This document shows positions 1 to 64,000 of a stretch of DNA of 64,000 nt, piece by piece. The position numbers and the translations under genes are program-made. Under the pieces are notes generated by a model. The model ran no database searches. It was not told the origin of the DNA and saw only the letters and a list, made by a program, of their open reading frames with translations. The stretch lies in the sequence record OQ031495. One strand, written 5' to 3'. This DNA comes from Escherichia phage MRostami-2023e. Every line of letters starts with the position of its first letter. Within the stretch, counting starts at the first letter, position 1.

Positions 1-377
1 CTTTAGCCGTAGCTAAAGCTGAACTTGACAGAATGATCGGACGTAAATGCAACGGTACAATTACCCTTGATGAGGCCGAAAAGCTATTTAATGAAGACGT
101 TGATAAAGCCGTTCGCGGAATCTTGGGTAATGCTAAACTTAAACCGGTATATGATTCTTTAGATGCGGTTCGTCGTTGTGCATTGGTCAATATGGTCTTC
201 CAAATGGGTGTAGCAGGCGTCGCCGGTTTTACTAATTCTCTTCGTATGCTTCAACAGAAACGTTGGGATGAAGCGGCAGTAAATCTAGCCCAATCTAAAT
301 GGTATCGTCAGACACCTAATCGCGCGAAACGCGTAATCTCAACATTTAAAACAGGAACTTGGAAAGCGTATATATGA
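1..377 (+). CDS. e: Endolysin (T4-type lysozyme), 5'-partial; coding frame enters from the window edge
   Basis: Translation ...[29 protein letters not shown]...[40 protein letters not shown]...TGTWKAYI matches the C-terminal two-thirds of T4 lysozyme; stop at 375-377. Confidence 0.9.
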
Positions 378-655
378 AAACATATAGTGAATTTTTATCA
401 GAATCTATTCTTAACGAAGCTACTGACACATTTGCAACTAAGCTAGGTGCAGCTTTGGTTGAAGCCGAAAGTCTACTAGCACGTATTTCTGAACTTGCTA
501 GTAAGATAGATACTCGCAAATTTGAACGTACTAGCGATATCGCTAAGCTTGAAGCCTTGTTACGTATGTGCAATAAACCGGAAGAAATCGCTAAGAACGG
601 CTCGCTGATGAAACAACGTCTTGAAAAATATATTTCAGGCGCTTCAGAAAAATAG
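374..655 (+). CDS. Internal-protein-like head protein with N-terminal capsid-targeting sequence
   Basis: Starts [10 protein letters not shown], like the T4 IP capsid-targeting sequence MKTYQEFIAE; ATG overlaps the e stop (ATGA). Confidence 0.55.
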
Positions 656-713
656 TGTTTACTTCCTCCAAGGGTTTTGATACTATACATTCATCAACTA
701 CTTGGAGGAAATT

Positions 714-1250
714 ATGACTCGTATCAATTTAACACTTGTTTCTGAACTGACCGACCAACATCTTATGGCTGAGTATCGTGAATTACCACGCGTATTTGGT
801 GCAGTCCGTAAACATGTTCAAAACGGTAAACGTGTAAAGGATTTTAAAATCTCTCCAACATTTATCTTAGGCACAGGTCACGTAACATTCTTTTACGACA
901 AACTTGAATTTTTACGTTTAAGACAAATCGAGCTAATCGCTGAATGTTTGAAACGTGGTTTCAAAATCAAGGACACGACAGTCCAGGATATTTCCGACAT
1001 CCCTGCCGAATTTCGTAATAATTATGTCCCGTCCGAAGCGTCCATTGCGATAAGTCAAGCACGCTTAGATGAAAAAATTGCTCAACGTCCGACTTGGTAC
1101 AAATACTATGGTAAATCAATTTACCAAGGAAAAATGAAAATGTATCAAGAATTTATCATTGAAGCAGATGCCAAAGGTCCTAAAGTAGATGTTGACGATA
1201 TTGGATACGATTTTAACAACTTCGGAATTATTTCTGGCGGTAAAGCTTAA
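714..1250 (+). CDS. denV: Endonuclease V (pyrimidine-dimer DNA glycosylase/AP lyase) with about 40-aa C-terminal extension
   Basis: [35 protein letters not shown]...[10 protein letters not shown] is near-identical to T4 DenV; SD GGAGGA at 704-709; ORF continues about 40 codons past the T4 terminus. Confidence 0.85.
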
Positions 1251-1313
1251 ATTGTTTACGCTTAAGTATTAATATGGTATAATTACTCTATCAAAACAAA
1301 CAAGGAAACAAAA

Positions 1314-1631
1314 ATGAAAACATATAAAGAATTTATCGCCGAATCTGCTGCAGGACAACGTGTAGAAGGTGGTTATATCTGGATTGAACAAGTTGAGCCG
1401 CCAAGTCGCACTTCTACAGGTAAATGGAAAATCACTGTTGATGGTCCTGGTGGTAAACGTAGGACTCTTAAAGAAATTAATGGGTACTATGAAGAAGCTC
1501 TTTCTGACGCGGGTACTTATATGATGCAAATCATGATTAAAAACCCAGAAAATCGTTTTGCGGCTAGAGTTTTCCGCCGTATTGGAAATAAGCTTTATGA
1601 TGCATATTCTAAAAACTTCCCTAAAGAATAA
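1314..1631 (+). CDS. Internal protein (IPII/IPIII-like) with capsid-targeting sequence
   Basis: Starts MKTYKEFIAE; 105 aa; sits at the T4 ipII/ipIII position next to denV. Confidence 0.6.
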   Translation: MKTYKEFIAESAAGQRVEGGYIWIEQVEPPSRTSTGKWKITVDGPGGKRRTLKEINGYYEEALSDAGTYMMQIMIKNPENRFAARVFRRIGNKLYDAYSKNFPKE

Positions 1632-1647
1632 AAATTAAAGGAAACAT

Positions 1648-1679
1648 ATGAAAACATATCAAGAATTTATTACTGAAGC
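1648..1679 (+). CDS. Internal-protein-like gene, 5' end only; body lost in masked N-run
   Basis: Starts MKTYQEFITE with SD AAAGGAAA upstream; sequence becomes N at 1680. Confidence 0.4.
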
Positions 1680-2283
1680 NNNNNNNNNNNNNNNNNNNNN
1701 NNNNNNNNNNNNNNNNNNNNNNNNNNNNNNNNNNNNNNNNNNNNNNNNNNNNNNNNNNNNNNNNNNNNNNNNNNNNNNNNNNNNNNNNNNNNNNNNNNNN
1801 NNNNNNNNNNNNNNNNNNNNNNNNNNNNNNNNNNNNNNNNNNNNNNNNNNNNNNNNNNNNNNNNNNNNNNNNNNNNNNNNNNNNNNNNNNNNNNNNNNNN
1901 NNNNNNNNNNNNNNNNNNNNNNNNNNNNNNNNNNNNNNNNNNNNNNNNNNNNNNNNNNNNNNNNNNNNNNNNNNNNNNNNNNNNNNNNNNNNNNNNNNNN
2001 NNNNNNNNNNNNNNNNNNNNNNNNNNNNNNNNNNNNNNNNNNNNNNNNNNNNNNNNNNNNNNNNNNNNNNNNNNNNNNNNNNNNNNNNNNNNNNNNNNNN
2101 NNNNNNNNNNNNNNNNNNNTATTTACATTCAAATAACATGGGAACAACCTGGACCTCATGATTCTATGAGGGATTCCCGCCAACCTGTAATAAGGTCGAG
2201 CCCAAGTGCGGTAATGGGTTTACATAGCGAGTCGAAGGACCTAACATGTGCCACGGAATGGCCCAAACCTTAAGAGAAATAAT

Positions 2284-2823
2284 ATGAGAACATTTTTAAC
2301 TGGACCTTATCTATCCCTGATGAATGCTTTTACACACCATTCTGATGCTAGAGTAGAAGAAATTTGTAAGAACGGATATGTCCCACCATTTGAAGACGTA
2401 CTCAAGCAGTACTGTACACTTCGTTTAGACGGCGGCCGACAATCAGGTAAATCAATTGCTGTGACTAACTTTGCTGCTAATTGGCTGTATGATGGTGGAA
2501 CGGTTATTGTTCTTTCTAATACTTCAGCTTATGCTAAAATTTCTGCTGGCAACATTGAAAAAGAATTTTCTCGTTATTCTAGCGACGATATTCGATTCCG
2601 TTTATTTACTGATTCTGTTCGTAGTTTTATTGGCAATGAAGGTTCTAAATTCCGTGGATTAACGCTTTCTCGTATTCTGTATATAATTGACGAGCCTATT
2701 AAAGCTCCTGATATGGATAAGATTTACAATGTCCATATTAAAACAGTACAGTACTGCTGTAAAAGCAAATATTGCATCGGCGGTAATGCTCGTCCTCAAT
2801 TTTTTGTGATTGGAATGCAATGA
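2284..2823 (+). CDS. Hypothetical protein with Walker-A-like motif
   Basis: 179-aa ORF; GGRQSGKS resembles a P-loop; track ORF begins at GTG 2248, first ATG at 2284. Confidence 0.45.
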   Translation: MRTFLTGPYLSLMNAFTHHSDARVEEICKNGYVPPFEDVLKQYCTLRLDGGRQSGKSIAVTNFAANWLYDGGTVIVLSNTSAYAKISAGNIEKEFSRYSSDDIRFRLFTDSVRSFIGNEGSKFRGLTLSRILYIIDEPIKAPDMDKIYNVHIKTVQYCCKSKYCIGGNARPQFFVIGMQ

Positions 2824-3128
2824 TGACCACTATTGAAGTTTTTGAATATTGTTATAACAGTCCAGTATGCAATAAAAGGGCCCTTGTAGAAAATTACGAG
2901 ATTTACCATTTTAAACCTAAACGATATCGTTTGACTAAAGGTCCGTTCGCAGGGCAGCAGGTTCTTTGTACTGCTCCTAATGCACGACTGATGACTAGTA
3001 TTCCACATTTCAAAATGGAATTTATTGATGGGCCATTTAAGGGATTAATCACTCAAAGTTTAATGGCGTTTAATTCCGTCCCATTTTTGATTAAAGAAAA
3101 AACTTGGATAAATTTATTTTCTAATTGA
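2820..3128 (+). CDS. Hypothetical protein
   Basis: 102-aa ORF, start overlaps upstream stop (ATGA). Confidence 0.45.
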   Translation: MMTTIEVFEYCYNSPVCNKRALVENYEIYHFKPKRYRLTKGPFAGQQVLCTAPNARLMTSIPHFKMEFIDGPFKGLITQSLMAFNSVPFLIKEKTWINLFSN

Positions 3129-3134
3129 GGTTAT

Positions 3135-3497
3135 ATGAAAGCATATCAAATTCTTGAAGGCACACACAAAGGCACTATTTATTTTGAAGACGGTACTCAA
3201 GCCCGGATTATTGTCTCTAAGACTTTTAAAGAAGACGCTATTGTAGACCCGGAAATTTTCTACGGTTTGCATGCCCGTGAAATTGAAATTGAACATCAAC
3301 CTAAAGTTAAAATTGAAGGTGGTCAACATCTGAACGTTAACGTTCTGCGTCGTGAAACTCTGGAAGATGCAGTTAAGCATCCAGAAAAATATCCGCAGTT
3401 GACCATCCGTGTATCCGGTTATGCAGTTCGCTTTAACTCTCTGACTCCGGAACAGCAGCGCGACGTTATCGCTCGTACCTTTACTGAGAGTCTATAA
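3135..3497 (+). CDS. Autonomous glycyl-radical cofactor (GrcA/YfiD-like; T4 Y06I-type)
   Basis: C-terminal [60 protein letters not shown] carries the RVSGY glycyl-radical motif; SD GAGG upstream. Confidence 0.85.
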
Positions 3498-3721
3498 TGG
3501 CTAAATTGATTATAGAAGGGTCTGAAGATGTTTTAAAATGTTTTGCCGCCTGGTTTAGTTGCTCAGGCGAGCAATCATTCATTGAAGCATTTAGAATGGG
3601 TGATATTACTGGAAACTATCCGGCAACTGATATCACTGTACGTGGATATGGTATTAATGAGCCTATCCAATTGGTCGAATATGACCTTGCCACCGATGAG
3701 GAAATTCCTTATGTCGATTGA
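3497..3721 (+). CDS. Hypothetical protein
   Basis: 74-aa ORF, start overlaps previous stop. Confidence 0.45.
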   Translation: MAKLIIEGSEDVLKCFAAWFSCSGEQSFIEAFRMGDITGNYPATDITVRGYGINEPIQLVEYDLATDEEIPYVD

Positions 3722-3977
3722 AGATATTAAAGGCTACAAGCCACATACCGACGATAAAATCGGTAAAGTGAACGCTATTAAAGATGCAGAAGTCCGTCTT
3801 GGATTGTTGTTTGATGCTCTGATTGAAGAAGCATATATCTTGAAAGAAAATGAAACAGAGCAACAAACCAAAGAAGATATGGATGCAGTACAGGCTCTTA
3901 AGTATGCTAAGCAACATCTAAAAGAAGCCAGCATGTGGGCCTGTCGTGCAGTATTTCGACCTGAGGAAAAATACTAA
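3711..3977 (+). CDS. Hypothetical protein
   Basis: 88-aa ORF from internal ATG (MSIEDIKGY...) preceded by GAGGAAA; the longer track ORF from 3543 overlaps the upstream gene. Confidence 0.4.
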   Translation: MSIEDIKGYKPHTDDKIGKVNAIKDAEVRLGLLFDALIEEAYILKENETEQQTKEDMDAVQALKYAKQHLKEASMWACRAVFRPEEKY

Positions 3978-4252
3978 TGGCTNNNNNNNNNNNNNNNNNN
4001 NNNNNNNNNNNNNNNNNNNNNNNNNNNNNNNNNNNNNNNNNNNNNNNNNNNNNNNNNNNNNNNNNNNNNNNNNNNNNNNNNNNNNNNNNNNNNNNNNNNN
4101 NNNNNNNNNNNNNNNNNNNNNNNNNNNNNNNNNNNNNNNNNNNNNNNNNNNNNNNNNNNNNNNNNNNNNNNNNNNNNNNNNNNNATCAAAGAGTAGTTTA
4201 CTTCTCCTCTAGTTGTGTTACTATAGACCTGTCAACTAGAGGAGAAATCAAA

Positions 4253-4711
4253 ATGACTATCAATTCAGACGTTTTTATCCGCCGTAATAAACTCCGTCGA
4301 ATCTTTGAAACGGAGTTCCGCAAAATAAATGCCAGTATAAAAGATGCTGCAAAGTCTCTTGGACTACCAGGCTTTCATATCAAGTATTCTCAACATCTCT
4401 TAGATCGTGCCATCCAGAGAGAAATAGATGAGAATTACGTTTTTGAATTATTTCGTAAAGTAAAAAATCATGTTAAAGAAGTTGCAGAATTTTTATCAAT
4501 GCCGGCACGTCCAGATGTTGATGAAGATTTTGTCGAAGGCGTCGAATATCGCCCAGGCCGTTTAGAAATAACTGATGGAAATCTTTGGTTAGGACTTACA
4601 GTCTGTCGCGAAAATCCAGCATTCAAAATGAAGACTCTTCAATGCAGAATGGCTATTATTAACAGTAAACGACTACCAGGAAAAGCTTCTAAAGCCGTGA
4701 TTAAAATCTAG
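4253..4711 (+). CDS. regB: Sequence-specific endoribonuclease RegB
   Basis: MTINSDVFIRRNKLRR...HIKYSQHLLDRAIQREIDE...GRLEITDGNLWLG...CRMAIINSKRLPGKASKAVIK closely matches T4 RegB; SD GAGGAGA at 4240-4246. Confidence 0.9.
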   Translation: MTINSDVFIRRNKLRRIFETEFRKINASIKDAAKSLGLPGFHIKYSQHLLDRAIQREIDENYVFELFRKVKNHVKEVAEFLSMPARPDVDEDFVEGVEYRPGRLEITDGNLWLGLTVCRENPAFKMKTLQCRMAIINSKRLPGKASKAVIKI

Positions 4712-4719
4712 AGGTAAAC

Positions 4720-5262
4720 ATGAGAAAAGCACTACTCGCTGGTCTATTTGCTCTTTCATTATCAGCACATAGCTCCGAGCATACTTTTAGTAATGTCCAA
4801 CTCGATAACTTGAATTATGCTTATCAGTTTGGGGAACAGTTTTCTAAGGATGGAAAATTTAAAACGCATGAAAATATGCATAAGAAAGGACTTGGATACA
4901 TAATGGCCGCAATACTATGGCAAGAATCATCTGCCGGTATTAATCTTAAAGATAAGAAAGGTCACCATGCGTATGGAATGTTCCAAAATTATCTACCAAC
5001 AATGAGGGCAAGAATTAACCAGCTTGGTTACAATATGACTGATGCCCAAATTAAGAAAATGCTATCTAAGCGGTCTAATTCAGCCAGATGGGCTTATATA
5101 GAATTTTCTTATTGGTTAAATATACATAACGGGGATATAAGAAAAGCTATATCCTCATATAATGCGGGATGGAAGACAAGTGCTGGAAGTAAATATGCTT
5201 CTGAAGTCCTAGAAAAGGCTAATTACCTTAAATCAAATAAACTACTGGAAATAAAAGAATGA
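4720..5262 (+). CDS. Secreted lytic-transglycosylase-like protein
   Basis: N-terminal signal peptide (MRKALLAGLFALSLSAHS); WQESSAG...AYGMFQ...YNAGW resembles SLT-domain catalytic motifs. Confidence 0.5.
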   Translation: MRKALLAGLFALSLSAHSSEHTFSNVQLDNLNYAYQFGEQFSKDGKFKTHENMHKKGLGYIMAAILWQESSAGINLKDKKGHHAYGMFQNYLPTMRARINQLGYNMTDAQIKKMLSKRSNSARWAYIEFSYWLNIHNGDIRKAISSYNAGWKTSAGSKYASEVLEKANYLKSNKLLEIKE

Positions 5263-5606
5263 CCAAAATGTTGGCTTTAATAGTTGGCTTGGTTTCATTT
5301 AACGCTCTTGCTAATACTACATATACTGATGTAACGGAGTATACAAACAGAACGGCGTCTGATTATTGTGGTAAAAGTCAAGAGTGTAAAGTAGATTTTT
5401 CACAAAAATTGTTATATGCGTATAAAGACGGAGAAAAAGATGGGGCGTCTAGTAGGTTCAAGGCGTCTACCTTAATTAAAAGATACTATAAAAAATGGCA
5501 AATATTAGAATGCTCGGTGGCGGAACCTAAAGATAAGGCAGCATGCAATTCTATGGTGGACCGTCTAGTTGACTCTTATAATAGAGGACTTGCAGCAAGT
5601 GATTAA
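5259..5606 (+). CDS. Secreted hypothetical protein
   Basis: Signal peptide MTKMLALIVGLVSFNALA; Cys-containing 115-aa ORF. Confidence 0.45.
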   Translation: MTKMLALIVGLVSFNALANTTYTDVTEYTNRTASDYCGKSQECKVDFSQKLLYAYKDGEKDGASSRFKASTLIKRYYKKWQILECSVAEPKDKAACNSMVDRLVDSYNRGLAASD

Positions 5607-6057
5607 AAACTATATCAAGGGCGATATTGTCGCCCTGTTTTCTAAAGGTAATAATATTGCTCATGGGTGTAATTGTTTTCATACAATGGGCGCCGGTGTA
5701 GCAGGCCAATTAGCAAAGGCTTATCCAAAAATTTTAGAAGCCGATAAACTTCAAACTGCATATGGAGACGAGTCTAAACTCGGGTCTTATTCGGTTTATG
5801 AAAAATATTTTAAGACCCATAAAGCTTATTGCTTTAATCTTTATACGCAGTTTGAGCCTGGACCTAATTTTGAGTACTCTGCTTTAATGAATTGTATAAT
5901 AGAATTAAATGAATTCGGAAAGAATAAGATAACAAAGCCTGTAATTTATATGCCAAGAATTGGTGCCGGTATTGGTGGTGGAAACTGGGATGTCATCGAA
6001 GAGATTTTAGATACGTATTCCACTAAACTAGAAATTGTGATTGTTGATTGGGAACCN
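5599..6057 (+). CDS. Macro-domain protein (TARG1/Poa1p-like), 3' end lost in masked run
   Basis: IAHGCNCFHTMGAGVAGQLAKAYP and MPRIGAGIGGGNWDV match macro-domain ADP-ribose-binding loops; start uncertain (GTG 5599 or TTG 5590). Confidence 0.55.
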
Positions 6058-6480
6058 NNNNNNNNNNNNNNNNNNNNNNNNNNNNNNNNNNNNNNNNNNN
6101 NNNNNNNNNNNNNNNNNNNNNNNNNNNNNNNNNNNNNNNNNNNNNNNNNNNNNNNNNNNNNNNNNNNNNNNNNNNNNNNNNNNNNNNNNNNNNNNNNNNN
6201 NNNNNNNNNNNNNNNNNNNNNNNNNNNNNNNNNNNNNNNNNNNNNNNNNNNNNNNNNNNNNNNNNNNNNNNNNNNNNNNNNNNNNNNNNNNNNNNNNNNN
6301 NNNNNNNNNNNNNNNNNNATGGACTGTTTTTTTTACTTTATGTAACGATGAAATGATATGTGATTTTGATTATTGGTGTTATTGCTATTGATACAATAAA
6401 GGATGTACAAATCATACAGGTGAAGGTTTCTATTCCGGGTTTCAACCGTATCCAGACTTTGTNNNNNNNNGTGAACCTAA

Positions 6481-6663
6481 ATGAAATTAACTAAAGAAGA
6501 GAAAGCTAAACTGTTCGAACTTATCCATGACCTATTGGACGAGCAAGCAGCCACCAATGCGTACGATGAATATGCTCCTTTAACAGATGAAGAATATCAA
6601 GCATTGATGGAATCATTTGACAGGAAAGAACAAGAACTCATTGACTACGTGAATTCACTATAA
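6481..6663 (+). CDS. Hypothetical acidic protein
   Basis: 60-aa ORF. Confidence 0.45.
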   Translation: MKLTKEEKAKLFELIHDLLDEQAATNAYDEYAPLTDEEYQALMESFDRKEQELIDYVNSL

Positions 6664-6672
6664 GGGACTCTT

Positions 6673-7254
6673 ATGGCTAGTTTAATTTTTACATATGCCG
6701 CTATGAATGCTGGTAAGTCTGCTTCATTACTTACTGCCGCACATAACTATAAAGAACGTGGCATGGGTGTATTAGTTCTTAAACCGGCTATTGATACTCG
6801 CGATTCAAAAGGTGAAATAGTCTCTCGTATTGGTATTCGTCAGGATGCCAATATAATTACAAAAGACATGGATATCTTTGAATTCTATAAATGGGCTGCA
6901 GCACAAAAGGATATTCACTGTGTATTTGTTGACGAAGCTCAGTTCTTAACTACTGAAAAGGTGTATCAACTTAGTCGTATTGTTGACGTATACAATGTGC
7001 CGGTAATGGCATATGGACTACGAACAGATTTTAAAGGTAATCTATTTGAAGGTTCTCAAGCATTAATGGCTATTGCCGATAAGCTTGTTGAACTTAAAGG
7101 TGTCTGTCATTGTGGTAAAAAGGCCACAATGGTAGCTAGAGTCACGGAAGACGGACTTCCAATTACAGATGGCAGTCAAATTGAAATTGGTGATACCGAT
7201 AGATATGTGTCATTATGCCGGAAGCATTGGAATGATTTGACAGGGTTGTTATAA
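6673..7254 (+). CDS. tk: Thymidine kinase
   Basis: MASLIFTYAAMNAGKSASLL...VFVDEAQF...CHCGKKA... near-identical to T4 Tk; P-loop and zinc-ribbon cysteines present. Confidence 0.92.
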   Translation: MASLIFTYAAMNAGKSASLLTAAHNYKERGMGVLVLKPAIDTRDSKGEIVSRIGIRQDANIITKDMDIFEFYKWAAAQKDIHCVFVDEAQFLTTEKVYQLSRIVDVYNVPVMAYGLRTDFKGNLFEGSQALMAIADKLVELKGVCHCGKKATMVARVTEDGLPITDGSQIEIGDTDRYVSLCRKHWNDLTGLL

Positions 7255-7257
7255 ATA
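7250..7257 (+). promoter_or_regulatory. Candidate T4-type late promoter (TATAAATA)
   Basis: Exact TATAAATA octamer about 25 nt upstream of the 7282 start. Confidence 0.4.
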
Positions 7258-7281
7258 CTAATATCTAACCAAGAGGTATAT

Positions 7282-7494
7282 ATGCAGCAATTAAACGAAA
7301 GACAACTTCGTAATCTTACTGTAACCCAATTGGATGAAATCCGAAGAGAATTAGGACATTCTATTTCTCATTTAAACGAGGATATCCGTCAAACTGGTTC
7401 TAAAGCTGATTATACACGCAAGCGCAAGCTGGAAAAATACCTCACAGATGTTAAGGCCGTCCAAAGGCGAAAAATAAATACTGGCCAAAATTAA
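7282..7494 (+). CDS. Hypothetical protein
   Basis: 70-aa ORF with SD GAGG upstream. Confidence 0.5.
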
Positions 7495-7506
7495 CAGGAG
7501 GCCTAT

Positions 7507-7809
7507 ATGGCCTTAAGAGCGATAGCTGTCATGGCGATGCTGGGGTTTTTTGCAGCAACAACTCCTAACGTTGGTACTGCATATGTTGACCCATATTTTG
7601 ATAACTTTATGGAATCAGGGATTAAAAACGTATATACTTTGTTTGAAATTCAAAATGTCGAGAATTCTGAAAAATTCTATAAGTATATGGCAAAGCATTA
7701 CAAAAATAGCCCCTGTGATGATGCATTTGAATGTCATGAACAAGGCATAAAAACTGCCAGACAATTTGCCGAGTTCATGAAAATAAAATTAGAGCCTACA
7801 TCTATCTAA
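7507..7809 (+). CDS. Secreted hypothetical protein
   Basis: Signal-peptide-like N-terminus MALRAIAVMAMLGFFAA; SD AGGAGG upstream. Confidence 0.5.
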   Translation: MALRAIAVMAMLGFFAATTPNVGTAYVDPYFDNFMESGIKNVYTLFEIQNVENSEKFYKYMAKHYKNSPCDDAFECHEQGIKTARQFAEFMKIKLEPTSI

Positions 7810-7815
7810 TTTACT

Positions 7816-7844
7816 AGCCCCTTCCTTATGGTTGGGGCTTTTTG
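7816..7844 (+). terminator. Rho-independent terminator
   Basis: AGCCCC / GGGGCT stem with 12-nt loop followed by TTTTT. Confidence 0.6.
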
Positions 7845-7854
7845 GCATCTATCA

Positions 7855-7905
7855 GTTTACTTCTCCTCAGGTTGTGTTATAGTAAACCTTACTTACTAGA
7901 GGAGA
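7855..7905 (+). promoter_or_regulatory. Early promoter / stem-loop cassette
   Basis: GTTTAC 7855-7860, 17-bp spacer, TATAGT 7878-7883; inverted repeat TCTCCTC / GAGGAGA places the SD in the 3' arm. Confidence 0.55.
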
Positions 7906-7910
7906 ACGTT

Positions 7911-8090
7911 ATGACACGTAAAGAAAAAATTTCTAAGTTAATGTTTTTGATTGAAGAGTACGCTAATGCGGTATCTGATTGGGAAAATGCTCATGGTTGC
8001 GAAGATGGAGACATCGACATTAACAGAGCTATGAAAAAGATGGCTGACGCCCACACCGAATTGCAAATGTATGTTAACGAGATTATGTGA
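7911..8090 (+). CDS. Hypothetical protein
   Basis: 59-aa ORF downstream of the cassette. Confidence 0.45.
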   Translation: MTRKEKISKLMFLIEEYANAVSDWENAHGCEDGDIDINRAMKKMADAHTELQMYVNEIM

Positions 8091-8097
8091 GGATATT

Positions 8098-8190
8098 ATG
8101 CTTTACGATTATACTGGAAAATCTGAAGACGGTGTACTTGAACTTTTACCTGAAAGCGCTGAAGATGATGATATGGTGGTGATGTTTTGT
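8098..8190 (+). CDS. Hypothetical protein, 5' part only (runs into masked run)
   Basis: MLYDYTGKSEDGVLELLPESAEDDDMVVMFC then N-run. Confidence 0.3.
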
Positions 8191-8571
8191 NNNNNNNNNN
8201 NNNNNNNNNNNNNNNNNNNNNNNNNNNNNNNNNNNNNNNNNNNNNNNNNNNNNNNNNNNNNNNNNNNNNNNNNNNNNNNNNNNNNNNNNNNNNNNNNNNN
8301 NNNNNNNNNNNNNNNNNNNNNNNNNNNNNNNNNNNNNNNNNNNNNNNNNNNNNNNNNNNNNNNNNNNNNNNNNNNNNNNNNNNNNNNNNNNNNNNNNNNN
8401 NNNNNNNNNNNNNNNNNNNNNNNNNNNNNNNNNNNNNNNNNNNNNNNNNNNNNNNNNNNNNNNNNNNNNNNNNNNNNNNNNNNNNNNNNNNNNNNNNNNN
8501 NNNNNNNNNNNNNNNNNNNNNNNNNNNNNNCAAGTTGAAGAACTTTATCGACATTTAAAACACAATCGGTA

Positions 8572-8601
8572 GTTTACATCTTGGTAGGATTATGTTATAG
8601 T
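8572..8601 (+). promoter_or_regulatory. Early promoter
   Basis: GTTTAC 8572-8577, about 18-bp spacer, TATAGT 8596-8601. Confidence 0.45.
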
Positions 8602-8736
8602 AGTCCTATCAAAACGAACGGAGACCAAAATGAAACTTTTGCTTATCGCTTATGTTGTAGTACAATATAATTATCCGATGTTTACTTATAACATGGTAAA
8701 CGGCATAGTGAATCTTATTGAAACGAGTATGGTAAA

Positions 8737-8916
8737 ATGACCCGTGAACAAGCTAATAAATTGATGGACCTTATCCGTGACTTACGTGAAGCCGATTCAG
8801 ATTTGAATGATGTAGCTTATCATGCGGTAAATGATAACGGAGATTTTTATGAAAATCAGGTTGACGCTTGCCAGAATGCTTTGGTGAATTTTGTTGAAAC
8901 TTTAATTGGTGAATAA
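8737..8916 (+). CDS. Hypothetical small protein
   Basis: 59-aa ORF MTREQANKLMDLIRDLREADSD...; not in the track (below 60 aa). Confidence 0.35.
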   Translation: MTREQANKLMDLIRDLREADSDLNDVAYHAVNDNGDFYENQVDACQNALVNFVETLIGE

Positions 8917-8917
8917 T

Positions 8918-9448
8918 ATGAAAACTGTAATTGAAACAACCGAGTTGTTTGGCGATTTATGTATCGAAAAACGTGGTTATGCTTACGTTCTGACACAAGA
9001 AGATGATGCTGTTACTATTCTTCCTATGGAACTGGACAAGATTTTGAAACTCAATCCGCCCGGCCATGCATCTGTAATTAACATTGATGAAGACCTTCAA
9101 GTTCGTTTTTATCACGGTCTTTATAGTGGGGTTAATATCGAAACAGAAGATGAATGCCTTTCTATCAATAATTGGAAAACATTCGTCACTAAGGTGAAAG
9201 AATTCATAGAATCTGAAACTGCCAAAAAGGCCAAACTTCAATGGGCTAAATGCCGTAATGCTTTTATTACAAATCAGGACCGCCCTGACTATACAACAGT
9301 CCTAGGCGTTAATCCTTCTTATGAAGACGGTGATGTCGTAGTTATTCGCCAAATTGATGACCTTCGTCAACATATCATTACATTAGACAAAGATGAGGCA
9401 GTTGCTCTTAAAGCTTATCTCGATTCTATTATCCCAACTTTGAAATAA
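8918..9448 (+). CDS. Hypothetical protein
   Basis: 176-aa ORF (MKTVIETTELFGD...); start right after upstream stop. Confidence 0.5.
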   Translation: MKTVIETTELFGDLCIEKRGYAYVLTQEDDAVTILPMELDKILKLNPPGHASVINIDEDLQVRFYHGLYSGVNIETEDECLSINNWKTFVTKVKEFIESETAKKAKLQWAKCRNAFITNQDRPDYTTVLGVNPSYEDGDVVVIRQIDDLRQHIITLDKDEAVALKAYLDSIIPTLK

Positions 9449-9457
9449 GGAATTATT

Positions 9458-9931
9458 ATGATTATCAATGAAAACTCTTGGCACTTTAAACTTTATGCAG
9501 CGTTCAATAGTACATGGAATCGCCCGAAAACATTATGTGCTTATTTTTGGAAAACGTTAATCCCAGTATTGGCTGTTTCAATTATTGGATTTGCGATTTT
9601 AGCAGCAGTCACAATTATTGGCCAGGAAATTTTAACTAGATTCTTTGTTTTTAGCAGTCTATGGACATTAGTTCCGGCCTCAATTGGCGTAGGCATTTTA
9701 ATGGTAGCAGTCATGGCTTTTATTTCTGTAGGGTTGGTAATTGGCCCGTCTTGGTTGTTAGACAAATATAACGACAGAAAATATTATAAAGAAATTGAGT
9801 TCATTGCACAAAACCAAGAACGAATTAAAAATGGACTTGAACCTATTGAACGTAAGAAATCATTAATAGGTGAATACCTTAAAGCTCGTAAAGAAAAAGT
9901 CTGTCCTACTCTTGAATATAAGGCTAAATGA
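9458..9931 (+). CDS. Hypothetical membrane protein
   Basis: Two long hydrophobic segments; SD AAGGAA upstream. Confidence 0.5.
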   Translation: MIINENSWHFKLYAAFNSTWNRPKTLCAYFWKTLIPVLAVSIIGFAILAAVTIIGQEILTRFFVFSSLWTLVPASIGVGILMVAVMAFISVGLVIGPSWLLDKYNDRKYYKEIEFIAQNQERIKNGLEPIERKKSLIGEYLKARKEKVCPTLEYKAK

Positions 9932-10917
9932 TGAAAACAATTATGAAAGGCTACTTTGGTAGTCACCTTTATGGAACGTCCACTCCTGAATCTGACGTCG
10001 ATTTTAAAGAAATTTATGTCCCTCATGCTCGTGATATCTTGACCGGTAACGTTAAAGAACACATGAGCAAGAACACGAATAACACATCTTCTAAGAACAC
10101 AAAAGACGACGTGGACCATGAGTTGTATAGTCTCAAATATTTCTTTAAACTAGCTGCGGATGGTGAAACTGTCGCATTAGATATGCTTCACACTCCACCA
10201 AGCCTAGTAGTTAAATCTGATTTGCCTGATGTATGGAAGTATATTCAAGATAACAGGTCTCGTTTCTATACCACTAACATGAAATCTTATTTAGGGTATG
10301 TCCGTAAGCAAGCTTCTAAATACGGTGTCAAGGGTTCTCGACTGGCTATTCTTCGACAAGCCCTTAAACGTTCTAATGAATGGGGACAATACTTTGATAA
10401 TGGTGCAGTAATTCGTTTATCACATATGAAGAATGTTCTGCCTGTAGGTGAATTTGCTTCGTGGGTTGAAACCGAAAACGAGAAAACAGGTAAGCAAACA
10501 TTCTATAATCTGTTGGACCGTAAATTCCAAGACACGTTAACCAATAAAGAGTTCAATGCCATCCTGGTTAAACTGGAAGAGAACTACGGTGAACGTGCTC
10601 GTAAGGCAGAAGCTAACGAAGGTATTGACTGGAAAGCATTGAGTCATGCGTGTCGTGGTGGACTTCAATTATTGGAAATTTACAAAACCGGCGACCTGGT
10701 TTACCCACTTCAGGATGCTCCATTTATTCTCGATGTTAAGCTTGGTAAACATACGTTTAAAACTGTACAAGAATTCCTAGAAGATATCGTTGACCAAGTT
10801 GAACATGCATCGGAACAAGCCGCTAAGAACGGTATGCAACAAAAAGTAGATATGAGTTTCTGGGATGATTTCCTTGAGCAAGTCTATCTCGAAAATCATA
10901 ATTCTTACTATAAATAA
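9928..10917 (+). CDS. Pol-beta-superfamily nucleotidyltransferase-like protein
   Basis: GSHLYGTSTPESDVDF fits the GS-x9-13-DxD nucleotidyltransferase signature; 329 aa. Confidence 0.5.
   Translation: MMKTIMKGYFGSHLYGTSTPESDVDFKEIYVPHARDILTGNVKEHMSKNTNNTSSKNTKDDVDHELYSLKYFFKLAADGETVALDMLHTPPSLVVKSDLPDVWKYIQDNRSRFYTTNMKSYLGYVRKQASKYGVKGSRLAILRQALKRSNEWGQYFDNGAVIRLSHMKNVLPVGEFASWVETENEKTGKQTFYNLLDRKFQDTLTNKEFNAILVKLEENYGERARKAEANEGIDWKALSHACRGGLQLLEIYKTGDLVYPLQDAPFILDVKLGKHTFKTVQEFLEDIVDQVEHASEQAAKNGMQQKVDMSFWDDFLEQVYLENHNSYYK
10909..10916 (+). promoter_or_regulatory. Candidate late promoter (TATAAATA)
   Basis: Exact TATAAATA overlapping the upstream stop, about 33 nt before the 10949 start. 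Confidence 0.35.
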
Positions 10918-10948
10918 ATAGATAAATAACCATTAACTTGAGGTAAAT

Positions 10949-11227
10949 ATGAAAAAATTAGTAATTGGTTTATTCGCAGTAATGATGGCATTCTCTGTTG
11001 GTGCTACCACGGGTGCAGCCAGCGGTGCAGGAGCTGGTGGTAACCAGTCTTCTGGGCCTTCCAATGGTTCGGTAAATGCATCACATTCTCAAGGTATTGA
11101 GAACATTAAATCAAGCTATATTAATAGCACGGCCGGACAAGCAACTGAAGCATGGTCAAAGGGTCGAGTAGTTACTCACTCCGTATTCTGTGATATGCCT
11201 AATTATGTTGCTAAGTGCGATAAGTAA
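10949..11227 (+). CDS. Secreted Gly/Ser-rich hypothetical protein
   Basis: Signal peptide MKKLVIGLFAVMMAFSVGA; SD GAGG upstream. Confidence 0.5.
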   Translation: MKKLVIGLFAVMMAFSVGATTGAASGAGAGGNQSSGPSNGSVNASHSQGIENIKSSYINSTAGQATEAWSKGRVVTHSVFCDMPNYVAKCDK

Positions 11228-11232
11228 ATGTG

Positions 11233-11251
11233 GGGACCTTCGGGTCCCTTT
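11233..11251 (+). terminator. UUCG-tetraloop hairpin (terminator-like)
   Basis: GGGACC ttcg GGTCCC followed by TTTAGGGGG; weak U-tract. Confidence 0.35.
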
Positions 11252-11279
11252 AGGGGGTTAAAATATTTTTAAAAAGTAG

Positions 11280-11310
11280 TGTACATGCTTTTAGGATATG
11301 TTATTATAGA
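11280..11310 (+). promoter_or_regulatory. Early promoter
   Basis: TGTACA 11280-11285 then TATTATAGA -10 region. Confidence 0.45.
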
Positions 11311-11345
11311 CCTATCGAAACGAAATGAGTAAATTGGAGAATAAA

Positions 11346-12326
11346 ATGTTCAACGTTCAAATCAAAAAAGGTATCTATCGTAATAACGAAATCTCTGGTT
11401 CTTATGTTGCCACAAAGACCTGGTTCCCAGCAAAGCTTAATCCTGAATGTTCCCACTTAGGTGACGGTAAAATTTTCGTTATGATTGATGGTTCTGAACG
11501 TGGAGTATGGGTCTTCAAATCAGACATCGTAATGGAAGGAGTTGAGACATCACCAGTTGCAGTTGTTGAAAGCACTGAAGATATGAAAACTCGTATCAAC
11601 AAACGCTTTAAAGTAATGAACATGATGACGAATGGCATTATCGATGGCAAAATTCGTTCACTCATTATTTCAGGTGCAGCCGGTATTGGTAAGACGTATT
11701 CTCTGGATAAAGCACTTAATAATGCTAATGATAATGGTTTCATCAAATACAAAAGCATTAATGGTAAAATCTCTGGTATTGGCCTTTACGAACAACTTTG
11801 GCTCAACCGTGATGCAGACAGCGTTCTCTTAATCGATGACGTTGACGTATTCTCAGATATGGACATCTTGAATCTTCTTAAAGCAGCATTAGATACTGGA
11901 GATAAACGCAAAGTTTGTTGGAGCACTGCGTCATCTTATCTCGATGATAAGGGTATTGATAAAGAATTTGAGTTTGAAGGTACTATCGTTTTCATTACAA
12001 ACGTTGATATCGATAAAGAGTTAGAACGCGGTTCGAAACTTGCTCCACACCTTCAAGCTTTAGTATCTCGCTCAGTGTATCTCGACCTTGGAGTACACTC
12101 TAATGAAGAGATTATGGTTCGAGTTGAAGATGTAATATTATCTACTGACATGATGCAGAAACGTGGTCTGACTGATGCAGAAACGTATAAAGCATTGTCC
12201 TGGATGAAGGCTAATGTATCTCGTCTTCGCAATGTATCATTACGTACCGCTCTTTATGTAGCAGATTTTATTTCAACTGATAAAGATGGTTGGGAGGAAA
12301 TCTCTGAAGTAACTTTACTGAAATAA
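11346..12326 (+). CDS. P-loop NTPase (AAA-like) with distinct N-terminal domain
   Basis: Walker A ISGAAGIGKT and Walker B VLLIDDVD; SD GGAGA before ATG 11346. Confidence 0.55.
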   Translation: MFNVQIKKGIYRNNEISGSYVATKTWFPAKLNPECSHLGDGKIFVMIDGSERGVWVFKSDIVMEGVETSPVAVVESTEDMKTRINKRFKVMNMMTNGIIDGKIRSLIISGAAGIGKTYSLDKALNNANDNGFIKYKSINGKISGIGLYEQLWLNRDADSVLLIDDVDVFSDMDILNLLKAALDTGDKRKVCWSTASSYLDDKGIDKEFEFEGTIVFITNVDIDKELERGSKLAPHLQALVSRSVYLDLGVHSNEEIMVRVEDVILSTDMMQKRGLTDAETYKALSWMKANVSRLRNVSLRTALYVADFISTDKDGWEEISEVTLLK

Positions 12327-12464
12327 GCTTATAGGAAGTTCTGAGGTAACAAAAGCCATAAAGATGAATAATCATATGGCTTACCTCAAAGAAGGACACC
12401 AGGAACCTACTGAGGGCATAGAAATATTTAAAAATAATGATGTACAAATCAAAGAGGATATGTT

Positions 12465-12752
12465 ATGGATTTTATGCAAAAAATTAAAGCCGCAGTCGAA
12501 CTCTATGCTCATCGTATGGTTAGTTCTACAATGCAATATAGCGAGGAGGTTCGCCAGGACTCTTCCTTGAAAGGAAAAACTAAAGCCTTAATTACCTTAG
12601 ACCGTTTGCAAAAGAATGCCATAGAGATGCTCCAGTACGACAAGGGTGTATATAAGAAAGAACTGGAAGAGAAACTTAAATCTGAAAAATTACAAAAAAT
12701 CCCGAAGTCTGTTTGGTTCAGTGGAAAAAATACCGAAAAAAGTTTCTTTTAG
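12465..12752 (+). CDS. Hypothetical protein
   Basis: 95-aa ORF; overlaps alternative ORF 12364-12570. Confidence 0.35.
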   Translation: MDFMQKIKAAVELYAHRMVSSTMQYSEEVRQDSSLKGKTKALITLDRLQKNAIEMLQYDKGVYKKELEEKLKSEKLQKIPKSVWFSGKNTEKSFF

Positions 12753-12754
12753 TT

Positions 12755-12789
12755 GTTTACAAGGTCTATAGTTATGTTATTATAGACCT
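12755..12789 (+). promoter_or_regulatory. Early promoter / stem-loop cassette
   Basis: GTTTAC 12755-12760, 17-bp spacer, TATTAT 12778-12783; inverted repeat AGGTCTATA / TATAGACCT around the -10. Confidence 0.55.
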
Positions 12790-12810
12790 ATCAACTACTG
12801 GAGGTAAAAC

Positions 12811-13338
12811 ATGAACGCTAAAGATATTTTCAACCTGGTAAATTATAACGACGGTAAATTTAAATCTGAAGCACAAAGCAAGTTCTTTAATGACGTTGCT
12901 TATGGTAACGAGATTACCGTGGACGGAGGTCAGATTTTCAAATCTCGCTGGAATTGGATTGTTATCATCGATTCAGTTGGAATTGTGGAAGTCTACAAAA
13001 ACACTAACAAAAAACGTACATTATTCTGGTCTCGTGAAACTAACGAGCAGTACAAAAAGGATAAAGCATCTCGTTTATCCAAAGTAACCCAGGAAGATAT
13101 CGAGTTTATCAAGAAAGATATCGAGATGTACGAAAATTTAATCGCTGAAGACCAGGCCGTACTCGATAAGTTTGATGAAATTAAAGCTTCTCGTGAAATC
13201 CCTGACTTCATGAAAGAAACAGTAAACGAACGATACGCTCTCACTTCAGAACGTATTGCAAACTATACAAAACAGAAAGCAGAACGTATTAGTACTCTTC
13301 GGAAATTTGAAGAACGTTTAAAGACGGTTCACGCATAA
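12811..13338 (+). CDS. Hypothetical protein
   Basis: 175-aa ORF with SD GGAGG upstream. Confidence 0.5.
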   Translation: MNAKDIFNLVNYNDGKFKSEAQSKFFNDVAYGNEITVDGGQIFKSRWNWIVIIDSVGIVEVYKNTNKKRTLFWSRETNEQYKKDKASRLSKVTQEDIEFIKKDIEMYENLIAEDQAVLDKFDEIKASREIPDFMKETVNERYALTSERIANYTKQKAERISTLRKFEERLKTVHA

Positions 13339-13340
13339 AC

Positions 13341-13365
13341 GCTTTACCCAAGGACGGGTTATAAT
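13341..13365 (+). promoter_or_regulatory. Middle-type (MotA-box) promoter
   Basis: GCTTTA 13341-13346, 13-bp spacer, TATAAT 13360-13365. Confidence 0.5.
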
Positions 13366-13400
13366 GGTTCTGAGTTCCAATTCAATCTGAGGAAATAGTT

Positions 13401-14396
13401 ATGAGCATTACATCTGATGCGGTAAAACATGAAATTAACGGTTTATGTGCTTCACAGATTAAAGTGTGGTTTAAAGACCATAACGATCGCAGAGCACTTA
13501 ATTATGAACAAATTGCTATCCAAGTTCATCAATTACTGGTTAGTAAATTTGATTTTCATATGCCGTCTGAAATCTATACTAATCTGCCGCGAGCACTTAT
13601 TAAAGCGTGTAAAGGTTATGGAAAATCAATGGCTGATGGAATCTTCAGCGCGCTGAATAAACTTAACGTTCTGTCGATGATTAACTCTAACAACATCCTG
13701 CGTAATCTAGGACGTACTGATTTGTTCGGTCGTGAACAGTGTAAAATGCCTTTGAAATGGATTGTTGCTCATCTTAACGAGAACCAAACACGTTTTATGG
13801 CCGTAACAGCACGCTTACAAATGGGCCTAGATCGTCAGATGAACTTTAAAACTCATCCACGTTATTCAGGTTCAACTGACTTTTATAAATGTGAGCTTCA
13901 AAAGGTTGCAGGTAAAACTGTCTTAGTAGTTCGTGTAACGTTTGAAGGACGACGTCAAGGATATTTTGACATAATCGGCTCCGGGCTTAAACATTGCGGA
14001 TTTATCGACGAAGTTGATATCAAGCGAGACGGCACCGGATATCGTATTGGGTATGTTTGTACTCTTAAAGAAGAGATTTCAGGACCAGCACCAGGACTAA
14101 AAGACGTTAGATATAAAGACGAGCTCGTTGAAGAAATAAAAGAAGTTGAATATGATATCAACCAAGAAGATGCTCTTAAAGACCTTATTGATGAACTGAA
14201 CCAAGACGTTATTCCTGTTCAGAAATTTGAATCAAAACATGCTGAGCAAATCAAATACTTTGAAGCTTTGATTAACGAACTTAATGTAACTATTCAACAG
14301 ACTGACGATGAAATCTCACGATTAGCAGGCTTAAATGGTAAAAATAAAACAGAACGAGCTAATCTTATTCAGGTAGTAAAACTTCTTAAGGAATGA
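13401..14396 (+). CDS. Hypothetical protein with C-terminal coiled-coil-like tail
   Basis: 331-aa ORF, SD GAGG upstream. Confidence 0.55.
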   Translation: MSITSDAVKHEINGLCASQIKVWFKDHNDRRALNYEQIAIQVHQLLVSKFDFHMPSEIYTNLPRALIKACKGYGKSMADGIFSALNKLNVLSMINSNNILRNLGRTDLFGREQCKMPLKWIVAHLNENQTRFMAVTARLQMGLDRQMNFKTHPRYSGSTDFYKCELQKVAGKTVLVVRVTFEGRRQGYFDIIGSGLKHCGFIDEVDIKRDGTGYRIGYVCTLKEEISGPAPGLKDVRYKDELVEEIKEVEYDINQEDALKDLIDELNQDVIPVQKFESKHAEQIKYFEALINELNVTIQQTDDEISRLAGLNGKNKTERANLIQVVKLLKE

Positions 14397-14425
14397 TGTA
14401 CAACCAAGGATGGTTGGAGTATAAT
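14397..14425 (+). promoter_or_regulatory. Early promoter with embedded hairpin (repeat copy 1 of 4)
   Basis: TGTACA, hairpin CAACCA-agga-TGGTTG, then GAGTATAAT (-10 at 14420-14425). Confidence 0.55.
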
Positions 14426-14451
14426 AAATTTTTCAACATGAGGAATATAAA

Positions 14452-15387
14452 ATGGCTTTTATTACACGTAAAGAACTTATCAAAGAATTTACCTCGAACG
14501 CATATACTCCAGGACCTAATCCTATCCGTATGCCTGTAAAGACTCCTGAAGAGATTGAGGAAGTCTGTTCATATTATGGGATTACTTCTCGTAAGTTTAC
14601 TCAATTTGAATGCGTTACTAACACACCCGTTAAAGAGTTCATTAAAAATGGTGAGTTCAGCCGTTTATTAGCCAAACAGAAACTTCGTAATTTTTGTATT
14701 GGCGGTGAAGGACAATATTTCGCTAAGCAGTTCCGGAATAACCTTAACAATCTGATGGCCATTGCTTCTCGTATTCGTCCTCAAGCAATTAACATGAAAC
14801 ATTTGAAATATACTTACGATAAGTTGGAAATCATGGTTATCAGTGAGAATGAGTTCACTCTTACGTATAAACCTAAGAATGATAACGTTGCTCGTGTATT
14901 TCACCAAGCGTTGGAAGTTTTAGGTGATAATATCCACCAGATTAAAGCAATTTATTCACGTGAGCTTAATATTATCAACCCCATCAAGAATAAGGGTCAT
15001 ATTGCTATCCAGGCTCGTGTATCTATTGGTAAAAAGGTTCCTGCGCCATGGTGGCACAAAGACTCTGAATACTATCAAAATCTTAAAAAGGAAAATGCAT
15101 TGTTTGAAGCATCGCTTACTGGAACCCCAATTGAACAGGCCGAAGTCCTAAGTGCTTATTCTACTTCTNNNNNNNNNNNNNNNNNNNNNNNNNNNAAACT
15201 AAAAGTTTCTAATGACCTTCTTCCGGCCGAAGATTACCATTACAATCAAATCAAGGCCACTATGGACCAACTGTCTGTTGAACTTGACAAAGCACAAGCT
15301 AAGCTTCGTGATGCTCAAAGTGTTGTAACGAATCTCCAGTTGCAGTATTCTAAACTTTTTAACGCAATGAATGCATTAAAATCATAA
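14452..15387 (+). CDS. Hypothetical protein (contains a 27-nt masked run)
   Basis: 311-aa ORF with SD GAGGA upstream. Confidence 0.5.
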   Translation: MAFITRKELIKEFTSNAYTPGPNPIRMPVKTPEEIEEVCSYYGITSRKFTQFECVTNTPVKEFIKNGEFSRLLAKQKLRNFCIGGEGQYFAKQFRNNLNNLMAIASRIRPQAINMKHLKYTYDKLEIMVISENEFTLTYKPKNDNVARVFHQALEVLGDNIHQIKAIYSRELNIINPIKNKGHIAIQARVSIGKKVPAPWWHKDSEYYQNLKKENALFEASLTGTPIEQAEVLSAYSTSXXXXXXXXXKLKVSNDLLPAEDYHYNQIKATMDQLSVELDKAQAKLRDAQSVVTNLQLQYSKLFNAMNALKS

Positions 15388-15391
15388 AATA

Positions 15392-15421
15392 GTTTACAAC
15401 CAAGGATGGTTGGAGTATAAT
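15392..15421 (+). promoter_or_regulatory. Early promoter with embedded hairpin (repeat copy 2 of 4)
   Basis: GTTTAC 15392-15397, CAACCA-agga-TGGTTG, TATAAT 15416-15421. Confidence 0.55.
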
Positions 15422-15449
15422 GAATCTATCTTAACGAGAGGAAAATATT

Positions 15450-16400
15450 ATGACACGTTCACATTACATTGAATACTTTGCAGGTCTTATCGCTAACGTT
15501 CACGCCCAACGTGCTTCTGGTGCACTAGGATTTGATGTTCCACACCGAGATGTAGTAAGTGGTATTCTTCGCGATTTTGGTACATACATAGGCCAAGAAA
15601 ATCATATCTGTAAAGATACTCAAAATGCGTATTCTCATTCGTTAGGGACGTTGCTTCAATGGTTCAAACGTTCTCGTTTATTATCTTCTACTGTAGCTCG
15701 CGATAACATTAAAAACTTTATGAAACCGAGCTTTATTAAATCTGTGACATCTAAAACTGATTTGGTTGAATTCACTATTGTTAATGATGTTAAAAAGACT
15801 CATTTGGCTGATTGGTTATCTACCATTCCTGAAACTAAATTTGCTGATAAATTTGCTTGTGAATTCAATAACCAAGTGAATATGCTTTTTAAACATTCTC
15901 GTAAATTATTCACAGGCGGCGATGATCGTACAAATAAAGTTCATGTTAAAGATTGGGTTACTGCAGTATTCAAACCAACCGGTAATGGTAACGCATCATT
16001 ATCAATTGATATCCAGGTTCCTTATTACTACTCACGTAATCTCGGTACCATGAAAGCCGAAGAAATTAATAAGCGCAACAAAACCATTCGTTCGCTGTCT
16101 TATAAACTTCGCATGATGTTAAGAATCATGGACGTGGTAGAAATGTATGATGAAACCGAAGATAATGGTTCAATGTTATACAGTTCTCGCATTCAAATTA
16201 AGTTGAAGAACCCTAACGAGTATAAGCCTAAGCCTATTAAAGAACCTAAAGTAGAAAAAGTTGATAACTTAAGAGAAGAACGCGAATATCTCAAATCTCG
16301 TCTGAAAGAAGTCGAAGCCCAGATTGCAGAACAAACTAAATCGTTAAAAGCTCTGAATGCGAAAGCGGATGGTTTACGAAATGCCATTGAGGTGTTATAA
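15450..16400 (+). CDS. Hypothetical protein with C-terminal coiled-coil-like tail
   Basis: 316-aa ORF, SD GAGAGG upstream. Confidence 0.55.
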   Translation: MTRSHYIEYFAGLIANVHAQRASGALGFDVPHRDVVSGILRDFGTYIGQENHICKDTQNAYSHSLGTLLQWFKRSRLLSSTVARDNIKNFMKPSFIKSVTSKTDLVEFTIVNDVKKTHLADWLSTIPETKFADKFACEFNNQVNMLFKHSRKLFTGGDDRTNKVHVKDWVTAVFKPTGNGNASLSIDIQVPYYYSRNLGTMKAEEINKRNKTIRSLSYKLRMMLRIMDVVEMYDETEDNGSMLYSSRIQIKLKNPNEYKPKPIKEPKVEKVDNLREEREYLKSRLKEVEAQIAEQTKSLKALNAKADGLRNAIEVL

Positions 16401-16705
16401 TGAAACTACGTCTTTTAGAGGATATTGATATGAGCACTAATCATGGCTTGGTTAAGTTTATTGACGATAGTTCAAAGATCGAATTTGTTCAGCGAGATAA
16501 AATCCACGGTGAAGAAGAGTTCGTTCCTCCGGCATGGAACGAAATAATGAAAATGGTTGAACGACGTGAAAATGCTGCCAAATCGGCAGCAAAACATCCA
16601 TGTCCGGAATGTGGAACTATCCAAGTCCAACTGGTTAACTGGACCAGTGATAACTTGAAATTGAAATGCCGTAAATGCTTCCACAAATTTGAGAGAACAT
16701 TATAA
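16400..16705 (+). CDS. Zinc-ribbon hypothetical protein
   Basis: CPECG...CRKC cysteine pairs; start overlaps upstream stop. Confidence 0.5.
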   Translation: MKLRLLEDIDMSTNHGLVKFIDDSSKIEFVQRDKIHGEEEFVPPAWNEIMKMVERRENAAKSAAKHPCPECGTIQVQLVNWTSDNLKLKCRKCFHKFERTL

Positions 16706-17118
16706 TGAGATATAGCCTTCGTTGTTTTATCGCAGCTTTAGTTTTTGCTATTATTCCATTCATTTGGAACAGCCAGAATACTTACATGGAAACTAAAGTA
16801 ATTCCTGTGGAGGTAGTGGAATTAATTTCAGGTCAATCTACAGGAAAATATTCTAAATTAGAATTTATTGCAGTTTATAAAGATGAGCAAGGACGAGTTT
16901 TTGACAGGCGTGTATCTCCATCATTTTATACGCTTCTGAATAAAGGTGATACGATAGCTATAGAAATTCGTGAGATGGATATCAAACAAACTACTAAAGA
17001 TAACTTGATTTGGTTCTTTGGTACAGTGTTGTTGGTTTCTATCTGTATCACAGGTTTTATTACATGTATTGTATTTGGCATTGCATATTTAATCGATGAA
17101 AGGAAAAATAATGTTTAA
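16705..17118 (+). CDS. Hypothetical membrane protein
   Basis: Hydrophobic N- and C-terminal segments. Confidence 0.5.
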   Translation: MRYSLRCFIAALVFAIIPFIWNSQNTYMETKVIPVEVVELISGQSTGKYSKLEFIAVYKDEQGRVFDRRVSPSFYTLLNKGDTIAIEIREMDIKQTTKDNLIWFFGTVLLVSICITGFITCIVFGIAYLIDERKNNV

Positions 17119-17374
17119 AGTGTACGGGTATGACTCTACTATTCATAAATGCATTTATTGTGATAATGCGAAACGATTGCTGGCTGTTAAGAAACAGCCG
17201 TTCGAATTCATTAATGTTATGCCAGAAAAAGGTGTTTTTGATGATGAGAAAATTGCTGAGCTTCTGGTTAAGCTTGGACGTGAATCACAAGTCGGATTGA
17301 CTATGCCTCAAGTGTTTGCTCCTGATGGAACTTCGATCGGTGGCTTTGACCAACTACGAGAATATTTTAAATGA
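17111..17374 (+). CDS. nrdC: Thioredoxin/glutaredoxin NrdC
   Basis: MFKVYGYDSTIHKCIYCDNAKRLL...LTMPQVFAPDG...FDQLREYFK closely matches T4 NrdC; CIYC active site; SD AGGAAA. Confidence 0.9.
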   Translation: MFKVYGYDSTIHKCIYCDNAKRLLAVKKQPFEFINVMPEKGVFDDEKIAELLVKLGRESQVGLTMPQVFAPDGTSIGGFDQLREYFK

Positions 17375-17727
17375 CATATTCATTAAATCTTAAAGATTTC
17401 CAAGATGTATACGAAGTTTGTGCCAATGAACTTGGTCCTGATGCTCCAACTATTATTGAAGTTTTAAATGTGCTCCCTTCATCATTAGCTTACGAAGCCA
17501 AATCATGGGGTTGGAACGACACTGTCGTTCGTGATGACCTTTACGTCCTGATGAACGATATGATGGTTAAAAAGGCAGAACCGGTTGCACCAATGGTTAC
17601 CATTACCGTTGAAGAATATAATCGCCTGCAAGCCATTGAAGAGCTTCTGTGGAATATTGAATGTGACCTGCCGTCAGGGCTAGAATCCTGGATTGATTAT
17701 GAAGAGCTCAATAAACTCCGGGGTTAA
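17371..17727 (+). CDS. Hypothetical protein
   Basis: 118-aa acidic ORF, start overlaps nrdC stop. Confidence 0.5.
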   Translation: MTYSLNLKDFQDVYEVCANELGPDAPTIIEVLNVLPSSLAYEAKSWGWNDTVVRDDLYVLMNDMMVKKAEPVAPMVTITVEEYNRLQAIEELLWNIECDLPSGLESWIDYEELNKLRG

Positions 17728-17776
17728 ACCGTGGTATTCTGCTCGTTGGGAGACTGTCGAGCCAGACGTTGAAACA

Positions 17777-17806
17777 GTTTACAACGACGAAGAAACGTGT
17801 TATGAT
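17777..17806 (+). promoter_or_regulatory. Early promoter
   Basis: GTTTAC 17777-17782, 18-bp spacer, TATGAT 17801-17806. Confidence 0.45.
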
Positions 17807-17855
17807 GAACCTTCAATAAATGAATTAATTGATATGGAAATGGGAAGAGATTATT

Positions 17856-18026
17856 ATGCAAGTTAAATTATTGTACCGTTTATTAAAAAATGGCAAACAT
17901 GATTGGTATTTGCTTATTAAAACCGATCCGAATTTTTTCTCTGGACAACCATTTACAGTTCGTCCTACTAAACGTCAGCTTCGCAAAGCTAAACGTTCTC
18001 ATCGTAACTTTTATAGAGAATATTGA
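17856..18026 (+). CDS. Small basic hypothetical protein
   Basis: RPTKRQLRKAKRSHR tail, shared with ORF 46429-46641. Confidence 0.4.
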   Translation: MQVKLLYRLLKNGKHDWYLLIKTDPNFFSGQPFTVRPTKRQLRKAKRSHRNFYREY

Positions 18027-18027
18027 T

Positions 18028-18441
18028 ATGAATATTTCTGAAACTCGCGGTAAATGGTTCAAGATTGTTAAAGAAGATGAAGAACTACAAGTCAAGTTTC
18101 CTGAATTAAAGAAAGATACGATCATCAAGGTAATTGGTACTACTACCGAAGATGGTTATGGCGACCATGGCATTATCGAAGTGATGTTGAACACAGGTGA
18201 GAAACTTTGCATCTATGACCGTGATACTTCTCTTTGGTGCTTCTGGGAATCCCATTCAATAGATGAACTCGAAGAAATTGACCAAGTAGTTTGTGATGGT
18301 GGACTTGGCGAATTCGAAGGTGAACGTATTTCTTATGCTTTAGCTAAATTAGCCGGACAAGAAAATAACGACGGCTATGAAGGTAACCTGATGCAAGCAG
18401 CCGCAGAATACATTGAATATTTAGAAAGACGTTTAAGTTAA
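18028..18441 (+). CDS. Hypothetical acidic protein
   Basis: 137-aa ORF MNISETRGKWFKIVKED... Confidence 0.5.
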   Translation: MNISETRGKWFKIVKEDEELQVKFPELKKDTIIKVIGTTTEDGYGDHGIIEVMLNTGEKLCIYDRDTSLWCFWESHSIDELEEIDQVVCDGGLGEFEGERISYALAKLAGQENNDGYEGNLMQAAAEYIEYLERRLS

Positions 18442-18640
18442 NNNNNNNNNNNNNNNNNNNNNNNNNNNNNNNNNNNNNNNNNNNNNNNNNNNNNNNNNNN
18501 NNNNNNNNNNNNNNNNNNNNNNNNNNNNNNNNNNNNNNNNNNNNNNNNNNNNNNNNNNNNNNNNNNNNNNNNNNNNNNNNNNNNNNNNNNNNNNNNNNNN
18601 NNNNNNNNNNNNNNNNNNNNNNNNNNTTAAGTTAATAAAT

Positions 18641-18665
18641 ACCCTTATCTATTTAAGGTAAGGGT
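18641..18665 (+). promoter_or_regulatory. Stem-loop over the gene 49 ribosome-binding region
   Basis: ACCCTTA / TAAGGGT inverted repeat ending 5 nt before the 49 start codon. Confidence 0.45.
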
Positions 18666-18670
18666 TTATC

Positions 18671-19144
18671 ATGTTATTATCAGGCGCAAAATATAAAGAA
18701 GAAAAACAAAAATTTTATGATGCACAGAACGGTAAGTGTCCTATTTGCCACCGTGAATTAGACCCTGATGTTCAAGGTAACCATCTTGACCACGACCATG
18801 AATTAAACGGGCCAAAAGCCGGTAGAGTTCGTGGATTACTCTGTAATCTGTGCAACGCAGCAGAAGGTCAAATGAAGCATAAGTTCAACCGTTCTGGTCT
18901 TAAAGGCCGTGATGTCGACTACCTAGAATGGCTTGAAGCTCTTCTCGCTTATTTGAAACAAGATTATTCTGATAATAATATCCATCCTAATTTTGTTCCA
19001 GACAAAACTAAAGAGTTCTCAAGACTAGGTAAAGAGGAAATGATGACCGAGATGCTTCAAAGAGGATTTGAATATAATGAATCAGATACTAAAACACAAT
19101 TAATAGCTTCATTCAAAAAGCAGCTTAGAAAGAGTTTAAAATGA
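18671..19144 (+). CDS. 49: Endonuclease VII (Holliday-junction resolvase)
   Basis: MLLSGAKYKEEKQKFYDAQNGKCPICHREL...HLDHDHELNGPKAGRVRGLLCNLCNAAEGQ... near-identical to T4 gp49. Confidence 0.92.
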   Translation: MLLSGAKYKEEKQKFYDAQNGKCPICHRELDPDVQGNHLDHDHELNGPKAGRVRGLLCNLCNAAEGQMKHKFNRSGLKGRDVDYLEWLEALLAYLKQDYSDNNIHPNFVPDKTKEFSRLGKEEMMTEMLQRGFEYNESDTKTQLIASFKKQLRKSLK

Positions 19145-20958
19145 AAATTGAAAAAGAAATTGAAGGATTAATTCATAAAACTAATAAAGACCTTTTAAAC
19201 GAGAATGCTAATAAAGATTCTCGTGTTTTTCCAACTCAACGGGACCTTATGGCTGGTATTGTGTCTAAGCACATTGCCAAAAATATGGTCCCGTCTTTTA
19301 TTATGAATGCGCATGAAAGCGGAATCATTCACATGCATGATATTGATTATTCTCCTGCTCTTCCATTTACTAATTGCTGTTTAGTCGATTTAAAGGGGAT
19401 GCTTGAGAATGGATTTAAATTAGGCAATGCTCAAATTGAAACGCCTAAATCTATTGGCGTTGCTACTGCAATTATGGCACAAATTACCGCACAAGTTGCT
19501 TCACACCAATATGGCGGAACTACATTTGCGAATGTCGATAAAGTTCTTTCTCCTTATGTTAAACGCACATACGCTAAACATATTGAGGACGCAGAAAAAT
19601 GGCAAATCGCTGATGCGTTGAATTATGCCCAATCTAAAACAGAAAAAGACGTATACGATGCATTCCAAGCTTATGAATATGAAGTAAATACTCTCTTTAG
19701 TTCAAACGGACAGACTCCTTTTGTAACAATTACATTTGGTACAGGAACCGACTGGACTGAACGAATGATTCAGAAAGCAATTCTTAAAAACCGCATTAAA
19801 GGCCTTGGTCGTGATGGAATAACTCCTATTTTCCCTAAGCTTGTTATGTTCGTTGAAGAAGGTGTTAATCTTTATAAAGACGATCCGAACTATGATATTA
19901 AGCAGCTTGCTTTAGAATGTGCAAGCAAAAGAATGTATCCTGACATCATTTCGGCTAAGAACAATAAAGCTATCACCGGCTCATCTATTCCTGTTTCTCC
20001 AATGGGTTGCCGTAGTTTCTTGAGCGTATGGAAAGATTCAACTGGCAATGAAATTCTTGATGGACGCAATAATCTTGGCGTTGTAACACTGAATCTTCCT
20101 CGTATTGCGTTAGATTCTTATATTGGAACACAATTCAATGAACAGAAATTTGCCGAATTGTTCAATGAACGAATGGACCTGTGTTTTGAAGCTTTGATGT
20201 GTAGAATTAGTTCCTTAAAAGGAGTTAAAGCGACTGTTGCTCCTATTCTTTACCAAGAAGGTGCATTTGGGGTTCGTCTTAAACCTGACGACGATATAAT
20301 TGAGTTATTTAAAAACGGTAGAAGTTCAGTGTCTTTAGGATACATCGGTATTCATGAATTGAATATTCTTGTCGGCCGTGATATTGGACAAGAAATTTTA
20401 ACTAAAATGAATGCTCATCTTAAACAGTGGACTGAAAGAACCGGTTTTGCTTTTAGCTTGTATTCTACTCCTGCTGAAAACCTGTGCTATCGCTTCTGTA
20501 AACTTGATACTGAAAAATATGGAAGTGTAAAAGATGTTACTGATAAAGGCTGGTACACTAACAGTTTCCATGTTTCAGTAGAAGAAAATATTACTCCGTT
20601 TGAAAAGATTTATCGCGAAGCCCCATATCATTTCATTTCGNNNNNNNNNNNNNNNNNNNNNNNNNNNNNNNNNNNNNNNNNNNNNNNNNNNNNNNNNNNN
20701 NNNNNNNNNNNNNNNNNNNNNNNNNNNNNNNNNNNNNNNNNNNNNNNNNNNNNNNNNNNNNNNNNNNNNNNNNNNNNNNNNNNNNNNNNNNNNNNNNNNN
20801 NNNNNNNNNNNNNATTTGTTTGTTCTATGTGTGGAGAAACTGATCCTAAAAAGATGAACACAATAAGAAGAACGTGTGGTTATCTTGGAAACCCGAACGA
20901 ACGCGGATTTAATCTAGGCAAAAATAAAGAAATCATGCATAGGGTTAAACACCAATGA
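19141..20958 (+). CDS. nrdD: Anaerobic ribonucleoside-triphosphate reductase (class III; 173 nt masked inside)
   Basis: 605 aa; NCCLVDLKGML and C-terminal RRTCGYLG glycyl-radical motif with zinc-ribbon cysteines. Confidence 0.9.
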   Translation: MKIEKEIEGLIHKTNKDLLNENANKDSRVFPTQRDLMAGIVSKHIAKNMVPSFIMNAHESGIIHMHDIDYSPALPFTNCCLVDLKGMLENGFKLGNAQIETPKSIGVATAIMAQITAQVASHQYGGTTFANVDKVLSPYVKRTYAKHIEDAEKWQIADALNYAQSKTEKDVYDAFQAYEYEVNTLFSSNGQTPFVTITFGTGTDWTERMIQKAILKNRIKGLGRDGITPIFPKLVMFVEEGVNLYKDDPNYDIKQLALECASKRMYPDIISAKNNKAITGSSIPVSPMGCRSFLSVWKDSTGNEILDGRNNLGVVTLNLPRIALDSYIGTQFNEQKFAELFNERMDLCFEALMCRISSLKGVKATVAPILYQEGAFGVRLKPDDDIIELFKNGRSSVSLGYIGIHELNILVGRDIGQEILTKMNAHLKQWTERTGFAFSLYSTPAENLCYRFCKLDTEKYGSVKDVTDKGWYTNSFHVSVEENITPFEKIYREAPYHFISXXXXXXXXXXXXXXXXXXXXXXXXXXXXXXXXXXXXXXXXXXXXXXXXXXXXXXXXXXFVCSMCGETDPKKMNTIRRTCGYLGNPNERGFNLGKNKEIMHRVKHQ

Positions 20959-21425
20959 ATTATGATAGAATTTATCCTTGTGATTTTGTGAATGGCCCTG
21001 GTTGCAGGGTCGTTCTTTTCGTTACAGGTTGTTTGCATAAATGTGAAGGGTGTTATAATAAATCAACATGGAATGCTAGAAATGGTATTCCATTCACTGG
21101 TGAAACACTAAAACAATTAATTGAAATTTTGAATAATGATTAAATAGAAGGATTAACTATAACTGGAGGAGACCCTCTCTATCCTGATAACCGAGATGTT
21201 ATTCATTGCATTGTTCAAACTATTAAAAATCTTTATCCCAATAAAAGCATTTGGTTGTGGACAGGATATAAGTTTGAAGATATTAAACAACTAGAAATGC
21301 TTAAATATGTTGATGTTATTATTGATGGGAAGTATGAGAAAAATCTTCCGACCAAAAAGATATGGCGAGGATCAGATAATCAGCGACTTTGGTCAAATAC
21401 CGATGGGGTGTGGAAACATGATTAA
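20955..21425 (+). pseudogene. nrdG: Anaerobic RNR activase (radical SAM) interrupted by in-frame TAA at 21141-21143
   Basis: MNYDRIYPCDFVNGPGCRVVLFVTGCLHKCEGCYN... then TAA; same frame continues IEGLTITGGDPLYP...WLWTGYKFEDIKQLEMLKYVDVIIDGKYEKNLP...WKHD, matching the rest of T4 NrdG. Confidence 0.6.
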
Positions 21426-21535
21426 ATTGAATTATATTATGGATACTATAAATGATATGATTTTTCGTTTTGGTCCAGAATTTTATTCCCAATATAGTTT
21501 AGTGCTTATCAATGCTTAGTTAATTAAGGGTAAAT

Positions 21536-21751
21536 ATGTATAAATTTCGTAAAGGTTTAGCTGATTTTCTTACAACTGTAACGTTCTTTTTGTTTATGGC
21601 AGTTGGAGCTATTTTTCTTATTCCTTTTACTGGAGTATTTTTCGTGATTAGTTTAATTTCTCCAGAAAAGGGTTTATCCTCCAGCGAATTCAATGAACGT
21701 TTGGACAAAATTACTAATAAACTGAATTCTGTTCTTGATAAAAAGGCTTAA
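21536..21751 (+). CDS. Small membrane protein
   Basis: Two hydrophobic helices. Confidence 0.45.
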   Translation: MYKFRKGLADFLTTVTFFLFMAVGAIFLIPFTGVFFVISLISPEKGLSSSEFNERLDKITNKLNSVLDKKA

Positions 21752-21753
21752 TT

Positions 21754-22071
21754 ATGATTAGTTTTGAGCGGTATGTGGTAGAGAGTTGGAAAGGTTTTGA
21801 TATGTTCGGTAATGACTATTATTTCTATGAATGTAGTCTAAATCCTAGTTTTTGGGCTGGACGTGAACGAGATCTCGAAGAAATTAATGCTCGTGCCGAA
21901 TTGTTAGGTGAATTGCCTACGGTTTATTTTACCTTTGATGAGTCTGGATTTGTTATCCAGGTTTATTTTCCTGAAGAAAACTCTGGTGAGGATTCTGTTA
22001 ATCCTCCTTATTGGGCTTACCAAGGAATTATTTCTCGTGGAACAAAACTCGAACTTAAAGAACAAGATTGA
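21754..22071 (+). CDS. Hypothetical protein
   Basis: 105-aa ORF. Confidence 0.5.
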   Translation: MISFERYVVESWKGFDMFGNDYYFYECSLNPSFWAGRERDLEEINARAELLGELPTVYFTFDESGFVIQVYFPEENSGEDSVNPPYWAYQGIISRGTKLELKEQD

Positions 22072-22360
22072 AATCTATGGCATCCCTGAAGAAGTAGGAC
22101 GTTGTCCAGGATGTTATGCTGTTACAAAACTTTTAAAGGAGCTCAATGCTCCTTATACATTTTATAAAGTCCTCACTAATAATGGTAAGATTGAATATGA
22201 CCGTCCTTTAATCGTATCTCTGGCTAAACGTGCAGGATTCACTTCACTTAATATTCGTTATCCTGTCATATTTTTAAATGATAAGAAACAAAAGAATATT
22301 GCAGAGTTTAAAAAGTCCTTGATTTCATTAGGATATGACTCTGATATCATAGAAGATTGA
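22037..22360 (+). CDS. nrdH: Glutaredoxin-like protein (NrdH-like); start codon uncertain
   Basis: IEIYGIPEEVGRCPGCYAVTKLLKEL... with CPGC redox motif; no in-frame ATG near the N-terminus (GTG at 22037 is the nearest). Confidence 0.5.
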   Translation: MEQNSNLKNKIEIYGIPEEVGRCPGCYAVTKLLKELNAPYTFYKVLTNNGKIEYDRPLIVSLAKRAGFTSLNIRYPVIFLNDKKQKNIAEFKKSLISLGYDSDIIED

Positions 22361-22383
22361 CCAGGTGCCGCCTGGTCTTCTTT
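22359..22383 (+). terminator. Terminator-like hairpin
   Basis: GACCAGG tgccg CCTGGTC followed by T-rich TCTTCTTTAT. Confidence 0.5.
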
Positions 22384-22468
22384 ATCTCATTTCTAATATA
22401 ATCCATTGGAATCTTCACTTCATTATCTCCTTGTGCCCCTCTCAAATCAAAAATATTTTCATAAAACA

Positions 22469-22498
22469 GTTTACATCCTCGATAGATATGTTAAGATT
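22469..22498 (+). promoter_or_regulatory. Early promoter
   Basis: GTTTAC 22469-22474, 18-bp spacer, TAAGAT 22493-22498. Confidence 0.45.
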
Positions 22499-22526
22499 AG
22501 CACCATCTACCACAGAGGAAAACAAA

Positions 22527-22709
22527 ATGACAATTGAAGATAAAGAAATTAAGGTTGACCAGTACTATTCTGTCAATGGTAATGCCATACAGATAACCAG
22601 AGTTTCAAGCCTGGATGTTTGGTACCGTTCAATCAAATATCCAGAAATTGGTGAAATGCTTTGTGACCGTGGTATCTTCTGTTCAATTGCGAAGGAAATT
22701 AAGCCATGA
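22527..22709 (+). CDS. Hypothetical protein
   Basis: 60-aa ORF with SD GAGGAAA upstream. Confidence 0.45.
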   Translation: MTIEDKEIKVDQYYSVNGNAIQITRVSSLDVWYRSIKYPEIGEMLCDRGIFCSIAKEIKP

Positions 22710-22954
22710 TTAGTTTAGATTCAAAGAAAGTTGTTCTAACCCTTAAAGTTGATGACGAGCGTCTGGTATTCGTTACCATTTCCGATTTGCATGTTGAAAT
22801 TGCTAATGGCGTTCGTACTTATCAAGCAAATAAAACTCAATGGGATTATATCCCGATGTTGACGCTTACTCAGCGTTTAGAATCAATCGGTCTTAAAGAC
22901 CTTTCAGTAAGTGAAGTGAATTTTATCAAACGCATTGTATCAATCAACCTCTGA
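22706..22954 (+). CDS. Hypothetical protein
   Basis: 82-aa ORF. Confidence 0.5.
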   Translation: MISLDSKKVVLTLKVDDERLVFVTISDLHVEIANGVRTYQANKTQWDYIPMLTLTQRLESIGLKDLSVSEVNFIKRIVSINL

Positions 22955-22961
22955 GGTACTT

Positions 22962-23255
22962 ATGGGTAAAACATATCGTCGTAAAGATTTGAAAGTTCGC
23001 GATTACGACTATTTTGGTAAGCGTAAAGCTCCTGACGGTGTTAGCCACAAAGACATGGTTGAAAACATTTTCCGCTCAGATAAATGGAAACGTATGAAAG
23101 GCGTTGATTCTGAAGTCAAGAATGAAATGAATCGACAACTCCGCAAAGAAGTTCGTAAGTTGAAAAAAGATGTTTACAGTAAAGAAGATTATGATTATAA
23201 TACTTCTCATACTGAAGCCAAACGTAAAGCTAACGAATGTTATCGTTACAGTTGA
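22962..23255 (+). CDS. Hypothetical basic protein
   Basis: 97-aa Lys/Arg-rich ORF. Confidence 0.5.
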   Translation: MGKTYRRKDLKVRDYDYFGKRKAPDGVSHKDMVENIFRSDKWKRMKGVDSEVKNEMNRQLRKEVRKLKKDVYSKEDYDYNTSHTEAKRKANECYRYS

Positions 23256-23262
23256 GGAAATT

Positions 23263-23397
23263 ATGAATATCAAACGAATGCTTTTTAAGCAGGGATTATA
23301 TACTTTAAATGTTAATCCAAAGGGCGATACAACTAAATGGTCTGTAAATGACTGGATTAAGTTCATCGATGAAAATGGGGCGTGGAACACAAAATGA
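23263..23397 (+). CDS. Small hypothetical protein
   Basis: 44-aa ORF with SD GAGGAAA. Confidence 0.3.
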   Translation: MNIKRMLFKQGLYTLNVNPKGDTTKWSVNDWIKFIDENGAWNTK

Positions 23398-23594
23398 ATC
23401 CTGAAAATATTGTGTCATGGCAACTTCGTGAAGAACGTGCCGAATTCTTTGCCAATATGAAACTCAACGGCGTTGAGGATGAAGACTTCTTACGCTGGTT
23501 CTGGATTTACAAATACAAAGAATGCCAGCACGTTGTACTACTGACTTGTGCAGTTATGTACGAAGGCTGGAAAGGCGCTAAAAAGTTCGGTTAA
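23394..23594 (+). CDS. Hypothetical protein
   Basis: 66-aa ORF, start overlaps upstream stop. Confidence 0.45.
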   Translation: MNPENIVSWQLREERAEFFANMKLNGVEDEDFLRWFWIYKYKECQHVVLLTCAVMYEGWKGAKKFG

Positions 23595-23597
23595 TAA

Positions 23598-23637
23598 TGT
23601 ACAACGATAGGAAGACATGTTATTATCTTCCTATCGT
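23598..23637 (+). promoter_or_regulatory. Early promoter / stem-loop cassette
   Basis: TGTACA 23598-23603; 12-bp inverted repeat ACGATAGGAAGA / TCTTCCTATCGT with TATTAT in the loop. Confidence 0.55.
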
Positions 23638-23657
23638 CTTAAAATGAGTAAAATATC

Positions 23658-23897
23658 ATGGCCCAAGAATTAGATTTTATCAAATTCAAAAAACACCTCG
23701 ACGTTAAAATTGGGGATTCAATTGTTAGGATTGAGTATGACATTTTAACAGATGCTATTACTGTTAGTTGTGATGGAAATAGTTTCAGCTTCGATACAAC
23801 CGAAAACAAATACCCAATCTATAAAGGCATCTTTGATATGGGTGTTGATATTACTCCACGTGATACAAATTACTTACTTTTCATGCTTAAAAAATAA
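23658..23897 (+). CDS. Hypothetical protein
   Basis: 79-aa ORF. Confidence 0.5.
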   Translation: MAQELDFIKFKKHLDVKIGDSIVRIEYDILTDAITVSCDGNSFSFDTTENKYPIYKGIFDMGVDITPRDTNYLLFMLKK

Positions 23898-23932
23898 TAT
23901 ACAAACTCTTGAGAGATGAGTATAATTCTCTC
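23898..23932 (+). promoter_or_regulatory. Early promoter with inverted repeat around the -10
   Basis: GAGAGA / TCTCTC flanking TATAAT 23921-23926. Confidence 0.4.
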
Positions 23933-23963
23933 GTTGGATAATAAAATAACCGAGGAAAATAAT

Positions 23964-24296
23964 ATGTCTACTAAAATCAAAAACGTAGTTAATTCTTTCG
24001 CTTTCGATAAAGTTGTTGCTCTTCTGGAATCCGGCAATATTGTTACTCCTCAAGTTCTTGACGCGTGGGAATTCCGTCTTTATGAAATCATGCAAAAACA
24101 CGACCAGAAAATTGGACGTAATTCTATTCGTGAAATTCTAGTACAATATATTCTTTCTGAATTTGACGTTGCTGCATTTGGTGTTGAATCTAAAGCTTAT
24201 CAGAAACATGAAATCTCTGAAAAGACTATCCGTCGTATGAAAAATCAACGTAAGAAAAAATTCGTTGACCTGAAAATTGTTAAGGCGGTAAAATGA
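23964..24296 (+). CDS. Hypothetical protein
   Basis: 110-aa ORF with SD GAGGAAA. Confidence 0.5.
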   Translation: MSTKIKNVVNSFAFDKVVALLESGNIVTPQVLDAWEFRLYEIMQKHDQKIGRNSIREILVQYILSEFDVAAFGVESKAYQKHEISEKTIRRMKNQRKKKFVDLKIVKAVK

Positions 24297-24520
24297 GCGT
24301 ATTAACAGAAACTTTGATTAATGACCTGCGTCTAGCTGGTTACGAAGTTGGTACAAATAGCCTAGGTCTTCCTCAGATTGAAGGGCCTGGATTTATCCTA
24401 GAATACGAATTCAAACAATGGTGGTTATATGCTACGGTTGACGATGCGTTGAATATTGATTTCGTTGACCAATTTGATTCGCTGGATGCTGCTCTTGAAG
24501 CAGCAAAGGAACTAGAATGA
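24293..24520 (+). CDS. Hypothetical acidic protein
   Basis: 75-aa ORF. Confidence 0.5.
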   Translation: MSVLTETLINDLRLAGYEVGTNSLGLPQIEGPGFILEYEFKQWWLYATVDDALNIDFVDQFDSLDAALEAAKELE

Positions 24521-24786
24521 AAATAACTCGAATCAGTATAACTGAAGAAAAGCTGGGCGAATTTTATGTTGACGAATACATGAAAGTCACGTATTTTCCA
24601 TTCGTTAAAGGTGTTGGTTTTTGGGAAACTCATGTATCTCAATTAAACGAAGGCGACTATAACGAAACACATGAGAACTTTTTAGATTTTCTTTATAATG
24701 CCGGTCTTACCGAGCTTTATATCGATATCCATGAGTTCAAACGTTTAATGGAAAAAGTGTTTCAGGCTTATTGTTTGATCCGATAG
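24517..24786 (+). CDS. Hypothetical protein
   Basis: 89-aa ORF. Confidence 0.5.
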   Translation: MKITRISITEEKLGEFYVDEYMKVTYFPFVKGVGFWETHVSQLNEGDYNETHENFLDFLYNAGLTELYIDIHEFKRLMEKVFQAYCLIR

Positions 24787-24793
24787 TATCTCG

Positions 24794-24837
24794 TGCTTTA
24801 AGATAGGTCTCTAAATATTATGATATAATAGACCTAT
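24794..24837 (+). promoter_or_regulatory. Promoter region for gene 55 (MotA-box-like GCTTTA plus TATAAT inside an inverted repeat)
   Basis: GCTTTA 24795-24800; ATAGGTCT / AGACCTAT flanking TATAAT 24824-24829. Confidence 0.45.
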
Positions 24838-24858
24838 GAATTGAGCCAAGAGGTACTT

Positions 24859-25416
24859 ATGACTGAACAAAAACCTAAAAATAACTATGTGAATAATAAA
24901 GAGCTTCTCGCCGCTATAATCGAGTGGAAAAAGGAGCTCTTAAATAATAAAGACCCAAACAAAATTATTCGTCAGAATGATACCATCGGTTTAGCAATTA
25001 TGCTTATCGCCGAAGGCCTGTCCAAACGTTTCAACTTTTCAGGATATACCCAGTCTTGGAAGCAGGAGATGATTGCAGATGGGATTGAAGCCTCTATTAA
25101 GGGACTTCATAATTTCGACGAAACTAAGTACAATAACCCACATGCATACATAACTCGAGCTTGTTTTAATGCTTTTGTCCAACGTATCAAAAAAGAACGT
25201 AAGGAAGTTGCAAAGAAATATAGTTACTTCGTTCATAATGTCTACGACAGTCATGACGATGATATGGTAGCGTTGGTAGATGAAACGTTTATTCAAGACA
25301 TCTACGATAAAATGACGCATTATGAAGAATCCGCTTATAAAGCTCCTGGGGCTGAAAAGAAGGAAGTTGTTAGCGATTCGCCTAGTTTGGATTTTTTATA
25401 TGAGGATGACAATTGA
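24859..25416 (+). CDS. 55: Late-transcription sigma factor gp55
   Basis: ...[27 protein letters not shown]...[48 protein letters not shown]... matches T4 gp55. Confidence 0.92.
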
Positions 25417-25615
25417 CATCTCTAACTACTTAGAAGAACCTTTTGACGAAGCAATCCCTTATTTGGTAAAACTGTTGGGTCGTGAATTTAAAATTAATTT
25501 TGACATCGACCCTTTGAACCCACATGACGTGTCATTTTCGATAAATGGGACTCCGGTTGAGTACGAGTTCTGCATTGAAGAGGACGGACGTTTTTATTTT
25601 AATTTAATGAGATAA
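25406..25615 (+). CDS. Hypothetical protein
   Basis: 69-aa ORF, start overlaps the gene 55 end. Confidence 0.4.
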
Positions 25616-25616
25616 T

Positions 25617-25940
25617 ATGACTACCGAGATTATTGAAAATAAAGAAGCAGAAGATGCAGTAGCTAAAATGCTACAAGAAATCCAAAAGAAAAATGAAGCT
25701 GAAGCACGTAAAAAATCCGAAAAGATTCTTAAAAAGAATCGTTTTGAACTAAACCGTCTTTATGCTCATGCTCAAGAAGCAGCAATTCAAAACAACTTCG
25801 AAGCTTACGAATATGCTATTAAGAAATCTCGGGATATTCTACGACAACCATATAATGACAAGTTAATTAAAATCCAGTGGGTTACTACTCGTCAGGCTAT
25901 TGAGGACATCATTAATGGCGCTAGTTCAAACAAAGTTTAA
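25617..25940 (+). CDS. Hypothetical protein
   Basis: 107-aa ORF. Confidence 0.5.
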   Translation: MTTEIIENKEAEDAVAKMLQEIQKKNEAEARKKSEKILKKNRFELNRLYAHAQEAAIQNNFEAYEYAIKKSRDILRQPYNDKLIKIQWVTTRQAIEDIINGASSNKV

Positions 25941-26121
25941 ACGTCTTAAGCTGAATGCAGGGTTCACCCTTAAATTGGGAGGTCCTCTTTGTGTTAAAAT
26001 TTCTGAAAAGGAATATCACGACGGTTCTATTACAGAAATTTGTCCGCCTATTGTAAAGGCAGACCCAAAACAACTCGTATGGGTTGATTCATTTCAAGTT
26101 AAGAAATGGTGGAAACGATGA
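25915..26121 (+). CDS. Hypothetical protein
   Basis: 68-aa ORF. Confidence 0.4.
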   Translation: MALVQTKFKRLKLNAGFTLKLGGPLCVKISEKEYHDGSITEICPPIVKADPKQLVWVDSFQVKKWWKR

Positions 26122-26160
26122 GAGAAATCGATTTAGGCATTTTCTGAGAGGTGCTTATGC

Positions 26161-26334
26161 ATGACGAACATCCCGACTTCTGAAAATTTCGATAAAATCC
26201 GTAAAGGCAAAGCAGAAAGAATGAGACGTTTTAAAGAGTCTTATGATAAAGCTAAAGCCGAAGGAACTATTACGTACAAGCCCATTCGATTTAAAAGTTC
26301 AAATGAGCCTCTGTACGGTGTACTATGTGGATAG
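26161..26334 (+). CDS. Small hypothetical protein
   Basis: 57-aa ORF (MTNIPTSENFDKIRKGKAERMRRFKES...) with SD GAGAGG; terminator follows; below track cutoff. Confidence 0.35.
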   Translation: MTNIPTSENFDKIRKGKAERMRRFKESYDKAKAEGTITYKPIRFKSSNEPLYGVLCG

Positions 26335-26357
26335 GAACTCTTCGGAGTTCCTTTTTT
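26334..26357 (+). terminator. Rho-independent terminator
   Basis: GGAACTC ttcg GAGTTCC followed by TTTTTT. Confidence 0.65.
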
Positions 26358-26403
26358 GCTTTATAAACGGATGATAGAATGAATTAACTAATGAGGAAAT
26401 AAT

Positions 26404-27423
26404 ATGAAAATTTTGCACTTAGGCGATTGGCATTTAGGTGTTAAAGCCGATGATGAGTGGGTTCAATCTATTCAGCTGGATGGAATTAAACAAGCAATAG
26501 AATATTCTAAGAAAAACGGAATTACTGTATGGATTCAATACGGCGATATTTTTGATGTGCGAAAAGCAATCACACATAAAACTATGGAGTTCGCTCGTGA
26601 AATAGTTCAAATGCTTGATGATGCTGGTATTACCCTACATACTGTTGTAGGAAACCATGATATGCACTTTAAAAATACTTTAACTCCAAATGCTTCTACT
26701 GAGCTTTTGGCTAAATATCCTAATGTTAAAGTATATGATAAGCCAACTACTGTAGATTTTGACGGATGTCTGATTGATATCGTTCCATGGATGTGTGAAG
26801 AAAATACAGGTGAAATCTTAGAGCACATCAAGACTTCTTCCGCAGCGTATTGTGTTGGTCACTGGGAACTGAATGGCTTTTATTTCTATAAAGGAATGAA
26901 GTCTCATGGGCTTGAACCTGATTTCTTAAAGACTTATAAACAAGTCTGGTCTGGCCACTTCCACACAATCTCTGAAGCTGCTAACGTCAAATATATTGGG
27001 ACACCATGGACCCTTACTGCAGGTGATGAGAACGATCCGCGCGGATTCTGGGTATTTGACACTGATGTTGAACGTATGGAATTTATTCCTAATGAAACAA
27101 CATGGCATCGACGAATCACTTATCCGTTTAAAGGCAAAATTAATTATTCTGATTATACTAATCTAGCCGTACGTGTTATAGTATCAGAAATTGATTCAGA
27201 GTTGACTAAGTTTGAATCTGAACTTGAAAAAGTAGTTCACTCTCTTCGTATGGTTTCTAAAGTTGATAACAGTGTTGAATCTGATGACGACCAGGAAATC
27301 GAGATTAAATCACTTCAAGATATCATTAAAGAATATATTGACGCGATTCCAGATATCTCAGACGAAGACAGAGAAGCGCTGGTCAAATATTCCAACGAAC
27401 TTTATATTGAGGCAACACAATGA
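26404..27423 (+). CDS. 47: Recombination nuclease subunit gp47 (Mre11-like)
   Basis: MKILHLGDWHLG...GNHDMH...GHWELNG...GHFH phosphoesterase motifs; matches T4 gp47. Confidence 0.92.
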   Translation: MKILHLGDWHLGVKADDEWVQSIQLDGIKQAIEYSKKNGITVWIQYGDIFDVRKAITHKTMEFAREIVQMLDDAGITLHTVVGNHDMHFKNTLTPNASTELLAKYPNVKVYDKPTTVDFDGCLIDIVPWMCEENTGEILEHIKTSSAAYCVGHWELNGFYFYKGMKSHGLEPDFLKTYKQVWSGHFHTISEAANVKYIGTPWTLTAGDENDPRGFWVFDTDVERMEFIPNETTWHRRITYPFKGKINYSDYTNLAVRVIVSEIDSELTKFESELEKVVHSLRMVSKVDNSVESDDDQEIEIKSLQDIIKEYIDAIPDISDEDREALVKYSNELYIEATQ

Positions 27424-27677
27424 CTTTAGATGAATTTAACAATGCTGGACTCAACCTTGAAGTTGAAATTGACGTTAAAGATGATGATGGATTCGAGAAC
27501 ACTATCAAGTATTGGATTGAGCCATTACGCGTTGAAGGCAATGAAGTTAAAGCAGTTAATGTCTGCACCGACTGGGCTATTGAATTTAGCTTTAATATAA
27601 TGGACAACGATACTCCTGGCTCTATTCTTAAAATGGCTGAAGCGTGTATTGAGGATGCGTATAATGACGAAGACTGA
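27420..27677 (+). CDS. Hypothetical acidic protein
   Basis: 85-aa ORF. Confidence 0.5.
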   Translation: MTLDEFNNAGLNLEVEIDVKDDDGFENTIKYWIEPLRVEGNEVKAVNVCTDWAIEFSFNIMDNDTPGSILKMAEACIEDAYNDED

Positions 27678-27903
27678 TTATGAAATCCATCGTCATGAAT
27701 TTAGTATTGGTGACGGTTATATTGGTATCGTTGAATGGACCGAGAATTACGAGGAATCAACTCCTCGTTTCTTTGGAACAATGTATGTTACCTGTGAGTA
27801 CGCCCCAGGTGTTGTTATGTATGCAGAACTAGATGAATATTTTGCTGATAGGGATGACATGTTAAAATATGTAGAGGACTTCATTCGAAGAGAATACATA
27901 TGA
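27664..27903 (+). CDS. Hypothetical protein
   Basis: 80-aa ORF; start chosen at ATG after SD GAGGA. Confidence 0.45.
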   Translation: MTKTDYEIHRHEFSIGDGYIGIVEWTENYEESTPRFFGTMYVTCEYAPGVVMYAELDEYFADRDDMLKYVEDFIRREYI

Positions 27904-29588
27904 AATCATTTAAATTAAATCGTGTTCGTTATCAAAATATCATGTCGGTAGGTGGGAATCCTATTGATATCCAATTAGATAAAGTCCAAAAGACATTAAT
28001 CACTGGTAAAAATGGTGGTGGTAAATCTACGATGTTAGAAGCCATCACTTTTGGACTTTTCGGTAAACCATTTCGTGATGTTAAGAAAGGACAAATCATT
28101 AATAGCACGAACAAGAAAGAGCTCTTAGTTGAGCTTTGGATGGAATTCGATGATAAAAAATACTTCATTAGACGTGGCCAAAAGCCCAATATTTTCGAAA
28201 TCTCCGTTGACGGTGTTCGTCTCGATGAATCTGCCAGCAGTCGTGACTTCCAAGAAGAATTTGAACGTAGCATCGGAATGTCATACGCGTCTTTTAAACA
28301 GATCGTTGTGCTTGGGACGGCAGGGTATACCCCTTTCATGGCTCTTAGCACCCCTGCTCGTAGAAAACTTGTCGAAGACCTTTTAGAAGTCGGCACACTC
28401 GCTGAAATGGATAAAATCAATAAGTCTCAAGTTCGAGAACTTAATTCCCAGGGACAAGTTCTCGATGCCAAGAAAGATGGTGTTATCCAACAAATTAAGA
28501 TTTATAACGAGAATATCGAACGTCAAAAGAAATTATCTGGTGATAATGTAGCGCGTCTACAGAATATGTATGACGACCTAGCCAAAGAAGCTCGTTCATT
28601 AAAAGCAGAAATCGAAGAAGCTAATGAGCGACTACTTAATATCGTTCTTGATGAAGACCCTACTGAGGCATTCAACAAGATCGGACAAGAAGCATTCTTG
28701 ATTAAATCTAAAATCGACTCATATAACAAAGTTATTAAGATGTATCATGATGGTGGTACATGTCCTACTTGTGCATCACAGTTGCACCAGGGTGATCCTA
28801 TTGTCTCTAAGATTACCGATAAGCTTCACGAATGTAATCACTCATTCGAGCAACTTACATGTCACAGAGATAACCTGAGTGTCCTAGTGGACGAATATAG
28901 AGCTAATGTTAAGACTAAACAGGACCTTGCATCTGATATTCGTACCAAGAAACAAGCAATGATTGCCACTATTGATAAAGCTAAGAAAGTTAAAGCTGCA
29001 ATAGAACAAGCCTCGGCGGAATTTATCGACCATGCCGATGAGATAGCTTTGCTTCAAAAAGAACTTGATAAAATCATTAAAACAAAATCGGATATCGTTC
29101 TTGAAAAATACCATCGTGGTATTATCACAGATATGTTAAAAGATTCTGGTATTAAAGGTGCTATCATTAAAAAATATGTGCCTTTGTTCAATAAGCAGAT
29201 TAACCAGTATCTTAAAATCATGGAAGCTGATTACGTGTTTTCTATTGATGAAGAATTCAATGAATCTATAAAATCACGTGGTCGTGAAGATTTTAGTTAT
29301 GCTTCATTTAGTCAAGGTGAAAAGGCACGTATCGATATCGCATTGTTGTTTACATGGCGAGATATTGCTGAAAAGGTTTCTGGTGTTAAAATCAACACGT
29401 TGATTCTTGATGAGGTTTTTGATGGTGCTGTCGATTCTGAGGCTGTTAAGGCTATAGATACCATTCTTGGAAGTTTACAAAATACTAATGTGTTCATTAT
29501 CTCTCATCGAGACCATGACCCTCAACGTTATGGACAACATCTTCAGATGAGCAAAGTTGGACGATTTACGGTAATGACTGTTTCATAA
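27900..29588 (+). CDS. 46: Recombination ATPase gp46 (Rad50/SbcC-like)
   Basis: Walker A TGKNGGGKST, zinc hook CPTC, signature FSQGEK, Walker B LILDEVFDG. Confidence 0.92.
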   Translation: MKSFKLNRVRYQNIMSVGGNPIDIQLDKVQKTLITGKNGGGKSTMLEAITFGLFGKPFRDVKKGQIINSTNKKELLVELWMEFDDKKYFIRRGQKPNIFEISVDGVRLDESASSRDFQEEFERSIGMSYASFKQIVVLGTAGYTPFMALSTPARRKLVEDLLEVGTLAEMDKINKSQVRELNSQGQVLDAKKDGVIQQIKIYNENIERQKKLSGDNVARLQNMYDDLAKEARSLKAEIEEANERLLNIVLDEDPTEAFNKIGQEAFLIKSKIDSYNKVIKMYHDGGTCPTCASQLHQGDPIVSKITDKLHECNHSFEQLTCHRDNLSVLVDEYRANVKTKQDLASDIRTKKQAMIATIDKAKKVKAAIEQASAEFIDHADEIALLQKELDKIIKTKSDIVLEKYHRGIITDMLKDSGIKGAIIKKYVPLFNKQINQYLKIMEADYVFSIDEEFNESIKSRGREDFSYASFSQGEKARIDIALLFTWRDIAEKVSGVKINTLILDEVFDGAVDSEAVKAIDTILGSLQNTNVFIISHRDHDPQRYGQHLQMSKVGRFTVMTVS

Positions 29589-29590
29589 AC

Positions 29591-29623
29591 GCTTTAACAC
29601 GATGTGGTTATAATGACCACATC
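29591..29623 (+). promoter_or_regulatory. Middle-type (MotA-box) promoter with inverted repeat around the -10
   Basis: GCTTTA 29591-29596, 12-bp spacer, TATAAT 29609-29614; GATGTGGT / ACCACATC flank the -10. Confidence 0.5.
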
Positions 29624-29642
29624 AAATTAAATGGAGAACAAC

Positions 29643-29831
29643 ATGGAGTATTCAACCGGTCAACATCTTCTCGTTGTCCCTGAAATTAAAAAATATGTTT
29701 TGACCAATACGTTTTCAGGTGAAGAACATATTGTTACTGAACAAATGCTCAAATCTGCTTTTAAAGATGAGTATAATAAAATAATGTCTAATCGCAATTC
29801 CGCATGGACAGTTACCGACTTCTACGAATAA
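29643..29831 (+). CDS. Hypothetical protein
   Basis: 62-aa ORF with SD GGAGA upstream. Confidence 0.45.
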   Translation: MEYSTGQHLLVVPEIKKYVLTNTFSGEEHIVTEQMLKSAFKDEYNKIMSNRNSAWTVTDFYE

Positions 29832-29843
29832 GAGAGAAATAAT

Positions 29844-30260
29844 ATGTTTACTACTGCTAAAGGTTTCACTGCTGCTGATCTGAAAGTTACTTCTATCCGT
29901 ACTGACGCTAACCCACATAACCATAATCGTGTTCGTAAAGCATGGGTCCTGCATTGTGATGACGCAAGTGCTAAAAAACTCCAATCTTTGCCACAAGAAA
30001 CTCGTTTTATGATTTATGGTTTTATTGATAACGATGTATCTGATATGTGGATTCATCTGATGCGTAAGCATTATAAAGATTCTATTGAAGCTGGCGGAAA
30101 AATCGTTCTTGATAAAGACGGTTCTGAGCGTCTTGAAGATTTCTACTGTGTTGATGCCGACGAACAACTAATTGCAGCTGGTGAAATTGTTGCTTCTAAA
30201 ATTCCAGAATATATTGAATCACTGCCTGAAGCTATTAAAAAGCAGATGGTTGCTGCATAA
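29844..30260 (+). CDS. rpbA: RNA-polymerase-binding protein RpbA-like (by position)
   Basis: 138-aa ORF between 46 and 45, the T4 rpbA position. Confidence 0.45.
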   Translation: MFTTAKGFTAADLKVTSIRTDANPHNHNRVRKAWVLHCDDASAKKLQSLPQETRFMIYGFIDNDVSDMWIHLMRKHYKDSIEAGGKIVLDKDGSERLEDFYCVDADEQLIAAGEIVASKIPEYIESLPEAIKKQMVAA

Positions 30261-30302
30261 TAAATTTGTTATAAACTTTGAATTGTCTTGAAAGGAAATA
30301 AA

Positions 30303-30989
30303 ATGAAACTGTCTAAAGATACTATCGCTATTCTGAAAAACTTTGCCTCTATTAACTCCGGCATTCTGCTGAGTCAAGGTAAATTTATTATGACTCGTGC
30401 AGTTAATGGCACCACTTATGCGGAAGCAAATATCTCTGATGAAATTGATTTTGACGTAGCACTTTATGATTTGAATAGCTTCTTAAGCATTTTGAGTCTA
30501 GTGTCTGATGATGCTGAAATTTCAATGCACACTGATGGCAACATTAAAATTGCAGATACACGTTCCACAGTTTATTGGCCTGCCGCTGACAAGAGCACCA
30601 TTGTTTTTCCTAATAAGCCAATTCAATTCCCAGTGGCTTCTGTGATTACTGAAATTAAAGCTGAAGACCTTCAACAATTGCTTCGAGTTTCACGTGGTCT
30701 TCAGATTGATACAATTGCTATTACAAATAAAGATGGTAAAATTGTTATCAACGGTTACAATAAAGTTGAAGATTCTGGCTTGACTCGTCCTAAGTATTCT
30801 TTGACTCTTACTGATTATGATGGTTCTAACAACTTTAACTTCGTAATCAATATGGCTAATATGAAAATCCAGCCAGGTAACTATAAAGTAATGTTGTGGG
30901 GAGCTGGTGATAAAGTTGCAGCTAAGTTTGAAAGCTCTCAAGTGAGTTATGTTATTGCGATGGAAGCCGATTCTACTCACGACTTCTAA
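30303..30989 (+). CDS. 45: Sliding clamp gp45
   Basis: MKLSKDTIAILKNFASINSGILL...VASVITEIKAEDLQQLLRVSRGLQIDTIAIT... matches T4 gp45. Confidence 0.92.
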   Translation: MKLSKDTIAILKNFASINSGILLSQGKFIMTRAVNGTTYAEANISDEIDFDVALYDLNSFLSILSLVSDDAEISMHTDGNIKIADTRSTVYWPAADKSTIVFPNKPIQFPVASVITEIKAEDLQQLLRVSRGLQIDTIAITNKDGKIVINGYNKVEDSGLTRPKYSLTLTDYDGSNNFNFVINMANMKIQPGNYKVMLWGAGDKVAAKFESSQVSYVIAMEADSTHDF

Positions 30990-30994
30990 GTCAA

Positions 30995-31038
30995 AGCTTT
31001 ACGTTTAATGTAGTACGATTATGGAGGAGAAATCCTCC
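30995..31038 (+). promoter_or_regulatory. Candidate middle promoter and leader hairpin for gene 44
   Basis: GCTTTA 30995-31000 with TACGAT 13 bp downstream; GGAGG / CCTCC hairpin 31024-31038 in the leader. Confidence 0.35.
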
Positions 31039-31064
31039 AGTTTAATGATAATGAGGAAAATTAC

Positions 31065-32027
31065 ATGATTACTATCAATTCCAAAGAACACATTCTAGAA
31101 CAGAAATATCGTCCTTCTTCCATTGACGAATGTATTCTGCCTGCGTATGACCATGAAACATTCAAGTCTTTAGTATCTAAAGGAAAACTTCCTCATATTA
31201 TTTTGCACTCTCCTTCTCCTGGCACCGGTAAAACAACCGTAGCAAAAGCATTATGTAACGATATCAACGCTGAAATGATGTTCGTCAACGGTTCTGATTG
31301 TAAAATTGATTTTGTACGCGGTCCGTTAACTGCATTCGCTCGTTCAGTCTCAATGGAAGGCAAGCCGAAAGTTATCGTTATCGATGAATTTGACCGTAGT
31401 GGCCTCGCCGAATCACAACGTCACCTTCGTACGTTTATGGAAGAATTCTCTAGTAACTGTTCTATTATTATTACTGCCAACAACATCGATGGAATTATCG
31501 AACCGTTACGTAGTCGTTGTCGAGTTATCGAATTCGGACGTCCAACCGAAGAAGATAAAATCTCGATGATGAAGAAAATGATTCATCGTATGGTTGAAAT
31601 CTGTAAGAATGAAAATATCGAAATCGCTGATATGAAAGTTGTTGCAGCTCTGGTTAAAAAGAACTTCCCGGACTTTCGTCGTACAATTGGTCAATTAGAC
31701 CAGTACTCGTCTAAAGGTGTTCTTGATGCAGGTATTTTGTCTATCGTAACTAATGACCGTGGCACAGTCTCTGATGTTATCGAAGCAATGAAGAACAAAG
31801 ATATCAAACAACTTCGTGCATTAGCTCCAAAATACGCCGCAGATTATTCATGGTTCATCGATAAATTAGTTTCAGAATGTTATGACCAAGTTGCACCTGG
31901 TAAAAGTATTATTTCGCTTTACGAAATTGCAGGCGAAAATAATAAGTTTCATGGACTAGCAAGTAATATTGAATTACATGTTATGTATATGCTTCTTCAA
32001 CTGACCTGCGAACTGACTTGGAAATAA
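31065..32027 (+). CDS. 44: Clamp-loader large subunit gp44
   Basis: [17 protein letters not shown]...[11 protein letters not shown]...VIVIDEFDR... matches T4 gp44. Confidence 0.92.
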
Positions 32028-32028
32028 T

Positions 32029-32592
32029 ATGAACTTATTTGATGATGACGTCCAACTTAACGAGCACCAAATCGCATGGAAGTCTAATGACGCTGATGCG
32101 ATTCAAAAATGTGCTGACATGTTTAAAGAAAAACCTGAGAATGAATTCTTTAAAATCATTAATGCTATTAATGAAAAGAAATCTGTGTCAATTGCTCAGG
32201 TCGACTACTCAAAATTTATGGTTGAGAACTCATTATCCCAGTTCCCGGAATGTATGCCAGCTGTTTACATGATGAACTTAGTCGGTTCTGAATTAAGTGA
32301 TGAAGCGCACTTCAACTATATGATGGCGGCAATTCCACGTGGCCGACGATTCTCTAAATGGGCTAAACTAGTCGAAGACACTTCAGAGTTACTAGTTATC
32401 AAACTGTTGATGAAACGTTACACAATCAACATGAATGATGCTACCGAGTATAAGCGGCTCCTTGAAAAAAATAACAAGCTGCCAATAGTCCTTAAAGAAC
32501 TGAAGGCCATGGTCACTGATGAGTTTCTCAAAGAAGTTACAAAAAATGTGAAAGAACAAAAACAATTTAAAAAATTAGCATTGGAATGGTAA
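32029..32592 (+). CDS. 62: Clamp-loader small subunit gp62
   Basis: 187-aa ORF immediately after 44; position and size as T4 gp62. Confidence 0.85.
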
Positions 32593-32594
32593 AA

Positions 32595-32963
32595 ATGATC
32601 GAAATTAAATTGAAGAACCCCGAAGATTTTCTTAAAGTCAAAGAGACTCTGACCCGTATGGGCATCGCTAATAACAAGGATAAAGTTCTTTATCAGTCCT
32701 GTCATATCCTCCAAAAGCAAGGTAAATATTACATCGTCCACTTTAAAGAAATGTTGCGTATGGACGGGCGTCAAGTTGATATTGATGGTGAAGACTACCA
32801 ACGACGTGATTCGATTGCCCAGTTGCTTGAAGACTGGGGATTGATTGTTATTGAAGACTCTGCTCGTGAAGATCTGTTTGGCCTGACTAATAACTTCCGA
32901 GTTATCTCTTTTAAACAGAAAGATGACTGGACTTTGAAAGCAAAATATACAATTGGTAATTAA
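32595..32963 (+). CDS. regA: Translational repressor RegA
   Basis: MIEIKLKNPEDFLKVKETLTRMGIANNKDKVLYQSCHILQKQGKYYIVHFKEMLRMDGRQV... matches T4 RegA. Confidence 0.9.
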   Translation: MIEIKLKNPEDFLKVKETLTRMGIANNKDKVLYQSCHILQKQGKYYIVHFKEMLRMDGRQVDIDGEDYQRRDSIAQLLEDWGLIVIEDSAREDLFGLTNNFRVISFKQKDDWTLKAKYTIGN

Positions 32964-32967
32964 AGCA

Positions 32968-32997
32968 ATGGGACTTCGGTCCCATTTGGAGTATAAT
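32968..32997 (+). promoter_or_regulatory. UUCG hairpin followed by -10-like element upstream of gene 43
   Basis: ATGGGAC ttcg GTCCCAT then GGAGTATAAT 32988-32997. Confidence 0.4.
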
Positions 32998-33044
32998 AAG
33001 TTCATCAACAAACAAAAGACAATAACTCGTCTAAAGGAAATTAA

Positions 33045-35756
33045 ATGAAAGAATTTTACTTAACGGTTGAACAGATTGGTGATTCAATTTTTGAACGTTA
33101 CATCGATTCTAATGGCCGTGAACGTACTCGTGAAGTAGAATATAAACCATCACTGTTTGCTCATTGTCCAGAAAGTCAGGCTACGAAATATTTCGATATC
33201 TACGGTAAGCCGTGTACTCGTAAGTTGTTCGCCAATATGCGTGATGCCTCCCAATGGATTAAACGCATGGAAGATATCGGACTTGAAGCACTTGGCATGG
33301 ACGATTTCAAATTGGCGTATTTGTCTGACACTTATAACTATGAAATCAAATACGACCATACAAAAATTCGTGTGGCTAACTTCGACATCGAAGTAACATC
33401 TCCGGATGGGTTCCCTGAGCCTTCACAAGCAAAACATCCTATTGATGCTATCACCCATTATGACTCAATTGACGACAGGTTCTACGTATTTGATCTATTG
33501 AATTCTCCATATGGTAATGTAGAAGAATGGTCTATTGAAATCGCTGCTAAGCTTCAAGAACAAGGCGGTGATGAAGTTCCATCTGAAATTATCGATAAAA
33601 TCATTTATATGCCGTTCGATAACGAAAAAGAATTGTTGATGGAATATCTCAACTTCTGGCAACAGAAAACTCCTGTCATTTTGACTGGATGGAACGTTGA
33701 GTCATTTGATATTCCATATGTGTATAACAGAATCAAGAATATTTTTGGCGAATCTACTGCGAAACGGTTGTCACCACATCGTAAAACTCGTGTTAAAGTT
33801 ATCGAAAACATGTATGGTTCTCGTGAAATCATTACATTGTTCGGTATCTCTGTTCTTGATTACATTGACCTTTACAAAAAATTCTCTTTCACAAACCAAC
33901 CGTCGTATTCTCTGGATTACATTTCAGAATTTGAATTGAACGTTGGTAAACTGAAATATGACGGCCCTATTTCTAAGCTTCGTGAAAGCAATCACCAACG
34001 ATATATTTCTTATAACATTATCGACGTGTATCGTGTATTGCAAATTGATGCTAAGCGTCAGTTCATCAACTTGAGTTTAGACATGGGTTATTATGCTAAG
34101 ATACAGATTCAATCTGTGTTTAGCCCAATTAAAACATGGGATGCTATTATTTTTAATAGCCTTAAAGAGCAGAACAAGGTGATTCCACAAGGTCGTTCGC
34201 ATCCAGTTCAACCTTACCCGGGTGCTTTTGTTAAGGAACCTATTCCAAATCGATACAAATATGTAATGAGTTTCGACCTTACATCTCTGTATCCAAGTAT
34301 TATTCGCCAAGTGAATATTAGCCCAGAAACAATAGCAGGAACGTTTAAAGTAGCTCCATTGCATGATTATATTAACGCTGTTGCTGAACGTCCTTCAGAT
34401 GTGTACAGTTGCTCTCCTAACGGCATGATGTATTATAAAGACCGTGACGGTGTAGTTCCAACTGAAATCACTAAGGTCTTTAATCAACGTAAAGAACATA
34501 AAGGTTACATGCTTGCAGCTCAACGTAATGGTGAAATAATTAAAGAGGCATTGCATAATCCTAATCTTTCTGTTGACGAACCATTAGATGTTGATTATCG
34601 TTTCGACTTCAGCGATGAGATTAAAGAAAAGATTAAAAAGTTGTCTGCTAAATCTCTTAATGAAATGTTGTTTAGAGCTCAACGTACTGAAGTTGCAGGT
34701 ATGACTGCCCAAATTAACCGTAAATTGCTTATCAACTCACTTTATGGTGCACTTGGAAACGTTTGGTTCCGTTATTACGATTTGCGTAATGCAACTGCAA
34801 TCACAACATTTGGTCAAATGGCTTTACAGTGGATTGAACGTAAAGTTAATGAATATCTGAATGAAGTTTGTGGTACAGAAGGTGAAGCTTTCGTTCTTTA
34901 TGGTGATACAGACTCTATTTACGTATCTGCTGATAAAATTATCGATAAGGTTGGTGAATCTAAATTCCGTGATACTAACCATTGGGTAGACTTCTTAGAT
35001 AAGTTTGCACGTGAACGTATGGAACCAGCTATTGATAGAGGTTTCCGTGAAATGTGTGAATACATGAACAATAAACAACACTTAATGTTCATGGACCGAG
35101 AAGCTATCGCTGGTCCTCCACTCGGTTCTAAAGGTATTGGTGGATTCTGGACTGGTAAGAAACGTTATGCATTAAACGTGTGGGATATGGAAGGTACTCG
35201 TTACGCTGAGCCTAAACTCAAAATCATGGGTCTAGAGACTCAGAAATCTTCGACCCCTAAAGCAGTACAGAAAGCTCTTAAAGAATGTATTCGTCGTATG
35301 CTTCAAGAAGGTGAAGAATCATTACAAGAATATTTTAAAGAGTTTGAAAAAGAATTCCGTCAATTGAATTATATTAGCATCGCGTCGGTATCTTCTGCGA
35401 ATAACATTGCTAAATATGACGTCGGTGGATTCCCTGGTCCCAAATGCCCGTTCCATATTCGTGGAATTCTGACGTATAACCGGGCTATCAAAGGTAATAT
35501 CGATGCGCCGCAAGTTGTAGAAGGTGAAAAAGTATATGTTCTGCCTTTACGTGAAGGAAACCCATTCGGTGATAAATGTATCGCATGGCCTTCTGGTACT
35601 GAAATCACAGATTTAATTAAAGACGACGTACTTCATTGGATGGACTACACTGTTCTCCTTGAGAAGACATTTATTAAACCACTTGAAGGATTCACATCAG
35701 CAGCGAAACTCGATTACGAGAAGAAAGCATCTCTGTTCGATATGTTCGATTTTTGA
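33045..35756 (+). CDS. 43: DNA polymerase gp43 (family B)
   Basis: 903 aa; exonuclease FDIE, polymerase motifs SLYPSII and YGDTDS. Confidence 0.95.
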   Translation: MKEFYLTVEQIGDSIFERYIDSNGRERTREVEYKPSLFAHCPESQATKYFDIYGKPCTRKLFANMRDASQWIKRMEDIGLEALGMDDFKLAYLSDTYNYEIKYDHTKIRVANFDIEVTSPDGFPEPSQAKHPIDAITHYDSIDDRFYVFDLLNSPYGNVEEWSIEIAAKLQEQGGDEVPSEIIDKIIYMPFDNEKELLMEYLNFWQQKTPVILTGWNVESFDIPYVYNRIKNIFGESTAKRLSPHRKTRVKVIENMYGSREIITLFGISVLDYIDLYKKFSFTNQPSYSLDYISEFELNVGKLKYDGPISKLRESNHQRYISYNIIDVYRVLQIDAKRQFINLSLDMGYYAKIQIQSVFSPIKTWDAIIFNSLKEQNKVIPQGRSHPVQPYPGAFVKEPIPNRYKYVMSFDLTSLYPSIIRQVNISPETIAGTFKVAPLHDYINAVAERPSDVYSCSPNGMMYYKDRDGVVPTEITKVFNQRKEHKGYMLAAQRNGEIIKEALHNPNLSVDEPLDVDYRFDFSDEIKEKIKKLSAKSLNEMLFRAQRTEVAGMTAQINRKLLINSLYGALGNVWFRYYDLRNATAITTFGQMALQWIERKVNEYLNEVCGTEGEAFVLYGDTDSIYVSADKIIDKVGESKFRDTNHWVDFLDKFARERMEPAIDRGFREMCEYMNNKQHLMFMDREAIAGPPLGSKGIGGFWTGKKRYALNVWDMEGTRYAEPKLKIMGLETQKSSTPKAVQKALKECIRRMLQEGEESLQEYFKEFEKEFRQLNYISIASVSSANNIAKYDVGGFPGPKCPFHIRGILTYNRAIKGNIDAPQVVEGEKVYVLPLREGNPFGDKCIAWPSGTEITDLIKDDVLHWMDYTVLLEKTFIKPLEGFTSAAKLDYEKKASLFDMFDF

Positions 35757-35796
35757 TATAATGCCATGGACGGTAAACTAATTAAATGAGAGAAAT

Positions 35797-36432
35797 ATGA
35801 AAACTACTCCTATTACTATCGCTATTGACGCAATCATAAAACAAGCTTCTTCTTTGGCCGCTATGGCCAAAGTAATTAGTCAAAACCCTGCTCGTTATAA
35901 TGCTATTCTAGAAACTCTTCGACGCCCTGGACTTAGTAATTATGAAAGCCGAGTAATTATTACAGGTGTTGGTAAGAATGCTAATATTGCAACTAAAGCG
36001 TCTGAGACATTTGCTTCACTCGGTATCCCGAGTATGTACTTGAACACTGGGCATTATTCTCACGGTGATGCAGGATTTATTGCGCCTAATGATGTGTTGA
36101 TTCATATTAGTCGTTCTGGTAAAACTGAAGAAATGATAGGCGTGGCTAAGCATCTTAAAATGATTCGCCCGAACGTCAAACAGATTCTGTTGCATTGTAA
36201 CCCAGACATTCCACAAGAATACGAAGCCCTTTTTGATTACTCTTTCTGTACAGGCATCGCGGTAGAAGTTGATGAGAATTCTCTGGCTCCGACTATGTCC
36301 ACTACATTGTTGTTAGCGCTTATCGATACGTTTGCTATCAACCTTTCGTCTGAACGTGGATTTACCTCTAATGACTTCCTTAAGTTCCACCCTGGCGGTG
36401 CACTAGGTGCCATGTTACGAGGCGAACAATGA
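35797..36432 (+). CDS. SIS-domain sugar-phosphate isomerase, KdsD/GutQ-like (putative D-arabinose-5-phosphate isomerase)
   Basis: VIITGVGKNANIA...GHYSHGDAG...HISRSGKTEE...LAPTMSTTLLLAL...HPGGALG align with the KdsD SIS domain as recalled; no CBS domains. Confidence 0.75.
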   Translation: MKTTPITIAIDAIIKQASSLAAMAKVISQNPARYNAILETLRRPGLSNYESRVIITGVGKNANIATKASETFASLGIPSMYLNTGHYSHGDAGFIAPNDVLIHISRSGKTEEMIGVAKHLKMIRPNVKQILLHCNPDIPQEYEALFDYSFCTGIAVEVDENSLAPTMSTTLLLALIDTFAINLSSERGFTSNDFLKFHPGGALGAMLRGEQ

Positions 36433-36572
36433 AAGCAATAACAATAGGACTTTTACTATTGATGCTTGTCATGACTATCTACTGGAGCTTAACGGCTCCA
36501 GTAATGATTCCAACACTTGTAATTGGATGGATTATGATTGGACTACAAGCAAAGTATGAATGCTTTAACTAG
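36429..36572 (+). CDS. Small hydrophobic protein
   Basis: 47-aa ORF with two hydrophobic stretches; below track cutoff. Confidence 0.3.
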   Translation: MKAITIGLLLLMLVMTIYWSLTAPVMIPTLVIGWIMIGLQAKYECFN

Positions 36573-36613
36573 AATAGTGTACAATACTCCTACTTACCAA
36601 TGAGGACCACAAC

Positions 36614-38299
36614 ATGAAAAAAGCTGTTATTCTTGGTGCTGGACTGGCAACTCGTTTGTATCCAATAACGCATCATATTCCTAAGGTGCTTGTTAACTAT
36701 AAACAAGACACTATTCTGAGCAATTTGTATACAATTTATTCTGACCTTGGCGCAGATGAAATTATTGTAGTAGTTCATTCAAAATTTGCTGAAACTGTTC
36801 GAGCTTATTGTGAGCAAGAAGGGTTCAATGTGACTATTCGTACAGTTGATGAAGCGTATGGTTCTGCTTATGCTCTTGCTAAATTACACAAAGATTTAGA
36901 CGGCCATAATGTAATTGTTAACTGGTGTGATATTATTCCGGATTTTGGTTCATGGTCTTGGAATGTTAACGCAATCTATGTTAAGGGTGACGAATGTCGA
37001 TATAATTTCGACGGTGAAAATATCACTAACGTAGGTTCAACAGGTGGTAATGTTGTAGGAATTTATCAGTTCAAAGACTGGGAATTCTATATGGGTTCTA
37101 CCGATGAGGAAATTCATGAATACTGCAAAGGACGTGATTTCGTAGAATTCCTTTACGGCAGCGCATTCAATAAATCAGAGCTTATGAATCTAATTGATTT
37201 AGGTGATATGCCTAAACTTGAAAAAGCTCATGAAGTTCGTGAACTTAATCGTAGTTTTAATGCAGTTGAAATTGGTGAAGAAACTGTAACTAAATTCGCA
37301 TTAACCGAACAGGGTCGAGCTCTTCAGAAAGATGAGATTTCATGGTATCTTAAAGTGAAATCAGATTCAGTTCCTCAGTTAGTTTCTGTTAATGAAAATA
37401 ACTTTGAAATGGAACGCATTAAAGGTAAGCCGGCATTTGAATATATTAAATCAAAATCAAGTCTTGCTCGTCCACAAATTATTGATGCAATTTTAGATGC
37501 ACTGAAATTCAGCACAGACACTTATTTTGTAAGTCCTGAAACTGTTCGCCGTGATTTCACTAAAGAATTCTATACGAAAGTTATTGATCGTTGTGAAAGT
37601 ATTCAACCATTGATTGATTCATTTGGTAAAATCACACATGTGAACTACACTAAGATTGGGCGTCTGAAGCCAATGTTGAAACAAGCTTTAGAACATCTTA
37701 TTCGTTATCATAACCGTTCTCAGGGACAGTACTCTGTTATTCACGGTGACCCGAACTTCAGTAATACTATGATTACTGATAACGGCGAAGTCAAGTTTAT
37801 CGACCCTCGTGGATATTTTGGCGAAACCAAGATTTACGGGCCAAAATTGTATGATGAAGCTAAAGTGCTTTATGCTGTTTCAGGTTATGATGAATTCAAT
37901 GCTAATCCGGCCTGGGGACAGTTTACTATTGATGAAACAACTTGTAATGTGACTATTAACATCAATCCATTAGTTTACAAATATGGAAAGATGAGTTCGT
38001 TTAACGAGTATCATCATTTGGCAGTGGCAATTATCTGGATTGCATTAGGTGGTTATTTCAAGAATAATCCACTTAAAGCGGTTGCCGCATATTATAAAGG
38101 TATGGAACTTCTGACTAAGCAATTACGTAACATGGGCCGTGTACTTCAAGACGGCTCTATTAGTTATGACGTAGCAGAACCTGTAACGGCTACTCTGATT
38201 ACAAAAAATCCGGGTAAATGGGTACTAACTGATAAAGAAACTGGTGTTTCCTATCGTCCAATCGGTGGCGATATCACTCATCAATGGGAACGAATCTAA
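36614..38299 (+). CDS. Bifunctional sugar-1-phosphate nucleotidyltransferase / sugar kinase
   Basis: N-terminal AVILGAGLATRL nucleotidyltransferase signature; C-terminal VIHGDPNFSN and VKFIDPRG kinase motifs (APH/choline-kinase type). Confidence 0.7.
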   Translation: MKKAVILGAGLATRLYPITHHIPKVLVNYKQDTILSNLYTIYSDLGADEIIVVVHSKFAETVRAYCEQEGFNVTIRTVDEAYGSAYALAKLHKDLDGHNVIVNWCDIIPDFGSWSWNVNAIYVKGDECRYNFDGENITNVGSTGGNVVGIYQFKDWEFYMGSTDEEIHEYCKGRDFVEFLYGSAFNKSELMNLIDLGDMPKLEKAHEVRELNRSFNAVEIGEETVTKFALTEQGRALQKDEISWYLKVKSDSVPQLVSVNENNFEMERIKGKPAFEYIKSKSSLARPQIIDAILDALKFSTDTYFVSPETVRRDFTKEFYTKVIDRCESIQPLIDSFGKITHVNYTKIGRLKPMLKQALEHLIRYHNRSQGQYSVIHGDPNFSNTMITDNGEVKFIDPRGYFGETKIYGPKLYDEAKVLYAVSGYDEFNANPAWGQFTIDETTCNVTININPLVYKYGKMSSFNEYHHLAVAIIWIALGGYFKNNPLKAVAAYYKGMELLTKQLRNMGRVLQDGSISYDVAEPVTATLITKNPGKWVLTDKETGVSYRPIGGDITHQWERI

Positions 38300-38685
38300 T
38301 GCACCGTGTAGAAAACATGCTTAATCTTTATTTTGATGTCGATGATTGTATAACAGAGTGGAATAACAATCGTGATTACGTGAACTTCAAGCCAGACGTC
38401 GAAATGGTGTCTGCCATTAATGCCCTGTATGATGCAGGGCATACCATAACGCTTTACACTGCTCGCGGTATGAAGTCAGTAGGTCCTGGACGTATAGCAA
38501 TTGACATTCTCCCAAGTCTGATTCAGAACTTGGCAAACATTGGCTTGAAGTACCATAATTTGCTAACACATAAACCAGTATATGATTGGATTATCGACGA
38601 CAAAGCTATGCGTCCTGACGAATTCAAAGCTCTTATGAATAAAGGCGAATTCGAAACATTTAAATCATATAAACCGAATCTATAA
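38299..38685 (+). CDS. Small HAD-like phosphatase (KdsC-like)
   Basis: LYFDVDDCITEW (DxD motif I), ITLYTARG (motif II), HKP...WIIDDKA (K and DD motifs); 128 aa. Confidence 0.5.
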   Translation: MHRVENMLNLYFDVDDCITEWNNNRDYVNFKPDVEMVSAINALYDAGHTITLYTARGMKSVGPGRIAIDILPSLIQNLANIGLKYHNLLTHKPVYDWIIDDKAMRPDEFKALMNKGEFETFKSYKPNL

Positions 38686-38742
38686 TAATTTAAGTAAGAC
38701 CTGCAAAAACCATCGCATCAATTAACGTGAGATGCAAAAAAA

Positions 38743-39903
38743 ATGAATACTTTTAAAATCGGAACGAATTTTGATTTAGCTCTTCTTGATAAAATCGTAG
38801 AGCTCAATAAAACTTATCCTAATAGCTTGATAAACGAAGTATACGGCTCTACAAGAGAAATGGCTTTTGTAGCAGCCAGACCTGATTTTAGGCTTCCTGA
38901 CGTTGACAAAAAGATGTTAGAAGATTACGTTAAACGTTGTAACGAATTAGGTATTTGCTTTAACTATACACTCAACACGATAAATCCGGGTTCAAAAAGA
39001 GAACTAGTTGAGTGGAAGAAGAAAGCTATTCAGGACTATGTTCAGTATCTTTGGTCAATAGGCGTATGGCGTATTACTATCGCTAACCCTGTTGTTATGG
39101 AAATTGTTCGTGAAGTCAATAAAGACATTGAGATTGAAGTTTCAACAATTCTACATGTCGATGCTGTAACTCAAATCAAATACTTGCATGACCAGTATAA
39201 TATCAAAAAGGTCTGCTGTGGAATTCATAAGAACCGTTCAGTTTCTTTCCTGAAGCGTGCAGCAGAGTTTTGCAATAAGAACAATATAATATTTGAAGTT
39301 CTTGTAAATGAGTTCTGTTCTAATGCTGGTAAAGGGTATACAACACATTGTAGCTATCGTGACTCTTGCTATATTTTCCATAGTACTGATGTTACAGCTG
39401 ATGATGCTAAATCCTTAAATGGATATCCTATGCAGCACTGTATTAAAGCTCGTGATACAGACCCATTTAACTGGTTGAGAACTCGTTTTGTTCGTCCACA
39501 AGATTTGAAACTTTATAATGATATTGGTATCACTCAATTTAAAGTTTCGGGACGTACAGGTAGCACAGACTACATTTTGAAAGTTCTTGAAGCATACGCT
39601 TCTGAAAAGTTTGAAGGTAATTTGTTAGAATTGTGGAAGCCTTTAGAGACCATTTTCACTCTTGAAAATGAGACCGAGTTTTCACATACGGTAAATATTG
39701 AAACCTCTTTGTTAGATGGCTTTTTAGAAAAAAGGTGGTTCAGACATCCAGATTTCGATTGTGCTAATGAAATCTGCGGGACGACGTGTACATATTGTGA
39801 AAGATATTATAAACGTCAGTTATCTAAAAACGGGTTAGCAGAAAACTCTATATCTATTATTGATATAACTAACTCTGATGACGCTTTGAGGTACCCGGAA
39901 TGA
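38743..39903 (+). CDS. Cys-rich hypothetical protein (possible U32-like Fe-S fold)
   Basis: 386 aa; EVLVNEFCSNAGKGYTTHCSYRDSC and C-terminal CANEICGTTCTYC clusters. Confidence 0.5.
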   Translation: MNTFKIGTNFDLALLDKIVELNKTYPNSLINEVYGSTREMAFVAARPDFRLPDVDKKMLEDYVKRCNELGICFNYTLNTINPGSKRELVEWKKKAIQDYVQYLWSIGVWRITIANPVVMEIVREVNKDIEIEVSTILHVDAVTQIKYLHDQYNIKKVCCGIHKNRSVSFLKRAAEFCNKNNIIFEVLVNEFCSNAGKGYTTHCSYRDSCYIFHSTDVTADDAKSLNGYPMQHCIKARDTDPFNWLRTRFVRPQDLKLYNDIGITQFKVSGRTGSTDYILKVLEAYASEKFEGNLLELWKPLETIFTLENETEFSHTVNIETSLLDGFLEKRWFRHPDFDCANEICGTTCTYCERYYKRQLSKNGLAENSISIIDITNSDDALRYPE

Positions 39904-40139
39904 TTTCTAGAAAAACTTTTAATTATAATCTTAACGAAGAGATTTTGACTATTAAACTGAACACTAACGAACAAATTCTTAAAAAGGCCCTTATGGGCCT
40001 GTTTGAAACCAAAGCGGCTAAAGTGATTAAAGAACCTGTTCAATTGGAATACTACACTGATGCATTCCTTCATAGTGTTCTTGGAAGTATAGATTCTGAA
40101 GCTTTACGTTATATCAACATTGCCAAGAAATTCAAATAA
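39900..40139 (+). CDS. Hypothetical protein
   Basis: 79-aa ORF. Confidence 0.45.
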   Translation: MISRKTFNYNLNEEILTIKLNTNEQILKKALMGLFETKAAKVIKEPVQLEYYTDAFLHSVLGSIDSEALRYINIAKKFK

Positions 40140-40180
40140 GCTTTATGAATTGAGTATATAATAACTGTATTGAGGTAAAC

Positions 40181-40897
40181 ATGGGAAAACATAACACAAT
40201 GAAATATATCAAAGCCGCAGATTTTCAAACCGCATTTAAAGCAGTCAATCGTGAAATTTTAGAAAACCCGGAATTCGTAACTGATTCTCGTATTGGACGT
40301 TGTAATGAAATTGGGTCTATGACAGTAGTTGTTGACACTCCATCATCATTCAAAATGACCGACCCACGTATTAACCGCATCTCTTATGAATATGCCGAAG
40401 ACTTCTGGAAGTTTATGATTTCTGGTGGTACTGATGCAGAAGAAGCGTTTAAGGCATATCCTAATGTCGCTAAATTTATTTCTAAACCTAAATCAGACGC
40501 TTTGCCTGCAAACTTCAACACTTTCTACGGTCCTCGCATTGCGGCCCAATTACCGGCTCTTCTAAAAGAACTTAAAGAGAAGCCTAACTCTCGAAGAGTT
40601 GTGTTCCAAATTCTAGAAAGTTCTGATCAGGCTTTGCTTGATTCGGACGAAACGCTTGAATATCCATGTACTGACTCAGTGACTTATTATATTCGCGATG
40701 GTAAGCTTTATACCCACTGTCATATGCGTTCTCAGAACTGTGCTGTTGTTATGCAGTTGGATTTTTATCTCCAAGGAAAATTACTTCATTATATCGCTAA
40801 CGAATGTGGTGTAGAAGTTGGTGATTATACTCATACCATGGTAAGTGCCCATGTGTTTGAACGTGATTTTGATTATGTTAAAGGGTTTCTTGACTAA
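40181..40897 (+). CDS. 42: dCMP hydroxymethylase (thymidylate-synthase fold)
   Basis: TS-like core with nucleophile Cys in YPCTDSVTYY and RSQNCAVVMQLDF carrying Asp at the pyrimidine-specificity position; T4 gene 42 position. Confidence 0.7.
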   Translation: MGKHNTMKYIKAADFQTAFKAVNREILENPEFVTDSRIGRCNEIGSMTVVVDTPSSFKMTDPRINRISYEYAEDFWKFMISGGTDAEEAFKAYPNVAKFISKPKSDALPANFNTFYGPRIAAQLPALLKELKEKPNSRRVVFQILESSDQALLDSDETLEYPCTDSVTYYIRDGKLYTHCHMRSQNCAVVMQLDFYLQGKLLHYIANECGVEVGDYTHTMVSAHVFERDFDYVKGFLD

Positions 40898-41796
40898 TGG
40901 CTATTTTCCGCGTACCTATTTTGAGTATGCGGTCTTATGAAACTGGACAGTATGCTATCCTTAAGGATGGCAACTTCCAACTTCATTTGCACCGTGCTAA
41001 TCCAGGCGATGTGATTACATATCCACGTAATGCATCTGATATTAAAGAATGTGAACGTCTTTTCCCAGAATTTAAGTTTGTTCCATTATGGTATAAAGAT
41101 AACGCGTATAACACTCGTAAATATTTCTGGTCTGAAAATGAATTTGTGGTTGATTCATTAATTGCTTATTATGATTGTGATTTTCTAATCACAGATATCA
41201 CTGGATATGATGGCGCTTTTGACGTAGAATTCAATTTCAATATCACTGCAGACCCTAATAAACCACGTTTTTATATTGACGAATTCTTAAAAACCGACAT
41301 GTTGTCGGTTAATCGTTCACTTCAAACTACTGTGTTGAATGAACGTCAAAAAGAAGTGCTGGTTAACGCAGGTGCAGATGGTAATAAGATTATCGTAACG
41401 CAGAAAGTTATACGTCCTTCCGTCATGCAGCGTCTTGTAGGTGATTTGGCTCCTATTCATCTAGATGGTATTTTTCATCCATTTCGAATTAGTGACCCAT
41501 GCTATCGTTTTGAACAAGTTGTTGAATGCGCAATTCAATTAGGTCAACCGCTTTATATAACTGATCCAAATAATAGTTTCGACAGAAATAAGTATCCTGA
41601 AGAAGCGCTGATTCGAATTTTTAATCCAACTAAAACTGAGTACTATCAAATTCTTAAAGGACGTCCGAAGATTCAATATTTCGAAAATCCTGAAGAAGTA
41701 TTCCATCCAGGTCTTGGTGAGTTCATCTACTTTAACGCTTTAATTTCTTCGCCGTATAATATACCTAAATACGAAGATGTCGTAATCGAGGAATAA
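40897..41796 (+). CDS. Hypothetical protein at the T4 beta-glucosyltransferase position
   Basis: 299-aa ORF, no resemblance to T4 Bgt by eye. Confidence 0.5.
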   Translation: MAIFRVPILSMRSYETGQYAILKDGNFQLHLHRANPGDVITYPRNASDIKECERLFPEFKFVPLWYKDNAYNTRKYFWSENEFVVDSLIAYYDCDFLITDITGYDGAFDVEFNFNITADPNKPRFYIDEFLKTDMLSVNRSLQTTVLNERQKEVLVNAGADGNKIIVTQKVIRPSVMQRLVGDLAPIHLDGIFHPFRISDPCYRFEQVVECAIQLGQPLYITDPNNSFDRNKYPEEALIRIFNPTKTEYYQILKGRPKIQYFENPEEVFHPGLGEFIYFNALISSPYNIPKYEDVVIEE

Positions 41797-41797
41797 A

Positions 41798-42346
41798 ATG
41801 GCTAAAATTATTTTAGTAGATGGCCCAGATAATGCTGGTAAAACAACTTTCATTAATGACATAATGGAAATTAGTGAAAGATATGTAAAGATTGATTTCC
41901 CTAAACGAACAGTTGATGGACGTTTCGATGTTAAGTCTCGAAATGAAGTTGGCTGTTTCGAAACGATGTTGAATTATTTAGACCCTACTAAGATTTATCT
42001 GTTAGACCGTGGATATATTAGTAACTGGGTTTATGGACGTATTCGACAAGATGCGGATTCGGTTCTTGACGTTTATGAACAGGATTATATTCGTCTTTGC
42101 CAAAACCATGATGTGTTCACAATTATTTTAACACGTAACGAAATGACTGAAAGTTTTGAAGACGACCTTATTACTTTGTCTTCATTCGGTTTTAATACAG
42201 TCATTTCACATTTTGAAGAGTTTGCAATTCATAACAAAATCCAAACGTATCAATTACTTAATCATGATGGTGCTAACAAAGTTATAGGATTTAATGCAAG
42301 CGAACGTAATGATTTGATTACAGAAATCATCAAATGGGCTCGTTAA
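41798..42346 (+). CDS. P-loop kinase-like protein
   Basis: ILVDGPDNAGKTT Walker A near N-terminus, 182 aa. Confidence 0.5.
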   Translation: MAKIILVDGPDNAGKTTFINDIMEISERYVKIDFPKRTVDGRFDVKSRNEVGCFETMLNYLDPTKIYLLDRGYISNWVYGRIRQDADSVLDVYEQDYIRLCQNHDVFTIILTRNEMTESFEDDLITLSSFGFNTVISHFEEFAIHNKIQTYQLLNHDGANKVIGFNASERNDLITEIIKWAR

Positions 42347-42444
42347 GAGCCATTTAAAGTTTTAAATGCTGTATAACCATTAGTATATAATCGTCTTATC
42401 TTTTAAACATGAGTAAAATATAATGATGCCTATGGAAAAATACA

Positions 42445-43617
42445 ATGTCTGATTTAAAATCTCGTCTGATTAAAGCTTCTACTTCTAAAATGACTGCAGA
42501 CTTGACTAAGTCTAAGCTGTTTAATAATCGTGATGAAGTCCCTACTCGTATTCCGATGTTGAATATCGCACTAGGTGGTGCTCTGAATGCAGGATTGCAA
42601 TCAGGCTTGACTATTTTTGCTGCTCCTTCTAAACACTTTAAAACGTTGTTTGGGCTGACTATGGTCGCAGCGTATATGAAGAAATATAAAGATGCAATCT
42701 GTTTGTTTTATGACTCAGAATTCGGTGCTTCAGAATCTTATTTTCGTTCAATGGGTGTTGATTTAGACCGTGTAGTTCATACTCCGATTCAATCTGTCGA
42801 ACAACTTAAAGTTGATATGACTAATCAGCTTGACGCGATTGAACGCGGTGATAAAGTTATTATCTTTATCGATTCAATTGGTAATACTGCATCTAAGAAA
42901 GAAACCGAAGATGCGTTGAACGAGAAAGTTGTAGGTGATATGTCTCGTGCTAAGGCACTTAAATCTCTTTTCCGTATTGTGACTCCTTATCTGACTATTA
43001 AAGATATTCCGTGTGTTGCAATCAACCATACAGCAATGGAAATCGGCGGACTATATCCTAAAGAGATTATGGGTGGCGGTACAGGTATTCTTTACTCTGC
43101 TAACACTGTATTCTTTATCTCTAAACGTCAGGTTAAAGAAGGTACAGAATTGACCGGTTATGACTTCACGTTGAAAGCAGAAAAATCTCGTACAGTTAAA
43201 GAGAAATCTACTTTCCCGATCACGGTTAATTTTGATGGCGGTATTGATCCATTCAGTGGCTTGTTAGAAATGGCAACTGAAATTGGTTTTGTAGTTAAGC
43301 CTAAAGCTGGTTGGTATGCTCGTGAATTCCTTGACGAAGAAACAGGTGAAATGATTCGTGAAGAGAAATCGTGGCGTGCTAAAGCTACTGATTGTGTAGA
43401 ATTCTGGGGTCCGTTGTTTAAACACAAACCTTTCCGAGATGCAATTGAAACTAAATATAAACTAGGTGCTATCTCTTCTATTAAAGAAGTTGATGACGCT
43501 GTTAATGACCTTATTAATTGCAAAGCAACAACTAAAGTTCCTGTTAAAACTTCTGATGCTCCGTCTGCAGCAGATATAGAAAACGACCTTGACGAAATGG
43601 AAGATTTCGATGAATAA
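42445..43617 (+). CDS. uvsX: Recombinase UvsX (RecA-like)
   Basis: MSDLKSRLIKAS...IPMLNIALGG...FAAPSKHFKT...; 390 aa, matches T4 UvsX. Confidence 0.95.
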   Translation: MSDLKSRLIKASTSKMTADLTKSKLFNNRDEVPTRIPMLNIALGGALNAGLQSGLTIFAAPSKHFKTLFGLTMVAAYMKKYKDAICLFYDSEFGASESYFRSMGVDLDRVVHTPIQSVEQLKVDMTNQLDAIERGDKVIIFIDSIGNTASKKETEDALNEKVVGDMSRAKALKSLFRIVTPYLTIKDIPCVAINHTAMEIGGLYPKEIMGGGTGILYSANTVFFISKRQVKEGTELTGYDFTLKAEKSRTVKEKSTFPITVNFDGGIDPFSGLLEMATEIGFVVKPKAGWYAREFLDEETGEMIREEKSWRAKATDCVEFWGPLFKHKPFRDAIETKYKLGAISSIKEVDDAVNDLINCKATTKVPVKTSDAPSAADIENDLDEMEDFDE

Positions 43618-43951
43618 TCTCGATGATTTAAATCTAGAAATCGTTGATGAATCCCCTTCTTCGGAAGGGGAAGACTTTCGCAAAGAACGAGTGTTTAATG
43701 AATCTCTTAAAATTGTCCGTTCAGCAATGGAAAATGTCATTCAAGAGATTCTGATTACGCTTGAAGATGGTTCTCATCATATAGTCTATATTACAAAACT
43801 AGACTGGGTTGATGGTAAAATCGTAATGGACTTTGCAGTTCTTGACCAGGACAGAAAAGCAGAACTTGCACCACATGTTGAAAAATGTGTTACAATGCAA
43901 GTACAACAAGCTTTTAATGAACGAACCAAGAAAAAATTTAAATTCTTTTAA
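43610..43951 (+). CDS. 40: Head-assembly protein gp40 (by position)
   Basis: 113-aa ORF between uvsX and 41. Confidence 0.5.
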   Translation: MNNLDDLNLEIVDESPSSEGEDFRKERVFNESLKIVRSAMENVIQEILITLEDGSHHIVYITKLDWVDGKIVMDFAVLDQDRKAELAPHVEKCVTMQVQQAFNERTKKKFKFF

Positions 43952-43960
43952 GGAGTTATC

Positions 43961-45403
43961 GTGGTAGAAATTATTTTGTCTCATCTAGTATACGACCAGG
44001 CTTATTTTTCTAAGGTCTGGCCTTATATGGATTCTGAGTATTTTGAGCGTGGACCGGCAAAAAATGTCTTTAAAATTATAAAGAGCCACGTTAACGAATA
44101 TAATGCAATGCCATCTATCAATGCGTTAAAGGTGGCTTTAGATAACAGTTCTTTAACTGAAGCCGAATATAAAGGAACTTCAGACCTAATTGAAAAATTG
44201 GCTGATACTCCTGAAGACCATGAATGGCTGGTTAAAGAAACTGAGAAATATGTCCAGCAAAAAGCGATGTATAATGCTACATCCAAAATCATTGAGATTC
44301 AGTCTAATGCTGAACTACCTCCAGAACAACGTAACAAGAAAATGCCTGATGTAGGAGCTATTCCTGATATTATGCGTCAAGCACTTTCAATTTCGTTTGA
44401 TAGTTATGTTGGACATGACTGGATGGAAGACTACGAAGCACGCTGGCTTTCTTATCTAAATAAAGCACGTAAGGTCCCGTTCAAATTAAACATTCTGAAT
44501 AAAATCACTAAAGGTGGTGCTGAAACCGGTACACTGAATGTTTTAATGGCCGGTGTTAACGTTGGTAAATCTTTAGGCCTTTGTTCACTTGCTGCAGATT
44601 ATCTTCAAACAGGTCATAATGTTCTTTATATTTCCATGGAAATGGCTGAAGAAGTTTGTGCTAAGCGTATAGATGCAAACATGCTTGACGTATCGCTCGA
44701 TGATATCGATGATGGTAACGTATCTTATGCTGAATATAAAGCCAAGATGGAAAAATGGCGTTCAAAATCCACATTAGGACGTTTAGTAGTTAAACAGTAT
44801 CCTACTGGTGGAGCTAATGCTAATACATTCCGTGCATTGCTTAATGAGTTAAAACTTAAGAAGAACTTTGTGCCGTCTGTAATCATGGTTGATTACTTAG
44901 GTATTTGTGGGTCTTGTCGTATCAGAGTTTACACTGAAAATAGCTACACATTAGTTAAAGCTATCGCAGAAGAACTTCGTGCATTAGCAGTAGAATCTGA
45001 AACAGTTCTATGGACTGCAGCTCAAGTAGGACGTGCAGCATGGGATGCTTCAGACATGAACATGAGTGATATCGCAGAATCAGCAGGTTTACCAGCAACG
45101 GCAGATTTCATGTTGGCCGTAATTGAAACCGAAGAACTTGCACAAGCTGAACAACAACTTATCAAACAAATAAAATCACGATATGGTGATAAGAATAAGT
45201 GGAATAAATTCCTGATGGGTGTACGTAAAGGCAACCAGAAATGGATTGAGATTGAGCAAGAAGGCATGAACACACCTAACACAGTAAATGAAAACGCAGG
45301 TGCTCAGATGCGTCAGGCAGAGGTGAATCGTACGGAACGCGTAGGTAAAGCCAAAGCAACACGTGCTGACCTAGATAGCTTAGCCAATGAGTTAAAATTT
45401 TAA
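43961..45403 (+). CDS. 41: Replicative DNA helicase gp41 (DnaB-like)
   Basis: GTG start; MVEIILSHLVYDQAYFSKVWPYMDSEYF...GVNVGKSLGLCSLAADY...YISMEMAEE matches T4 gp41. Confidence 0.93.
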   Translation: MVEIILSHLVYDQAYFSKVWPYMDSEYFERGPAKNVFKIIKSHVNEYNAMPSINALKVALDNSSLTEAEYKGTSDLIEKLADTPEDHEWLVKETEKYVQQKAMYNATSKIIEIQSNAELPPEQRNKKMPDVGAIPDIMRQALSISFDSYVGHDWMEDYEARWLSYLNKARKVPFKLNILNKITKGGAETGTLNVLMAGVNVGKSLGLCSLAADYLQTGHNVLYISMEMAEEVCAKRIDANMLDVSLDDIDDGNVSYAEYKAKMEKWRSKSTLGRLVVKQYPTGGANANTFRALLNELKLKKNFVPSVIMVDYLGICGSCRIRVYTENSYTLVKAIAEELRALAVESETVLWTAAQVGRAAWDASDMNMSDIAESAGLPATADFMLAVIETEELAQAEQQLIKQIKSRYGDKNKWNKFLMGVRKGNQKWIEIEQEGMNTPNTVNENAGAQMRQAEVNRTERVGKAKATRADLDSLANELKF

Positions 45404-45409
45404 TAAAAA

Positions 45410-45428
45410 GGAGACTTCGGTCTCCTTT
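45410..45428 (+). terminator. UUCG hairpin (terminator-like)
   Basis: GGAGAC ttcg GTCTCC followed by TTT. Confidence 0.4.
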
Positions 45429-45433
45429 CGGGG

Positions 45434-45462
45434 TTTACATCTTCCTCTAGGCATGATATGAT
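45434..45462 (+). promoter_or_regulatory. Early promoter
   Basis: GTTTAC 45434-45439, 17-bp spacer, TATGAT 45457-45462. Confidence 0.5.
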
Positions 45463-45491
45463 GTACTTACACAAACCAAGAGGAAAACATT

Positions 45492-45866
45492 ATGAATATG
45501 TCTCAAGCAATTTTTACTGCAATCACCGAAAACACAACTGTTGAAGTAGTTTCTCCGCTGGCAACCTACGTTATTCTTGCTCCTAAAACTATTGTATCTC
45601 GTATGGAAAACATGGGCAAACGTATCGTACAAATAGTTGGAGCTGGAAATCAAAAACTTGATTATCTGCGAACCATCAAAGCTTATGAACATTTCCAACT
45701 CGAAAAAGGTTCTCCTATCCAGGTAGAACTCGTAAATGGTGATATCGTTCGAGCAATGTTCCATCATTTCTATGCATTGAATGACCCATCTAAAGCGGTT
45801 CGTTTAATTGCATATGACGCGAACCAAAACGAAATCAACGCAGATATATCTAAATTACGTTTTTAA
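45492..45866 (+). CDS. Hypothetical protein
   Basis: 124-aa ORF with SD AGAGGAAA. Confidence 0.5.
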   Translation: MNMSQAIFTAITENTTVEVVSPLATYVILAPKTIVSRMENMGKRIVQIVGAGNQKLDYLRTIKAYEHFQLEKGSPIQVELVNGDIVRAMFHHFYALNDPSKAVRLIAYDANQNEINADISKLRF

Positions 45867-45867
45867 G

Positions 45868-45915
45868 TTTACTTCTCCAGTAGTTGTGTTATTATAGACC
45901 TATCAACTACTGGAG
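45868..45915 (+). promoter_or_regulatory. Early promoter / stem-loop cassette
   Basis: GTTTAC 45868-45873; TCCAGTAGTTG / CAACTACTGGA inverted repeat flanking TATTATAGACC. Confidence 0.55.
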
Positions 45916-45921
45916 AACAAA

Positions 45922-46239
45922 ATGAAAACCATCGATTGTAAAGCAGAATTTAAGATTTTTTATCACGGTTCAAGTAGTTCAGCTAACATCGAAAACATGC
46001 TTTGTCCTCCTGAGGAAACAGGAGTTCTGTCTGAAACTGGACGTAAGAAAAACTTGGATCGTGTATTCTTTACTGAAGATATCGGTTTAGCAAAGATTTA
46101 TGCAGGACGAGCTGCACGCTCTTATGGAGGTGAACCACGTCTCTATCGAGTAATTTCTCCGGTAGATGTAGTTCAAATGAATGATACTAAAGGTGCTACA
46201 GTTTATCACGCTGAATGGGCATTTTGCGAGGAAATATGA
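45922..46239 (+). CDS. Hypothetical protein
   Basis: 105-aa ORF (FYHGSSSSANIENM...); no confident family call. Confidence 0.5.
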   Translation: MKTIDCKAEFKIFYHGSSSSANIENMLCPPEETGVLSETGRKKNLDRVFFTEDIGLAKIYAGRAARSYGGEPRLYRVISPVDVVQMNDTKGATVYHAEWAFCEEI

Positions 46240-46427
46240 GCAAATTAACTAAAGTTACTTTTATCGGTTGGTTTAAAAGCGGTGAGATGTTCACTAAAGA
46301 TATCATGTTATCAGGTGATCGCGAAGAAATCGAGTGGGTTACGGTACAACTTGCTGAAGTGAACAAAGCATTAGTTAAAGCATTTGTTAATGACGAGAAA
46401 GTTTTCGAAGCTGATTTCAGAGGATAA
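46236..46427 (+). CDS. Hypothetical protein
   Basis: 63-aa ORF overlapping upstream stop. Confidence 0.4.
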   Translation: MSKLTKVTFIGWFKSGEMFTKDIMLSGDREEIEWVTVQLAEVNKALVKAFVNDEKVFEADFRG

Positions 46428-46428
46428 T

Positions 46429-46641
46429 ATGTATTCAACTGTGTTTAAACCATCAACATACGAATTTGCATCAACTACACAATGGAAAGCTCTTATTCTA
46501 GAAGGATGGGAACTAATGATGGACTGTGAAGCATCTGAAAAGTTTCCACACGGCAAAGTGGACTTCGTTAAATTTGCTGTACGTCCGACTAAACGACAAA
46601 TTCGTCAAGAAAAACGCAAATTTCGCAAAAGTTTAAAATAG
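46429..46641 (+). CDS. Small basic hypothetical protein
   Basis: RPTKRQIRQEKRKFRK tail, paralogous to 17856-18026. Confidence 0.45.
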   Translation: MYSTVFKPSTYEFASTTQWKALILEGWELMMDCEASEKFPHGKVDFVKFAVRPTKRQIRQEKRKFRKSLK

Positions 46642-46643
46642 CT

Positions 46644-46673
46644 GTTTACAAGCCCCACATACTGTGTTACTAT
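46644..46673 (+). promoter_or_regulatory. Early promoter
   Basis: GTTTAC 46644-46649, 18-bp spacer, TACTAT 46668-46673. Confidence 0.5.
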
Positions 46674-46701
46674 CTTTCTATCAACTACAGAGGAAATTGA
46701 A

Positions 46702-47070
46702 ATGAAAAAATTAATCGCTTTAGCAATGGTATTCGGATTAACCGGATGTGGTGCCCATGGCTTTATCCCTAATAACGTTGGCCAACTGATTTACAATCCA
46801 AATGTTAAACAGTATGACCAACCTAAAGTTGAAGTGGAAGACCCAGTTACTGTAGGTAATCGAATGATTCAAGCTGATGCTCATGCTCAACGTTATCGTG
46901 ACTCTGATACTGTAGCATTGTCAAAAGAACAACGCGTTAAAGAACATTGTCTACAGGCTACTGAAATCGCATTCATTCGCTATGTTGAAACAACCGGTAA
47001 AGAGCCTACCCAGAAACAAATCGCGAATAACTACATCCAGTGTATTGAACGTTTAAACAAATTTAACTAA
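46702..47070 (+). CDS. Putative lipoprotein
   Basis: Signal peptide with lipobox-like LTGC. Confidence 0.5.
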   Translation: MKKLIALAMVFGLTGCGAHGFIPNNVGQLIYNPNVKQYDQPKVEVEDPVTVGNRMIQADAHAQRYRDSDTVALSKEQRVKEHCLQATEIAFIRYVETTGKEPTQKQIANNYIQCIERLNKFN

Positions 47071-47131
47071 TTGGTTTACGCCAAAGCCAAAACAAGATAT
47101 TATAAACATAACAAATCAAGAGGAAATTAAC

Positions 47132-47380
47132 ATGGAATTATTCGTAGCTAGTTCAATAGCAGTTTTAATCGCAGGTATTGGTTCAATCATCATTTACATG
47201 TTGCCTTGGGTAATCGCACTTATTCGTGGCACAAAAAGCACAACAGCAATCTTCTTTGTATCTTTACTCTTTAACTGGACGATGGTTGGTTGGATTGGAA
47301 CTTTAATTTGGTCTATCGTTGCCGAAAAGAAATCTGCTCAGCAGCCTCAACAAGTAATTATTATTCGCGAAAAAGAATAA
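47132..47380 (+). CDS. Small membrane protein
   Basis: Two hydrophobic helices, 82 aa. Confidence 0.5.
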   Translation: MELFVASSIAVLIAGIGSIIIYMLPWVIALIRGTKSTTAIFFVSLLFNWTMVGWIGTLIWSIVAEKKSAQQPQQVIIIREKE

Positions 47381-47383
47381 ACT

Positions 47384-47413
47384 TGTTTACATTATAGATG
47401 GACTATAGTATAG
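47384..47413 (+). promoter_or_regulatory. Early promoter / stem-loop cassette
   Basis: GTTTAC 47384-47389; GGACTAT / ATAGTCC inverted repeat around TATAGT. Confidence 0.5.
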
Positions 47414-47443
47414 TAGTCCTATCAAATCAACTAAGGAGTTAAA

Positions 47444-47737
47444 ATGAAAAAGTTATCATTGGCAGCAATCTTACTTGCAGTATCATGTGCACCAGCTCCA
47501 GTTACGGCAGGTTATGATAAAGACCTCTGTGAGTGGTCAATGACTGCAAATCAAGAAGATGTTGAACAACAAATCTTCTCTGATATCATGAACATCACTA
47601 AACGAGACCGTCCTAATATGGTTAATAAAGTTGTTGAACAACTTAAGTCTGGCGGTATCATGCAGTACAATTATGTTTTGTATTGTGACCCTAATTTCGA
47701 TAACAAAGATATCGTAACCGAAATCACAGGTGAATAA
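47444..47737 (+). CDS. sp: Secreted protein, possibly Spackle-like
   Basis: 97-aa ORF with signal peptide MKKLSLAAILLAVSCAPAPVTA, between 41 and 61 where T4 sp lies; assigned by size and position only. Confidence 0.4.
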   Translation: MKKLSLAAILLAVSCAPAPVTAGYDKDLCEWSMTANQEDVEQQIFSDIMNITKRDRPNMVNKVVEQLKSGGIMQYNYVLYCDPNFDNKDIVTEITGE

Positions 47738-47738
47738 T

Positions 47739-48389
47739 ATGATTTATTACATGCACAAAAACGCACCATTTAAATATGGTAAATTTCCTAATGCACAATG
47801 TTATAATATAACGCCGAATGAAAATAATAACGGATACCATATTGGTGTAATTTTTGTAATTGTTAAAGATAACGAAATCGTTGCCTGGGCAGATTTTAAA
47901 GGTACAACATATGATGTTAATCCTGTGCCTTTCACGTATTACAATATAATGGATTTGGCATATGATTATAATTGGTTTACTCATGACACGTTGGCTCATA
48001 TTGAAGGTGTAGGATTTGACATCTCTTATTCTAGTTATTCATTATGTCCTATGAGCCGAGCTCACGGTAAAGATGTATCATATCTTTCAATTCGGAAACG
48101 TGTAAACTTCAAACGTAGCACAGAGTATGTTGGTGGACTCTTTGTTAAAGATAATAAAATAATCCGTATTAGTTATCCTTTAAGTGTAGGTCAAAAAGAT
48201 GTTGATGTTGATTTAGACTTAACCGAAAATAACATTAATCGTATTGCTTCTGTATATTTTGATATCGATGAAAAAATTGTAGTGTGTGGATACGAATTAC
48301 CACCTGAAGAAAAGGCTGAAGCAATTGAAGTCGAATTAGAAATTTCTGTTGATGACCAAATATTTAATGCATTTATGAATCGAGGTTAA
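47739..48389 (+). CDS. Hypothetical protein
   Basis: 216-aa ORF. Confidence 0.5.
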   Translation: MIYYMHKNAPFKYGKFPNAQCYNITPNENNNGYHIGVIFVIVKDNEIVAWADFKGTTYDVNPVPFTYYNIMDLAYDYNWFTHDTLAHIEGVGFDISYSSYSLCPMSRAHGKDVSYLSIRKRVNFKRSTEYVGGLFVKDNKIIRISYPLSVGQKDVDVDLDLTENNINRIASVYFDIDEKIVVCGYELPPEEKAEAIEVELEISVDDQIFNAFMNRG

Positions 48390-48390
48390 A

Positions 48391-48588
48391 ATGACTACTG
48401 CAATTTGCACTGGTTCTAAAATTAGTGTTTTTACAAGTTTTGAAGATTATGAAGTTGTTTCAAAACACCAATACCATATTAGCGTAAAAGCTAATGATGG
48501 GGTAATTTGGAATATTCCACAGTATGAAGGCACTACATATGAAGTCACAGATATAAATGGTGACAAAGCAATCTTTGTAATTGATTAA
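48391..48588 (+). CDS. Hypothetical protein
   Basis: 65-aa ORF. Confidence 0.45.
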   Translation: MTTAICTGSKISVFTSFEDYEVVSKHQYHISVKANDGVIWNIPQYEGTTYEVTDINGDKAIFVID

Positions 48589-48607
48589 ATATACTCAGGA
48601 GGTACCT

Positions 48608-49075
48608 ATGGGTATTATTAACACTGCAATAGATTCTGTTTATGCATATAAGTTTATTCGACTAATGCAAAAACCTTTTACCGAATGGAAAGCATACGAA
48701 GCCAAAATCATCGATGAACGTGGAAGTGTTCTTAAACGTCCTTCTACTCCCGAAGAAAAAGCGGCGTATACACCTTTTCATGCTTCAGTTCGTTCAATGA
48801 AGCGAATGATGAGCACTGTTCCAGGTCTTAATGGAATGGCCTCAATGATGTCTGCCTGGAGTGCTGTAGCTTCACGCTATAACATTACGGAAGAACAACA
48901 GAAAGAAATATTTAAAGAACTCCCTTTATTTGAGGATATGGTTGCTGGTGATTCAGGTGGCAACCCTCAAGCTATTGCATCAGGAACTACTTCAGGTGCA
49001 GTCGTAAATAAAGGTCCAGAACAAATTCCTTCCAAGAAAAGAAAGCGAATTAAAGTAAATATTAATAAGTTGTGA
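48608..49075 (+). CDS. Hypothetical protein
   Basis: 155-aa ORF with SD AGGAGG. Confidence 0.5.
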   Translation: MGIINTAIDSVYAYKFIRLMQKPFTEWKAYEAKIIDERGSVLKRPSTPEEKAAYTPFHASVRSMKRMMSTVPGLNGMASMMSAWSAVASRYNITEEQQKEIFKELPLFEDMVAGDSGGNPQAIASGTTSGAVVNKGPEQIPSKKRKRIKVNINKL

Positions 49076-49114
49076 TATGATGGCCTTAAATTAATAAGGC
49101 CTCTGGAGAATACT

Positions 49115-50137
49115 ATGGCTGAATGGATAGATAATGAATTTGCTTATCGTGCGTTTTCTCACCTACCTCGTTTTAGACAAATCAATAATTCAAGCACATT
49201 TAAATTAACATTTCGATGTCCAGTTTGTGGCGACTCCCAGACAGATGCAATGAAAGCTCGCGGATGGTATTATGGCGGTACTCCTGGTAATGTACATTGT
49301 TATAACTGTCAATACCATAATACAATTTCCGGATACTTAAAAGAGTATGATGAAGAGCTTTATCGTGAGTATCTAATGGAAGTTCGTAAAGAAAAAGCTA
49401 GAATGGAACCAAAGATTGAAAAGGTTTCTGAACATAAACCAGAACCGGAGAAAAAGACTATAAATTCTTTGCCGTCTTGTTCTCGTCTGGACAAGCTGCC
49501 TGAAGAGCATCCTATTGTGAAATATGTTAAGTCTAGATGCATTCCTAAAGAATCATGGAACAGATTATGGTTCACATTAGAATGGCCTAAATTGGTCAAC
49601 AAGATTCAACCTGGTACGTATAAGAAAGAGATTCCCGAACCACGTTTAGTTATTCCTATTTTTAATAAAGATGGGAAGGCCGAGTCATTTCAAGGACGTG
49701 CACTTCGTAAAGATGCTCCTCAGAAATATATCACTATTAAAGCGTTTGAGTCTGCAACAAAAATTTATGGTGTTGAACGTGTTAAGGAAGGAGACGTCTG
49801 GGTAATGGAAGGCCCTATTGATAGTTTATTCATACCCAATGCAATCGCTATTACAGGCGGCTCAATAGATTTAGATGTGGTACCATTTAAAGAGCGTCGG
49901 GTATGGGTAATGGATAATGAACCTAGGCATCCGGATACTATAGCTCGTATGAAGCGATTAGTTGATGCAGGCGAACGTGTCATGTTCTGGGACCGAGCTC
50001 CATGGAGATCAAAGGATGTGAATGATATGGTAATGAAAGAAAATGCAACACCACAAGAAATTTTAGAATATATGAAACAGAATATTTCAAGTGGGTTGCA
50101 TGCTAAAATGAGATTATCTCGTTATTCGAAGATTTAA
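49115..50137 (+). CDS. 61: DNA primase gp61
   Basis: N-terminal zinc ribbon CPVCGDS...CYNC and TOPRIM region; matches T4 gp61. Confidence 0.9.
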   Translation: MAEWIDNEFAYRAFSHLPRFRQINNSSTFKLTFRCPVCGDSQTDAMKARGWYYGGTPGNVHCYNCQYHNTISGYLKEYDEELYREYLMEVRKEKARMEPKIEKVSEHKPEPEKKTINSLPSCSRLDKLPEEHPIVKYVKSRCIPKESWNRLWFTLEWPKLVNKIQPGTYKKEIPEPRLVIPIFNKDGKAESFQGRALRKDAPQKYITIKAFESATKIYGVERVKEGDVWVMEGPIDSLFIPNAIAITGGSIDLDVVPFKERRVWVMDNEPRHPDTIARMKRLVDAGERVMFWDRAPWRSKDVNDMVMKENATPQEILEYMKQNISSGLHAKMRLSRYSKI

Positions 50138-50331
50138 ACAAGCCCTATAATAGCAAAGGCCAAATCAACTACAGTATCCAATGGAACAGAAGGAACTATA
50201 ATACCATGGGCAACTAACAATGGTGCAATCCCGAAGTTCCATGAAATAATGCCACCTACAACTATTGCAGCGATAGCAGTTTTCTTTTTATTGCCTTTAA
50301 TAGCGTTGATTAACGATGGAAGTTTAAACAT
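50134..50331 (-). CDS. Small membrane protein (only convincing minus-strand gene)
   Basis: 65-aa ORF, two hydrophobic helices; reverse-strand SD GGAGA 7 nt before ATG; sits in the 61-56 intergenic gap. Confidence 0.45.
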   Translation of the reverse strand: MFKLPSLINAIKGNKKKTAIAAIVVGGIISWNFGIAPLLVAHGIIVPSVPLDTVVDLAFAIIGLV

Positions 50332-50362
50332 AATATCTCCTTAGTTACCTATTATTTATTAC

Positions 50363-50386
50363 GCTTTATAAAATTAATGTTAGAAT
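50363..50386 (+). promoter_or_regulatory. Candidate middle promoter for gene 56
   Basis: GCTTTA 50363-50368, 12-bp spacer, TAGAAT 50381-50386. Confidence 0.4.
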
Positions 50387-50419
50387 TAACTCTCTTATAC
50401 TGAATTGAAAGGAAAAATA

Positions 50420-50941
50420 ATGGCACACTTTAACGAATGTTCACAACTTATTTCTGGTGTTGATAAAGCAGAAGAAGCTTATTTTAATGCTCTGATTCAC
50501 GAAGATAAAGACCCACTGCAGGTAATGCTTGATATGCAGAAATCTTTACAGGTTCGTCTGGCAAATGACAAGCCTGAACATAACAAACATCCTGATGAAT
50601 TGGCTACCGCTGGTGATGTTGTTGATTGGCTGCGTAATCAGAAAGATTATATTGATGATGAATTCCGCGAACTGCTGACTTCTCTTGGTGGTATGAGCAA
50701 TGGCGAAAAAGCCGCCAGCAGTGTATGGAAGCCGTGGAAGGCACAACATGCTGAATATCGAAATCGTCGTATCGATGAACTGTCTCCTGAAGACCAGCTT
50801 GAAATTAAATTCGAGATGATTGATATCCTCCACTTTGTTCTGAATATGTTCCAAGGTCTGGGTCTTTCCGCTGAAGAAATCTTTAAACTTTACTACTTGA
50901 AAAACCAACACAACTTTGAACGTCAGGATAATGGTTACTGA
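50420..50941 (+). CDS. 56: dCTP/dCDP pyrophosphatase gp56 (MazG-like)
   Basis: MAHFNECSQLISGVDKAEE...DPLQVMLDMQ...DVVDWLRNQKDYIDDEFRELLTSLGG...EIFKLYYLKN matches T4 gp56. Confidence 0.9.
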   Translation: MAHFNECSQLISGVDKAEEAYFNALIHEDKDPLQVMLDMQKSLQVRLANDKPEHNKHPDELATAGDVVDWLRNQKDYIDDEFRELLTSLGGMSNGEKAASSVWKPWKAQHAEYRNRRIDELSPEDQLEIKFEMIDILHFVLNMFQGLGLSAEEIFKLYYLKNQHNFERQDNGY

Positions 50942-50986
50942 TTAAGTTATAAATACACCTGTAATTAAACAACAAAGGAGTTAATT

Positions 50987-51223
50987 ATGGGTGGTTATGT
51001 AAACATCAAAACCTTTACGCATCCTGCTGGTGAAGGTAAAGAAGTTAAAGGTATGGAAGTTTCTGTACCGTTTGAGATTTATTCAAACGAACATCGGATT
51101 GCAGATTCTCATTACCAAATCTTTCCATCAGAAAAGGCAGCTTATTCTACTGTAGTTTCTGATGCAGCTGACTGGAAAACTAAGAACGCTGCAATGTTTA
51201 CCCCTACACCAGTAAGTGGTTAA
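50987..51223 (+). CDS. soc: Small outer capsid protein Soc
   Basis: GYVNIKTF...HYQIFPSEKAAYSTV resembles T4 Soc; 78 aa; strong terminator follows. Confidence 0.75.
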   Translation: MGGYVNIKTFTHPAGEGKEVKGMEVSVPFEIYSNEHRIADSHYQIFPSEKAAYSTVVSDAADWKTKNAAMFTPTPVSG

Positions 51224-51232
51224 ATAATTTAA

Positions 51233-51261
51233 GGAATCCTTCGGGATTCCTTTTTTTTTTT
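51233..51261 (+). terminator. Rho-independent terminator
   Basis: GGAATCC ttcg GGATTCC followed by 11 T. Confidence 0.8.
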
Positions 51262-51270
51262 GTTTCTACA

Positions 51271-51300
51271 GTTTACAACCACTAAAAACTGTGTTAAGAT
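51271..51300 (+). promoter_or_regulatory. Early promoter
   Basis: GTTTAC 51271-51276, 18-bp spacer, TAAGAT 51295-51300. Confidence 0.5.
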
Positions 51301-51328
51301 ATTCTTACTTACTCAAGAGGAGAACAAT

Positions 51329-51556
51329 ATGTTAAATCGTTGGATTAAACCTAATAACACATTAGGTGCTTTGATTGCTCAAGAAGTTTCGTTGAAATAC
51401 GGTCTTGGATATTACGATGATGTAGTCGTACACTCATTTATGATGGATGGTGAAGACGTCAAATTTAATGCCGAAATCCGTTGGGATGATGGTGGTGTTC
51501 GTTTTGTTCGAGGAACAATTAATGCTTACGATACTGAAGAAGTTATTTGCTGTTAA
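51329..51556 (+). CDS. Hypothetical protein
   Basis: 75-aa ORF with SD AGAGGAGAA. Confidence 0.45.
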   Translation: MLNRWIKPNNTLGALIAQEVSLKYGLGYYDDVVVHSFMMDGEDVKFNAEIRWDDGGVRFVRGTINAYDTEEVICC

Positions 51557-51569
51557 ACCAGGCGAAGGT

Positions 51570-51770
51570 ATGATGCCTATTCCTGATACACACGAAAAAA
51601 GTTGGGAATACATTGGTGACGGAATGATGGAAGAAGTTGTTCGTCCAAAAACAAAACAGGTTAATGCTTCAAGCTCTTCAAGTTATGATCATTCATACGT
51701 ATCGTCTTGGCCTGGTGATTCTGGGTCAAGTTATTCTGATTGTGGTTCAAGCTCAGGGAGCTGCGAATGA
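51570..51770 (+). CDS. Hypothetical Ser-rich protein
   Basis: 66-aa ORF with Ser-rich C-terminus. Confidence 0.4.
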   Translation: MMPIPDTHEKSWEYIGDGMMEEVVRPKTKQVNASSSSSYDHSYVSSWPGDSGSSYSDCGSSSGSCE

Positions 51771-51946
51771 ACAAGATAGTTAAATGGTTTAAAAGCTGGG
51801 ACGATGGTGTCGGTCCAGAAGATTGGCTGGATGTTCTTGAAGAGAATATGGCTAAAGAATTCCAGAAACACGAAGAGAAGCTCGTCGAAGATGAAGGCGA
51901 ACGTATTGTAAAACTTTATATGGGTGAACCATCGAGGAAATTATAA
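51767..51946 (+). CDS. Hypothetical protein
   Basis: 59-aa ORF overlapping upstream stop. Confidence 0.4.
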   Translation: MNKIVKWFKSWDDGVGPEDWLDVLEENMAKEFQKHEEKLVEDEGERIVKLYMGEPSRKL

Positions 51947-52410
51947 TGGATGCTATGTTATTTAAAATGTACTTGCTTGAAGCCAAGTCGTTTAAACATA
52001 TACCAGTAGAAGATAAGACTCCACTAGAAATAGCTATTCTCATTAACAAAAGTCTAAATAATCCGCAATATATCGTAGAAGAATTCTGCAAATTGCAGAT
52101 TCCTAAAGGTTACAAAATTCGTGTAGAGCGAGTTGGAGCTATTACTCATTCTAAAAATTCTCCGTTTAGTCTTGAAGAAGGCATAAAGGACTTAGGTTAT
52201 GAATCTACGGAAAATGCCGTTTATGTGAATCCAGAAAAGCGTTTAGACCTGTTTGAAAAGCGAGACCATAAGTATTTTGCCAAAAAATACTTTATTACAT
52301 CATTAGCAGATTTAACCCATTTGCAACGAGCTATTTGGAAATTTTTTAAGACAAAAGGTGTAGCGCTAGAAACATTCTCCGAGCAGCCTAGTTTTTATTT
52401 AGGTGAATAA
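51946..52410 (+). CDS. Hypothetical protein
   Basis: 154-aa ORF. Confidence 0.5.
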   Translation: MDAMLFKMYLLEAKSFKHIPVEDKTPLEIAILINKSLNNPQYIVEEFCKLQIPKGYKIRVERVGAITHSKNSPFSLEEGIKDLGYESTENAVYVNPEKRLDLFEKRDHKYFAKKYFITSLADLTHLQRAIWKFFKTKGVALETFSEQPSFYLGE

Positions 52411-52411
52411 T

Positions 52412-52591
52412 ATGGACCTTATGAGTATGTTTGACGAGCCTGAAGTTGAGGCTCCTAAAGTGCATCGTAGTGAACTTGTTGATGAACTAGATAGTATTAT
52501 ACAACGACACGGCTTTAGTTTACCTGTTGAAGCCCTGAAAGACCTTGCCTCTTATTATGACGACCCTCCACCATGGAGTCCTTGGAAATGA
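52412..52591 (+). CDS. Hypothetical acidic protein
   Basis: 59-aa ORF. Confidence 0.4.
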   Translation: MDLMSMFDEPEVEAPKVHRSELVDELDSIIQRHGFSLPVEALKDLASYYDDPPPWSPWK

Positions 52592-52752
52592 AAGAGAAAT
52601 TTAAAGAGAAATTCTTACTAGAAATCAAGGAAAAAGACTTTGAGACATGGTATCGAATGGTGAAAGGGTTGACATTGCTTTTTAAAGCATCGTTATTCAT
52701 GTTAGAACAACCTGGCCCTGATGGACCTTTAGTAGGAAAGCTTAAAAAGTAG
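52588..52752 (+). CDS. Small hypothetical protein
   Basis: 54-aa ORF overlapping upstream stop; below track cutoff. Confidence 0.3.
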   Translation: MKEKFKEKFLLEIKEKDFETWYRMVKGLTLLFKASLFMLEQPGPDGPLVGKLKK

Positions 52753-52780
52753 TTTACATTCCCTCCTCTCGTGTTATGAT
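52753..52780 (+). promoter_or_regulatory. Early promoter
   Basis: GTTTAC 52753-52758, 16-bp spacer, TATGAT 52775-52780. Confidence 0.5.
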
Positions 52781-52807
52781 AGGCTTATCTTTAAATGGAG
52801 GTCTATC

Positions 52808-53389
52808 ATGACATGTCAATCTGAACTTCAAGAACGTGAATACCTAACAAATCTGATTGATAGCAAATTCACCCGCCAAGAACAAAACATTCTCTGGGCT
52901 TGCACCGATTCTAAGGAAGACCCGGATTTCCACTATGAATTAGACCATCTTGTTCGTAAGCATATGACTTCTACAGTACCAGTAGAACTCTACCGTGGTG
53001 TAACTCCAGAAGAAGTAGAACGTCTTTCCCTTCTTTCTGTTGGATGCCATTGGTCTCCTGGGCGAGTAACATCGTTCACAACTGATTTCAGTACAGCTCG
53101 TCAATTCTCTGGGAGATGGGAATATCAGACGTACACTATTCTTAGTCTCAGGAATGCTCCATTCATTTTTGATTACTACCAAAACATGATTAACATTGTA
53201 CTCGCCGGAAAGAACCCTAAGCATGTTATGGAAGAAACGCGTGTTGACGTCCTAGATATGATTGAATCTGAACAAGAGTACATGGTCTCAGGCATCTCTC
53301 GATTTGAGATTGTGGAAATTGAAGACTTAGAATATGACCCTTTATCTCGATTATACAAAATCATTCATTTGAAAATGTTGAATTTTTAG
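52808..53389 (+). CDS. ADP-ribosyltransferase, ModA/ModB-like (paralog 1)
   Basis: R-S-E triad candidates: LYRGV, FSTARQF, EQEYMVSG; 193 aa. Confidence 0.6.
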   Translation: MTCQSELQEREYLTNLIDSKFTRQEQNILWACTDSKEDPDFHYELDHLVRKHMTSTVPVELYRGVTPEEVERLSLLSVGCHWSPGRVTSFTTDFSTARQFSGRWEYQTYTILSLRNAPFIFDYYQNMINIVLAGKNPKHVMEETRVDVLDMIESEQEYMVSGISRFEIVEIEDLEYDPLSRLYKIIHLKMLNF

Positions 53390-53418
53390 TGTACAAACTC
53401 TTTAGATGATGATACTAT
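53390..53418 (+). promoter_or_regulatory. Early promoter
   Basis: TGTACA 53390-53395, 17-bp spacer, TACTAT 53413-53418. Confidence 0.5.
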
Positions 53419-53446
53419 ACCTTTATCAACCACAGGAGAAACCTAA

Positions 53447-54055
53447 ATGTTTATGCCGTATAACGAGTGTGAAATTGAAGAAATGGTTCGTCGTGCTCAA
53501 AACCCCGAATATCAAGATGTATTGCAGTACGAAATTGATAGTCAATTCAACGATAATGAACAAAGCATCCTTTGGCAGTGTATGGAAAACAAGCCAGACT
53601 GTATTCAACAGGAGTTAAGTTCAATCGTTCGTAGAAATTGGACGTCTTCTGTTCCTGAGACAATGTATCGTGGAATCTCTAAGAAAACTATGGCCACACT
53701 TGATGATAAAGGCATTGGTAGTATTATTAAATTTGACAGAGTAATGAGCTTCAGCCCAGTGTTCGGTGTAGCACGTAACTTTGCTTCGTATAATTTTTAC
53801 GGAACATTTAATATGTTCTGCATCAAAGATGCACCATTTGCTTTCAACTTCCGTGAACATATGCTTAACATGATTCTGGCTGCGCCATCTTGTGAGTTCA
53901 ATGGAGCTTTCCCTGAAGCGACAAGACGGTCTAATGCTAGACTTATATCTGACGAATGTGAATTTATGCTCCCTATAGGGACTACACTGCGTGTAGATTC
54001 TATTATTCAAGATGGACGTTATACAATCTGGAATCTGTCTATTGTCAGTTACTGA
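53447..54055 (+). CDS. ADP-ribosyltransferase, ModA/ModB-like (paralog 2)
   Basis: MYRGI, MSFSPVFGVARNF, DECEFMLP; colinear with 52808-53389; 202 aa. Confidence 0.6.
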   Translation: MFMPYNECEIEEMVRRAQNPEYQDVLQYEIDSQFNDNEQSILWQCMENKPDCIQQELSSIVRRNWTSSVPETMYRGISKKTMATLDDKGIGSIIKFDRVMSFSPVFGVARNFASYNFYGTFNMFCIKDAPFAFNFREHMLNMILAAPSCEFNGAFPEATRRSNARLISDECEFMLPIGTTLRVDSIIQDGRYTIWNLSIVSY

Positions 54056-54089
54056 CTGAATTGGAATAACCGGATGGAACTCAGAACCA

Positions 54090-54113
54090 TTATAACACAT
54101 AAAAAATTAAAGC
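54090..54113 (-). promoter_or_regulatory. Candidate minus-strand middle-type promoter (antisense to the upstream ADP-ribosyltransferase gene)
   Basis: On the reverse strand GCTTTA (54113-54108), 12-bp spacer, TATAAT (54095-54090); 54076-54096 is the reverse complement of the start region at 13358-13378. Confidence 0.3.
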
Positions 54114-54130
54114 ATTTTATGAAAAAAGAG

Positions 54131-54159
54131 TGTACACTACCTGAGGGCATGATATTATA
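54131..54159 (+). promoter_or_regulatory. Early promoter
   Basis: TGTACA 54131-54136, 17-bp spacer, TATTAT 54154-54159. Confidence 0.45.
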
Positions 54160-54208
54160 AGCTTATCAGCTAAATGACCTTAACGTCCGTAAGACAGAGG
54201 AAAATATT

Positions 54209-54955
54209 ATGTTATCAAATAATAAAATTAACAAAATCAATCGTCGTCTTGACCACACCAGAGCTTCTGCGAAGAGACGCTCTAAGGATTTTAACTTAGA
54301 CTTTAATTACCTTAAAAACATTCTTGATCAAAAGGTCTGCGCTTACTCAGGTGAATCTTTTAATAACTCTGTTGAAGGTGAGAAATTATCCTTAGAACGT
54401 TTTAATAATGATATAGGCTACATTAAAGGTAATGTCATCCCAGTTAAGAAAAAATATAACACGGCTCGTTCTGATTTAACATTAGAAGAACTTATTGAGA
54501 AACGTGATGCCATTGCAAGACGTATCGCTAATCCTTCTGCCCGTAAAGTAGAGAAACTTAATCTCGACGAGAAGAAATGGGCCCAAATTAAAAAGGTTTA
54601 TGGCACTATTTTAAAAATCCGAGCAAAACGTGAAAATCGTGTTAAGCATATGGCGAACATGATGAAAAATCAACCTTTATCTAACGAATCTAAACTTAGA
54701 ATTGTTGCTTTGAAAGCACGCATTAATGGCTCACATCAAGCAGAAGGCCATGAACTTACTAAACTCAATGTTCTTCTTAAAGGCTCTGACTGGAAAACTA
54801 AAACTAAATTAACTGACGCTGAATCGCTTTTCGATACATATGATAAAGTTATCCAAGGTCTGCAACGTTTTGAAAAGATTGGTTTCATTGGTAAATTAAA
54901 ATTGAAACGTGGCTTACCACTTAGCGCATCATTATTCCAACTGATTAAAGGTTAA
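54209..54955 (+). CDS. Hypothetical basic protein at the T4 srd position
   Basis: 248 aa; N-terminal CAYSG...LERFNNDIGYIKGNVIPV is loosely HNH-like but lacks the catalytic His. Confidence 0.45.
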   Translation: MLSNNKINKINRRLDHTRASAKRRSKDFNLDFNYLKNILDQKVCAYSGESFNNSVEGEKLSLERFNNDIGYIKGNVIPVKKKYNTARSDLTLEELIEKRDAIARRIANPSARKVEKLNLDEKKWAQIKKVYGTILKIRAKRENRVKHMANMMKNQPLSNESKLRIVALKARINGSHQAEGHELTKLNVLLKGSDWKTKTKLTDAESLFDTYDKVIQGLQRFEKIGFIGKLKLKRGLPLSASLFQLIKG

Positions 54956-54957
54956 TT

Positions 54958-55269
54958 ATGGTTTATGTATATGCAATAGTTTATCGAGATATGGAAGGAT
55001 TTACTGTCCCGGTTCCACTTGATGAGCATCGTCCTGCAGTATTTTTTAGAAAGGATATTGCAGATAAAGTTTTCGATACTTTGAAAACACAGTATAAAAC
55101 AGATTTAAAAATGGGAGTTCTAAGAATGGTCGAAACTCCGCGTAAGTTCTGGTTTAATAAGCTCGAAATGAAACACATTAAACTAGATGCGGAGACGCAA
55201 AGGTTGTATCAACGAATCCTGGACACAGGCCGTATTGTTAGTATTCCAATTGCAGGGACTTTACGATGA
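54958..55269 (+). CDS. Hypothetical protein
   Basis: 103-aa ORF. Confidence 0.5.
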   Translation: MVYVYAIVYRDMEGFTVPVPLDEHRPAVFFRKDIADKVFDTLKTQYKTDLKMGVLRMVETPRKFWFNKLEMKHIKLDAETQRLYQRILDTGRIVSIPIAGTLR

Positions 55270-56579
55270 CATTTGATGATTTGACTGAAGGCCAGAAAAA
55301 CGCCTTCAACGTTGTTATGAAAGCTATTAAAGAAAAGAAACATCACGTAACTATTAATGGGCCTGCTGGTACAGGTAAAACAACCCTTACTAGATTCATC
55401 GTTGAAGCTCTTATTTCTGCCGGAGAATCAGGTATTATTTTAGCAGCCCCTACACATGCTGCTAAAAAGGTTCTAAGCAAACTTGCAGGTCAAGAAGCAT
55501 CGACTATTCATAGCATTCTTAAAATCAACCCAACTACATACGAAGAAAACGTATTGTTTGAACAGAAAAAGGTTCCCGACTTAGCCTTGTGTCGTGTACT
55601 GTTATTTGATGAAGCGTCAATGTGCGACCGTTCTCTGTTTAAAATAATGTTAGCTAGTATCCCTAAATGGTGTACAGTAATTGGAATCGGCGACCGATGC
55701 CAAATTCGTCCGGTAGACCCAGGCGAATCAACTGCGTATCTAAGTCCTTTCTTCACTCACAAAGACTTCGTGCAATGCAACCTTACAGAAGTTAAACGTA
55801 GCAATGCACCAATTATTGATGTTGCGACCGATATTCGTAATGGCAAATGGATTTACGATAAAGTAGTTGATGGACATGGTGTTCATGGATATACAGACCT
55901 TAAATCGTATATGATGAACTATTTTAACGTCGTTAAAACTCCTGAAGACCTTTTCGAAAATCGAATGATGGCATTCACAAATAAGTCGGTGGACAAGTTG
56001 AATTCAATTATTCGCCGAAAACTTCTTGAAACAGAAAAACCATTTATTAAAGACGAAGTCATTGTTCTACAAGAGCCGTTTACTAAGACATATAAGCTAG
56101 ATGGTAAAAATATGACTGAAATGCTTTTCAATAATGGGCAATTCGTTCGTATTCGAGATGCTGTAGAAACGTCTACATTCGTTAAAGCACGTGGTGTTTC
56201 AGGCGAATATATGATACGATACTGGAATCTTACAGTAGAAACATATGGTGATGATGAAGAATATATCCGAGAAGATATAAAGGTTATTTCTTCTGAAGAA
56301 GAGCTTTATAAATTCAATTTGTTTTTGGCTAAGACCGCAGAAACATACAAATTCTGGAATAAAGGTGGTAAAGCTCCATGGAGCGAATTCTGGGATGCTA
56401 AACGTATGTTCACTAAGGTGAAGGCACTACCGGTATCAACCTTCCATAAGGCCCAGGGTATGTCTGTTGACACTGCCTTTGTTTATACACCGTGTATCCA
56501 TTATGCCGATTCAGAATTAGCTAAACAGCTATTGTATGTCGGCACAACTCGTGGTCGTTTTGACGTCCATTTTATTTGA
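55266..56579 (+). CDS. dda: DNA helicase Dda (SF1B)
   Basis: MTFDDLTEGQKNAFNVVMKAIKEKKHHVTINGPAGTGKTTL... matches T4 Dda. Confidence 0.92.
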   Translation: MTFDDLTEGQKNAFNVVMKAIKEKKHHVTINGPAGTGKTTLTRFIVEALISAGESGIILAAPTHAAKKVLSKLAGQEASTIHSILKINPTTYEENVLFEQKKVPDLALCRVLLFDEASMCDRSLFKIMLASIPKWCTVIGIGDRCQIRPVDPGESTAYLSPFFTHKDFVQCNLTEVKRSNAPIIDVATDIRNGKWIYDKVVDGHGVHGYTDLKSYMMNYFNVVKTPEDLFENRMMAFTNKSVDKLNSIIRRKLLETEKPFIKDEVIVLQEPFTKTYKLDGKNMTEMLFNNGQFVRIRDAVETSTFVKARGVSGEYMIRYWNLTVETYGDDEEYIREDIKVISSEEELYKFNLFLAKTAETYKFWNKGGKAPWSEFWDAKRMFTKVKALPVSTFHKAQGMSVDTAFVYTPCIHYADSELAKQLLYVGTTRGRFDVHFI

Positions 56580-56588
56580 GAGAAAATT

Positions 56589-57266
56589 ATGAGCACTGAT
56601 GTTATTATAGATTTTGAAACATTCGGCAATACATCAAAAGCGGCTGTTATTGACCTTGCGGTTATTGCATATAATTCCGACCCTGAAGTTGTTGAATCAT
56701 TTGAAGAACTTGTTCAACGTGGTAAGCGAATTAAATTTAATTTAGCTTCTCAGAAAGGGAAGCGAGTTTTCGCTAAATCCACTATGAAATGGTGGAAAGA
56801 ACAATCGGCTGAAGCACGTAAAAACTTGGCCCCGTCTGAAGACGATGTCACTACGCTTGAAGGCATTAAAATCTTTTTAGATTATTGTCGAGCTAATAAA
56901 GTTGACCAATGGAAATCACAGATGTGGTGCCGTGGTATGAGCTTTGACTTCCCGATATTGGTCGATTTGATTCGTGACCTCTATCGTGATGAAGGTGTTC
57001 TTGAACCAGAGATTGATACTGATAAATTAGAACCGGTTAAATTCTGGGCTCAACGCGATATTCGTACGGCAATCGAAGCTTACTCGTTGACACGAGGATT
57101 AAGTATGTGTCCATTACCGATGGGTACGCTAAAAGGATTCGTTGCCCATGATAGTATTCATGATTGTGCTAAAGATATTTTGATGTTAAAATATGCTCAA
57201 CGTTATGCGCTTGGCCTTGAAGATGTCCCTGAGAATCCTGACCCGTTAAGTGTAAAACAGCGATAA
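56589..57266 (+). CDS. dexA: Exonuclease A (DEDD family)
   Basis: VIIDFETFGN exonuclease motif I; adjacent to dda as in T4. Confidence 0.8.
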   Translation: MSTDVIIDFETFGNTSKAAVIDLAVIAYNSDPEVVESFEELVQRGKRIKFNLASQKGKRVFAKSTMKWWKEQSAEARKNLAPSEDDVTTLEGIKIFLDYCRANKVDQWKSQMWCRGMSFDFPILVDLIRDLYRDEGVLEPEIDTDKLEPVKFWAQRDIRTAIEAYSLTRGLSMCPLPMGTLKGFVAHDSIHDCAKDILMLKYAQRYALGLEDVPENPDPLSVKQR

Positions 57267-57271
57267 AATCA

Positions 57272-57301
57272 GTTTACAACCAAGGATGGTTGGAGTATAA
57301 T
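57272..57301 (+). promoter_or_regulatory. Early promoter with embedded hairpin (repeat copy 3 of 4)
   Basis: GTTTAC 57272-57277, CAACCA-agga-TGGTTG, TATAAT 57296-57301. Confidence 0.55.
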
Positions 57302-57331
57302 CTTTCTATCTTAACCAAACTGGAAAACATT

Positions 57332-57826
57332 ATGAATATCAATACTACGGCTACTTACATCCTGAAAGATGAAAAACAAATTAACTGGTACGGTGCTTCA
57401 GTGCGAGCTTATGAAAAGTTTTGTGAAATTTTAGGTGCCACTCAAGGTAATAGTTTCACTATTGTTAACTTCATCAAACAAGCTGAAGGCCCTTGGTTAT
57501 TCTTAGAAATTAAAAATTCATATGGTACAATTTCTACTACCGCCCTTCCAAGCACCGACTTTGAACTGTTGATTGAAGAAGTAGAACCCGTTAAAGACAT
57601 CTGTATTGATATGGATATCGCTTGTATGTACGGTACTCTGATTAAGCCTATTGAGCCTACTGATTTGTTGTGTAAAGCTGTTTCAATTCGACGTCCGTTC
57701 GCAGGTCCAGTGAGTGGATGGGTAACTGATCAGTGGATTGAAGACGGTGTTGAACTTCTGAACGTTGTTCATGCAGGTGATTTTAGTGTAGTTCCACGTA
57801 GTGCTGTGGTTAATATTCTAAATTAA
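57332..57826 (+). CDS. Hypothetical protein, tandem paralog family member 1
   Basis: C-terminal GWVTDQWIEDGVELLNVVHAGDFSVVP shared with 57889 and 58363 ORFs. Confidence 0.5.
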   Translation: MNINTTATYILKDEKQINWYGASVRAYEKFCEILGATQGNSFTIVNFIKQAEGPWLFLEIKNSYGTISTTALPSTDFELLIEEVEPVKDICIDMDIACMYGTLIKPIEPTDLLCKAVSIRRPFAGPVSGWVTDQWIEDGVELLNVVHAGDFSVVPRSAVVNILN

Positions 57827-57829
57827 TGT

Positions 57830-57858
57830 TGTACATCCAAGGATGGATGGAGTATAAT
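57830..57858 (+). promoter_or_regulatory. Early promoter with embedded hairpin (repeat copy 4, compensatory variant)
   Basis: TGTACA, hairpin CATCCA-agga-TGGATG (both arms changed, pairing preserved), TATAAT 57853-57858. Confidence 0.55.
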
Positions 57859-57888
57859 GAATTCAACTTAAACAAAGAGAGAAAAATT

Positions 57889-58353
57889 ATGATTACTATT
57901 GGTGAAATTAAGCGTGTATCAACTGCATCCCGTTCTAAAGCCGCAGGTCGTCTGGTTGAAGTTGTCGGACTTCGCACAAATGGCATGGGACGTATTAAAG
58001 AAGTTAAAGTTCGAATCATTCCTAGCTTTGGACGTCAGGATACTCAGTACGCTTACGTAAGTCCTAAATTCCTGGAATCTCGTGTGAGTGCCCACTTTGC
58101 TTCAAGCGATATCGTTGAGCCTACTACACAGTTCAAATGGGCCTTGTGTAAAGGTGTTGAATTCCAGACTGATAAAGAATTTGACTTCATCGATGAATAC
58201 GGTTATCCAAACAAAACTGATATTATGTGTGGCTTCATTAGTGACCAATGGGTTGAAGATGGTGAAAAGTTATACAATATCGTATTCTTAGGTGACTTCC
58301 GAGTTGTTAAAGAATCTGAAATCACTCGCTATGTGTCTCCTCGTAAAGCTTAA
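57889..58353 (+). CDS. Hypothetical protein, tandem paralog family member 2
   Basis: IKRVSTASRSKAAGRLVEV...GFISDQWVEDGEKLYNIVFLGDFRVV. Confidence 0.5.
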   Translation: MITIGEIKRVSTASRSKAAGRLVEVVGLRTNGMGRIKEVKVRIIPSFGRQDTQYAYVSPKFLESRVSAHFASSDIVEPTTQFKWALCKGVEFQTDKEFDFIDEYGYPNKTDIMCGFISDQWVEDGEKLYNIVFLGDFRVVKESEITRYVSPRKA

Positions 58354-58362
58354 GGAATTATT

Positions 58363-58782
58363 ATGAATATTGTAAATCTCTCTACAGGTGATTACGTATA
58401 TGTATCTGTTGCTTCTCGCTCTAAAGTTGCCGGGAAGTTGGTTGAAGTTCTTTCTGTGAGTGATCCGGTTTTTGGTCGTAACGAAGTTAAAGTTCGTGAC
58501 GCCGATGGTAACATTGGTTACGTTAAAAGCCAATTCATTGAACCAGAAGAAAAAGCGTTCAAATGGGGACTATGCAGATCAGTTTCTGTTGAAAAAGACC
58601 ATGAATTCACTATTGCTGCGGCAACTGATGGAACACCGTGGAAAACTAAGCAAATCGCCGGATTTATTAGCGACCGTTGGGTAGAAGATGGTGTTAAGCT
58701 TTATAACATCGTTTTCGCTGGACAGTTCATGGTAGTTCCTGAATTCCAAATTAAAAAATATAGCCCAGCTGCTTTCGCATAA
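58363..58782 (+). CDS. Hypothetical protein, tandem paralog family member 3
   Basis: VSVASRSKVAGKLVEV...GFISDRWVEDGVKLYNIVFAGQFMVVP. Confidence 0.5.
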   Translation: MNIVNLSTGDYVYVSVASRSKVAGKLVEVLSVSDPVFGRNEVKVRDADGNIGYVKSQFIEPEEKAFKWGLCRSVSVEKDHEFTIAAATDGTPWKTKQIAGFISDRWVEDGVKLYNIVFAGQFMVVPEFQIKKYSPAAFA

Positions 58783-58786
58783 AATT

Positions 58787-58836
58787 GTTTACTTCTCCTC
58801 TGGTTTTGATATTATAACCATATCAACCAGAGGAGA
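58787..58836 (+). promoter_or_regulatory. Early promoter / stem-loop cassette
   Basis: GTTTAC 58787-58792, 17-bp spacer, TATTAT; inverted repeat TCTCCTCTGGTT / AACCAGAGGAGA with SD in the 3' arm. Confidence 0.55.
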
Positions 58837-58841
58837 ATAAT

Positions 58842-59366
58842 ATGTTAGTTTACCGCGTAGAACGTAGTTTTTGTACTCAACGTGAATCATTACCGGGAAT
58901 TGCTATCGAAGACGGTAAAGCCGTCAGAATTTGGGAAACCTCTTGGAATAAAGAACCTCGTTCGCCATATGGTTGGTCGGGCACCGACAACTCTGAAGAA
59001 ACATGGGAGTTCCTTGATAAGCATGGAATACTCTCAGGTAACTTCTACCATCACGGCGACAACTATAACGTCCCTAATCGTCCTACAGTAAATGAAGACA
59101 AAATCCTTGAACAAAATATCTTAAGATACTATAGAATTGAGCACACATTTGAATTGAGTGAAGATTGGGCTCAAGGGTTCTATTTTGGATTTGAAAGTGT
59201 TGACGCGGTTTATGCATGGTTTGATGACCAGGTGGATGTTGAACTCTTGAAAGCTAAAGGATACTACATCGCTGTCTATGAAGCACCTGATTTCATCCTC
59301 GGAAGTTGTCAATTAATGTTTAGACGTTCATTGGCAGAACAAGTTGATTTTATTTTGCTAAAATGA
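58842..59366 (+). CDS. Hypothetical protein
   Basis: 174-aa ORF. Confidence 0.5.
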   Translation: MLVYRVERSFCTQRESLPGIAIEDGKAVRIWETSWNKEPRSPYGWSGTDNSEETWEFLDKHGILSGNFYHHGDNYNVPNRPTVNEDKILEQNILRYYRIEHTFELSEDWAQGFYFGFESVDAVYAWFDDQVDVELLKAKGYYIAVYEAPDFILGSCQLMFRRSLAEQVDFILLK

Positions 59367-59400
59367 TGTACAACAACTATGGTCTATGATACTATAGACC
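59367..59400 (+). promoter_or_regulatory. Early promoter / stem-loop cassette
   Basis: TGTACA 59367-59372, 17-bp spacer, TACTAT; GGTCTAT / ATAGACC inverted repeat. Confidence 0.5.
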
Positions 59401-59423
59401 TATCAAAACAAGAGGAGAATATT

Positions 59424-59651
59424 ATGAAACGTCAAATCATTAAAAACGTAACTACTGATTCAAACATCGATGAGTTTGAAGATGTTCTGTTTAATCCTGA
59501 TTTAGTTGTTGTACAGAAAAACTGGACCGAATTTTTATGCTACACCGAAGTGGTTTACGTTTACGAAAAACTCGGTGATGAAATGCCTATCTATGGTATT
59601 TTCCGTGAAATCACTGAAAACGGTACAACTTATTGGAAGGAAACTTACTAA
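59424..59651 (+). CDS. Hypothetical protein
   Basis: 75-aa ORF with SD AGAGGAGAA. Confidence 0.45.
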
Positions 59652-60064
59652 TGGCTAATAAATTTGAAGTTAATAAATGGTATCAGTTCATAGATAAACG
59701 TGCCCAAGAAGAGTTTATTAAAGACCACACTGATAATGGGATTTATGCACGCCGTCTTGGCATGGAGCCATTTAAAGTATTAGATGTTGACCATCTTGGA
59801 CGTCCTACTAAACTTGTGACATCTACTGGCATGGTTGGATACGCAACAGGCGGTGATATTCTTGATGAAAACTTTATCTGGCTCTCCACGAATGAAGCAG
59901 AGTTCTTTGACGAAGTTGGAAATCCGTATCAAGCGTCCGAAGAGCAAGATTCTGATGAACTTGGCGAATTGTCTGAATTTCCTGCGATGACGATTACTAT
60001 CAAAAATAACGACCAGGCATGGTCTTTGTATCAAATGTTGAAAGCTCACTTTAAGGAACAATAA
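59651..60064 (+). CDS. Hypothetical protein
   Basis: 137-aa ORF. Confidence 0.5.
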
Positions 60065-60243
60065 TGCCGTTATACGACTATAAATGTCAATCTGAAGATT
60101 GTGGTCATGAATATGAAAAAATTAAAAGGATTTCTGAACGAGAAAACGATGTTTGCCCTGAATGTCATCGTCTGTCTACTCGTCGGGTTTCTGCTCCTAA
60201 ACATGTGAACGGTGGTTTTTACGACTTACTTAAGAAGGGTTAA
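60064..60243 (+). CDS. Small zinc-ribbon protein
   Basis: 59-aa ORF with CxxxxC...CxxC (YDYKCQSEDCGHEY...DVCPECHR); below track cutoff. Confidence 0.4.
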   Translation: MPLYDYKCQSEDCGHEYEKIKRISERENDVCPECHRLSTRRVSAPKHVNGGFYDLLKKG

Positions 60244-60245
60244 TT

Positions 60246-60671
60246 ATGGCTTTTAAAGGTTTTGAAGTTGGTAAGAAATATCGTATTATCAAAGGACAGG
60301 AAGATAATTTCTTGAGAATTCTTAATACGACTGGTAAACGTCTTAATACTAATCTGCATACTACTTTATTGTCTAAAGATTTTATTGTGGAAGAGATGAT
60401 TGGTTATGGTGTTTCAGTGATTGCCGTAGAAGCCGTAGGCGATTATGGCCGAACTATTCATAGTATGCAAGGTGATATTCTGATTTATGGTGCAGAATTT
60501 AAATTCTTTGAAGAAGTTCCGGAACCAGATACAGCTGTCGATTTCAAAAAAGGCTCTATAGAATTTGTTGATGGTTCGGTGATCGTATCAGGCGATGTGG
60601 TCATTACGGTTAAAAGTGAACAAGGGCGTTTAGCTGCAATTGATACACTTCAGAAAATTAAATTTAAATAA
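60246..60671 (+). CDS. Hypothetical protein
   Basis: 141-aa ORF. Confidence 0.5.
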   Translation: MAFKGFEVGKKYRIIKGQEDNFLRILNTTGKRLNTNLHTTLLSKDFIVEEMIGYGVSVIAVEAVGDYGRTIHSMQGDILIYGAEFKFFEEVPEPDTAVDFKKGSIEFVDGSVIVSGDVVITVKSEQGRLAAIDTLQKIKFK

Positions 60672-60688
60672 GGGCTCCGGCCCTTTTT
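60671..60688 (+). terminator. Rho-independent terminator
   Basis: AGGGC tccg GCCCT followed by TTTTT. Confidence 0.6.
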
Positions 60689-60734
60689 GCTTTAGATTTC
60701 GGATGATAGAATACCTTCATAACGAGGAGACAAC

Positions 60735-62552
60735 ATGATTAAAAATGAAATTAAGGTATTGTCGGATGTAGAACATATTAAGAAACGTAGTGGTATGTAT
60801 ATTGGTTCTTCGGCCAAAGAAGCACATGAGCGTTTTTTGTTTGGTAAATATCAACAAGTTGAATATGTTCCTGGTCTGGTTAAATTAATCGATGAGATTA
60901 TTGACAACTCGGTTGATGAAGCTATTCGTACATCATTTAAGTTTGCAAATAAAATTGATGTGCAAATTAAAAATAATCAAGTTTCTGTGGAAGATAACGG
61001 ACGTGGTATTCCTCAAGGTTTAGTTACCGACCAAACAGGTGAACAAATTCCTGGGCCTGTAGCAGCCTGGACTATTCCAAAGGCTGGTGGTAACTTTGGT
61101 GACGACTCTGAACGCAAGACTGGTGGTATGAACGGCGTCGGGAGTAGTTTAACTAATATCTTCTCTACGTTGTTTACAGGCATTACGTCAGATGGTGAAA
61201 ATGAAATCACTGTTAACTGTTCAAACGGAATGGAAAACAAATCATGGTCTTCTAAGAAATCTAAAGGTAAAGGCACTAAAGTAATCTTCACTCCTGATTT
61301 CACTTCATTTGAAGAGCATAATTTATCTCAAATTTATTTAGATATTACTTTAGACCGACTTCAAACATTGGCAGTCGTTTATCCTGACATCAAGTTCACA
61401 TTTAATGGTAAAAAGGTTGATGGTAATTTTAAACGATTTGCTAAACAATTTGGTGAAGATAATATCATTCAAGAAAATGATAAAGTCTCTATAGCATTCA
61501 CAACATCGCCAGATGGCTTCCGTCATTTAACTTATGTGAATAACATCCATACTAAAAATGGTGGTCATCATGTTGAATGCGTAATGGATGATATCTGCGA
61601 ACATCTTTTGCCCGGTATTAAAAAGAAATATAAGGGTATTGAAGTCACTAAAGCTCGTGTTAAAGAATGTCTCACAATGTTGATGTTTATTAGAGACATG
61701 AGCAACATGCGTTTTGATTCTCAGACTAAAGAACGTTTAACGTCAACGTATGGTGATATTCGTAATCATATCCAATTAGATGCTAAGAAAATTGCTCAGG
61801 CACTTCTTAAAAACGAAGCCTTGATTATGCCTATTGTTGAAGCAGCATTAGCTCGTAAATTGGCGGCAGAAAAGGCTGCAGAAACTAAAGCAGCTAAAAA
61901 GGCAACTAAAGCTAAGGTTCATAAGCATATTAAAGCTAACCAATGCGGTAAAGATGCAGATACGACATTGTTCTTAACAGAAGGTGATTCGGCAATTGGT
62001 TATCTCATTGATGTTCGTGACCGTGAACTACACGGTGGATTCCCATTACGTGGTAAGGTGATGAATAGCTGGGGTATGTCATATGCTGATATGATGAAGA
62101 ACAAAGAGCTCTTTGATATCTGTGCTATCACAGGTCTTATTCTTGGTGAAAAGGCAGAGAATACGAACTATCGTAATATTGCAATTATGACCGATGCCGA
62201 TCATGACGGTCTTGGAAGTATTTACCCGGCTTTGCTTGCTTTCTTTAGTAATTGGCCTGAATTGTTTGAACAAGGACGTATTCGCTTTGTTAAAACGCCT
62301 GTAATTATTGCACAAATTGGCAAAACTCAAAAATGGTTTTATACTGTAGCTGAGTATGAAGAAGTTAAAGATACACTGCCTAAGCATAGTATTAGATACA
62401 TCAAGGGATTAGGCTCCCTTGAAAAGTCAGAATATCGTGAAATGATTCAGAACCCTGTGTACGACGTAGTTAAACTTCCTGAAAATTGGAAAGAACTCTT
62501 TGAAATGTTGTTGGGTGATGATTCAGAACTTCGTAAAGAATGGATGTCCTAA
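60735..62552 (+). CDS. 39: DNA topoisomerase II large subunit (ATPase + TOPRIM), unsplit 39/60-type
   Basis: 605 aa; GHKL ATPase N-terminus and TOPRIM motifs LFLTEGDSA and IMTDADHDG in one reading frame. Confidence 0.9.
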   Translation: MIKNEIKVLSDVEHIKKRSGMYIGSSAKEAHERFLFGKYQQVEYVPGLVKLIDEIIDNSVDEAIRTSFKFANKIDVQIKNNQVSVEDNGRGIPQGLVTDQTGEQIPGPVAAWTIPKAGGNFGDDSERKTGGMNGVGSSLTNIFSTLFTGITSDGENEITVNCSNGMENKSWSSKKSKGKGTKVIFTPDFTSFEEHNLSQIYLDITLDRLQTLAVVYPDIKFTFNGKKVDGNFKRFAKQFGEDNIIQENDKVSIAFTTSPDGFRHLTYVNNIHTKNGGHHVECVMDDICEHLLPGIKKKYKGIEVTKARVKECLTMLMFIRDMSNMRFDSQTKERLTSTYGDIRNHIQLDAKKIAQALLKNEALIMPIVEAALARKLAAEKAAETKAAKKATKAKVHKHIKANQCGKDADTTLFLTEGDSAIGYLIDVRDRELHGGFPLRGKVMNSWGMSYADMMKNKELFDICAITGLILGEKAENTNYRNIAIMTDADHDGLGSIYPALLAFFSNWPELFEQGRIRFVKTPVIIAQIGKTQKWFYTVAEYEEVKDTLPKHSIRYIKGLGSLEKSEYREMIQNPVYDVVKLPENWKELFEMLLGDDSELRKEWMS

Positions 62553-62575
62553 GCTCCTTTGGGAGCTTCATTTTA
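62552..62575 (+). terminator. Terminator-like hairpin
   Basis: AGCTCC tttg GGAGCT followed by TCATTTT. Confidence 0.5.
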
Positions 62576-62594
62576 ATTTTAATAAGGCTTAATT

Positions 62595-63695
62595 ATGAAA
62601 GTTATGTTTATCCCATCTCGCGCAGTCCCATTTAATCCTGACCGTGTACAAGGTGGCCTTGAAGCAGTACATTTAAATGTGTTGAAATATTTAGTTTCTA
62701 TTGGTGCTGATATTGATTATATCGGCTTTGATAATGACACGTTTGGTGACTGGAAAGTTACACACCATCCTGTTGGTCATCTGACAAAATTCAGTCTAGG
62801 TATGAGTTATACTATGGCTCGTAAGATTGTTGAACTAGCCGGCATCCATGAATACGATTTTGTTGTTACTATGGAACCGACTAAACTAACCGTTCAGGCA
62901 ATTAAAGACGCAGGTCTCTCTAAAGTTCATAAGAATTTTATGGCAACACCATTTGAACCGGTATCTCGTGGTATTGTTCAAATTTGGGACCAGACTATTC
63001 AAATTCATAAGAATGGTGGTAAGAGTTATGCTCCCACTAAAGCCTTCCGTGAATTTGAACGCAAATATTGTTATATGACTTCAGGTCTGACTGACAAAAT
63101 TGATTATGATTATTGGCGAGCAAATCCGTTGTTTGAAGCCGAAGATTATCCGGTTATTTGTTTGAATGAGAAACCTGAAGTTCTTCCGGCGACTGATCTG
63201 ATTATTAGTGCACAACGTTATGACACTAAAATGCGTCGTACTGATGTTGCTCTTGAAGCAATTAAAGCACTAGGCGAAAATGGTATTGGTTATTGTCCTA
63301 GTAAATGGGCACCACCAGCTAAATATCCTGTTATTATTGATGCTCCACACAGTGAAATTATGGAACGTCTTAAAACAGCTAAAGCACTTATTAATACGTG
63401 TCCTGACACAGGTACGGTAGAGAATAGTTCTATTGAAGCCATCTCTAAAGGTGTCCCTGTAATCCAGTTAGTTTTTAAGGATTATCCTCATGCGACATTC
63501 GAATACGACCCAGATACTGTGCGTGTAGAAATTGATTCCTCTACTCCTAAGAAAGAAGTAGTTGCGCTTTACACAAAAGCTGTATTAGAATTCACTGACA
63601 CATACGAAGCTAGAGTTAAACGTGCTGAAGCAGTATGGAAGAAGTATAACCGAGATGCAGTTGTTGCGATGTGGGATAAAATCTTCACAGCGTAA
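62595..63695 (+). CDS. GT-B-fold glycosyltransferase (candidate DNA hydroxymethylcytosine glycosyltransferase)
   Basis: 366 aa; N-terminal MKVMFIPSRAVPFNPDRVQGGLEAVHLNVLKYL and C-terminal GTVENSSIEAISKGVPVI resemble GT4-type donor-binding motifs. Confidence 0.55.
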   Translation: MKVMFIPSRAVPFNPDRVQGGLEAVHLNVLKYLVSIGADIDYIGFDNDTFGDWKVTHHPVGHLTKFSLGMSYTMARKIVELAGIHEYDFVVTMEPTKLTVQAIKDAGLSKVHKNFMATPFEPVSRGIVQIWDQTIQIHKNGGKSYAPTKAFREFERKYCYMTSGLTDKIDYDYWRANPLFEAEDYPVICLNEKPEVLPATDLIISAQRYDTKMRRTDVALEAIKALGENGIGYCPSKWAPPAKYPVIIDAPHSEIMERLKTAKALINTCPDTGTVENSSIEAISKGVPVIQLVFKDYPHATFEYDPDTVRVEIDSSTPKKEVVALYTKAVLEFTDTYEARVKRAEAVWKKYNRDAVVAMWDKIFTA

Positions 63696-63787
63696 ATCCT
63701 GAATAGCCTGAGGCACTATTACACATAAGATGATAGATTATATGGTCTTTAGTAATAGTGCCCTAGGAATCTACTGAAGAGAATATT

Positions 63788-63988
63788 ATGAGAACATATA
63801 ACGTGGACTTGGAACTTTTTGATAAAGCAGTGCTCCGGGAATTCCGGCTTATCCAAAGATTTTTTGATATCGAGTCGGCAGAGTCCTTTAAAGAACGCTT
63901 TAAAGAAATTCGATATAAAATACAAACCGATACAGCTACTAAAGAAGAACTTCTTGAAGTAGCAGAAATTTTTAAACGTAACTTGTGA
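63788..63988 (+). CDS. Hypothetical protein
   Basis: 66-aa ORF with SD AGAGAA upstream. Confidence 0.45.
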   Translation: MRTYNVDLELFDKAVLREFRLIQRFFDIESAESFKERFKEIRYKIQTDTATKEELLEVAEIFKRNL

Positions 63989-64000
63989 TGAGAGAAAAAT

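Follow-up and report, generated by a model that had tools for sequence, protein, structure and literature searches.

A predicted RB69-type arabinosyl-5-hydroxycytosine system in place of the T4 glucosyl-hmC system in Escherichia phage MRostami-2023e

It is already known that RB69-type phages lack the T4 glucosyltransferases because they build arabinosylated 5-hydroxycytosine instead; the exchange of the base was published between 2018 and 2026 for RB69, HY126 and NP. Mono- and di-arabinosyl-5-hydroxy-dC have been measured in RB69 and in the Mosigvirus NP (PMC13326640, PMC13390438). For RB69, it was shown experimentally that gp48 makes 5-hydroxy-dCMP with flavin and O2, that 18O from O2 enters the 5-hydroxy-dC so produced and, by NMR and MS, that the ether link lies directly at C5 (PMC13326640). 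In T4, the glucosyltransferase and dam genes are found in the gene orders 47.1/a-gt/mobB/a-gt.2-5/55, 42/b-gt/segA/uvsX and 56/dam/61. How sensitive RB69-type phages are to CRISPR, DNA glycosylases and type IV restriction enzymes is governed by this arabinosyl-5-hydroxycytosine, as is their genetic isolation from T4. Once the system is identified in a genome, about ten 'hypothetical' genes can be named correctly; furthermore, glucosyl-hmC-specific reagents will fail on such DNA.

Here, we analyze a 64,000-nt stretch of DNA from Escherichia phage MRostami-2023e (OQ031495; 'the window'), which is placed in Mosigvirus (RB69/JS09-like) and is collinear in gene order with the Mosigvirus JS09. The window represents 64 kb of about 168 kb, and whole-genome searches covered both the window and the complete genome of vB_EQ1 (167,790 bp), a relative that is 99.5% identical to it. 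Masked runs of N (1637 bases) are confined to positions 1680-20813, each at most 440 nt long, and lie outside all three slots discussed below. Coordinates refer to the plus strand unless stated otherwise. We consider it very probable, from sequence comparison, that an RB69-type (Mosigvirus) hypermodification replaces the T4 glucosyl-hmC system in this phage, with a-gt, b-gt and dam absent genome-wide. The assignment to the arabinosyl-5-hydroxycytosine system is based on the 97-100% protein identity to characterized relatives.

The T4 positions of a-gt, b-gt and dam

The a-gt slot is flanked by gene 55, the late sigma factor (24859..25416; 91% identical to T4 gp55; JS09 annotation), and gene 47 (26404..27423; 85% identical to T4 gp47), with an interval of 987 bp versus 3152 bp in T4. 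Within it lie four small ORFs (25406..26334, individually 25406-25615, 25617-25940, 25915-26121 and 26161-26334), which are orthologues of T4 a-gt.5,.4,.3 and.2 (blastp, 47-76% identity) and have Pfam matches to DUF5491 and DUF2654 among them. In a DNA alignment, the difference to T4 appears as one clean 2.25-kb indel, corresponding to T4 36450-38701, that is, to 47.1, a-gt and mobB. The initial annotation had rightly described small ORFs without agt in this interval, but counted three of them where four are present.

The b-gt slot, between the gene 42 position and uvsX (42445..43617; 68% identical to T4 UvsX), is occupied by a 299-aa protein (40897..41796) and a 182-aa thymidylate-kinase-like nucleotide kinase (41798..42346; phrog_761, 1.9e-45), the counterpart of RB69 gp45 (Table 1 of PMC13326640). 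Neither shows any likeness to Bgt or Agt in BLAST, phmmer or hhalign searches, which agrees with the earlier statement that neither resembles Bgt by sequence; the slot nevertheless still holds a transferase. Fold comparison shows the 299-aa protein to be a GT-B glycosyltransferase, for which the role of first DNA arabinosyltransferase (RB69 gp46:47) has been proposed. It was identified by fold comparison only; a profile search of its family against PDB sequences yielded nothing useful.

The dam slot lies between the primase gene 61 (49115..50137; 74% identical to T4 gp61) and the dCTPase gene 56 (50420..50941; 72% identical to T4 gp56, E 3.7e-82). At 267 bp, compared with 1149 bp in T4, it has a 65-aa hydrophobic ORF as its sole gene (RB69ORF029w; 50134..50331, minus strand; phrog_2024, 1.9e-27; hydropathy), just as the initial annotation had it with a small minus-strand membrane ORF. 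T4 has a homologue of this ORF, unannotated and 54% identical (E 2e-19), at 17747-17935 between its dam and 61 genes. Since the ORF is thus common to both phages, the difference in the dam slot amounts to a clean, dam-sized indel. Dam is missing from many other T4-like phages too. GATC is strongly depleted (O/E 0.18-0.23), but we rejected this as a sign of Dam loss, because T4 has Dam and is depleted as well (O/E 0.37 vs 0.23).

Searches with T4 Agt, Bgt and Dam by tblastn and phmmer --max, the latter covering every ORF of 40 aa or more, detected no homologue in either the window or vB_EQ1 (best E 0.056; 1.2-2.4 for a Dam-family protein), and hhalign found none either; the positive controls were recovered (gp56 E 3.7e-82, gp42 E 7.6e-10). 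Likewise, the vB_EQ1 annotation contains no methyltransferase and no glucosyltransferase. The T4 positions given in the initial annotation are correct, and the absence of the three genes from these slots is borne out by synteny, tblastn and phmmer.

With 1637 bases masked and just 64 kb of about 168 kb in the window, agt, bgt or dam might have been relocated or lie inside the masked runs, a hiding place that had already been considered. We regard this as practically out of the question: the best match across the full genome of the 99.5%-identical phage reaches just E 0.056, the masked runs are short and fall outside the slots and the whole range 24859-50405, and the corresponding sequence of the unmasked relative vB_EQ1 holds none of the three genes. 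Moreover, a Dam tblastn against 50,697 phage records gave identity bands fitting Tequatrovirus, Karam/Slopek-type and RB49-type phages, and known Mosigvirus accessions are absent among the matches listed. For adenine methylation, it could further be argued that Dam was also swapped and that an unrecognized, non-Dam-like methyltransferase is encoded among the small hypothetical ORFs, given how many ORFs lack a functional assignment; Thanatos, a related phage, does encode its own ATC-specific 6mA methylase. However, among the vB_EQ1 ORFs of at least 100 aa, we found no credible methyltransferase of the [DNS]PP[YFW] (DPPY) type, the motif occurring only in three unrelated proteins, in each case at the very C-terminus and with no SAM-binding motif. 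The lack of any annotated methyltransferase in vB_EQ1 and the clean deletion in the dam slot also speak against this scenario, which we deem very unlikely. Judged from sequence, Dam is simply absent and replaced by nothing, with no substitute methyltransferase found.

The base, the sugar and their transferases

The position of T4 gene 42 is occupied by a thymidylate-synthase homologue (40181..40897), the counterpart of RB69 gp48 and predicted 5-hydroxy-dCMP synthase. It is merely 25% identical to T4 gp42, no orthologous gp42 dCMP hydroxymethylase was found, and over all 238 residues it is near-identical to the crystallized HY126 enzyme (PDB 9iqc, E 4.5e-162). Because the HY126 enzyme is a homologue of RB69 gp48, this near-identity indicates that the base itself is exchanged, being 5-hydroxycytosine rather than hmC, and glucosyl-hmC-specific enzymes are consequently the wrong probe for DNA of this phage. 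The initial annotation had implicitly assumed that gene 42 and hmC were retained, which does not hold up. A version of that assumption, in which gene 42 is a functional dCMP hydroxymethylase and only the sugar has changed to give arabinosyl-hmC, can point to the thymidylate-synthase-family enzyme in the gene 42 position and to the report of ara-hmC in RB69 by Thomas et al. 2018 (PMC6024577). Yet the low identity to gp42 and the published nucleoside chemistry contradict it, as RB69 gp48 yields 5-hydroxy-dC with oxygen from O2 and the sugar is ether-linked directly to C5, and a second laboratory calls the hmC assignment erroneous. We therefore hold arabinosyl-hmC to be extremely improbable and proceed with 5-hydroxycytosine as the predicted base.

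The sugar for this base would be supplied by a gene cassette that starts behind the DNA polymerase gene 43 (33045..35756). Its first member (35797..36432; Pfam SIS; NCBIfam KpsF/GutQ 2.7e-32, KdsD 1.2e-30) is the equivalent of RB69 gp55, an arabinose-5-phosphate isomerase predicted to convert ribulose-5-P to arabinose-5-P. It is followed by an intact 561-aa ORF (36614..38299) with N-terminal NTP_transferase and C-terminal kinase-like matches (PDB 1jyk), a putative bifunctional sugar kinase/UDP-arabinose pyrophosphorylase (RB69 gp52:53, HY126 AfhE), and by a HAD-type phosphatase (38284..38685; RB69 gp51, HY126 AfhF; phrog_1238, 1.7e-42; TIGR01689 capsule biosynthesis phosphatase, 6.9e-13). The roles of the three follow the published RB69 pathway (PMC13326640); the UDP-arabinose supply set is complete, in the order gp55, gp52:53, gp51 as in RB69. 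Both GT-B genes of the RB69/HY126 system are present as well: GT1 beside the synthase, and GT2, a 366-aa protein (62595..63695; RB69 ORF003c/gp3), after gene 39, between it and rIIA.1. The latter matches the HY126 glycosyltransferase (PDB 9iqz, E 6.3e-251), and its homologue has already been assigned as arabinosyltransferase 2 (PMC13326640, PMC6024577), the role also proposed here.

In the proposed mechanism, the gp56 dCTPase, which this phage possesses, would deplete dCTP such that only modified C is incorporated, the thymidylate-synthase homologue would hydroxylate dCMP to 5-hydroxy-dCMP with flavin and O2, and the phage dNMP kinase would phosphorylate this product for incorporation in place of C, all steps that have been shown experimentally in close relatives. 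As homology, synteny and the published model suggest, the isomerase, kinase/pyrophosphorylase and HAD phosphatase encoded between gene 43 and the synthase would turn ribulose-5-phosphate into UDP-arabinofuranose; the 299-aa GT-B enzyme encoded where T4 carries b-gt would then attach the first arabinose to the 5-hydroxyl, and the 366-aa GT-B enzyme the second. The expected end product is DNA with mono- and di-arabinosyl-5-hydroxycytosine. In vitro, single glycosyltransferases of phage DLP3 were inactive on 5hoC DNA (PMC13326640). The earlier view that the modification system was swapped rather than supplemented thus agrees with the published work in that glucosyl-hmC is replaced and that the cassette and the GT-B gene after 39 are involved, but it overlooked that the base would change too and that Dam is unreplaced.

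The U32-family protein

Between the phosphatase and the synthase lies a gene for a U32-family protein (38743..39903; RB69 gp50), in which we recognize the Peptidase_U32 domain and fold. Its best alignment is with RlhA, the maker of 5-hydroxycytidine; the CX6C motif of RlhA aligns with C203/C209 of the phage protein, and the other two canonical Fe-S cysteines align uncleanly. Ten cysteines are conserved without exception in 32 sequences with identities as low as 46%. In seven out of seven other phages, a CM_2 chorismate mutase is encoded immediately downstream of the U32 gene, and in related genera the two are translationally coupled. The presence of the U32 gene also co-varies with that of a phage DAHP synthase, which catalyzes entry into the shikimate pathway; phages bearing U32 encode this synthase too, and it is found in the same genome as U32 here. 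The slot held by the chorismate mutase in other genera is filled by a 79-aa ORF (39900..40139; RB69 gp49; phrog_8601), which overlaps the U32 stop codon (ATGA). We considered this ORF as a diverged chorismate mutase and rejected the idea after Pfam, NCBIfam, BLASTP and hhalign comparisons; an HMM of phage chorismate mutases detected none in the genome. In unrelated phages, distant homologues of the U32 clade are found within modules for nucleotide metabolism or DNA glycosylation.

By analogy, we tentatively suggest that the U32 protein could be a prephenate-dependent, O2-independent C5-hydroxylase that offers a second, anaerobic route to 5-hydroxycytosine, although the odds are somewhat against it. 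The 5hodCMP synthase described so far depends on O2, and dCTP is destroyed by gp56; under anaerobic growth, a gut phage would therefore run out of C nucleotides unless another route existed. The idea that the presence of U32 tracks the oxygen lifestyle of the host is only partly supported: the gene is missing or scarce in Acinetobacter phages, but the E. coli Dhakavirus JS98 lacks it as well. This lead may be new. If true, the U32 clade would represent a widespread, unrecognized class of DNA-base hydroxylases, the route via U32, chorismate mutase and DAHP synthase would explain the anaerobic replication of these gut phages, and prephenate-dependent hydroxylation would be extended from RNA and quinones to DNA.

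Comparison with known systems

A precedent for such dual routes is found in E. coli, where ho5U in tRNA is made by TrhO, which depends on O2, and by TrhP, a prephenate-dependent U32 protein, while another U32 protein, RlhA, makes ho5C2501 in 23S rRNA. The phage U32 protein resembles these enzymes in its domain and fold, its many invariant cysteines and its closeness to RlhA; as in the dual routes, it co-occurs with an O2-dependent enzyme for the same base, and it is paired with chorismate mutase in related phages. It differs in its putative substrate, a deoxynucleotide or DNA instead of RNA, and in being much shorter than RlhA, with just two canonical Fe-S cysteines that align confidently. Among phages, Acinetobacter phage DLP3 and Dhakavirus JS98 have the core set of synthase, GT1, kinase, phosphatase, bifunctional enzyme and isomerase in common with the window, but neither has the U32 gene; in JS98, chorismate mutase is missing too, as is a DAHP synthase at the syntenic place, whereas DLP3 has a third glycosyltransferase and makes tri-arabinosyl C.

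The T4 system follows the same logic, in that a gp56 dCTPase and a thymidylate-synthase homologue provide C5-oxygenated dCMP before replication and GT-B enzymes subsequently glycosylate the DNA, and it has the same flanking genes (55, a-gt.2-5, 47, 43, uvsX, 61 and 56). The T4 base, however, is 5-hydroxymethyl and made by folate chemistry, whereas the RB69-type base is 5-hydroxy and made with flavin and O2; the sugar of T4 comes from host UDP-glucose, that of the RB69 type is arabinofuranose from a phage-encoded pathway; and the transferases are unrelated in sequence, with Dam lacking in the window. The closest likeness is to the Mosigvirus phages RB69, HY126 and NP (PMC13326640, PMC6024577, PMC13390438), which belong to the same genus, match the window in gene order, have proteins 97-100% identical to those encoded here, and share the synthase, isomerase, kinase/pyrophosphorylase, phosphatase, U32 protein, kinase, GT1 at the b-gt position and GT2 behind gene 39. 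In the RB69 reference record, the genes for GT1 and the bifunctional enzyme appear split, which the authors of PMC13326640 attribute to sequencing errors, and the window has a single intact ORF for each; otherwise, nothing substantive sets these three phages apart from the one described here.

The a-gt, b-gt and dam positions

The window spans the early and replication region of a T4-like coliphage, a member of the RB69 group (genus Mosigvirus), and is collinear with positions 105083-169083 of phage JS09. It shares 99.5% identity with Escherichia phage vB_EQ1 and 97-98% with JS09, PhAPEC2 and about 150 further records. In the T4 reference (NC_000866), a-gt is flanked by 47.1 on one side and mobB/a-gt.2-5/55 on the other, b-gt by 42 and segA/uvsX, and dam by 56 and 61, as the initial annotation had placed them. 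That these three genes are absent from their positions in the window is confirmed; only the count of ORFs in the 55-47 interval, given as three, has to be corrected to four. These small ORFs are orthologues of T4 a-gt.5, a-gt.4, a-gt.3 and a-gt.2 (47-76% identity). The interval spans 987 bp, compared to 3152 bp in T4, and in a DNA alignment the sole difference is one clean 2.25-kb indel, consisting of T4 47.1, a-gt and mobB.

The 61-56 interval (267 bp, compared to 1149 bp in T4) indeed contains nothing but one small hydrophobic ORF of 65 aa on the minus strand (50134-50331; phrog_2024). Since T4 also has a homologue of this ORF between dam and 61, dam represents a clean indel, too. The T4 homologue (17747-17935, plus strand; 54% identity, E = 2e-19) carries no annotation in NC_000866, where the gap appears ‘empty’. 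Between the ‘42’ position and uvsX, finally, there are two ORFs, one of 299 aa and a thymidylate-kinase-like one of 182 aa; the presence of a new transferase in the old b-gt slot had been missed.

Homologues of the three T4 proteins were not found elsewhere either. We searched the window and the complete 167,790-bp vB_EQ1 genome with T4 Agt, Bgt and Dam as queries, using tblastn, the check proposed alongside the initial annotation, as well as phmmer (--max) on every ORF of 40 aa or more in the six reading frames. No match in either sequence was better than E = 0.056; the positive controls of this search, gp56 and gp42, were found with E-values of 3.7e-82 and 7.6e-10. Nor do the masked stretches offer a hiding place, as had been considered: the eight runs of N (1680-2119, 3983-4184, 6057-6318, 6463-6470, 8191-8530, 15169-15195, 18442-18626 and 20641-20813; 1637 bases in total) are confined to 1680-20813, all upstream of the region in question (24859-50405), and even the longest, with 440 nt, is too short for a dam-, agt- or bgt-sized gene.

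For Dam, no credible candidate turned up when we scanned for the catalytic motif of N6-methyltransferases, and no methyltransferase is annotated in vB_EQ1. Dam homologues are found in 760 of 50,697 phage records, with identity bands that match T4/T2-type, Karam/Slopek-type and RB49-type phages, and none of the Mosigvirus accessions found as relatives of the window is among the Dam matches listed. The proposal that the modification system was swapped rather than supplemented applies to the sugar system, but not to Dam, which is absent without replacement. One might suspect a trace of this absence in the tetranucleotide composition, where GATC is the most depleted word both in the window (38 observed vs 212 expected) and in vB_EQ1 as a whole (O/E 0.23). 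However, the first 45 kb of T4, which has Dam, are likewise depleted most strongly in this tetranucleotide (O/E 0.37), so that the missing enzyme does not account for the depletion.

A highly probable arabinosyl-5-hydroxycytosine system

The swap of the sugar system was described as early as 2018, and the literature also states explicitly that RB69 lacks homologues of a-gt and b-gt. At the ‘42’ position, the window encodes a thymidylate-synthase-family protein (40181-40897, plus strand) with 25% identity to T4 gp42, which matches the crystallised HY126 enzyme (PDB 9iqc) over all 238 residues (E = 4.5e-162). Its counterpart in RB69, gp48, converts dCMP to 5-hydroxy-dCMP with flavin and molecular oxygen, and in RB69 DNA, cytosine is wholly replaced by mono- and di-arabinosylated 5-hydroxycytosine (Lee et al., 2026; PMC13326640). 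A second group found the same modification in the Mosigvirus NP and called the earlier assignment as arabinosyl-hmC erroneous (PMC13390438). The initial annotation had assumed a retained base and thereby understated the change, because the base itself differs from that of T4, being 5-hydroxy and not 5-hydroxymethyl.

The genes between gene 43 and the synthase, all on the plus strand, form a cassette for an arabinose-5-phosphate isomerase (35797-36432), a bifunctional sugar kinase/nucleotidyltransferase (36614-38299), a HAD phosphatase (38284-38685), a U32-family protein (38743-39903; gp50 in RB69) and a 79-aa ORF (39900-40139) that overlaps the U32 stop codon (ATGA). The first three agree with the published UDP-arabinofuranose pathway (PMC13326640), and this source reports the route as shown for AfhE/AfhF of HY126. 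As demonstrated in near-identical relatives, the ThyA homologue would make 5hodCMP from O2, the phage dNMP kinase would phosphorylate it and the virion DNA would carry mono- and di-arabinosyl-5hoC. Judging from homology and synteny, the three cassette enzymes would provide UDP-arabinofuranose, of which the 299-aa GT-B protein in the old b-gt slot (GT1) may attach the first arabinose and the 366-aa GT-B protein encoded after gene 39 (GT2) the second.

Two further differences from T4 were observed. The genes imm.1 and imm (46702-47380, plus strand) lie between 61.4 and sp; in T4 and JS98, imm adjoins gene 43, and the sugar cassette of the window fills this old imm position. The topoisomerase gene 39 (60735-62552, plus strand) is a single 605-aa ORF that corresponds to T4 genes 39 and 60, without the mobA/60.1 insertion and without the translational-bypass segment. 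The same unsplit arrangement is known for gene 39 of RB69.

The U32-family protein of the cassette

The U32 ‘peptidase’ (RB69 gp50) appears in Table 1 of the RB69 study merely as a ‘sugar or heterocycle reductase’ and is never taken up in the text (PMC13326640). None of the characterised U32-family members is a peptidase: RlhA is needed for 5-hydroxycytidine in 23S rRNA, TrhP for 5-hydroxyuridine in tRNA and UbiU/UbiV for anaerobic ubiquinone hydroxylation. All of them depend on Fe-S clusters and prephenate, which was shown to be the oxygen donor in the UbiU/V pathway and is only proposed to be so for RlhA and TrhP. Our literature search, which covered sources other than He et al. (HY126) and Mahler et al. 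(2025), found no link between U32 proteins and phage DNA modification.

We consider the U32 protein of the window a candidate prephenate-dependent, O2-independent hydroxylase, a reading that we offer tentatively, as somewhat short of probable, and not as our main conclusion. It is based on the alignment with RlhA, ten invariant cysteines, a chorismate mutase neighbour in other phages and co-variation with a DAHP synthase. Among the four E. coli paralogues, RlhA is the best match to the phage clade (E = 2e-5 over 203 columns), followed by TrhP (0.003) and UbiU (0.011). The ten cysteines are invariant in 32 homologues that diverge down to 46% identity; the CX6C pair of RlhA falls on C203/C209, and only these two canonical Fe-S cysteines align confidently.

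In seven of seven other phages sampled, namely Entb_45 and PEi26 (Kanagawavirus), F48 (Marfavirus), X20 (Winklervirus), TG1 (Tegunavirus), Pm5461 (Bragavirus) and Shewanella phage Thanatos-2, a type II chorismate mutase above the Pfam gathering cutoff is encoded downstream of the U32 gene. It is the next gene, or the second one in TG1 and Pm5461; in five of these phages it shares 4 nt with the end of the U32 gene, and its AroQ catalytic residues are invariant. In the window, however, this slot is taken by the unrelated 79-aa ORF, and as the genome lacks a chorismate mutase altogether, the phage would depend on host PheA/TyrA. Outside the window, vB_EQ1 encodes a DAHP synthase next to the dCMP deaminase gene (88003-88992, minus strand), which is an AroFGH equivalog (427 bits vs a cutoff of 173). 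The DAHP synthase is found in 212 phage records and U32 in 221, and their distributions almost mirror each other genus by genus, a caveat being the few Acinetobacter-labelled records among the former.

Seven of seven distant U32 homologues (46-58% identity, from metagenomes) lie on phage-like contigs, in replication or nucleotide-metabolism modules, with neighbours such as dCMP deaminase, a DAHP_synth_1 gene and dNK/NT5C. On one of these, an unrelated phage-like contig of 61 kb (SRR33454321_1371; L013, 6001-8000), the U32 gene overlaps a TAGT-type DNA glycosyltransferase gene, with dUTPase/DCD and UDP-galactopyranose mutase nearby; the 13 kb inspected contain no ThyA homologue. These genes may belong to another glycosylated-hydroxypyrimidine system, one in which U32 would be the only hydroxylase.

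Some other arabinosylation systems lack the U32 protein. Dhakavirus JS98 possesses the cluster without U32 and chorismate mutase and has no DAHP synthase at its syntenic place; that it infects E. coli without this module is a caveat to our reading. The published cluster of Acinetobacter phage DLP3 is also free of U32 (PMC13326640), and GT1 is found in 57 Acinetobacter phage records, with Acinetobacter outside the top ten names for U32. In E. coli, ho5U is made by two redundant routes, one via the O2-dependent TrhO and one via the prephenate-dependent TrhP.

Follow-up and report, generated by a model that had tools for sequence, protein, structure and literature searches.

The DNA of phage RB69 contains arabinosylated 5-hydroxycytosine, not hydroxymethylcytosine (PMC13326640, NAR 2026). 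In this phage, gp48 is a flavin-binding 5-hydroxy-dCMP synthase whose oxygen was shown by 18O2 labelling to come from O2, and full replacement of cytosine runs via the nucleotide pool (PMC13326640). In RB69, which carries a U32-family gene (gp50), and DLP3, which does not, base and sugar are identical and only the number of arabinose units differs, and the proposed arabinose pathway is complete without gp50 (PMC13326640). In that study gp50 is given a single entry in Table 1, 'Sugar or heterocycle reductase', with fold matches to PDB 5d88; the study cites He et al. 2026 and Mahler et al. 2025, yet names gp50 only in these terms. A role for gp50 as a U32/prephenate hydroxylase has not been assigned in the open-access literature searched, which excludes two relevant papers. 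These two, He et al. (Nat Chem Biol 2026) and Mahler et al. (Cell Host Microbe 2025), may discuss gp50. In the Thanatos paper, TH1_065 was modelled and no function was given.

Among U32-family proteins, RlhA is needed for 5-hydroxycytidine in 23S rRNA and requires prephenate and Fe-S biogenesis (PMC5727448). The U32 protein TrhP (prephenate-dependent) and TrhO (O2-dependent) provide redundant routes to 5-hydroxyuridine in tRNA; anaerobes keep only the U32 route, organisms living under both conditions keep both, and it was suggested that having two routes is suited to a life in both oxic and anoxic conditions (PMC6599085). For UbiU/V, prephenate is the demonstrated oxygen donor, and to date in vitro hydroxylase activity has been shown for no U32 protein (PMC10990095).

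The U32 gene and its cassette

The window analyzed here is a stretch of 64,000 nucleotides from Escherichia phage MRostami-2023e (OQ031495), a T4-like phage of the RB69 group. Its modification cassette (6.7 kb) is 100% identical to that of the Escherichia phage vB_EQ1 and 98% identical to that of RB69, and sits between the DNA polymerase and UvsX genes. The features of the cassette are as follows.

35797..36432, + strand, arabinose-5-phosphate isomerase with SIS domain, RB69 gp55 ortholog (profile matches; PMC13326640)
36614..38299, + strand, bifunctional nucleotidyltransferase/kinase, AfhE-like, RB69 gp52:53 (profile matches; PMC13326640)
38284..38685, + strand, HAD-type phosphatase, AfhF-like, RB69 gp51 (NCBIfam TIGR01689; PMC13326640)
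38743..39903, + strand, U32-family gene under study, RB69 gp50 (RB69p050) ortholog (ORF, Pfam U32, PHROG 5757)
39316..39441, + strand, Cys motif 1 (C192, C203, C209, C233; CX10CX5CX23C) in the U32 core, putative [4Fe-4S] site (conservation)
39760..39798, + strand, Cys motif 2 (C340, C345, C349, C352; CX4CX3CX2C) in the C-terminal extension, putative second metal/Fe-S site (conservation)
39900..40139, + strand, 79-aa ORF, RB69 ORF049-like (ORF list, junction)
40181..40897, + strand, thymidylate-synthase homolog, RB69 gp48 ortholog (Pfam Thymidylat_synt; PMC13326640)
40897..41796, + strand, glycosyltransferase of 299 aa, ortholog of RB69 gp46:47 'arabinosyltransferase 1' (PHROG 3891; PMC13326640 Table 1)
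41798..42346, + strand, thymidylate-kinase-like (TMPK-like) nucleotide kinase, RB69 gp45 ortholog (PHROG 761; PMC13326640 Table 1)

The U32 gene starts with ATG and its product of 386 aa, referred to here as gp50, is 99.5% identical to RB69 gp50. The HAD-type phosphatase gene lies directly upstream, the nucleotidyltransferase/kinase is an intact 561-aa ORF in this phage, and the thymidylate-synthase homolog shows 99-100% identity to its Mosigvirus orthologs. The number of promoter and terminator sites between 35600 and 42500 was no higher than in shuffled sequence.

The first-pass annotation had described a Cys-rich 386-aa ORF with EVLVNEFCSNAGKGYTTHCSYRDSC and a C-terminal CANEICGTTCTYC, which held exactly. 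Its position, placed between the sugar pathway and a dCMP hydroxymethylase, also held, with the gene following that of the sugar-pathway HAD phosphatase and lying two genes before the thymidylate-synthase homolog. The name of this neighbor did not hold: 40181-40897 is the ortholog of RB69 gp48, a 5-hydroxy-dCMP synthase (PMC13326640), and the supposed hydroxymethylase is therefore a hydroxylase. The absence of a T4 counterpart, also claimed, was confirmed, since a tblastn search of 50,697 phage records returned 221 matches, every one at 80% identity or above, and no weaker homolog in T4 or any other phage.

The 79-aa ORF is translationally coupled to the U32 gene through an ATGA overlap, with a GAGG Shine-Dalgarno within the U32 3' end. 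In related phages, this slot is held by, or shared with, chorismate mutase. The ORF was considered as a diverged chorismate mutase and rejected, as it showed no Pfam/NCBIfam match and no BLAST similarity and because in phages PM2 and TG1 a homolog of it coexists with a distinct chorismate mutase; its single-sequence AF2 model (pLDDT 53.8) was uninformative.

Family, fold and cysteine motifs

The first-pass annotation had offered the U32 family as a tentative guess, which is now supported by both profile and model. Pfam Peptidase_U32 (PF01136) matched gp50 at 42.2 bits against a gathering score of 22.4 (E 7.3e-11), covering residues 94-286 of the protein and positions 2-192 of the 233 in the profile, and the structure model (pLDDT 90.2) has the U32 TIM-barrel fold, with the U32 protein Mk0906 (PDB 5d88) as its best structural match. 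Family membership and fold are in this way shown. That gp50 is a U32-family Fe-S enzyme is very probable, although Fe-S binding is inferred and there are no metal-binding data. Radical SAM, the other family against which the note had suggested a profile search, was rejected because there was no Radical_SAM Pfam match at E<=1 and because the CX3CX2C-like spacing (C345, C349, C352) falls outside the barrel, at the very C-terminal end of the chain. No profile match to the thymidylate-synthase family was found in gp50 and the fold is also different, so that gp50 could only be a functional analog of the thymidylate-synthase-type 5-hydroxy-dCMP synthases. A PDB sequence-profile search with gp50 gave nothing real, the sole match, BIM1, being spurious.

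Within the superfamily, the 'FKIEGR' and Cys-motif segments of the gp50 family align, weakly, with those of the E. coli U32 paralogs. The family profile scored at most 13 bits against E. coli TrhP, RlhA, UbiU, and UbiV; the NCBIfam UbiU equivalog reached 18.5 bits on gp50 and did not meet its cut-off of 440, and the RlhA and TrhP NCBIfam models had no match in it. The profile retrieved 1,671 proteins among 1.84 billion, 459 of them at E<=1e-30. Given these weak scores to characterized U32 enzymes and the few proteins retrieved, the gp50 family forms a distinct U32 clade, and its function is assigned by analogy and not by orthology.

Of the 13 cysteines of gp50, those of motif 1 lie partly within EVLVNEFCSNAGKGYTTHCSYRDSC (residues 185-209) and those of motif 2 within CANEICGTTCTYC (residues 340-352), which is not covered by the Pfam U32 match (residues 94-286). 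In 121 homologs with identities as low as about 48%, no variation is seen at C158, C192, C203, C209, C233, C340, C345, C349, or C352, and C177 is conserved in 98%. In the 62 family members taken from fetched loci, seven motif cysteines are present in 62/62 and the eighth, C209, in 59/62, whereas C158 and C177 are missing from the most divergent members. Motif-Cys conservation is far above chance, and the invariant motifs are likewise shown. The spacing of motif 1, CX10CX5CX23C, is non-canonical when set against the typical U32 CX6CX15CX3/4C, with four invariant cysteines in the equivalent region; C209 aligns with RlhA C176, a canonical U32-motif cysteine (PMC6747719), and UbiU and UbiV likewise deviate from the canonical spacing (PMC6747719). 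Since canonical U32 proteins bind [4Fe-4S] through four cysteines of the corresponding region and the UbiU-UbiV unit contains two clusters (PMC6747719), the presence of two Fe-S clusters in the single gp50 chain is a reasonable inference from the Cys motifs, in the absence of metal-binding data.

Gene-neighborhood classes

Three classes of locus can be distinguished, and the patterns described below are shown. Class A contains a thymidylate-synthase-type synthase, a glycosyltransferase (GT), and a kinase without U32, and is found in Acinetobacter phages (synthase in 57 records; DLP3 and Ac42-type loci checked), Dhakaviruses such as VR5, and environmental contigs. Class B contains both hydroxylase types, the one proven and the other proposed, with U32, thymidylate-synthase homolog, GT, and kinase together in 15/15 T4-like loci, from hosts in the Enterobacterales and Shewanella. 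Class C consists of 47 distant loci whose U32 protein is 30-55% identical. By locus co-occurrence, the GT and the TMPK-like kinase are the constant partners of either hydroxylase type.

Near the class C U32 genes (n=47), a GT was found in 28 loci, a TMPK-like kinase in 24, a nucleotidyltransferase/kinase in 19, a HAD-like protein in 19, an isomerase in 11, and a chorismate mutase in 9. A thymidylate-synthase homolog of the 5hodCMP-synthase type was found in none of the 47, within +-10 kb and by a pattern-based contig scan, and in the same type of scan none of 32 viral contigs with a distant U32 also bore a synthase relative. One class C locus (L033) has a thymidylate-synthase-family gene near its U32 gene, which was rejected as a 5hodCMP synthase since it resembles a conventional ThyA (138 bits against that of E. 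coli, compared with 28-42 bits for 5hodCMP synthases). Six class C loci are minimal 'kinase-GT-U32' triads without sugar-activation genes, mirroring the class A 'TS-GT-kinase' triad. Other neighbors include dCMP deaminase, dUTPase, 5'-deoxynucleotidases (5'-nucleotidases), DnaE, and SSB, a setting of nucleotide-pool and replication metabolism. Cellular genomes with class C copies are mostly those of strict anaerobes, namely Erysipelotrichales, Oscillospiraceae, Romboutsia, Clostridium, Tannerella, Phocaeicola, and Gastranaerophilaceae, the anaerobic habitat being inferred from 12 genome titles.

The neighborhoods also set limits on the argument. The synthase occurs without U32 in about 40 Escherichia phage records, the Dhakaviruses VR5 and JS98 among them, although their host is a gut facultative anaerobe, and U32 is therefore not universally needed. 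As U32 also adjoins sugar-activation genes, neighborhood alone cannot fully separate a role on the base from one on the sugar.

Linkage to chorismate mutase

The U32 gene of Enterobacter phage Entb_45 overlaps at its end with an ORF that encodes a chorismate mutase (CM_2 in Pfam, 40.9 bits with a cut-off of 27). In five phage lineages, U32 is followed by a chorismate mutase (Pfam 33-41 bits, cut-off 27), these being Entb_45, a Klebsiella phage, Pectobacterium PM2, Yersinia TG1, and Shewanella Thanatos-2, in the last of which the pair has been relocated as a unit elsewhere in the cluster. All phage records with this chorismate mutase (51/51) are U32-bearing T4-likes, and at viral 5hodCMP-synthase loci (n=46) it is present in 13 of the 15 with U32 and in 0 of the 31 without. 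In class C, one locus (L046) has a DAHP-synthase/chorismate-mutase fusion two genes upstream of U32 (Pfam 84.8 and 86.1 bits), and three others (L042, L044, L045) have similar chorismate-mutase-containing ORFs of 320-351 aa, by local profile labeling only.

No chorismate mutase was found adjoining the U32 gene of this Mosigvirus by Pfam, NCBIfam, or BLAST. Prephenate would here have to come from the host, an inference which counts against the proposal made below. Prephenate dependence of gp50 is itself inferred, and the chorismate mutase linkage supports it only indirectly.

Proposed function

On balance, the evidence leans towards gp50 being a cytosine C5 hydroxylase that works independently of O2 and serves DNA hypermodification in the 5-hydroxycytosine (5hoC) pathway, in the absence of any experiment on the protein. 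In this proposal, gp50 would be a compact U32 enzyme with two Fe-S clusters that, without O2, hydroxylates a pyrimidine deoxynucleotide at C5, most likely turning dCMP into 5-hydroxy-dCMP. Prephenate would donate the oxygen, in line with proposals for RlhA, TrhP, and UbiU/V, phenylpyruvate and CO2 would be released, and the two clusters would hand two electrons to an unidentified acceptor. The product would join the route taken by the gp48 product, through kinase, polymerase, and arabinosyltransferase. Paired with the flavin/O2-dependent synthase, whose gene lies two positions downstream, gp50 would serve as its anaerobic counterpart, allowing cytosine to be fully replaced by arabinosyl-5-hydroxycytosine both in the anoxic gut and in air. 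As the oxygen introduced by gp48 comes from O2 (PMC13326640), gp48 is expected to fail in strict anoxia; as RB69 and DLP3 have the same sugar and base with and without U32, gp50 would provide redundancy and no unique chemical step.

Fe-S binding, prephenate use, hydroxylase activity, and the dCMP substrate are all inferred for gp50. Whether dCMP is the exact substrate, rather than DNA or dUMP, is a question on which the evidence is evenly poised. The proposal is limited by the lack of direct experimental evidence on the protein and by the fact that in vitro hydroxylase activity is unproven for U32 proteins anywhere. What is new is the assignment of gp50 as a possible O2-independent 5hoC hydroxylase; U32 hydroxylase chemistry was already known. 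A bolder reading, which may as readily fail as hold, is that this clade represents an unrecognized class of viral enzymes that hydroxylate the pyrimidine C5 of DNA precursors without O2, serving jointly as backup hydroxylase in gut T4-likes and as the sole one in phages of strict anaerobes (459 clusters, E<=1e-30).

Alternative explanations

The first alternative is that gp50 acts on the sugar side, for example on arabinose-phosphate or an NDP-sugar before transfer. In its favor, the U32 gene directly follows the isomerase, nucleotidyltransferase/kinase, and phosphatase genes, a nucleotidyltransferase/kinase adjoins U32 in 19/47 distant loci, and the Table 1 label in PMC13326640 reads 'sugar or heterocycle reductase'. 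It is nevertheless considered unlikely: the arabinose on 5-hydroxycytosine is the same in RB69 with U32 as in DLP3 without it, and the proposed sugar pathway has all its steps in the absence of gp50; six loci consist of kinase, GT, and U32 only, without sugar-activation genes; the chorismate mutase linkage gives a sugar reductase no rationale; and characterized U32 enzymes include no sugar reductase (PMC6747719, PMC10990095).

A second alternative holds that gp50 hydroxylates cytosine in DNA after replication and not free dCMP. Both characterized nucleobase-directed U32 enzymes, RlhA and TrhP, act on RNA polymers, and the gene is often beside replication genes (DnaE, SSB). Against this, the protein is small, at about 360-386 aa, with no recognizable nucleic-acid-binding domain, because Pfam finds only the U32 core; its gene is accompanied by those of nucleotide-pool metabolism, namely a dedicated TMPK-like kinase, dCMP deaminase, dUTPase, and 5'-nucleotidases; and complete cytosine replacement in RB69 goes through the nucleotide pool (PMC13326640). 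Modification after replication is thus also judged improbable.

A third possibility, that gp50 is a TrhP/RlhA-like RNA hydroxylase acting on phage or host tRNA or rRNA and tuning translation during infection, appears highly improbable. The superfamily is shared with TrhP and RlhA, and T4-like phages encode tRNAs. The UbiU equivalog failed, however, and similarity to RlhA and TrhP is weak; the gene is confined to DNA-modification clusters (15/15 T4-like loci), always with GT and kinase, and is absent from T4 and from T4-likes without the 5hoC pathway.

Finally, a peptidase or collagenase-like protease, as in the GenBank and PHROG labels 'peptidase' and 'collagenase-like protease', can practically be ruled out, since the label comes from the family name, the genetically characterized U32 proteins cited are all Fe-S-dependent hydroxylation factors, no U32 protease active site is defined in PMC6747719 or PMC5727448, the invariant residues include eight cysteines in two metal-binding-type motifs, and the neighborhood is one of nucleotide and DNA-modification metabolism.

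Significance and comparison with known systems

If gp50 is an O2-independent 5hoC hydroxylase, this would explain how 5-hydroxycytosine phages replicate in the anoxic gut, their sole known synthase being O2-dependent, and would extend prephenate/U32 hydroxylation beyond quinones and RNA to DNA precursors and viruses. On the bolder reading, glycosylated 5-hydroxypyrimidine DNA would be widespread in phages of anaerobes. The hydroxylase role also predicts hypermodified DNA in many uncultured phages of strict anaerobes, which would bear on restriction/CRISPR evasion, phage therapy, and sequencing artefacts. It would also provide a compact single-chain U32 enzyme for a first in vitro reconstitution of prephenate-dependent hydroxylation, tractable because the substrate would be a small soluble nucleotide. 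Two widespread misannotations are corrected, that of the U32 gene as 'peptidase' or 'collagenase' and that of its neighbor as 'dCMP hydroxymethylase' or 'thymidylate synthase'.

RlhA (YdcP), the E. coli 23S rRNA 5-hydroxycytidine-2501 synthase, shares its superfamily with gp50, is proposed to perform the same cytosine C5 hydroxylation, and has extra conserved C-terminal cysteines besides the U32-core motif. RlhA differs in being a protein of 653 aa acting on a ribosomal precursor, whereas gp50 has 386 aa and no recognizable RNA-binding extension. The core spacing is CX6CX15CX3C in RlhA and CX10CX5CX23C in gp50, similarity is marginal, and the substrate is RNA for RlhA, whereas a DNA precursor is proposed for gp50. 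UbiU-UbiV are U32 Fe-S proteins with two [4Fe-4S] per functional unit which back up O2-dependent flavin monooxygenases (PMC6747719, PMC10990095). They form a heterodimer with one cluster per subunit, act on a lipid (ubiquinone) substrate, and are helped by UbiT, whereas gp50 has both Cys motifs within one chain. Mk0906 (PDB 5d88), the sole solved U32 structure recovered by these searches, has 14% identity and no assigned function; its chain of 247 residues leaves the C-terminal Cys-motif extension of gp50 uncovered.

TrhP and TrhO offer a likeness in logic to the present proposal, with a prephenate-dependent U32 route and an unrelated O2-dependent enzyme leading to one 5-hydroxypyrimidine product, and their distribution is mirrored by phage cluster classes C, B, and A. 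TrhO is a rhodanese, whereas the O2-dependent phage partner is a flavin-dependent thymidylate-synthase homolog; TrhP and TrhO act on tRNA, whereas the phage system is virus-encoded, with a DNA nucleotide as proposed substrate and, in many phages, its own chorismate mutase. RB69 gp48, DLP3 gp80, and the HY126 homolog make the product proposed for gp50 and have the same GT and kinase partners. The folds are unrelated, gp48-type enzymes having a thymidylate-synthase fold and using flavin and O2, whereas gp50 has a U32 TIM barrel, predicted Fe-S, and probably prephenate as donor; the function of gp48 is experimentally proven, that of gp50 is not. The redundancy of gp48 and gp50 may be likened to that of the aerobic and anaerobic ribonucleotide reductases of T4-like phages, and the anaerobic enzyme, NrdD, is also encoded within the 64,000-nt window.

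Genes around U32 homologs in other loci

The following features were located in viral and cellular loci fetched for their homologs of U32, the proposed oxygen-independent pyrimidine C5 hydroxylase.

L001:7447-9939 (466-kb contig), U32-containing gene run
L004:7504-9826 (60-kb contig), U32-containing gene run
L046:8332-9384, DAHP synthase with a C-terminal chorismate mutase
L002:13227-14360, second U32-like paralog, 377 aa, family profile 106 bits
L041:8689-9948, IS605 OrfB/TnpB-type gene with Cas12f1-like TNB, OrfB_IS605 and HTH domains

The gene order in L001 and L004 is thymidylate-kinase-like kinase (TMPK), UDG, DnaE, dCMP deaminase, U32 and a 250-aa unknown, with no glycosyltransferase inside ±8 kb of U32. 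Because dCMP deaminase adjoins U32 in these two loci, some members of the U32 clade might use dUMP as substrate instead of dCMP, leading to 5-hydroxyuracil.

The DAHP synthase-chorismate mutase fusion was confirmed by Pfam in L046, and similar ORFs of about 320-351 aa are found across the viral contigs L042, L044, L045 and L046; for the first three, the chorismate mutase portion was labeled from a local profile only. The fusion lies two genes 5' of U32, in the order SIS-domain gene, nucleotidyltransferase/kinase, (kinase), fusion, HAD-like and U32. It appears to be a phage auxiliary gene that steers carbon from the host toward the shikimate pathway and onward to prephenate, the proposed oxygen donor.

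The second U32-like paralog of L002 is far more divergent than the first copy and lacks the U32 cysteines C158, C177 and C209 (numbered as in the 386-aa protein). Its immediate neighbors are genes for a radical SAM/SPASM protein and for a protein resembling nucleoside 2-deoxyribosyltransferase; the first U32 copy lies nearby, as do NT5C, dNK and an NMN transporter. The same arrangement is seen in L065, and these neighborhoods may represent a separate nucleoside-modification module.

Two Klebsiella phages of the Clarke_MM3 and Marfa type (L008 and L018) have the TMPK-like kinase relocated to directly before U32 and the thymidylate synthase (TS) homolog directly abutting U32; their clusters contain no A5P isomerase, chorismate mutase or small ORF. 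In the viral contig L041, the IS605 OrfB/TnpB-type insertion is immediately 5' of the U32 gene, within the modification cluster.

Genes of the window

18671-19144, +, endonuclease VII, 157 aa
19141-20958, +, NrdD, the anaerobic ribonucleotide reductase (488.5 bits to Pfam NRDD, with a glycine-radical domain)
36614-38299, nucleotidyltransferase/kinase, 561 aa, one intact ORF
39900-40139, +, 79-aa ORF
40897-41796, glycosyltransferase, 299 aa, one intact ORF

The 79-aa ORF is coupled in translation to the U32 gene, which it overlaps at ATGA, and GAGG occurs within the U32 3' end. The ORF corresponds to PHROG 8601 (unknown function) and matched no family in Pfam or NCBIfam. Pectobacterium PM2 (L010:5155-5325) and Yersinia TG1 (L011:5197-5391) also carry homologs after U32; these are 57-65 aa long and have the pattern LFxK..Y[FY]xDAFxHS..G.I..E..R[HY]IN in common with it. 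Such small ORFs are present in 5 of the 15 T4-like loci and absent from every distant U32 locus. The ORF may assist the U32 enzyme as an accessory factor.

The modification cassette is located some 18 kb downstream of NrdD. The ORF preceding NrdD is endonuclease VII rather than NrdG.

Public annotation and comparison with RB69

The cassette genes are systematically misannotated in public records (annotated entries H1-H25 and H86-H145). The TS homolog, 5hodCMP synthase, is labeled 'thymidylate synthase' or 'dCMP hydroxymethylase', the HAD phosphatase 'phosphoheptose isomerase', the nucleotidyltransferase/kinase 'GlmU', and U32 'peptidase' or 'collagenase'.

In the RB69 reference, the nucleotidyltransferase/kinase is divided into ORF052/053 and the glycosyltransferase into ORF046/047, splits for which sequencing errors are the published cause (PMC13326640). 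Both genes are undivided in the window, which is consistent with that account.

Follow-up and report, generated by a model that had tools for sequence, protein, structure and literature searches.

The adjacent genes for a 299-aa protein with a modelled glycosyltransferase fold and a 182-aa P-loop nucleotide kinase-like protein in Escherichia phage MRostami-2023e (sequence record OQ031495; the whole stretch analysed, 64,000 nucleotides, is called the window) probably belong to the core of the pathway by which RB69-type phages hypermodify their DNA with arabinosyl-5-hydroxycytosine, with the kinase acting on 5-hydroxy-dCMP and the first sugar being added on DNA. The window is from a Mosigvirus. 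Its identity to RB69 and Bas46 is ~98%, phage HY126 differs from it very little, and the 7.1 kb that surround the gene pair show 100% identity to Escherichia phage vB_EQ1 and ~98% identity to PhAPEC2, Bas46 (ChristianSchoenbein) and ~150 further Mosigvirus records. The pair is ordinary for the clade and has already been described for virtually identical phages. RB69 gp46:47 and gp45, DLP3 gp79 and gp78, and Thanatos TH1_063 and TH1_064 are the same proteins as those in the window, with identities of 98-99% to the RB69 genes (98.9% for the kinase and gp45), 46% to those of Acinetobacter phages and 44-47% to those of Thanatos, and in all three systems they follow the 5-hydroxy-dCMP synthase in the same order, with no material difference. 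An earlier note on this DNA had called the 299-aa protein unknown; neither protein is so any longer, as gp46:47 and gp45 are tabulated in PMC13326640 as the predicted 'arabinosyltransferase 1' and 'nucleotide kinase'. The transferase is intact in the window, whereas the reference record of RB69 breaks it into ORF047c and ORF046c, which Lee et al. (PMC13326640) ascribe to a sequencing error. What is new here is the breadth of the pairing between the two genes, their fusions, and the D169N signature in every adjacent synthase homologue but one.

The two reading frames are real genes, each with an ATG start, and their positions and sizes agree exactly between the earlier note and the ORF listing of the window, as does the Walker A motif at the N-terminus of the 182-aa protein, MAKIILVDGPDNAGKTT. 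The pair is flanked upstream by an ORF for a 238-aa protein of the thymidylate synthase family and downstream by uvsX (42445..43617). As the T4 order is 42, b-gt, segA, uvsX, the genes for the 299-aa and 182-aa proteins do fill the b-gt slot to which they had been assigned, and the proposal that they belong with the sugar cassette further upstream also stands (Table 1). The stop codon of the synthase homologue overlaps the start of the 299-aa gene (TAATG at 40895-40899), a single base separates the 299-aa stop from the kinase start (TAA-A-ATG at 41794-41800), and a GAGGA Shine-Dalgarno sequence precedes the kinase ATG; the three genes are thus packed for coupled translation.

Table 1. Features of the window connected with the predicted cytosine modification pathway.
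Feature	Coordinates	Strand	Counterparts and supporting matches
299-aa glycosyltransferase with modelled GT-B fold, predicted first transferase	40897..41796	+	RB69 gp46:47, DLP3 gp79, Thanatos TH1_063
182-aa divergent P-loop nucleotide kinase, probable thymidylate kinase family	41798..42346	+	RB69 gp45, DLP3 gp78, Thanatos TH1_064
238-aa thymidylate-synthase homologue of the 5-hydroxy-dCMP synthase type (RB69 gp48), predicted to make the acceptor base	40181..40897	+	PF00303; PDB match
211-aa arabinose-5-phosphate isomerase-like protein (RB69 gp55), putative sugar-donor branch	35797..36432	+	NCBIfam KpsF/GutQ E 2.7e-32, KdsD E 1.2e-30; Bas46 annotation; PMC13326640
561-aa putative bifunctional sugar kinase / NDP-sugar pyrophosphorylase (RB69 gp52:53, HY126 AfhE)	36614..38299	+	Pfam NTP_transferase (N-terminal); weak APH-like kinase matches (C-terminal)
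133-aa HAD-type phosphatase (RB69 gp51, HY126 AfhF)	38284..38685	+	PHROG 1238; NCBIfam capsule biosynthesis phosphatase E 6.9e-13; PMC13326640
386-aa peptidase-U32-family protein (RB69 gp50)	38743..39903	+	Pfam PF01136 E 7e-11
366-aa second GT-B transferase (RB69 ORF003c/gp3), predicted to add the second arabinose	62595..63695	+	PDB 9iqz, 9ir0 (HY126 366-aa transferase, 'phage HY126 glycosyltransferase'), near-identity, E 6e-251

The chemistry into which the pair would fit is set by the synthase homologue directly upstream. Arabinose on RB69 DNA was reported by Thomas et al. 2018 (PMC6024577), who suggested that ORF003c is the transferase and that the upstream cassette supplies UDP-arabinose. 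In a revision of this chemistry, Lee et al. 2026 (PMC13326640) found the sugar to be joined directly to C5 through oxygen, giving arabinosyl-5-hydroxycytosine, and showed that the '42-like' enzyme, RB69 gp48, binds flavin and acts as a 5-hydroxy-dCMP synthase. The 238-aa protein of the window matches Pfam PF00303 (E 2.4e-15), is nearly identical to the HY126 synthase structures 9iqc, 9ir2 and 9iqu in the PDB (E 4.5e-162) and carries the L143E/D169N/N177D signature (E. coli ThyA numbering). With this signature, and with RB69 and HY126 counterparts that are 5-hydroxy-dCMP synthases by experiment (PMC13326640), the neighbour is not the gene-42 dCMP hydroxymethylase that the earlier note had taken it for. 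Because the neighbour makes 5-hydroxy-dCMP, the transferase would not perform a 'second' modification step on hydroxymethylcytosine, as had been suggested, and is instead predicted to transfer the first sugar onto 5-hydroxycytosine.

At the level of sequence the 299-aa protein falls only into PHROG 3891, a group of unknown function; it has no Pfam or NCBIfam match, and no Pfam domain is precomputed for any of 120 homologues. There are 138 homologues in a set of 5.8 billion proteins, and the protein appears to form a small, self-contained family, since a profile search of 1.84 billion representative proteins finds only 230 relatives and never reaches the vast GT4 family. A profile of the protein has no match among PDB sequences, direct PDB sequence searches with either the 299-aa or the 182-aa protein as query return spurious or P-loop-only matches, and T4 b-gt matches the 299-aa protein in no sequence search. 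Homology to the 366-aa transferase of the same phage was considered and rejected (BLASTP E 2).

The fold is more informative. The AlphaFold2 model built from a 58-sequence alignment (pLDDT 95.1, pTM 0.89; a single-sequence model with pLDDT 36.6 was set aside, and only the alignment-based model was used) has two Rossmann-like domains with a cleft between them, which is the GT-B arrangement, and its best structural matches are retaining GT-B enzymes of the GT4 family, with 246-268 residues aligned at 2.9-3.4 A, including sucrose-phosphate synthase (6kih), BshA (6n1x), MshA (3c4q) and PimA (2gej). The claim that the protein has no recognisable family therefore stands for sequence and fails for fold, the choice that had been posed between GT-A and GT-B falls to GT-B by both model and structural matches, and the suggestion that it is a candidate DNA-modification glycosyltransferase was right. 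The protein is ~60-100 residues shorter than the retaining GT4 enzymes, which match it in structure and are invisible to its sequence models. Residues S10-M11-R12-S13, K23-D24-G25-N26, R197, K246 and H270-P271-G272 are invariant in the family. A candidate for the GT4 EX7E motif is E267-x7-E275, a correspondence at the level of sequence, in which position 275 is acidic in 58/58 homologues (E in 49, D in 9) and position 267 is mostly K or T; with its first glutamate unconserved, the motif is only half kept, which counts against the main model.

The 299-aa protein has no sequence similarity to the beta- or alpha-glucosyltransferase of T4 and has only the slot and the fold class in common with the former, which has 351 aa and a pI of 9.05 as against 299 aa and a pI of 5.05 (family median 5.14). 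The T4 acceptor is 5-hydroxymethylcytosine and the donor UDP-glucose, in contrast to the predicted 5-hydroxycytosine and UDP-pentofuranose, and the 299-aa transferase is obligatorily paired with a kinase, unlike those of T4.

The phylogenetic distribution and the published sugar content are consistent with a base-proximal role. The 299-aa type is present in 348 phage records, from phages of Escherichia, Acinetobacter, Klebsiella, Serratia, Enterobacter, Proteus, Yersinia, Shewanella and others, and the 366-aa type in 211, from Escherichia, Shigella, Acinetobacter and a few related names only. The groups with the 366-aa transferase are those reported to carry di- or tri-arabinose, and Thanatos, which has the 299-aa type only, is reported to be mono-arabinosylated (PMC13326640). 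Together with orthology to RB69 gp46:47 and the position directly after a synthase of the D169N type, this makes the 299-aa protein the predicted base-proximal, or first, alpha-arabinofuranosyltransferase for 5-hydroxycytosine. The first arabinose is alpha-linked (PMC13326640), a linkage that retaining structural relatives would fit.

A different function has been reported for the Thanatos orthologue TH1_063, which has 47.5% identity and an equivalent position. TH1_063 with UTP and xylose-1-phosphate gave UDP-xylose by LC-MS/MS, and there was no transfer to plasmid DNA, dCMP, dCTP or cytosine (PMC12838424), a result that counts against the main model and would make the 299-aa protein a UDP-pentose pyrophosphorylase that produces the activated sugar. 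We consider this very improbable. The modelled fold is GT-B and not that of a nucleotidyltransferase, and the cassette already holds a protein with a bona fide NTP_transferase domain, the HY126 counterpart of which, AfhE, has a reported pyrophosphorylase activity that PMC13326640 attributes to He et al. As the acceptors used in PMC12838424 are without a 5-hydroxyl, the lack of transfer to them carries no information. Furthermore, the UDP-xylose could have arisen by reverse phosphorolysis, in which a retaining GT-B enzyme would use xylose-1-phosphate together with UDP present as a contaminant. The GT4 trehalose phosphorylases offer an analogy for such a reaction, and if it took place, the UDP-xylose result would itself indicate a UDP-pentose site.

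The 182-aa protein was recognised in the earlier note as resembling small nucleotide kinases, and profile comparisons agree, placing it in the thymidylate-kinase superfamily as a small P-loop nucleotide kinase-like protein. It belongs to PHROG 761 'thymidylate kinase' (E 1.9e-45). The window protein itself falls below every curated cut-off and has no PF02223 match, with 16.4 bits for the dTMP-kinase equivalog TIGR00041 vs a cut-off of 83. PF02223 is matched by 12 of its 19 close relatives with E values no higher than 1 (best 2e-4), and a single distant member of the family clears the Pfam Tmk threshold, with 34.7 bits vs a cut-off of 27. A profile of 24 diverse family members (A3) matches yeast Tmk (1tmk, E 7.6e-13), SPbeta YorR (2axp, E 1.7e-11) and, over the full length (profile 1-177, chain 1-194), vaccinia Tmk (2v54, E 3.7e-12) in the PDB. 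P-loop, FP-x-R and DR motifs are common to the family and to Tmk (PF02223; vaccinia 2v54, SPbeta YorR 2axp). The 19 close relatives share invariant P-loop residues G9, D11, N12, G14, K15 and T16, as well as F34-P35-K36 and D70-R71, of which only G9, K15 and R71 are invariant across the 24-member set. A role as a DNA 5-hydroxyl kinase, for which the 5-hmU DNA kinases provide the analogy, was set aside, as the motifs of nucleotide monophosphate kinases are kept and a phosphorylated hydroxyl cannot accept a sugar from a UDP donor.

The Tmk homology and the database annotation as 'thymidylate kinase' could mean that the protein is an ordinary dTMP kinase, or a kinase for general reprogramming of nucleotide pools, unrelated to cytosine modification. 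Such a role is highly doubtful, given that the gene occurs almost only beside the transferase (343 vs 348 phage records, with the same genus distribution), adjoins it in distant loci, is fused to it in some, and scores far below the equivalog cut-off. T4-like phages already make dTDP by means of a gp1-type kinase, and the genomic context of the 182-aa kinase is cytosine modification and not thymidylate synthesis. A further hint comes from the base-binding region, where a gapless HMM alignment places window residues S47-R48-N49-E50 on the S-A-N-R of yeast Tmk. The arginine of the yeast FSANR motif hydrogen-bonds thymine O4, and its apparent replacement by E50, which depends on the alignment, tentatively points to a cytosine-type base; E50 is invariant in the 19 close relatives. 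T4 gp1 phosphorylates the phage-specific modified dCMP, which is the role proposed here for the 182-aa kinase. The two are without homology beyond the P-loop (the gp1-type structure 1dek aligns with the 182-aa family there only, E 0.099), and the phage has both.

With few exceptions the transferase and the kinase occur together in the loci examined, a pairing that extends well outside the T4-like phages. The survey drew on 58 IMG/VR loci, an initial set of four loci and some subsequent look-ups. At transferase identities of 33% or more, the gene immediately upstream is a synthase homologue and the kinase gene is always there, in most cases as the next gene downstream; JS98-like phages and some Klebsiella and Proteus phages instead have it between the phosphatase gene and the U32 or synthase gene. 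The adjacent synthase homologues have E143, N169 and D177 in all but one, which has S169 (E. coli ThyA numbering). The synthase-transferase-kinase order recurs in contigs of 355 kb and 122 kb, and the latter has a flavodoxin-like gene ahead of the synthase. Even at transferase identities of only 24-28%, a Tmk-like ORF with the motif EGxDRxGK adjoins the transferase gene. An initial reading that distant loci are devoid of the kinase was rejected; a first HMM had missed it, and inspection and a wider profile found the adjoining Tmk-like ORFs. In loci without a synthase homologue, the U32 protein co-occurs with the transferase-kinase pair.

In eight representatives transferase and kinase form a single polypeptide. 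Seven of these have the transferase first, with 26-47% mutual identity, and in the eighth, found on two independent assemblies, the kinase comes first; the fusion arose at least twice independently. Fusions of HAD phosphatase and transferase exist as well, and as these join non-consecutive steps, fusion shows a shared pathway and not consecutive reactions.

The association raises an alternative order of events, in which the 299-aa transferase arabinosylates free 5-hydroxy-dCMP, the kinase serves arabinosyl-5-hydroxy-dCMP, and the polymerase uses a glycosylated dCTP analogue. Transferase and kinase are the tightest association in the pathway, kept where the synthase homologue is absent, and their fusions occur in both orders, with the kinase-to-transferase form on two independent contigs, which would suit such a route; the phosphatase-transferase fusions weaken the latter point. 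Single purified DLP3 transferases with UDP-Araf or UDP-Arap did not arabinosylate 5hoC-containing DNA, and the authors left the acceptor of the first sugar, mononucleotide or DNA, undistinguished (PMC13326640). This negative result speaks against the main model and for transfer to the nucleotide, although it could reflect inactive protein. RB69 gp159, the dNMP kinase of the T4 gp1 type, phosphorylates 5hodCMP in vitro (PMC13326640), so that in T4-like phages a second kinase looks redundant under the main model and has no unique job, whereas a gp1-type kinase would not accept the bulky arabinosyl-5-hydroxy-dCMP. Phages without a gp1 homologue, however, need the kinase in either case. The acidic character of the transferase family, unlike the basic T4 beta-GT, speaks weakly against DNA as the acceptor, and many invariant polar residues lie in the acceptor-side N-terminal domain.

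To our knowledge, every sugar hypermodification of a pyrimidine described in phages is put on at the DNA level, which tells against modification before replication. So does the published work on this pathway: the later arabinoses were shown to be added on DNA, and expression of synthase and kinase leads to entry of 5hodC into DNA without the sugar, with only trace 5hodC in the absence of a phage kinase (PMC13326640). On balance, arabinosylation of the free nucleotide appears unlikely, though it is to be taken seriously; if true, this would be the first case of a phage nucleotide hypermodified with sugar before replication.

The favoured model places the kinase before and the transferase after DNA synthesis. 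The synthase homologue would convert dCMP to 5-hydroxy-dCMP, as shown for RB69 and HY126, and the 182-aa kinase would phosphorylate this to the diphosphate, opening the route to the triphosphate pool and incorporation; it would supply 5hodCDP because host kinases do so poorly. The upstream cassette would make the UDP-arabinofuranose donor, from which the 299-aa transferase would place the first alpha-arabinofuranose on the cytosine 5-hydroxyl, most likely on newly made DNA, where the T4 glucosyltransferases also act. The 366-aa transferase would then add the second arabinose. The genes for the hydroxylase, the kinase and the first transferase would make up a small module, coupled in translation, that is passed on as one piece among widely different phages.

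The pathway to arabinosyl-5-hydroxycytosine was worked out only in 2025-2026. The essentially universal pairing of transferase and kinase, together with two independent fusions, indicates that the kinase is no accessory to it. Arabinosyl-5-hydroxycytosine protects phages from restriction enzymes, CRISPR-Cas and DNA glycosylases, and affects both phage engineering and phage therapy.

The peptidase-U32-family protein is encoded in the gene cassette upstream of the transferase-kinase pair of the arabinosyl-5-hydroxycytosine pathway, and also accompanies this pair in the non-T4 loci L051, L053, L055, L057, L060, L066-L068 and L070 (locus flanks inspected). In the inspected flanks of these U32-bearing loci, no D169N-type synthase homologue, the signature of 5-hydroxy-dCMP synthases, lies within 5 kb, and the sole synthase-type gene within the inspected flanks of L060 is a canonical ThyA. 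The reverse pattern, with the synthase present and U32 missing from the inspected flanks, occurs in many other loci. Among the members of the U32 family are RlhA, TrhP and UbiU/V, whose hydroxylase activity is independent of oxygen; 5-hydroxycytidine in rRNA is the product of RlhA. As the family contains oxygen-independent hydroxylases such as RlhA, the phage U32 protein may by analogy function as an alternative cytosine C5 hydroxylase, possibly an anaerobic one. The label given to it in PMC13326640 is 'sugar or heterocycle reductase'.

The U32 protein of the window shares 79% identity with TH1_065 of the Shewanella phage Thanatos, whereas the adjoining transferase and kinase share only 47% and 44% identity with their Thanatos counterparts. 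At the sequence level, this difference points to unusually strong constraint on the U32 protein or to recent transfer.

Features of the window and of homologous loci (L) and proteins (P)
Feature	Location	Strand	Remark
Peptidase-U32-family protein	window 38743..39903	+	RB69 gp50
Thanatos U32 protein	L002:7462-8598		TH1_065
79-aa ORF	window 39900..40139	+	inside cassette; PHROG 8601
47-aa ORF	window 36429..36572	+	inside cassette
366-aa GT-B transferase	window 62595..63695	+	RB69 ORF003c
Flavodoxin_2 gene	L004:4739-5293		NAD(P)H-dependent FMN reductase-like
Protein starting with dinucleotide-binding GxGxxG motif	L054:5248-6201
Phosphatase-transferase fusion locus	L052:4452-6107
Phosphatase-transferase fusion proteins	P0166, P0176, P0178, P0181, P0194, P0196, P0225, P0246

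The start of the 79-aa ORF overlaps the stop of the U32 gene, and this ORF is conserved in the loci of Mosigvirus and of phages of Yersinia and Pectobacterium; apart from its PHROG, no family match was found for it. The 366-aa transferase is nearly identical to the solved structure 9iqz from the closely related phage HY126, and comparison with the 299-aa transferase of the window revealed no sequence similarity.

The 299-aa transferase is still split into two ORFs (047c and 046c) in the public records of RB69 (NC_004928.1; L063:2599-3499). Many phage records list the 5-hydroxy-dCMP synthase under the name thymidylate synthase or dCMP hydroxymethylase and call the HAD phosphatase a phosphoheptose isomerase.

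Some uncultured phages encode the AfhF-like HAD-type phosphatase (LDFDGIF motif) and the transferase as a single fusion protein, with the phosphatase at the N-terminal end. On a 122-kb phage contig from a metagenome (L004), the Flavodoxin_2 gene lies immediately upstream of the D169N synthase homologue, an arrangement consistent with the report that hydroxylation by RB69 gp48 depends on flavin. At one distant locus (L054), the transferase is followed by the GxGxxG-motif protein (MLVVIHGAGPAGCTAARLL) in place of the kinase, and residue 169 of the synthase homologue is S, not N. This flavoprotein could be a UDP-galactopyranose-mutase-like enzyme, which would hint at a furanose other than arabinose.

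Follow-up and report, generated by a model that had tools for sequence, protein, structure and literature searches.

A GT-B glycosyltransferase gene beside topoisomerase gene 39 of an RB69-like phage and its probable role in extending the arabinosyl chain of phage DNA

The DNA of bacteriophage RB69 carries mono- and di-arabinosylated 5-hydroxycytosine (5hoC), as determined by MS/MS and NMR, and the disaccharide was assigned as beta-D-Araf-(1->3)-alpha-D-Araf-O5-cytosine (Lee et al. 2026, PMC13326640). In this type of DNA the arabinose is ether-linked to the C5 hydroxyl of cytosine without a methylene bridge, and the earlier assignment as arabinosyl-5-hydroxymethylcytosine (arabinosyl-hmC) has been described as erroneous (PMC13390438). 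Within the biosynthetic machinery, RB69 gp48 was experimentally confirmed as a 5-hydroxy-dCMP synthase (Lee et al. 2026). As for the transferases, no T4 alpha- or beta-glucosyltransferase was found anywhere in the RB69 genome by Thomas et al. (2018). In the proposal made both by Lee et al. (2026) and in the Durham-collection paper, the first (alpha) arabinose is placed by the glycosyltransferase of the modification cassette and the second (beta-1,3) one by the glycosyltransferase whose gene is flanked by rIIA and the topoisomerase gene; Lee et al. mark the role of RB69 gp3 as proposed, not confirmed.

The gene considered here is thus already known, having been nominated in 2018, its UDP structure released in 2025 and its second-transferase role published in 2025-2026. 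Two crystal structures of the phage HY126 glycosyltransferase, the apo form (PDB 9IQZ) and the UDP complex (9IR0), were both released on 2025-07-16, and a literature search on these codes returned no paper. In the literature searched, in which Mahler 2025 and He 2026 are represented through citing papers only, an assay was described for neither RB69 gp3 nor any ortholog. Biochemical data come from Acinetobacter phage DLP3, whose gp76 and gp77 jointly use UDP-Araf in vitro to place an arabinose on RB69 DNA (Lee et al. 2026); the third arabinose of DLP3 needs both proteins together.

The window analysed here is a stretch of 64,000 nucleotides from Escherichia phage MRostami-2023e (OQ031495), whose features are collected in Table 1. 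Escherichia phage vB_EQ1 gave a 100% match to the region, and some 150 RB69-like Mosigviruses matched it at 95-99%. The 366-aa ORF directly follows gene 39, as the initial annotation had placed it, with 42 nt between the gene 39 stop and the start of the ORF. The synteny gene 39 - glycosyltransferase - rIIA.1 - rIIA is fixed by the rIIA.1 homolog and matches the RB69 map, and the order gene 39 - ORF - rIIA.1 was also found at the IMG/VR loci L004-L006. The intergenic region contains a terminator-like hairpin, and the hairpin count was at chance level (1 site versus 0.9 expected from shuffles; not significant), as was the outcome of scanning the surroundings of the ORF for promoters and terminators. 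The distance of about 22 kb from the donor cassette, given in the initial annotation, is a fair figure, as the ORF lies 20.2 kb from the cassette end and 26.8 kb from its start.

Table 1. Position of the 366-aa glycosyltransferase gene, its sequence motifs, its neighbours and the sugar/base cassette in the window.
Feature	Coordinates	Strand	Remarks
Sugar/base cassette	35797..42346	+	between DNA polymerase (33045..35756) and UvsX (42445..43617)
SIS-domain arabinose-5-phosphate isomerase (RB69 gp55)	35797..36432	+	99.5% identical
561-aa bifunctional sugar kinase / UDP-sugar pyrophosphorylase (RB69 gp52:53, HY126 AfhE analogue)	36614..38299	+	99% identical
133-aa HAD-like phosphatase (RB69 gp51, HY126 AfhF analogue)	38284..38685	+	98% identical; function from literature
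386-aa U32-family protein (RB69 gp50), cassette member	38743..39903	+	Pfam Peptidase_U32
ThyA-like 5-hydroxy-dCMP synthase, makes acceptor base	40181..40897	+	100% identical to RB69 gp48
299-aa compact GT-B glycosyltransferase (RB69 gp46:47, DLP3 gp79)	40897..41796	+	predicted fold
182-aa nucleotide (thymidylate-like) kinase (RB69 gp45)	41798..42346	+	98.9% identical; Lee et al. Table 1 (PMC13326640)
Gene 39, fused topoisomerase II large subunit, 605 aa	60735..62552	+	96% identical to RB69 gp39; upstream neighbour
Terminator-like hairpin AAGCTCC-TTTG-GGAGCTT with T-rich tail	62551..62568	+	between gene 39 and 366-aa ORF
AAGG Shine-Dalgarno-like element	62584-62587	+	7 nt 5' of the ATG of the 366-aa ORF
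366-aa GT-B glycosyltransferase ORF	62595..63695	+	ATG start at 62595, stop ends 63695
GGLEAV, residues 20-25, N-terminal Gly-rich loop of first Rossmann-like domain	62652..62669	+	
Q207-R208-x-D210...R214, invariant basic pair, C-terminal domain	63213..63236	+	invariant columns
GTVENSSIEAISKGVPVI, residues 273-290, homolog of the EX7E donor-binding segment of GT4 enzymes	63411..63464	+	non-canonical
rIIA.1 homolog, 66 aa	63788..63988	+	downstream neighbour of 366-aa ORF

The ORF product shows 99.2% identity to RB69 ORF003c/gp3 (NP_861693.1) over 366/366 residues, and its identity to the HY126 glycosyltransferase (PDB 9IQZ; E 6e-251) is 99%. Because this 99%-identical protein has been crystallised, also in complex with UDP (9IR0), the GT-B fold, with its two Rossmann-like domains and nucleotide-sugar cleft, and UDP binding can be taken as established experimental facts for a protein essentially identical to the one encoded in the window, in line with its initial annotation as a GT-B glycosyltransferase. 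The AlphaFold (AF2) model calculated for the ORF was poor owing to a shallow alignment of few relatives (pLDDT 58, six sequences), still matched GT-B structures and was used solely as a handle for the Foldseek search, the fold being taken from the solved structure. After the self matches, the best Foldseek hits were the GT-B enzymes PimA, BshA, MshA and tetrahydrobiopterin glucosyltransferase. The sole PHROGs result was PHROG 8302, a family of unknown function that matches the ORF over its full length (positions 1-366; E 1e-222).

GT4 is a family of retaining glycosyltransferases, and the ORF had been assigned to this type on the basis of a GGLEAV loop and an E-x7-E-like segment, GTVENSSIEAISKGVPVI. 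Both segments are present and conserved across the family. Glycines 20 and 21 were nearly invariant among 13 family members sharing 35-43% identity, and the family-wide invariants comprised G20-G21, Q207-R208-x-D210, R214, G273-T274-x-E276, S279, E281-A282, G286 and H299-A-T-x-E303. Thomas et al. (2018) aligned Gly-20 to Gly-15 of T4 alpha-glucosyltransferase, a beta-phosphate contact, and the Arg of the basic pair (Arg-207 in their numbering) to Arg-204 of the same enzyme; residues Q207-R208-x-D210...R214 are therefore best described as candidate diphosphate-binding residues. The description of the C-terminal segment as E-x7-E-like was correct in substance, since the second Glu is kept as E281 and is followed by A-I-S-K-G-V-P-V. 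The spacing differs, the motif of the ORF being E276-x4-E281; in a profile alignment to protein P0138 the canonical first Glu aligns to T272, and a canonical E-x7-E was not found in the ORF. P0138 is a genuine Pfam Glycos_transf_1 protein, which hhalign aligned to ORF residues 246-333 with 94% probability.

Family models gave a different picture from the fold. A Pfam scan of the ORF returned no family at E<=10, and NCBIfam returned none, even at E<=10 or E<=1. At permissive thresholds neither the ORF nor any of 12 relatives matched a Pfam or NCBIfam model, none of the 13 family members matched Glycos_transf_1 (PF00534) or Glyco_transf_4 (PF13439), two relatives gave sub-threshold matches to PF20706 (GT4-conflict), and the family profile retrieved no GT4 chain from the PDB sequences at E<=10; the ORF is thus placed outside the CAZy GT4 and Pfam PF00534/PF13439 models. 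The GT4-type assignment accordingly holds for the fold and for profile-profile similarity, a single hhalign comparison being behind the latter, and fails for the Pfam and NCBIfam glycosyltransferase models and for the canonical motif; on these comparisons the protein would be called GT4-like only in those two respects. The absence of agt and bgt noted in the initial annotation agrees with our scans and with the RB69 genome: neither the Pfam family of T4 alpha-glucosyltransferase (AGT) nor that of beta-glucosyltransferase (T4-Gluco-transf) matched the 366-aa ORF, ten further window ORFs (311-480 aa) or the cassette ORFs.

The sugar/base cassette was then compared with that of RB69. Its seven products are 98-100% identical to RB69 gp55, gp52:53, gp51, gp50, gp48, gp46:47 and gp45. 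The 561-aa protein combines a Pfam NTP_transferase domain with a kinase-like C-terminus, and it makes UDP-arabinofuranose according to He et al. 2026, as cited by Lee et al. (PMC13326640). Structures near-identical to the ThyA-like protein are available (9IQC, 9IR2 and 9IQU). Around the R-S-Q-N...L-D motif of this protein, an ungapped register gives D169N, the diagnostic change of Lee et al., together with N177D; this register is our own reading, the MAFFT alignment having placed a two-residue gap there. A 79-aa ORF beside the U32 gene was considered as a chorismate mutase, by comparison with Klebsiella phage KLB31, an identity that was not supported for this window, as the ORF showed no similarity and no Pfam match.

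Since the ThyA homolog of the window and RB69 gp48 agree at every residue (100% identity), the acceptor base predicted for this phage is 5-hydroxycytosine and not hmC, the acceptor named in the initial annotation. The same evidence bears on the idea that the 366-aa protein glucosylates hmC in the manner of the T4 alpha- or beta-glucosyltransferase, the literal sense of the initial annotation, with UDP-glucose as a possible donor. Distant GT-B kinship, expressed in an HHpred E value of 1.9e-24 to T4 alpha-glucosyltransferase (Thomas et al. 2018), and the UDP bound in the crystal structure are compatible with such a role. However, the only ThyA-family enzyme of the cassette corresponds to a proven 5-hydroxy-dCMP synthase and not to a hydroxymethylase, the DNA of RB69, NP and Bas46 carries arabinose on 5hoC with no glucosyl-hmC reported, virion DNA of close relatives reportedly contains neither hmC nor glucosyl-hmC by LC-MS, and the T4 glucosyltransferase families gave no Pfam match, so that we regard glucosylation of hmC as extremely improbable. 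The initial annotation had also presented the 366-aa ORF as the best transferase candidate, whereas the cassette encodes a second GT-B protein, of 299 aa, beside the 5-hydroxy-dCMP synthase.

The distribution of the two proteins was examined by six-frame searches of 50,697 phage records. The 366-aa family was found in 211 records, and the same set was obtained when two divergent members of the family served as queries. Mosigviruses of Escherichia and Shigella carry it at one place per record, 55 Acinetobacter records carry it at two places each, and one record is labelled 'Tegunavirus'; the Shewanella and Serratia phage records gave no match in these searches. The 299-aa glycosyltransferase was found in 348 records, in all phages of known chemistry that were compared, and also in phages of Klebsiella, Serratia, Yersinia, Proteus, Enterobacter, Edwardsiella, Erwinia and Shewanella. 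JS98-like Dhakavirus and phages of Klebsiella, Yersinia and Proteus have the cassette and lack the 366-aa family. When copy number was set beside DNA chemistry, Thanatos and LC53, with one arabinose, had no copy of the 366-aa family, RB69, NP, Bas46 and Bas47, with two arabinoses, had one copy, and DLP3, with three arabinoses, had two. Among these phages of known chemistry, the number of copies thus equals the number of arabinoses minus one. This phyletic pattern is the main independent evidence in support of the 366-aa protein as a putative second transferase.

Genomic context and relatives were also informative on the acceptor. Members of the 366-aa family occur solely in phages with the 5hoC/arabinose cassette; the window phage has a cassette 98-100% identical to that of RB69, and every Acinetobacter locus has both copies within the cassette, arranged in tandem immediately downstream of the nucleotide kinase gene. 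An exhaustive protein search of 1.84 billion representatives returned about 10 relatives or clusters of the ORF and one weak match, P0138 (E 5e-5), a word-indexed protein search returned 5 clusters, and an IMG/VR scan with the family profile returned 7 loci, mostly isolate genomes, and no new lineages. A protein of this fold might instead glycosylate something other than DNA, such as an LPS precursor or a lipid of the host envelope, in the manner of PimA and WaaG-type enzymes, and its connection with DNA modification would then be a coincidence. In favour of such a role, the GT4 enzymes nearest to it in structure work on lipids and small molecules, and its gene lies outside the cassette in Mosigviruses. 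The confinement of the family to cassette phages, its embedding in the Acinetobacter cassettes, the in vitro modification of DNA by its homologs and the near absence of cellular relatives all speak against a non-DNA acceptor, which we consider very unlikely. The role in phage DNA glycosylation assigned in the initial annotation, detached from the donor cassette, is thus supported.

The ORF is 43% identical to DLP3 gp77 and 40% identical to gp76 over the full length. In a neighbour-joining tree gp76 and gp77 are sister paralogs (98.5% bootstrap) and the window ORF lies outside their duplication. It is therefore co-orthologous to both, and the DLP3 biochemistry transfers to it at family level only. 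A specific orthology to gp77, the proposed second transferase of DLP3, was considered and rejected, as the tree makes the window ORF the outgroup to gp76 and gp77.

The 299-aa protein is 46% identical to DLP3 gp79, and the RB69 reference splits it into gp46:47 through a sequencing error. Its confident GT-B fold model argues that it is primarily a glycosyltransferase, and the model does not have a nucleotidyltransferase fold; an identity as mainly a pyrophosphorylase, as in one paper that describes the Thanatos homolog TH1_063 as a UDP-xylose pyrophosphorylase and not a transferase, was ruled out on this basis. It is the candidate first, base-proximal alpha-arabinosyltransferase. With two GT-B enzymes in the window, the 366-aa one is probably not the base-proximal transferase.

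The reverse assignment was nevertheless weighed, in which the 366-aa protein is the first arabinosyltransferase, acting on 5hoC, and the 299-aa protein serves elsewhere, for instance in activating the sugar or as the second transferase. With the base changed to 5hoC, this corresponds to the proposal of Thomas et al. (2018) and to the initial annotation. HMM and HHpred had led Thomas et al. to ORF003c as their foremost glycosyltransferase candidate, a GT4-like fold would, with an alpha-linked donor, give a retained alpha linkage like that of the base-proximal sugar, and no single DLP3 glycosyltransferase, gp79 included, was active on DNA containing only 5hoC (Lee et al. 2026); the report on the Thanatos homolog also fits this assignment. 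On the other hand, Thanatos, LC53 and more than 130 other cassette-bearing records were without the 366-aa family in six-frame searches with three queries, and phages without the family still put sugar on the base. Moreover, the DNA on which gp76 and gp77 act bears arabinose beforehand, and the fold of the 299-aa model is that of a transferase. In a citing paper, Bas46 without the 'arabinosyltransferase Aat' is described as viable and sensitised to a defence system. In the Bas46 annotation the ortholog of the 366-aa ORF alone is called arabinosyltransferase, so that the Aat of Bas46 and Bas47 is probably, from their annotation, the ortholog of the ORF. A viable deletion, as far as the citing paper describes it, is a better fit to a chain-extending than to a base-proximal enzyme. 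Overall, a base-proximal role for the 366-aa protein appears unlikely, although clearly less so than the two roles discussed above.

The 366-aa ORF therefore probably encodes a UDP-sugar-dependent GT-B enzyme that adds the second, beta-1,3-linked D-arabinofuranose to phage DNA; from the combined data we infer both the order of transfer, second rather than first, and the linkage formed. In the pathway that we propose, dCMP would be replaced by 5-hydroxy-dCMP through the ThyA-like synthase, and UDP-D-arabinofuranose would be made by the part of the cassette at 35.8-38.7 kb. The first alpha-D-arabinofuranose would be placed on the C5 hydroxyl, most likely by the 299-aa glycosyltransferase, and the 366-aa enzyme would then transfer a second D-arabinofuranose from UDP-Araf to O3 of the first sugar, yielding the di-arabinosyl base of RB69-type DNA. 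Glycosylation by the 366-aa enzyme would act on phage DNA after replication, and the longer glycan would confer extra protection from host defences. Considered as a whole, the initial interpretation correctly recognised a GT-B enzyme of DNA modification, named the wrong acceptor base and probably chose the wrong transfer step.

The stereochemistry of this step deserves a separate remark. The nearest structural relatives are GT4-type, and if UDP-D-Araf is alpha-linked, as is presumed, a transfer that yields a beta product would have to be inverting. A tentative reading, which we hold with much less confidence than the second transfer itself, is that the 366-aa protein is a GT4-like GT-B enzyme that has lost the first EX7E Glu and works as an inverting beta-D-arabinofuranosyltransferase on a DNA-borne sugar, possibly with a partner or in an oligomeric state, as the joint requirement for gp76 and gp77 and the multiple chains in 9IQZ suggest. 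If so, it would show an unusual stereochemistry for its structural class and would be a rare enzyme that extends a DNA glycan.

Depending on the length of the arabinose chain on cytosine, a phage is open to attack by different restriction enzymes, CRISPR systems and modification-dependent nucleases, and RB69-like phages are common in therapeutic collections. For the window phage, the present analysis has mainly a corrective value, in naming 5-hydroxycytosine as the acceptor and in recognising two GT-B enzymes.

Finally, the locus was compared with the known systems. RB69 ORF003c/gp3 and the HY126 glycosyltransferase share with the ORF the length of 366 aa, the position between gene 39 and rIIA.1 and a cassette 98-100% identical; three or four conservative substitutions separate the proteins, and no functional distinction was detected. 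DLP3 gp77 and gp76, the beta-arabinosyltransferases 2 and 3, belong to the same family and have all invariant motifs in common with the ORF, but they are tandem paralogs within the cassette, whereas the ORF is the sole copy in the window and lies 20 kb away from the cassette.

More distant likenesses concern the fold. PimA, BshA, MshA and WaaG also have two Rossmann-like domains, an N-terminal Gly-Gly loop and a C-terminal '...E-A-x-x-x-G-x-P-V', and a basic pair six residues apart, which we take to be R/K in PimA, is a further trait that the ORF shares with CAZy GT4-type enzymes. Unlike these four enzymes, the 366-aa protein has T272 in place of the first EX7E Glu, a predicted beta linkage, a DNA-borne acceptor and no Pfam or NCBIfam GT4 match. 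With the T4 alpha-glucosyltransferase (GT72) and beta-glucosyltransferase (GT63) it has in common the GT-B fold, a UDP-sugar donor, post-replicative glycosylation of a modified cytosine and an anti-restriction role. It differs from them in the lack of a sequence-family match, in the sugar, which is D-arabinofuranose and not glucose, in the base, which is 5-hydroxycytosine and not 5-hydroxymethylcytosine, and in the likely acceptor, a sugar hydroxyl and not the base. In function the 366-aa enzyme would thus be closer to the T2/T6 enzyme that builds gentiobiosyl-hmC than to the T4 glucosyltransferases.

U32 proteins, RlhA, TrhP and UbiU/V among them, are hydroxylases that depend on prephenate and not on O2; 5-hydroxycytidine in rRNA is the product of RlhA. 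On the basis of this analogy, the U32 protein homologous to RB69 gp50 could provide an anaerobic path to 5-hydroxycytosine, complementing the O2/flavin-dependent synthase of the cassette. A search of phage records returned 221 records carrying the protein at 82% identity or above, whose hosts (Escherichia, Klebsiella, Serratia, Proteus, Yersinia, Shewanella and others) are all facultatively anaerobic. The same search detected gp50 in none of the Acinetobacter phages, although the cassette is present in 57 of them; Acinetobacter is a strict aerobe. Within NCBIfam the only similarity of the protein was a weak one to UbiU. Lee et al. (PMC13326640) labelled gp50 a "sugar or heterocycle reductase", and their treatment of it brings up neither U32 nor prephenate.

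The gene following the U32 gene in Klebsiella phage KLB31 is a genuine chorismate mutase (PF01817), and a chorismate mutase is also annotated in this slot in an Erwinia phage record. In the window, the slot is occupied by a 79-aa ORF that cannot be recognised as a chorismate mutase, lacking both similarity to one and any Pfam hit.

Coordinates of the features in the window and in the comparison phage loci
Feature	Window	Comparison locus
gp52/gp53 homolog	36614-38299	L003 6095-7781
U32 "peptidase" protein, RB69 gp50 homolog, cassette member	38743-39903	
79-aa ORF adjoining the U32 gene	39900-40139	
Span compared for U32 and the 79-aa slot		L012 2483-3894
gp46/gp47 homolog	40897-41796	L003 2598-3498
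175-aa ORF adjoining the 139-aa ORF	57826-58353	
139-aa ORF adjoining the 175-aa ORF	58363-58782	
Topoisomerase large subunit, gene 39	60735-62552	
366-aa glycosyltransferase copy, Shigella phage JK45		L011 301-1401
136-aa ORF, Shigella phage JK45		L011 1494-1904

As for the 366-aa glycosyltransferase family, a full-length copy in Shigella phage JK45 (MK962757.1) precedes a 136-aa ORF in which the C-terminal part of the enzyme is repeated; the arrangement stems either from partial duplication in tandem or from an artefact of assembly. Within the phage collection, a family member with less than 60% identity occurs in one "Tegunavirus" record, for which di-arabinosylated DNA is predicted, while the cassette-bearing Yersinia-named phages were absent from the hit lists of the family.

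The gp46/gp47 and gp52/gp53 homologs are each encoded by one intact ORF in the window, in agreement with published statements that the corresponding splits in the RB69 reference genome are sequencing errors. The translations of the adjoining 175-aa and 139-aa ORFs have long near-identical stretches in common, e.g., GFISDQWVEDGEKLYNIVFLGDF versus GFISDRWVEDGVKLYNIVFAGQF, and the two genes look like tandem paralogs. Finally, the topoisomerase large subunit is encoded by a single 605-aa ORF, as annotated in RB69, whereas in T4 this subunit is split into gp39 and gp60.
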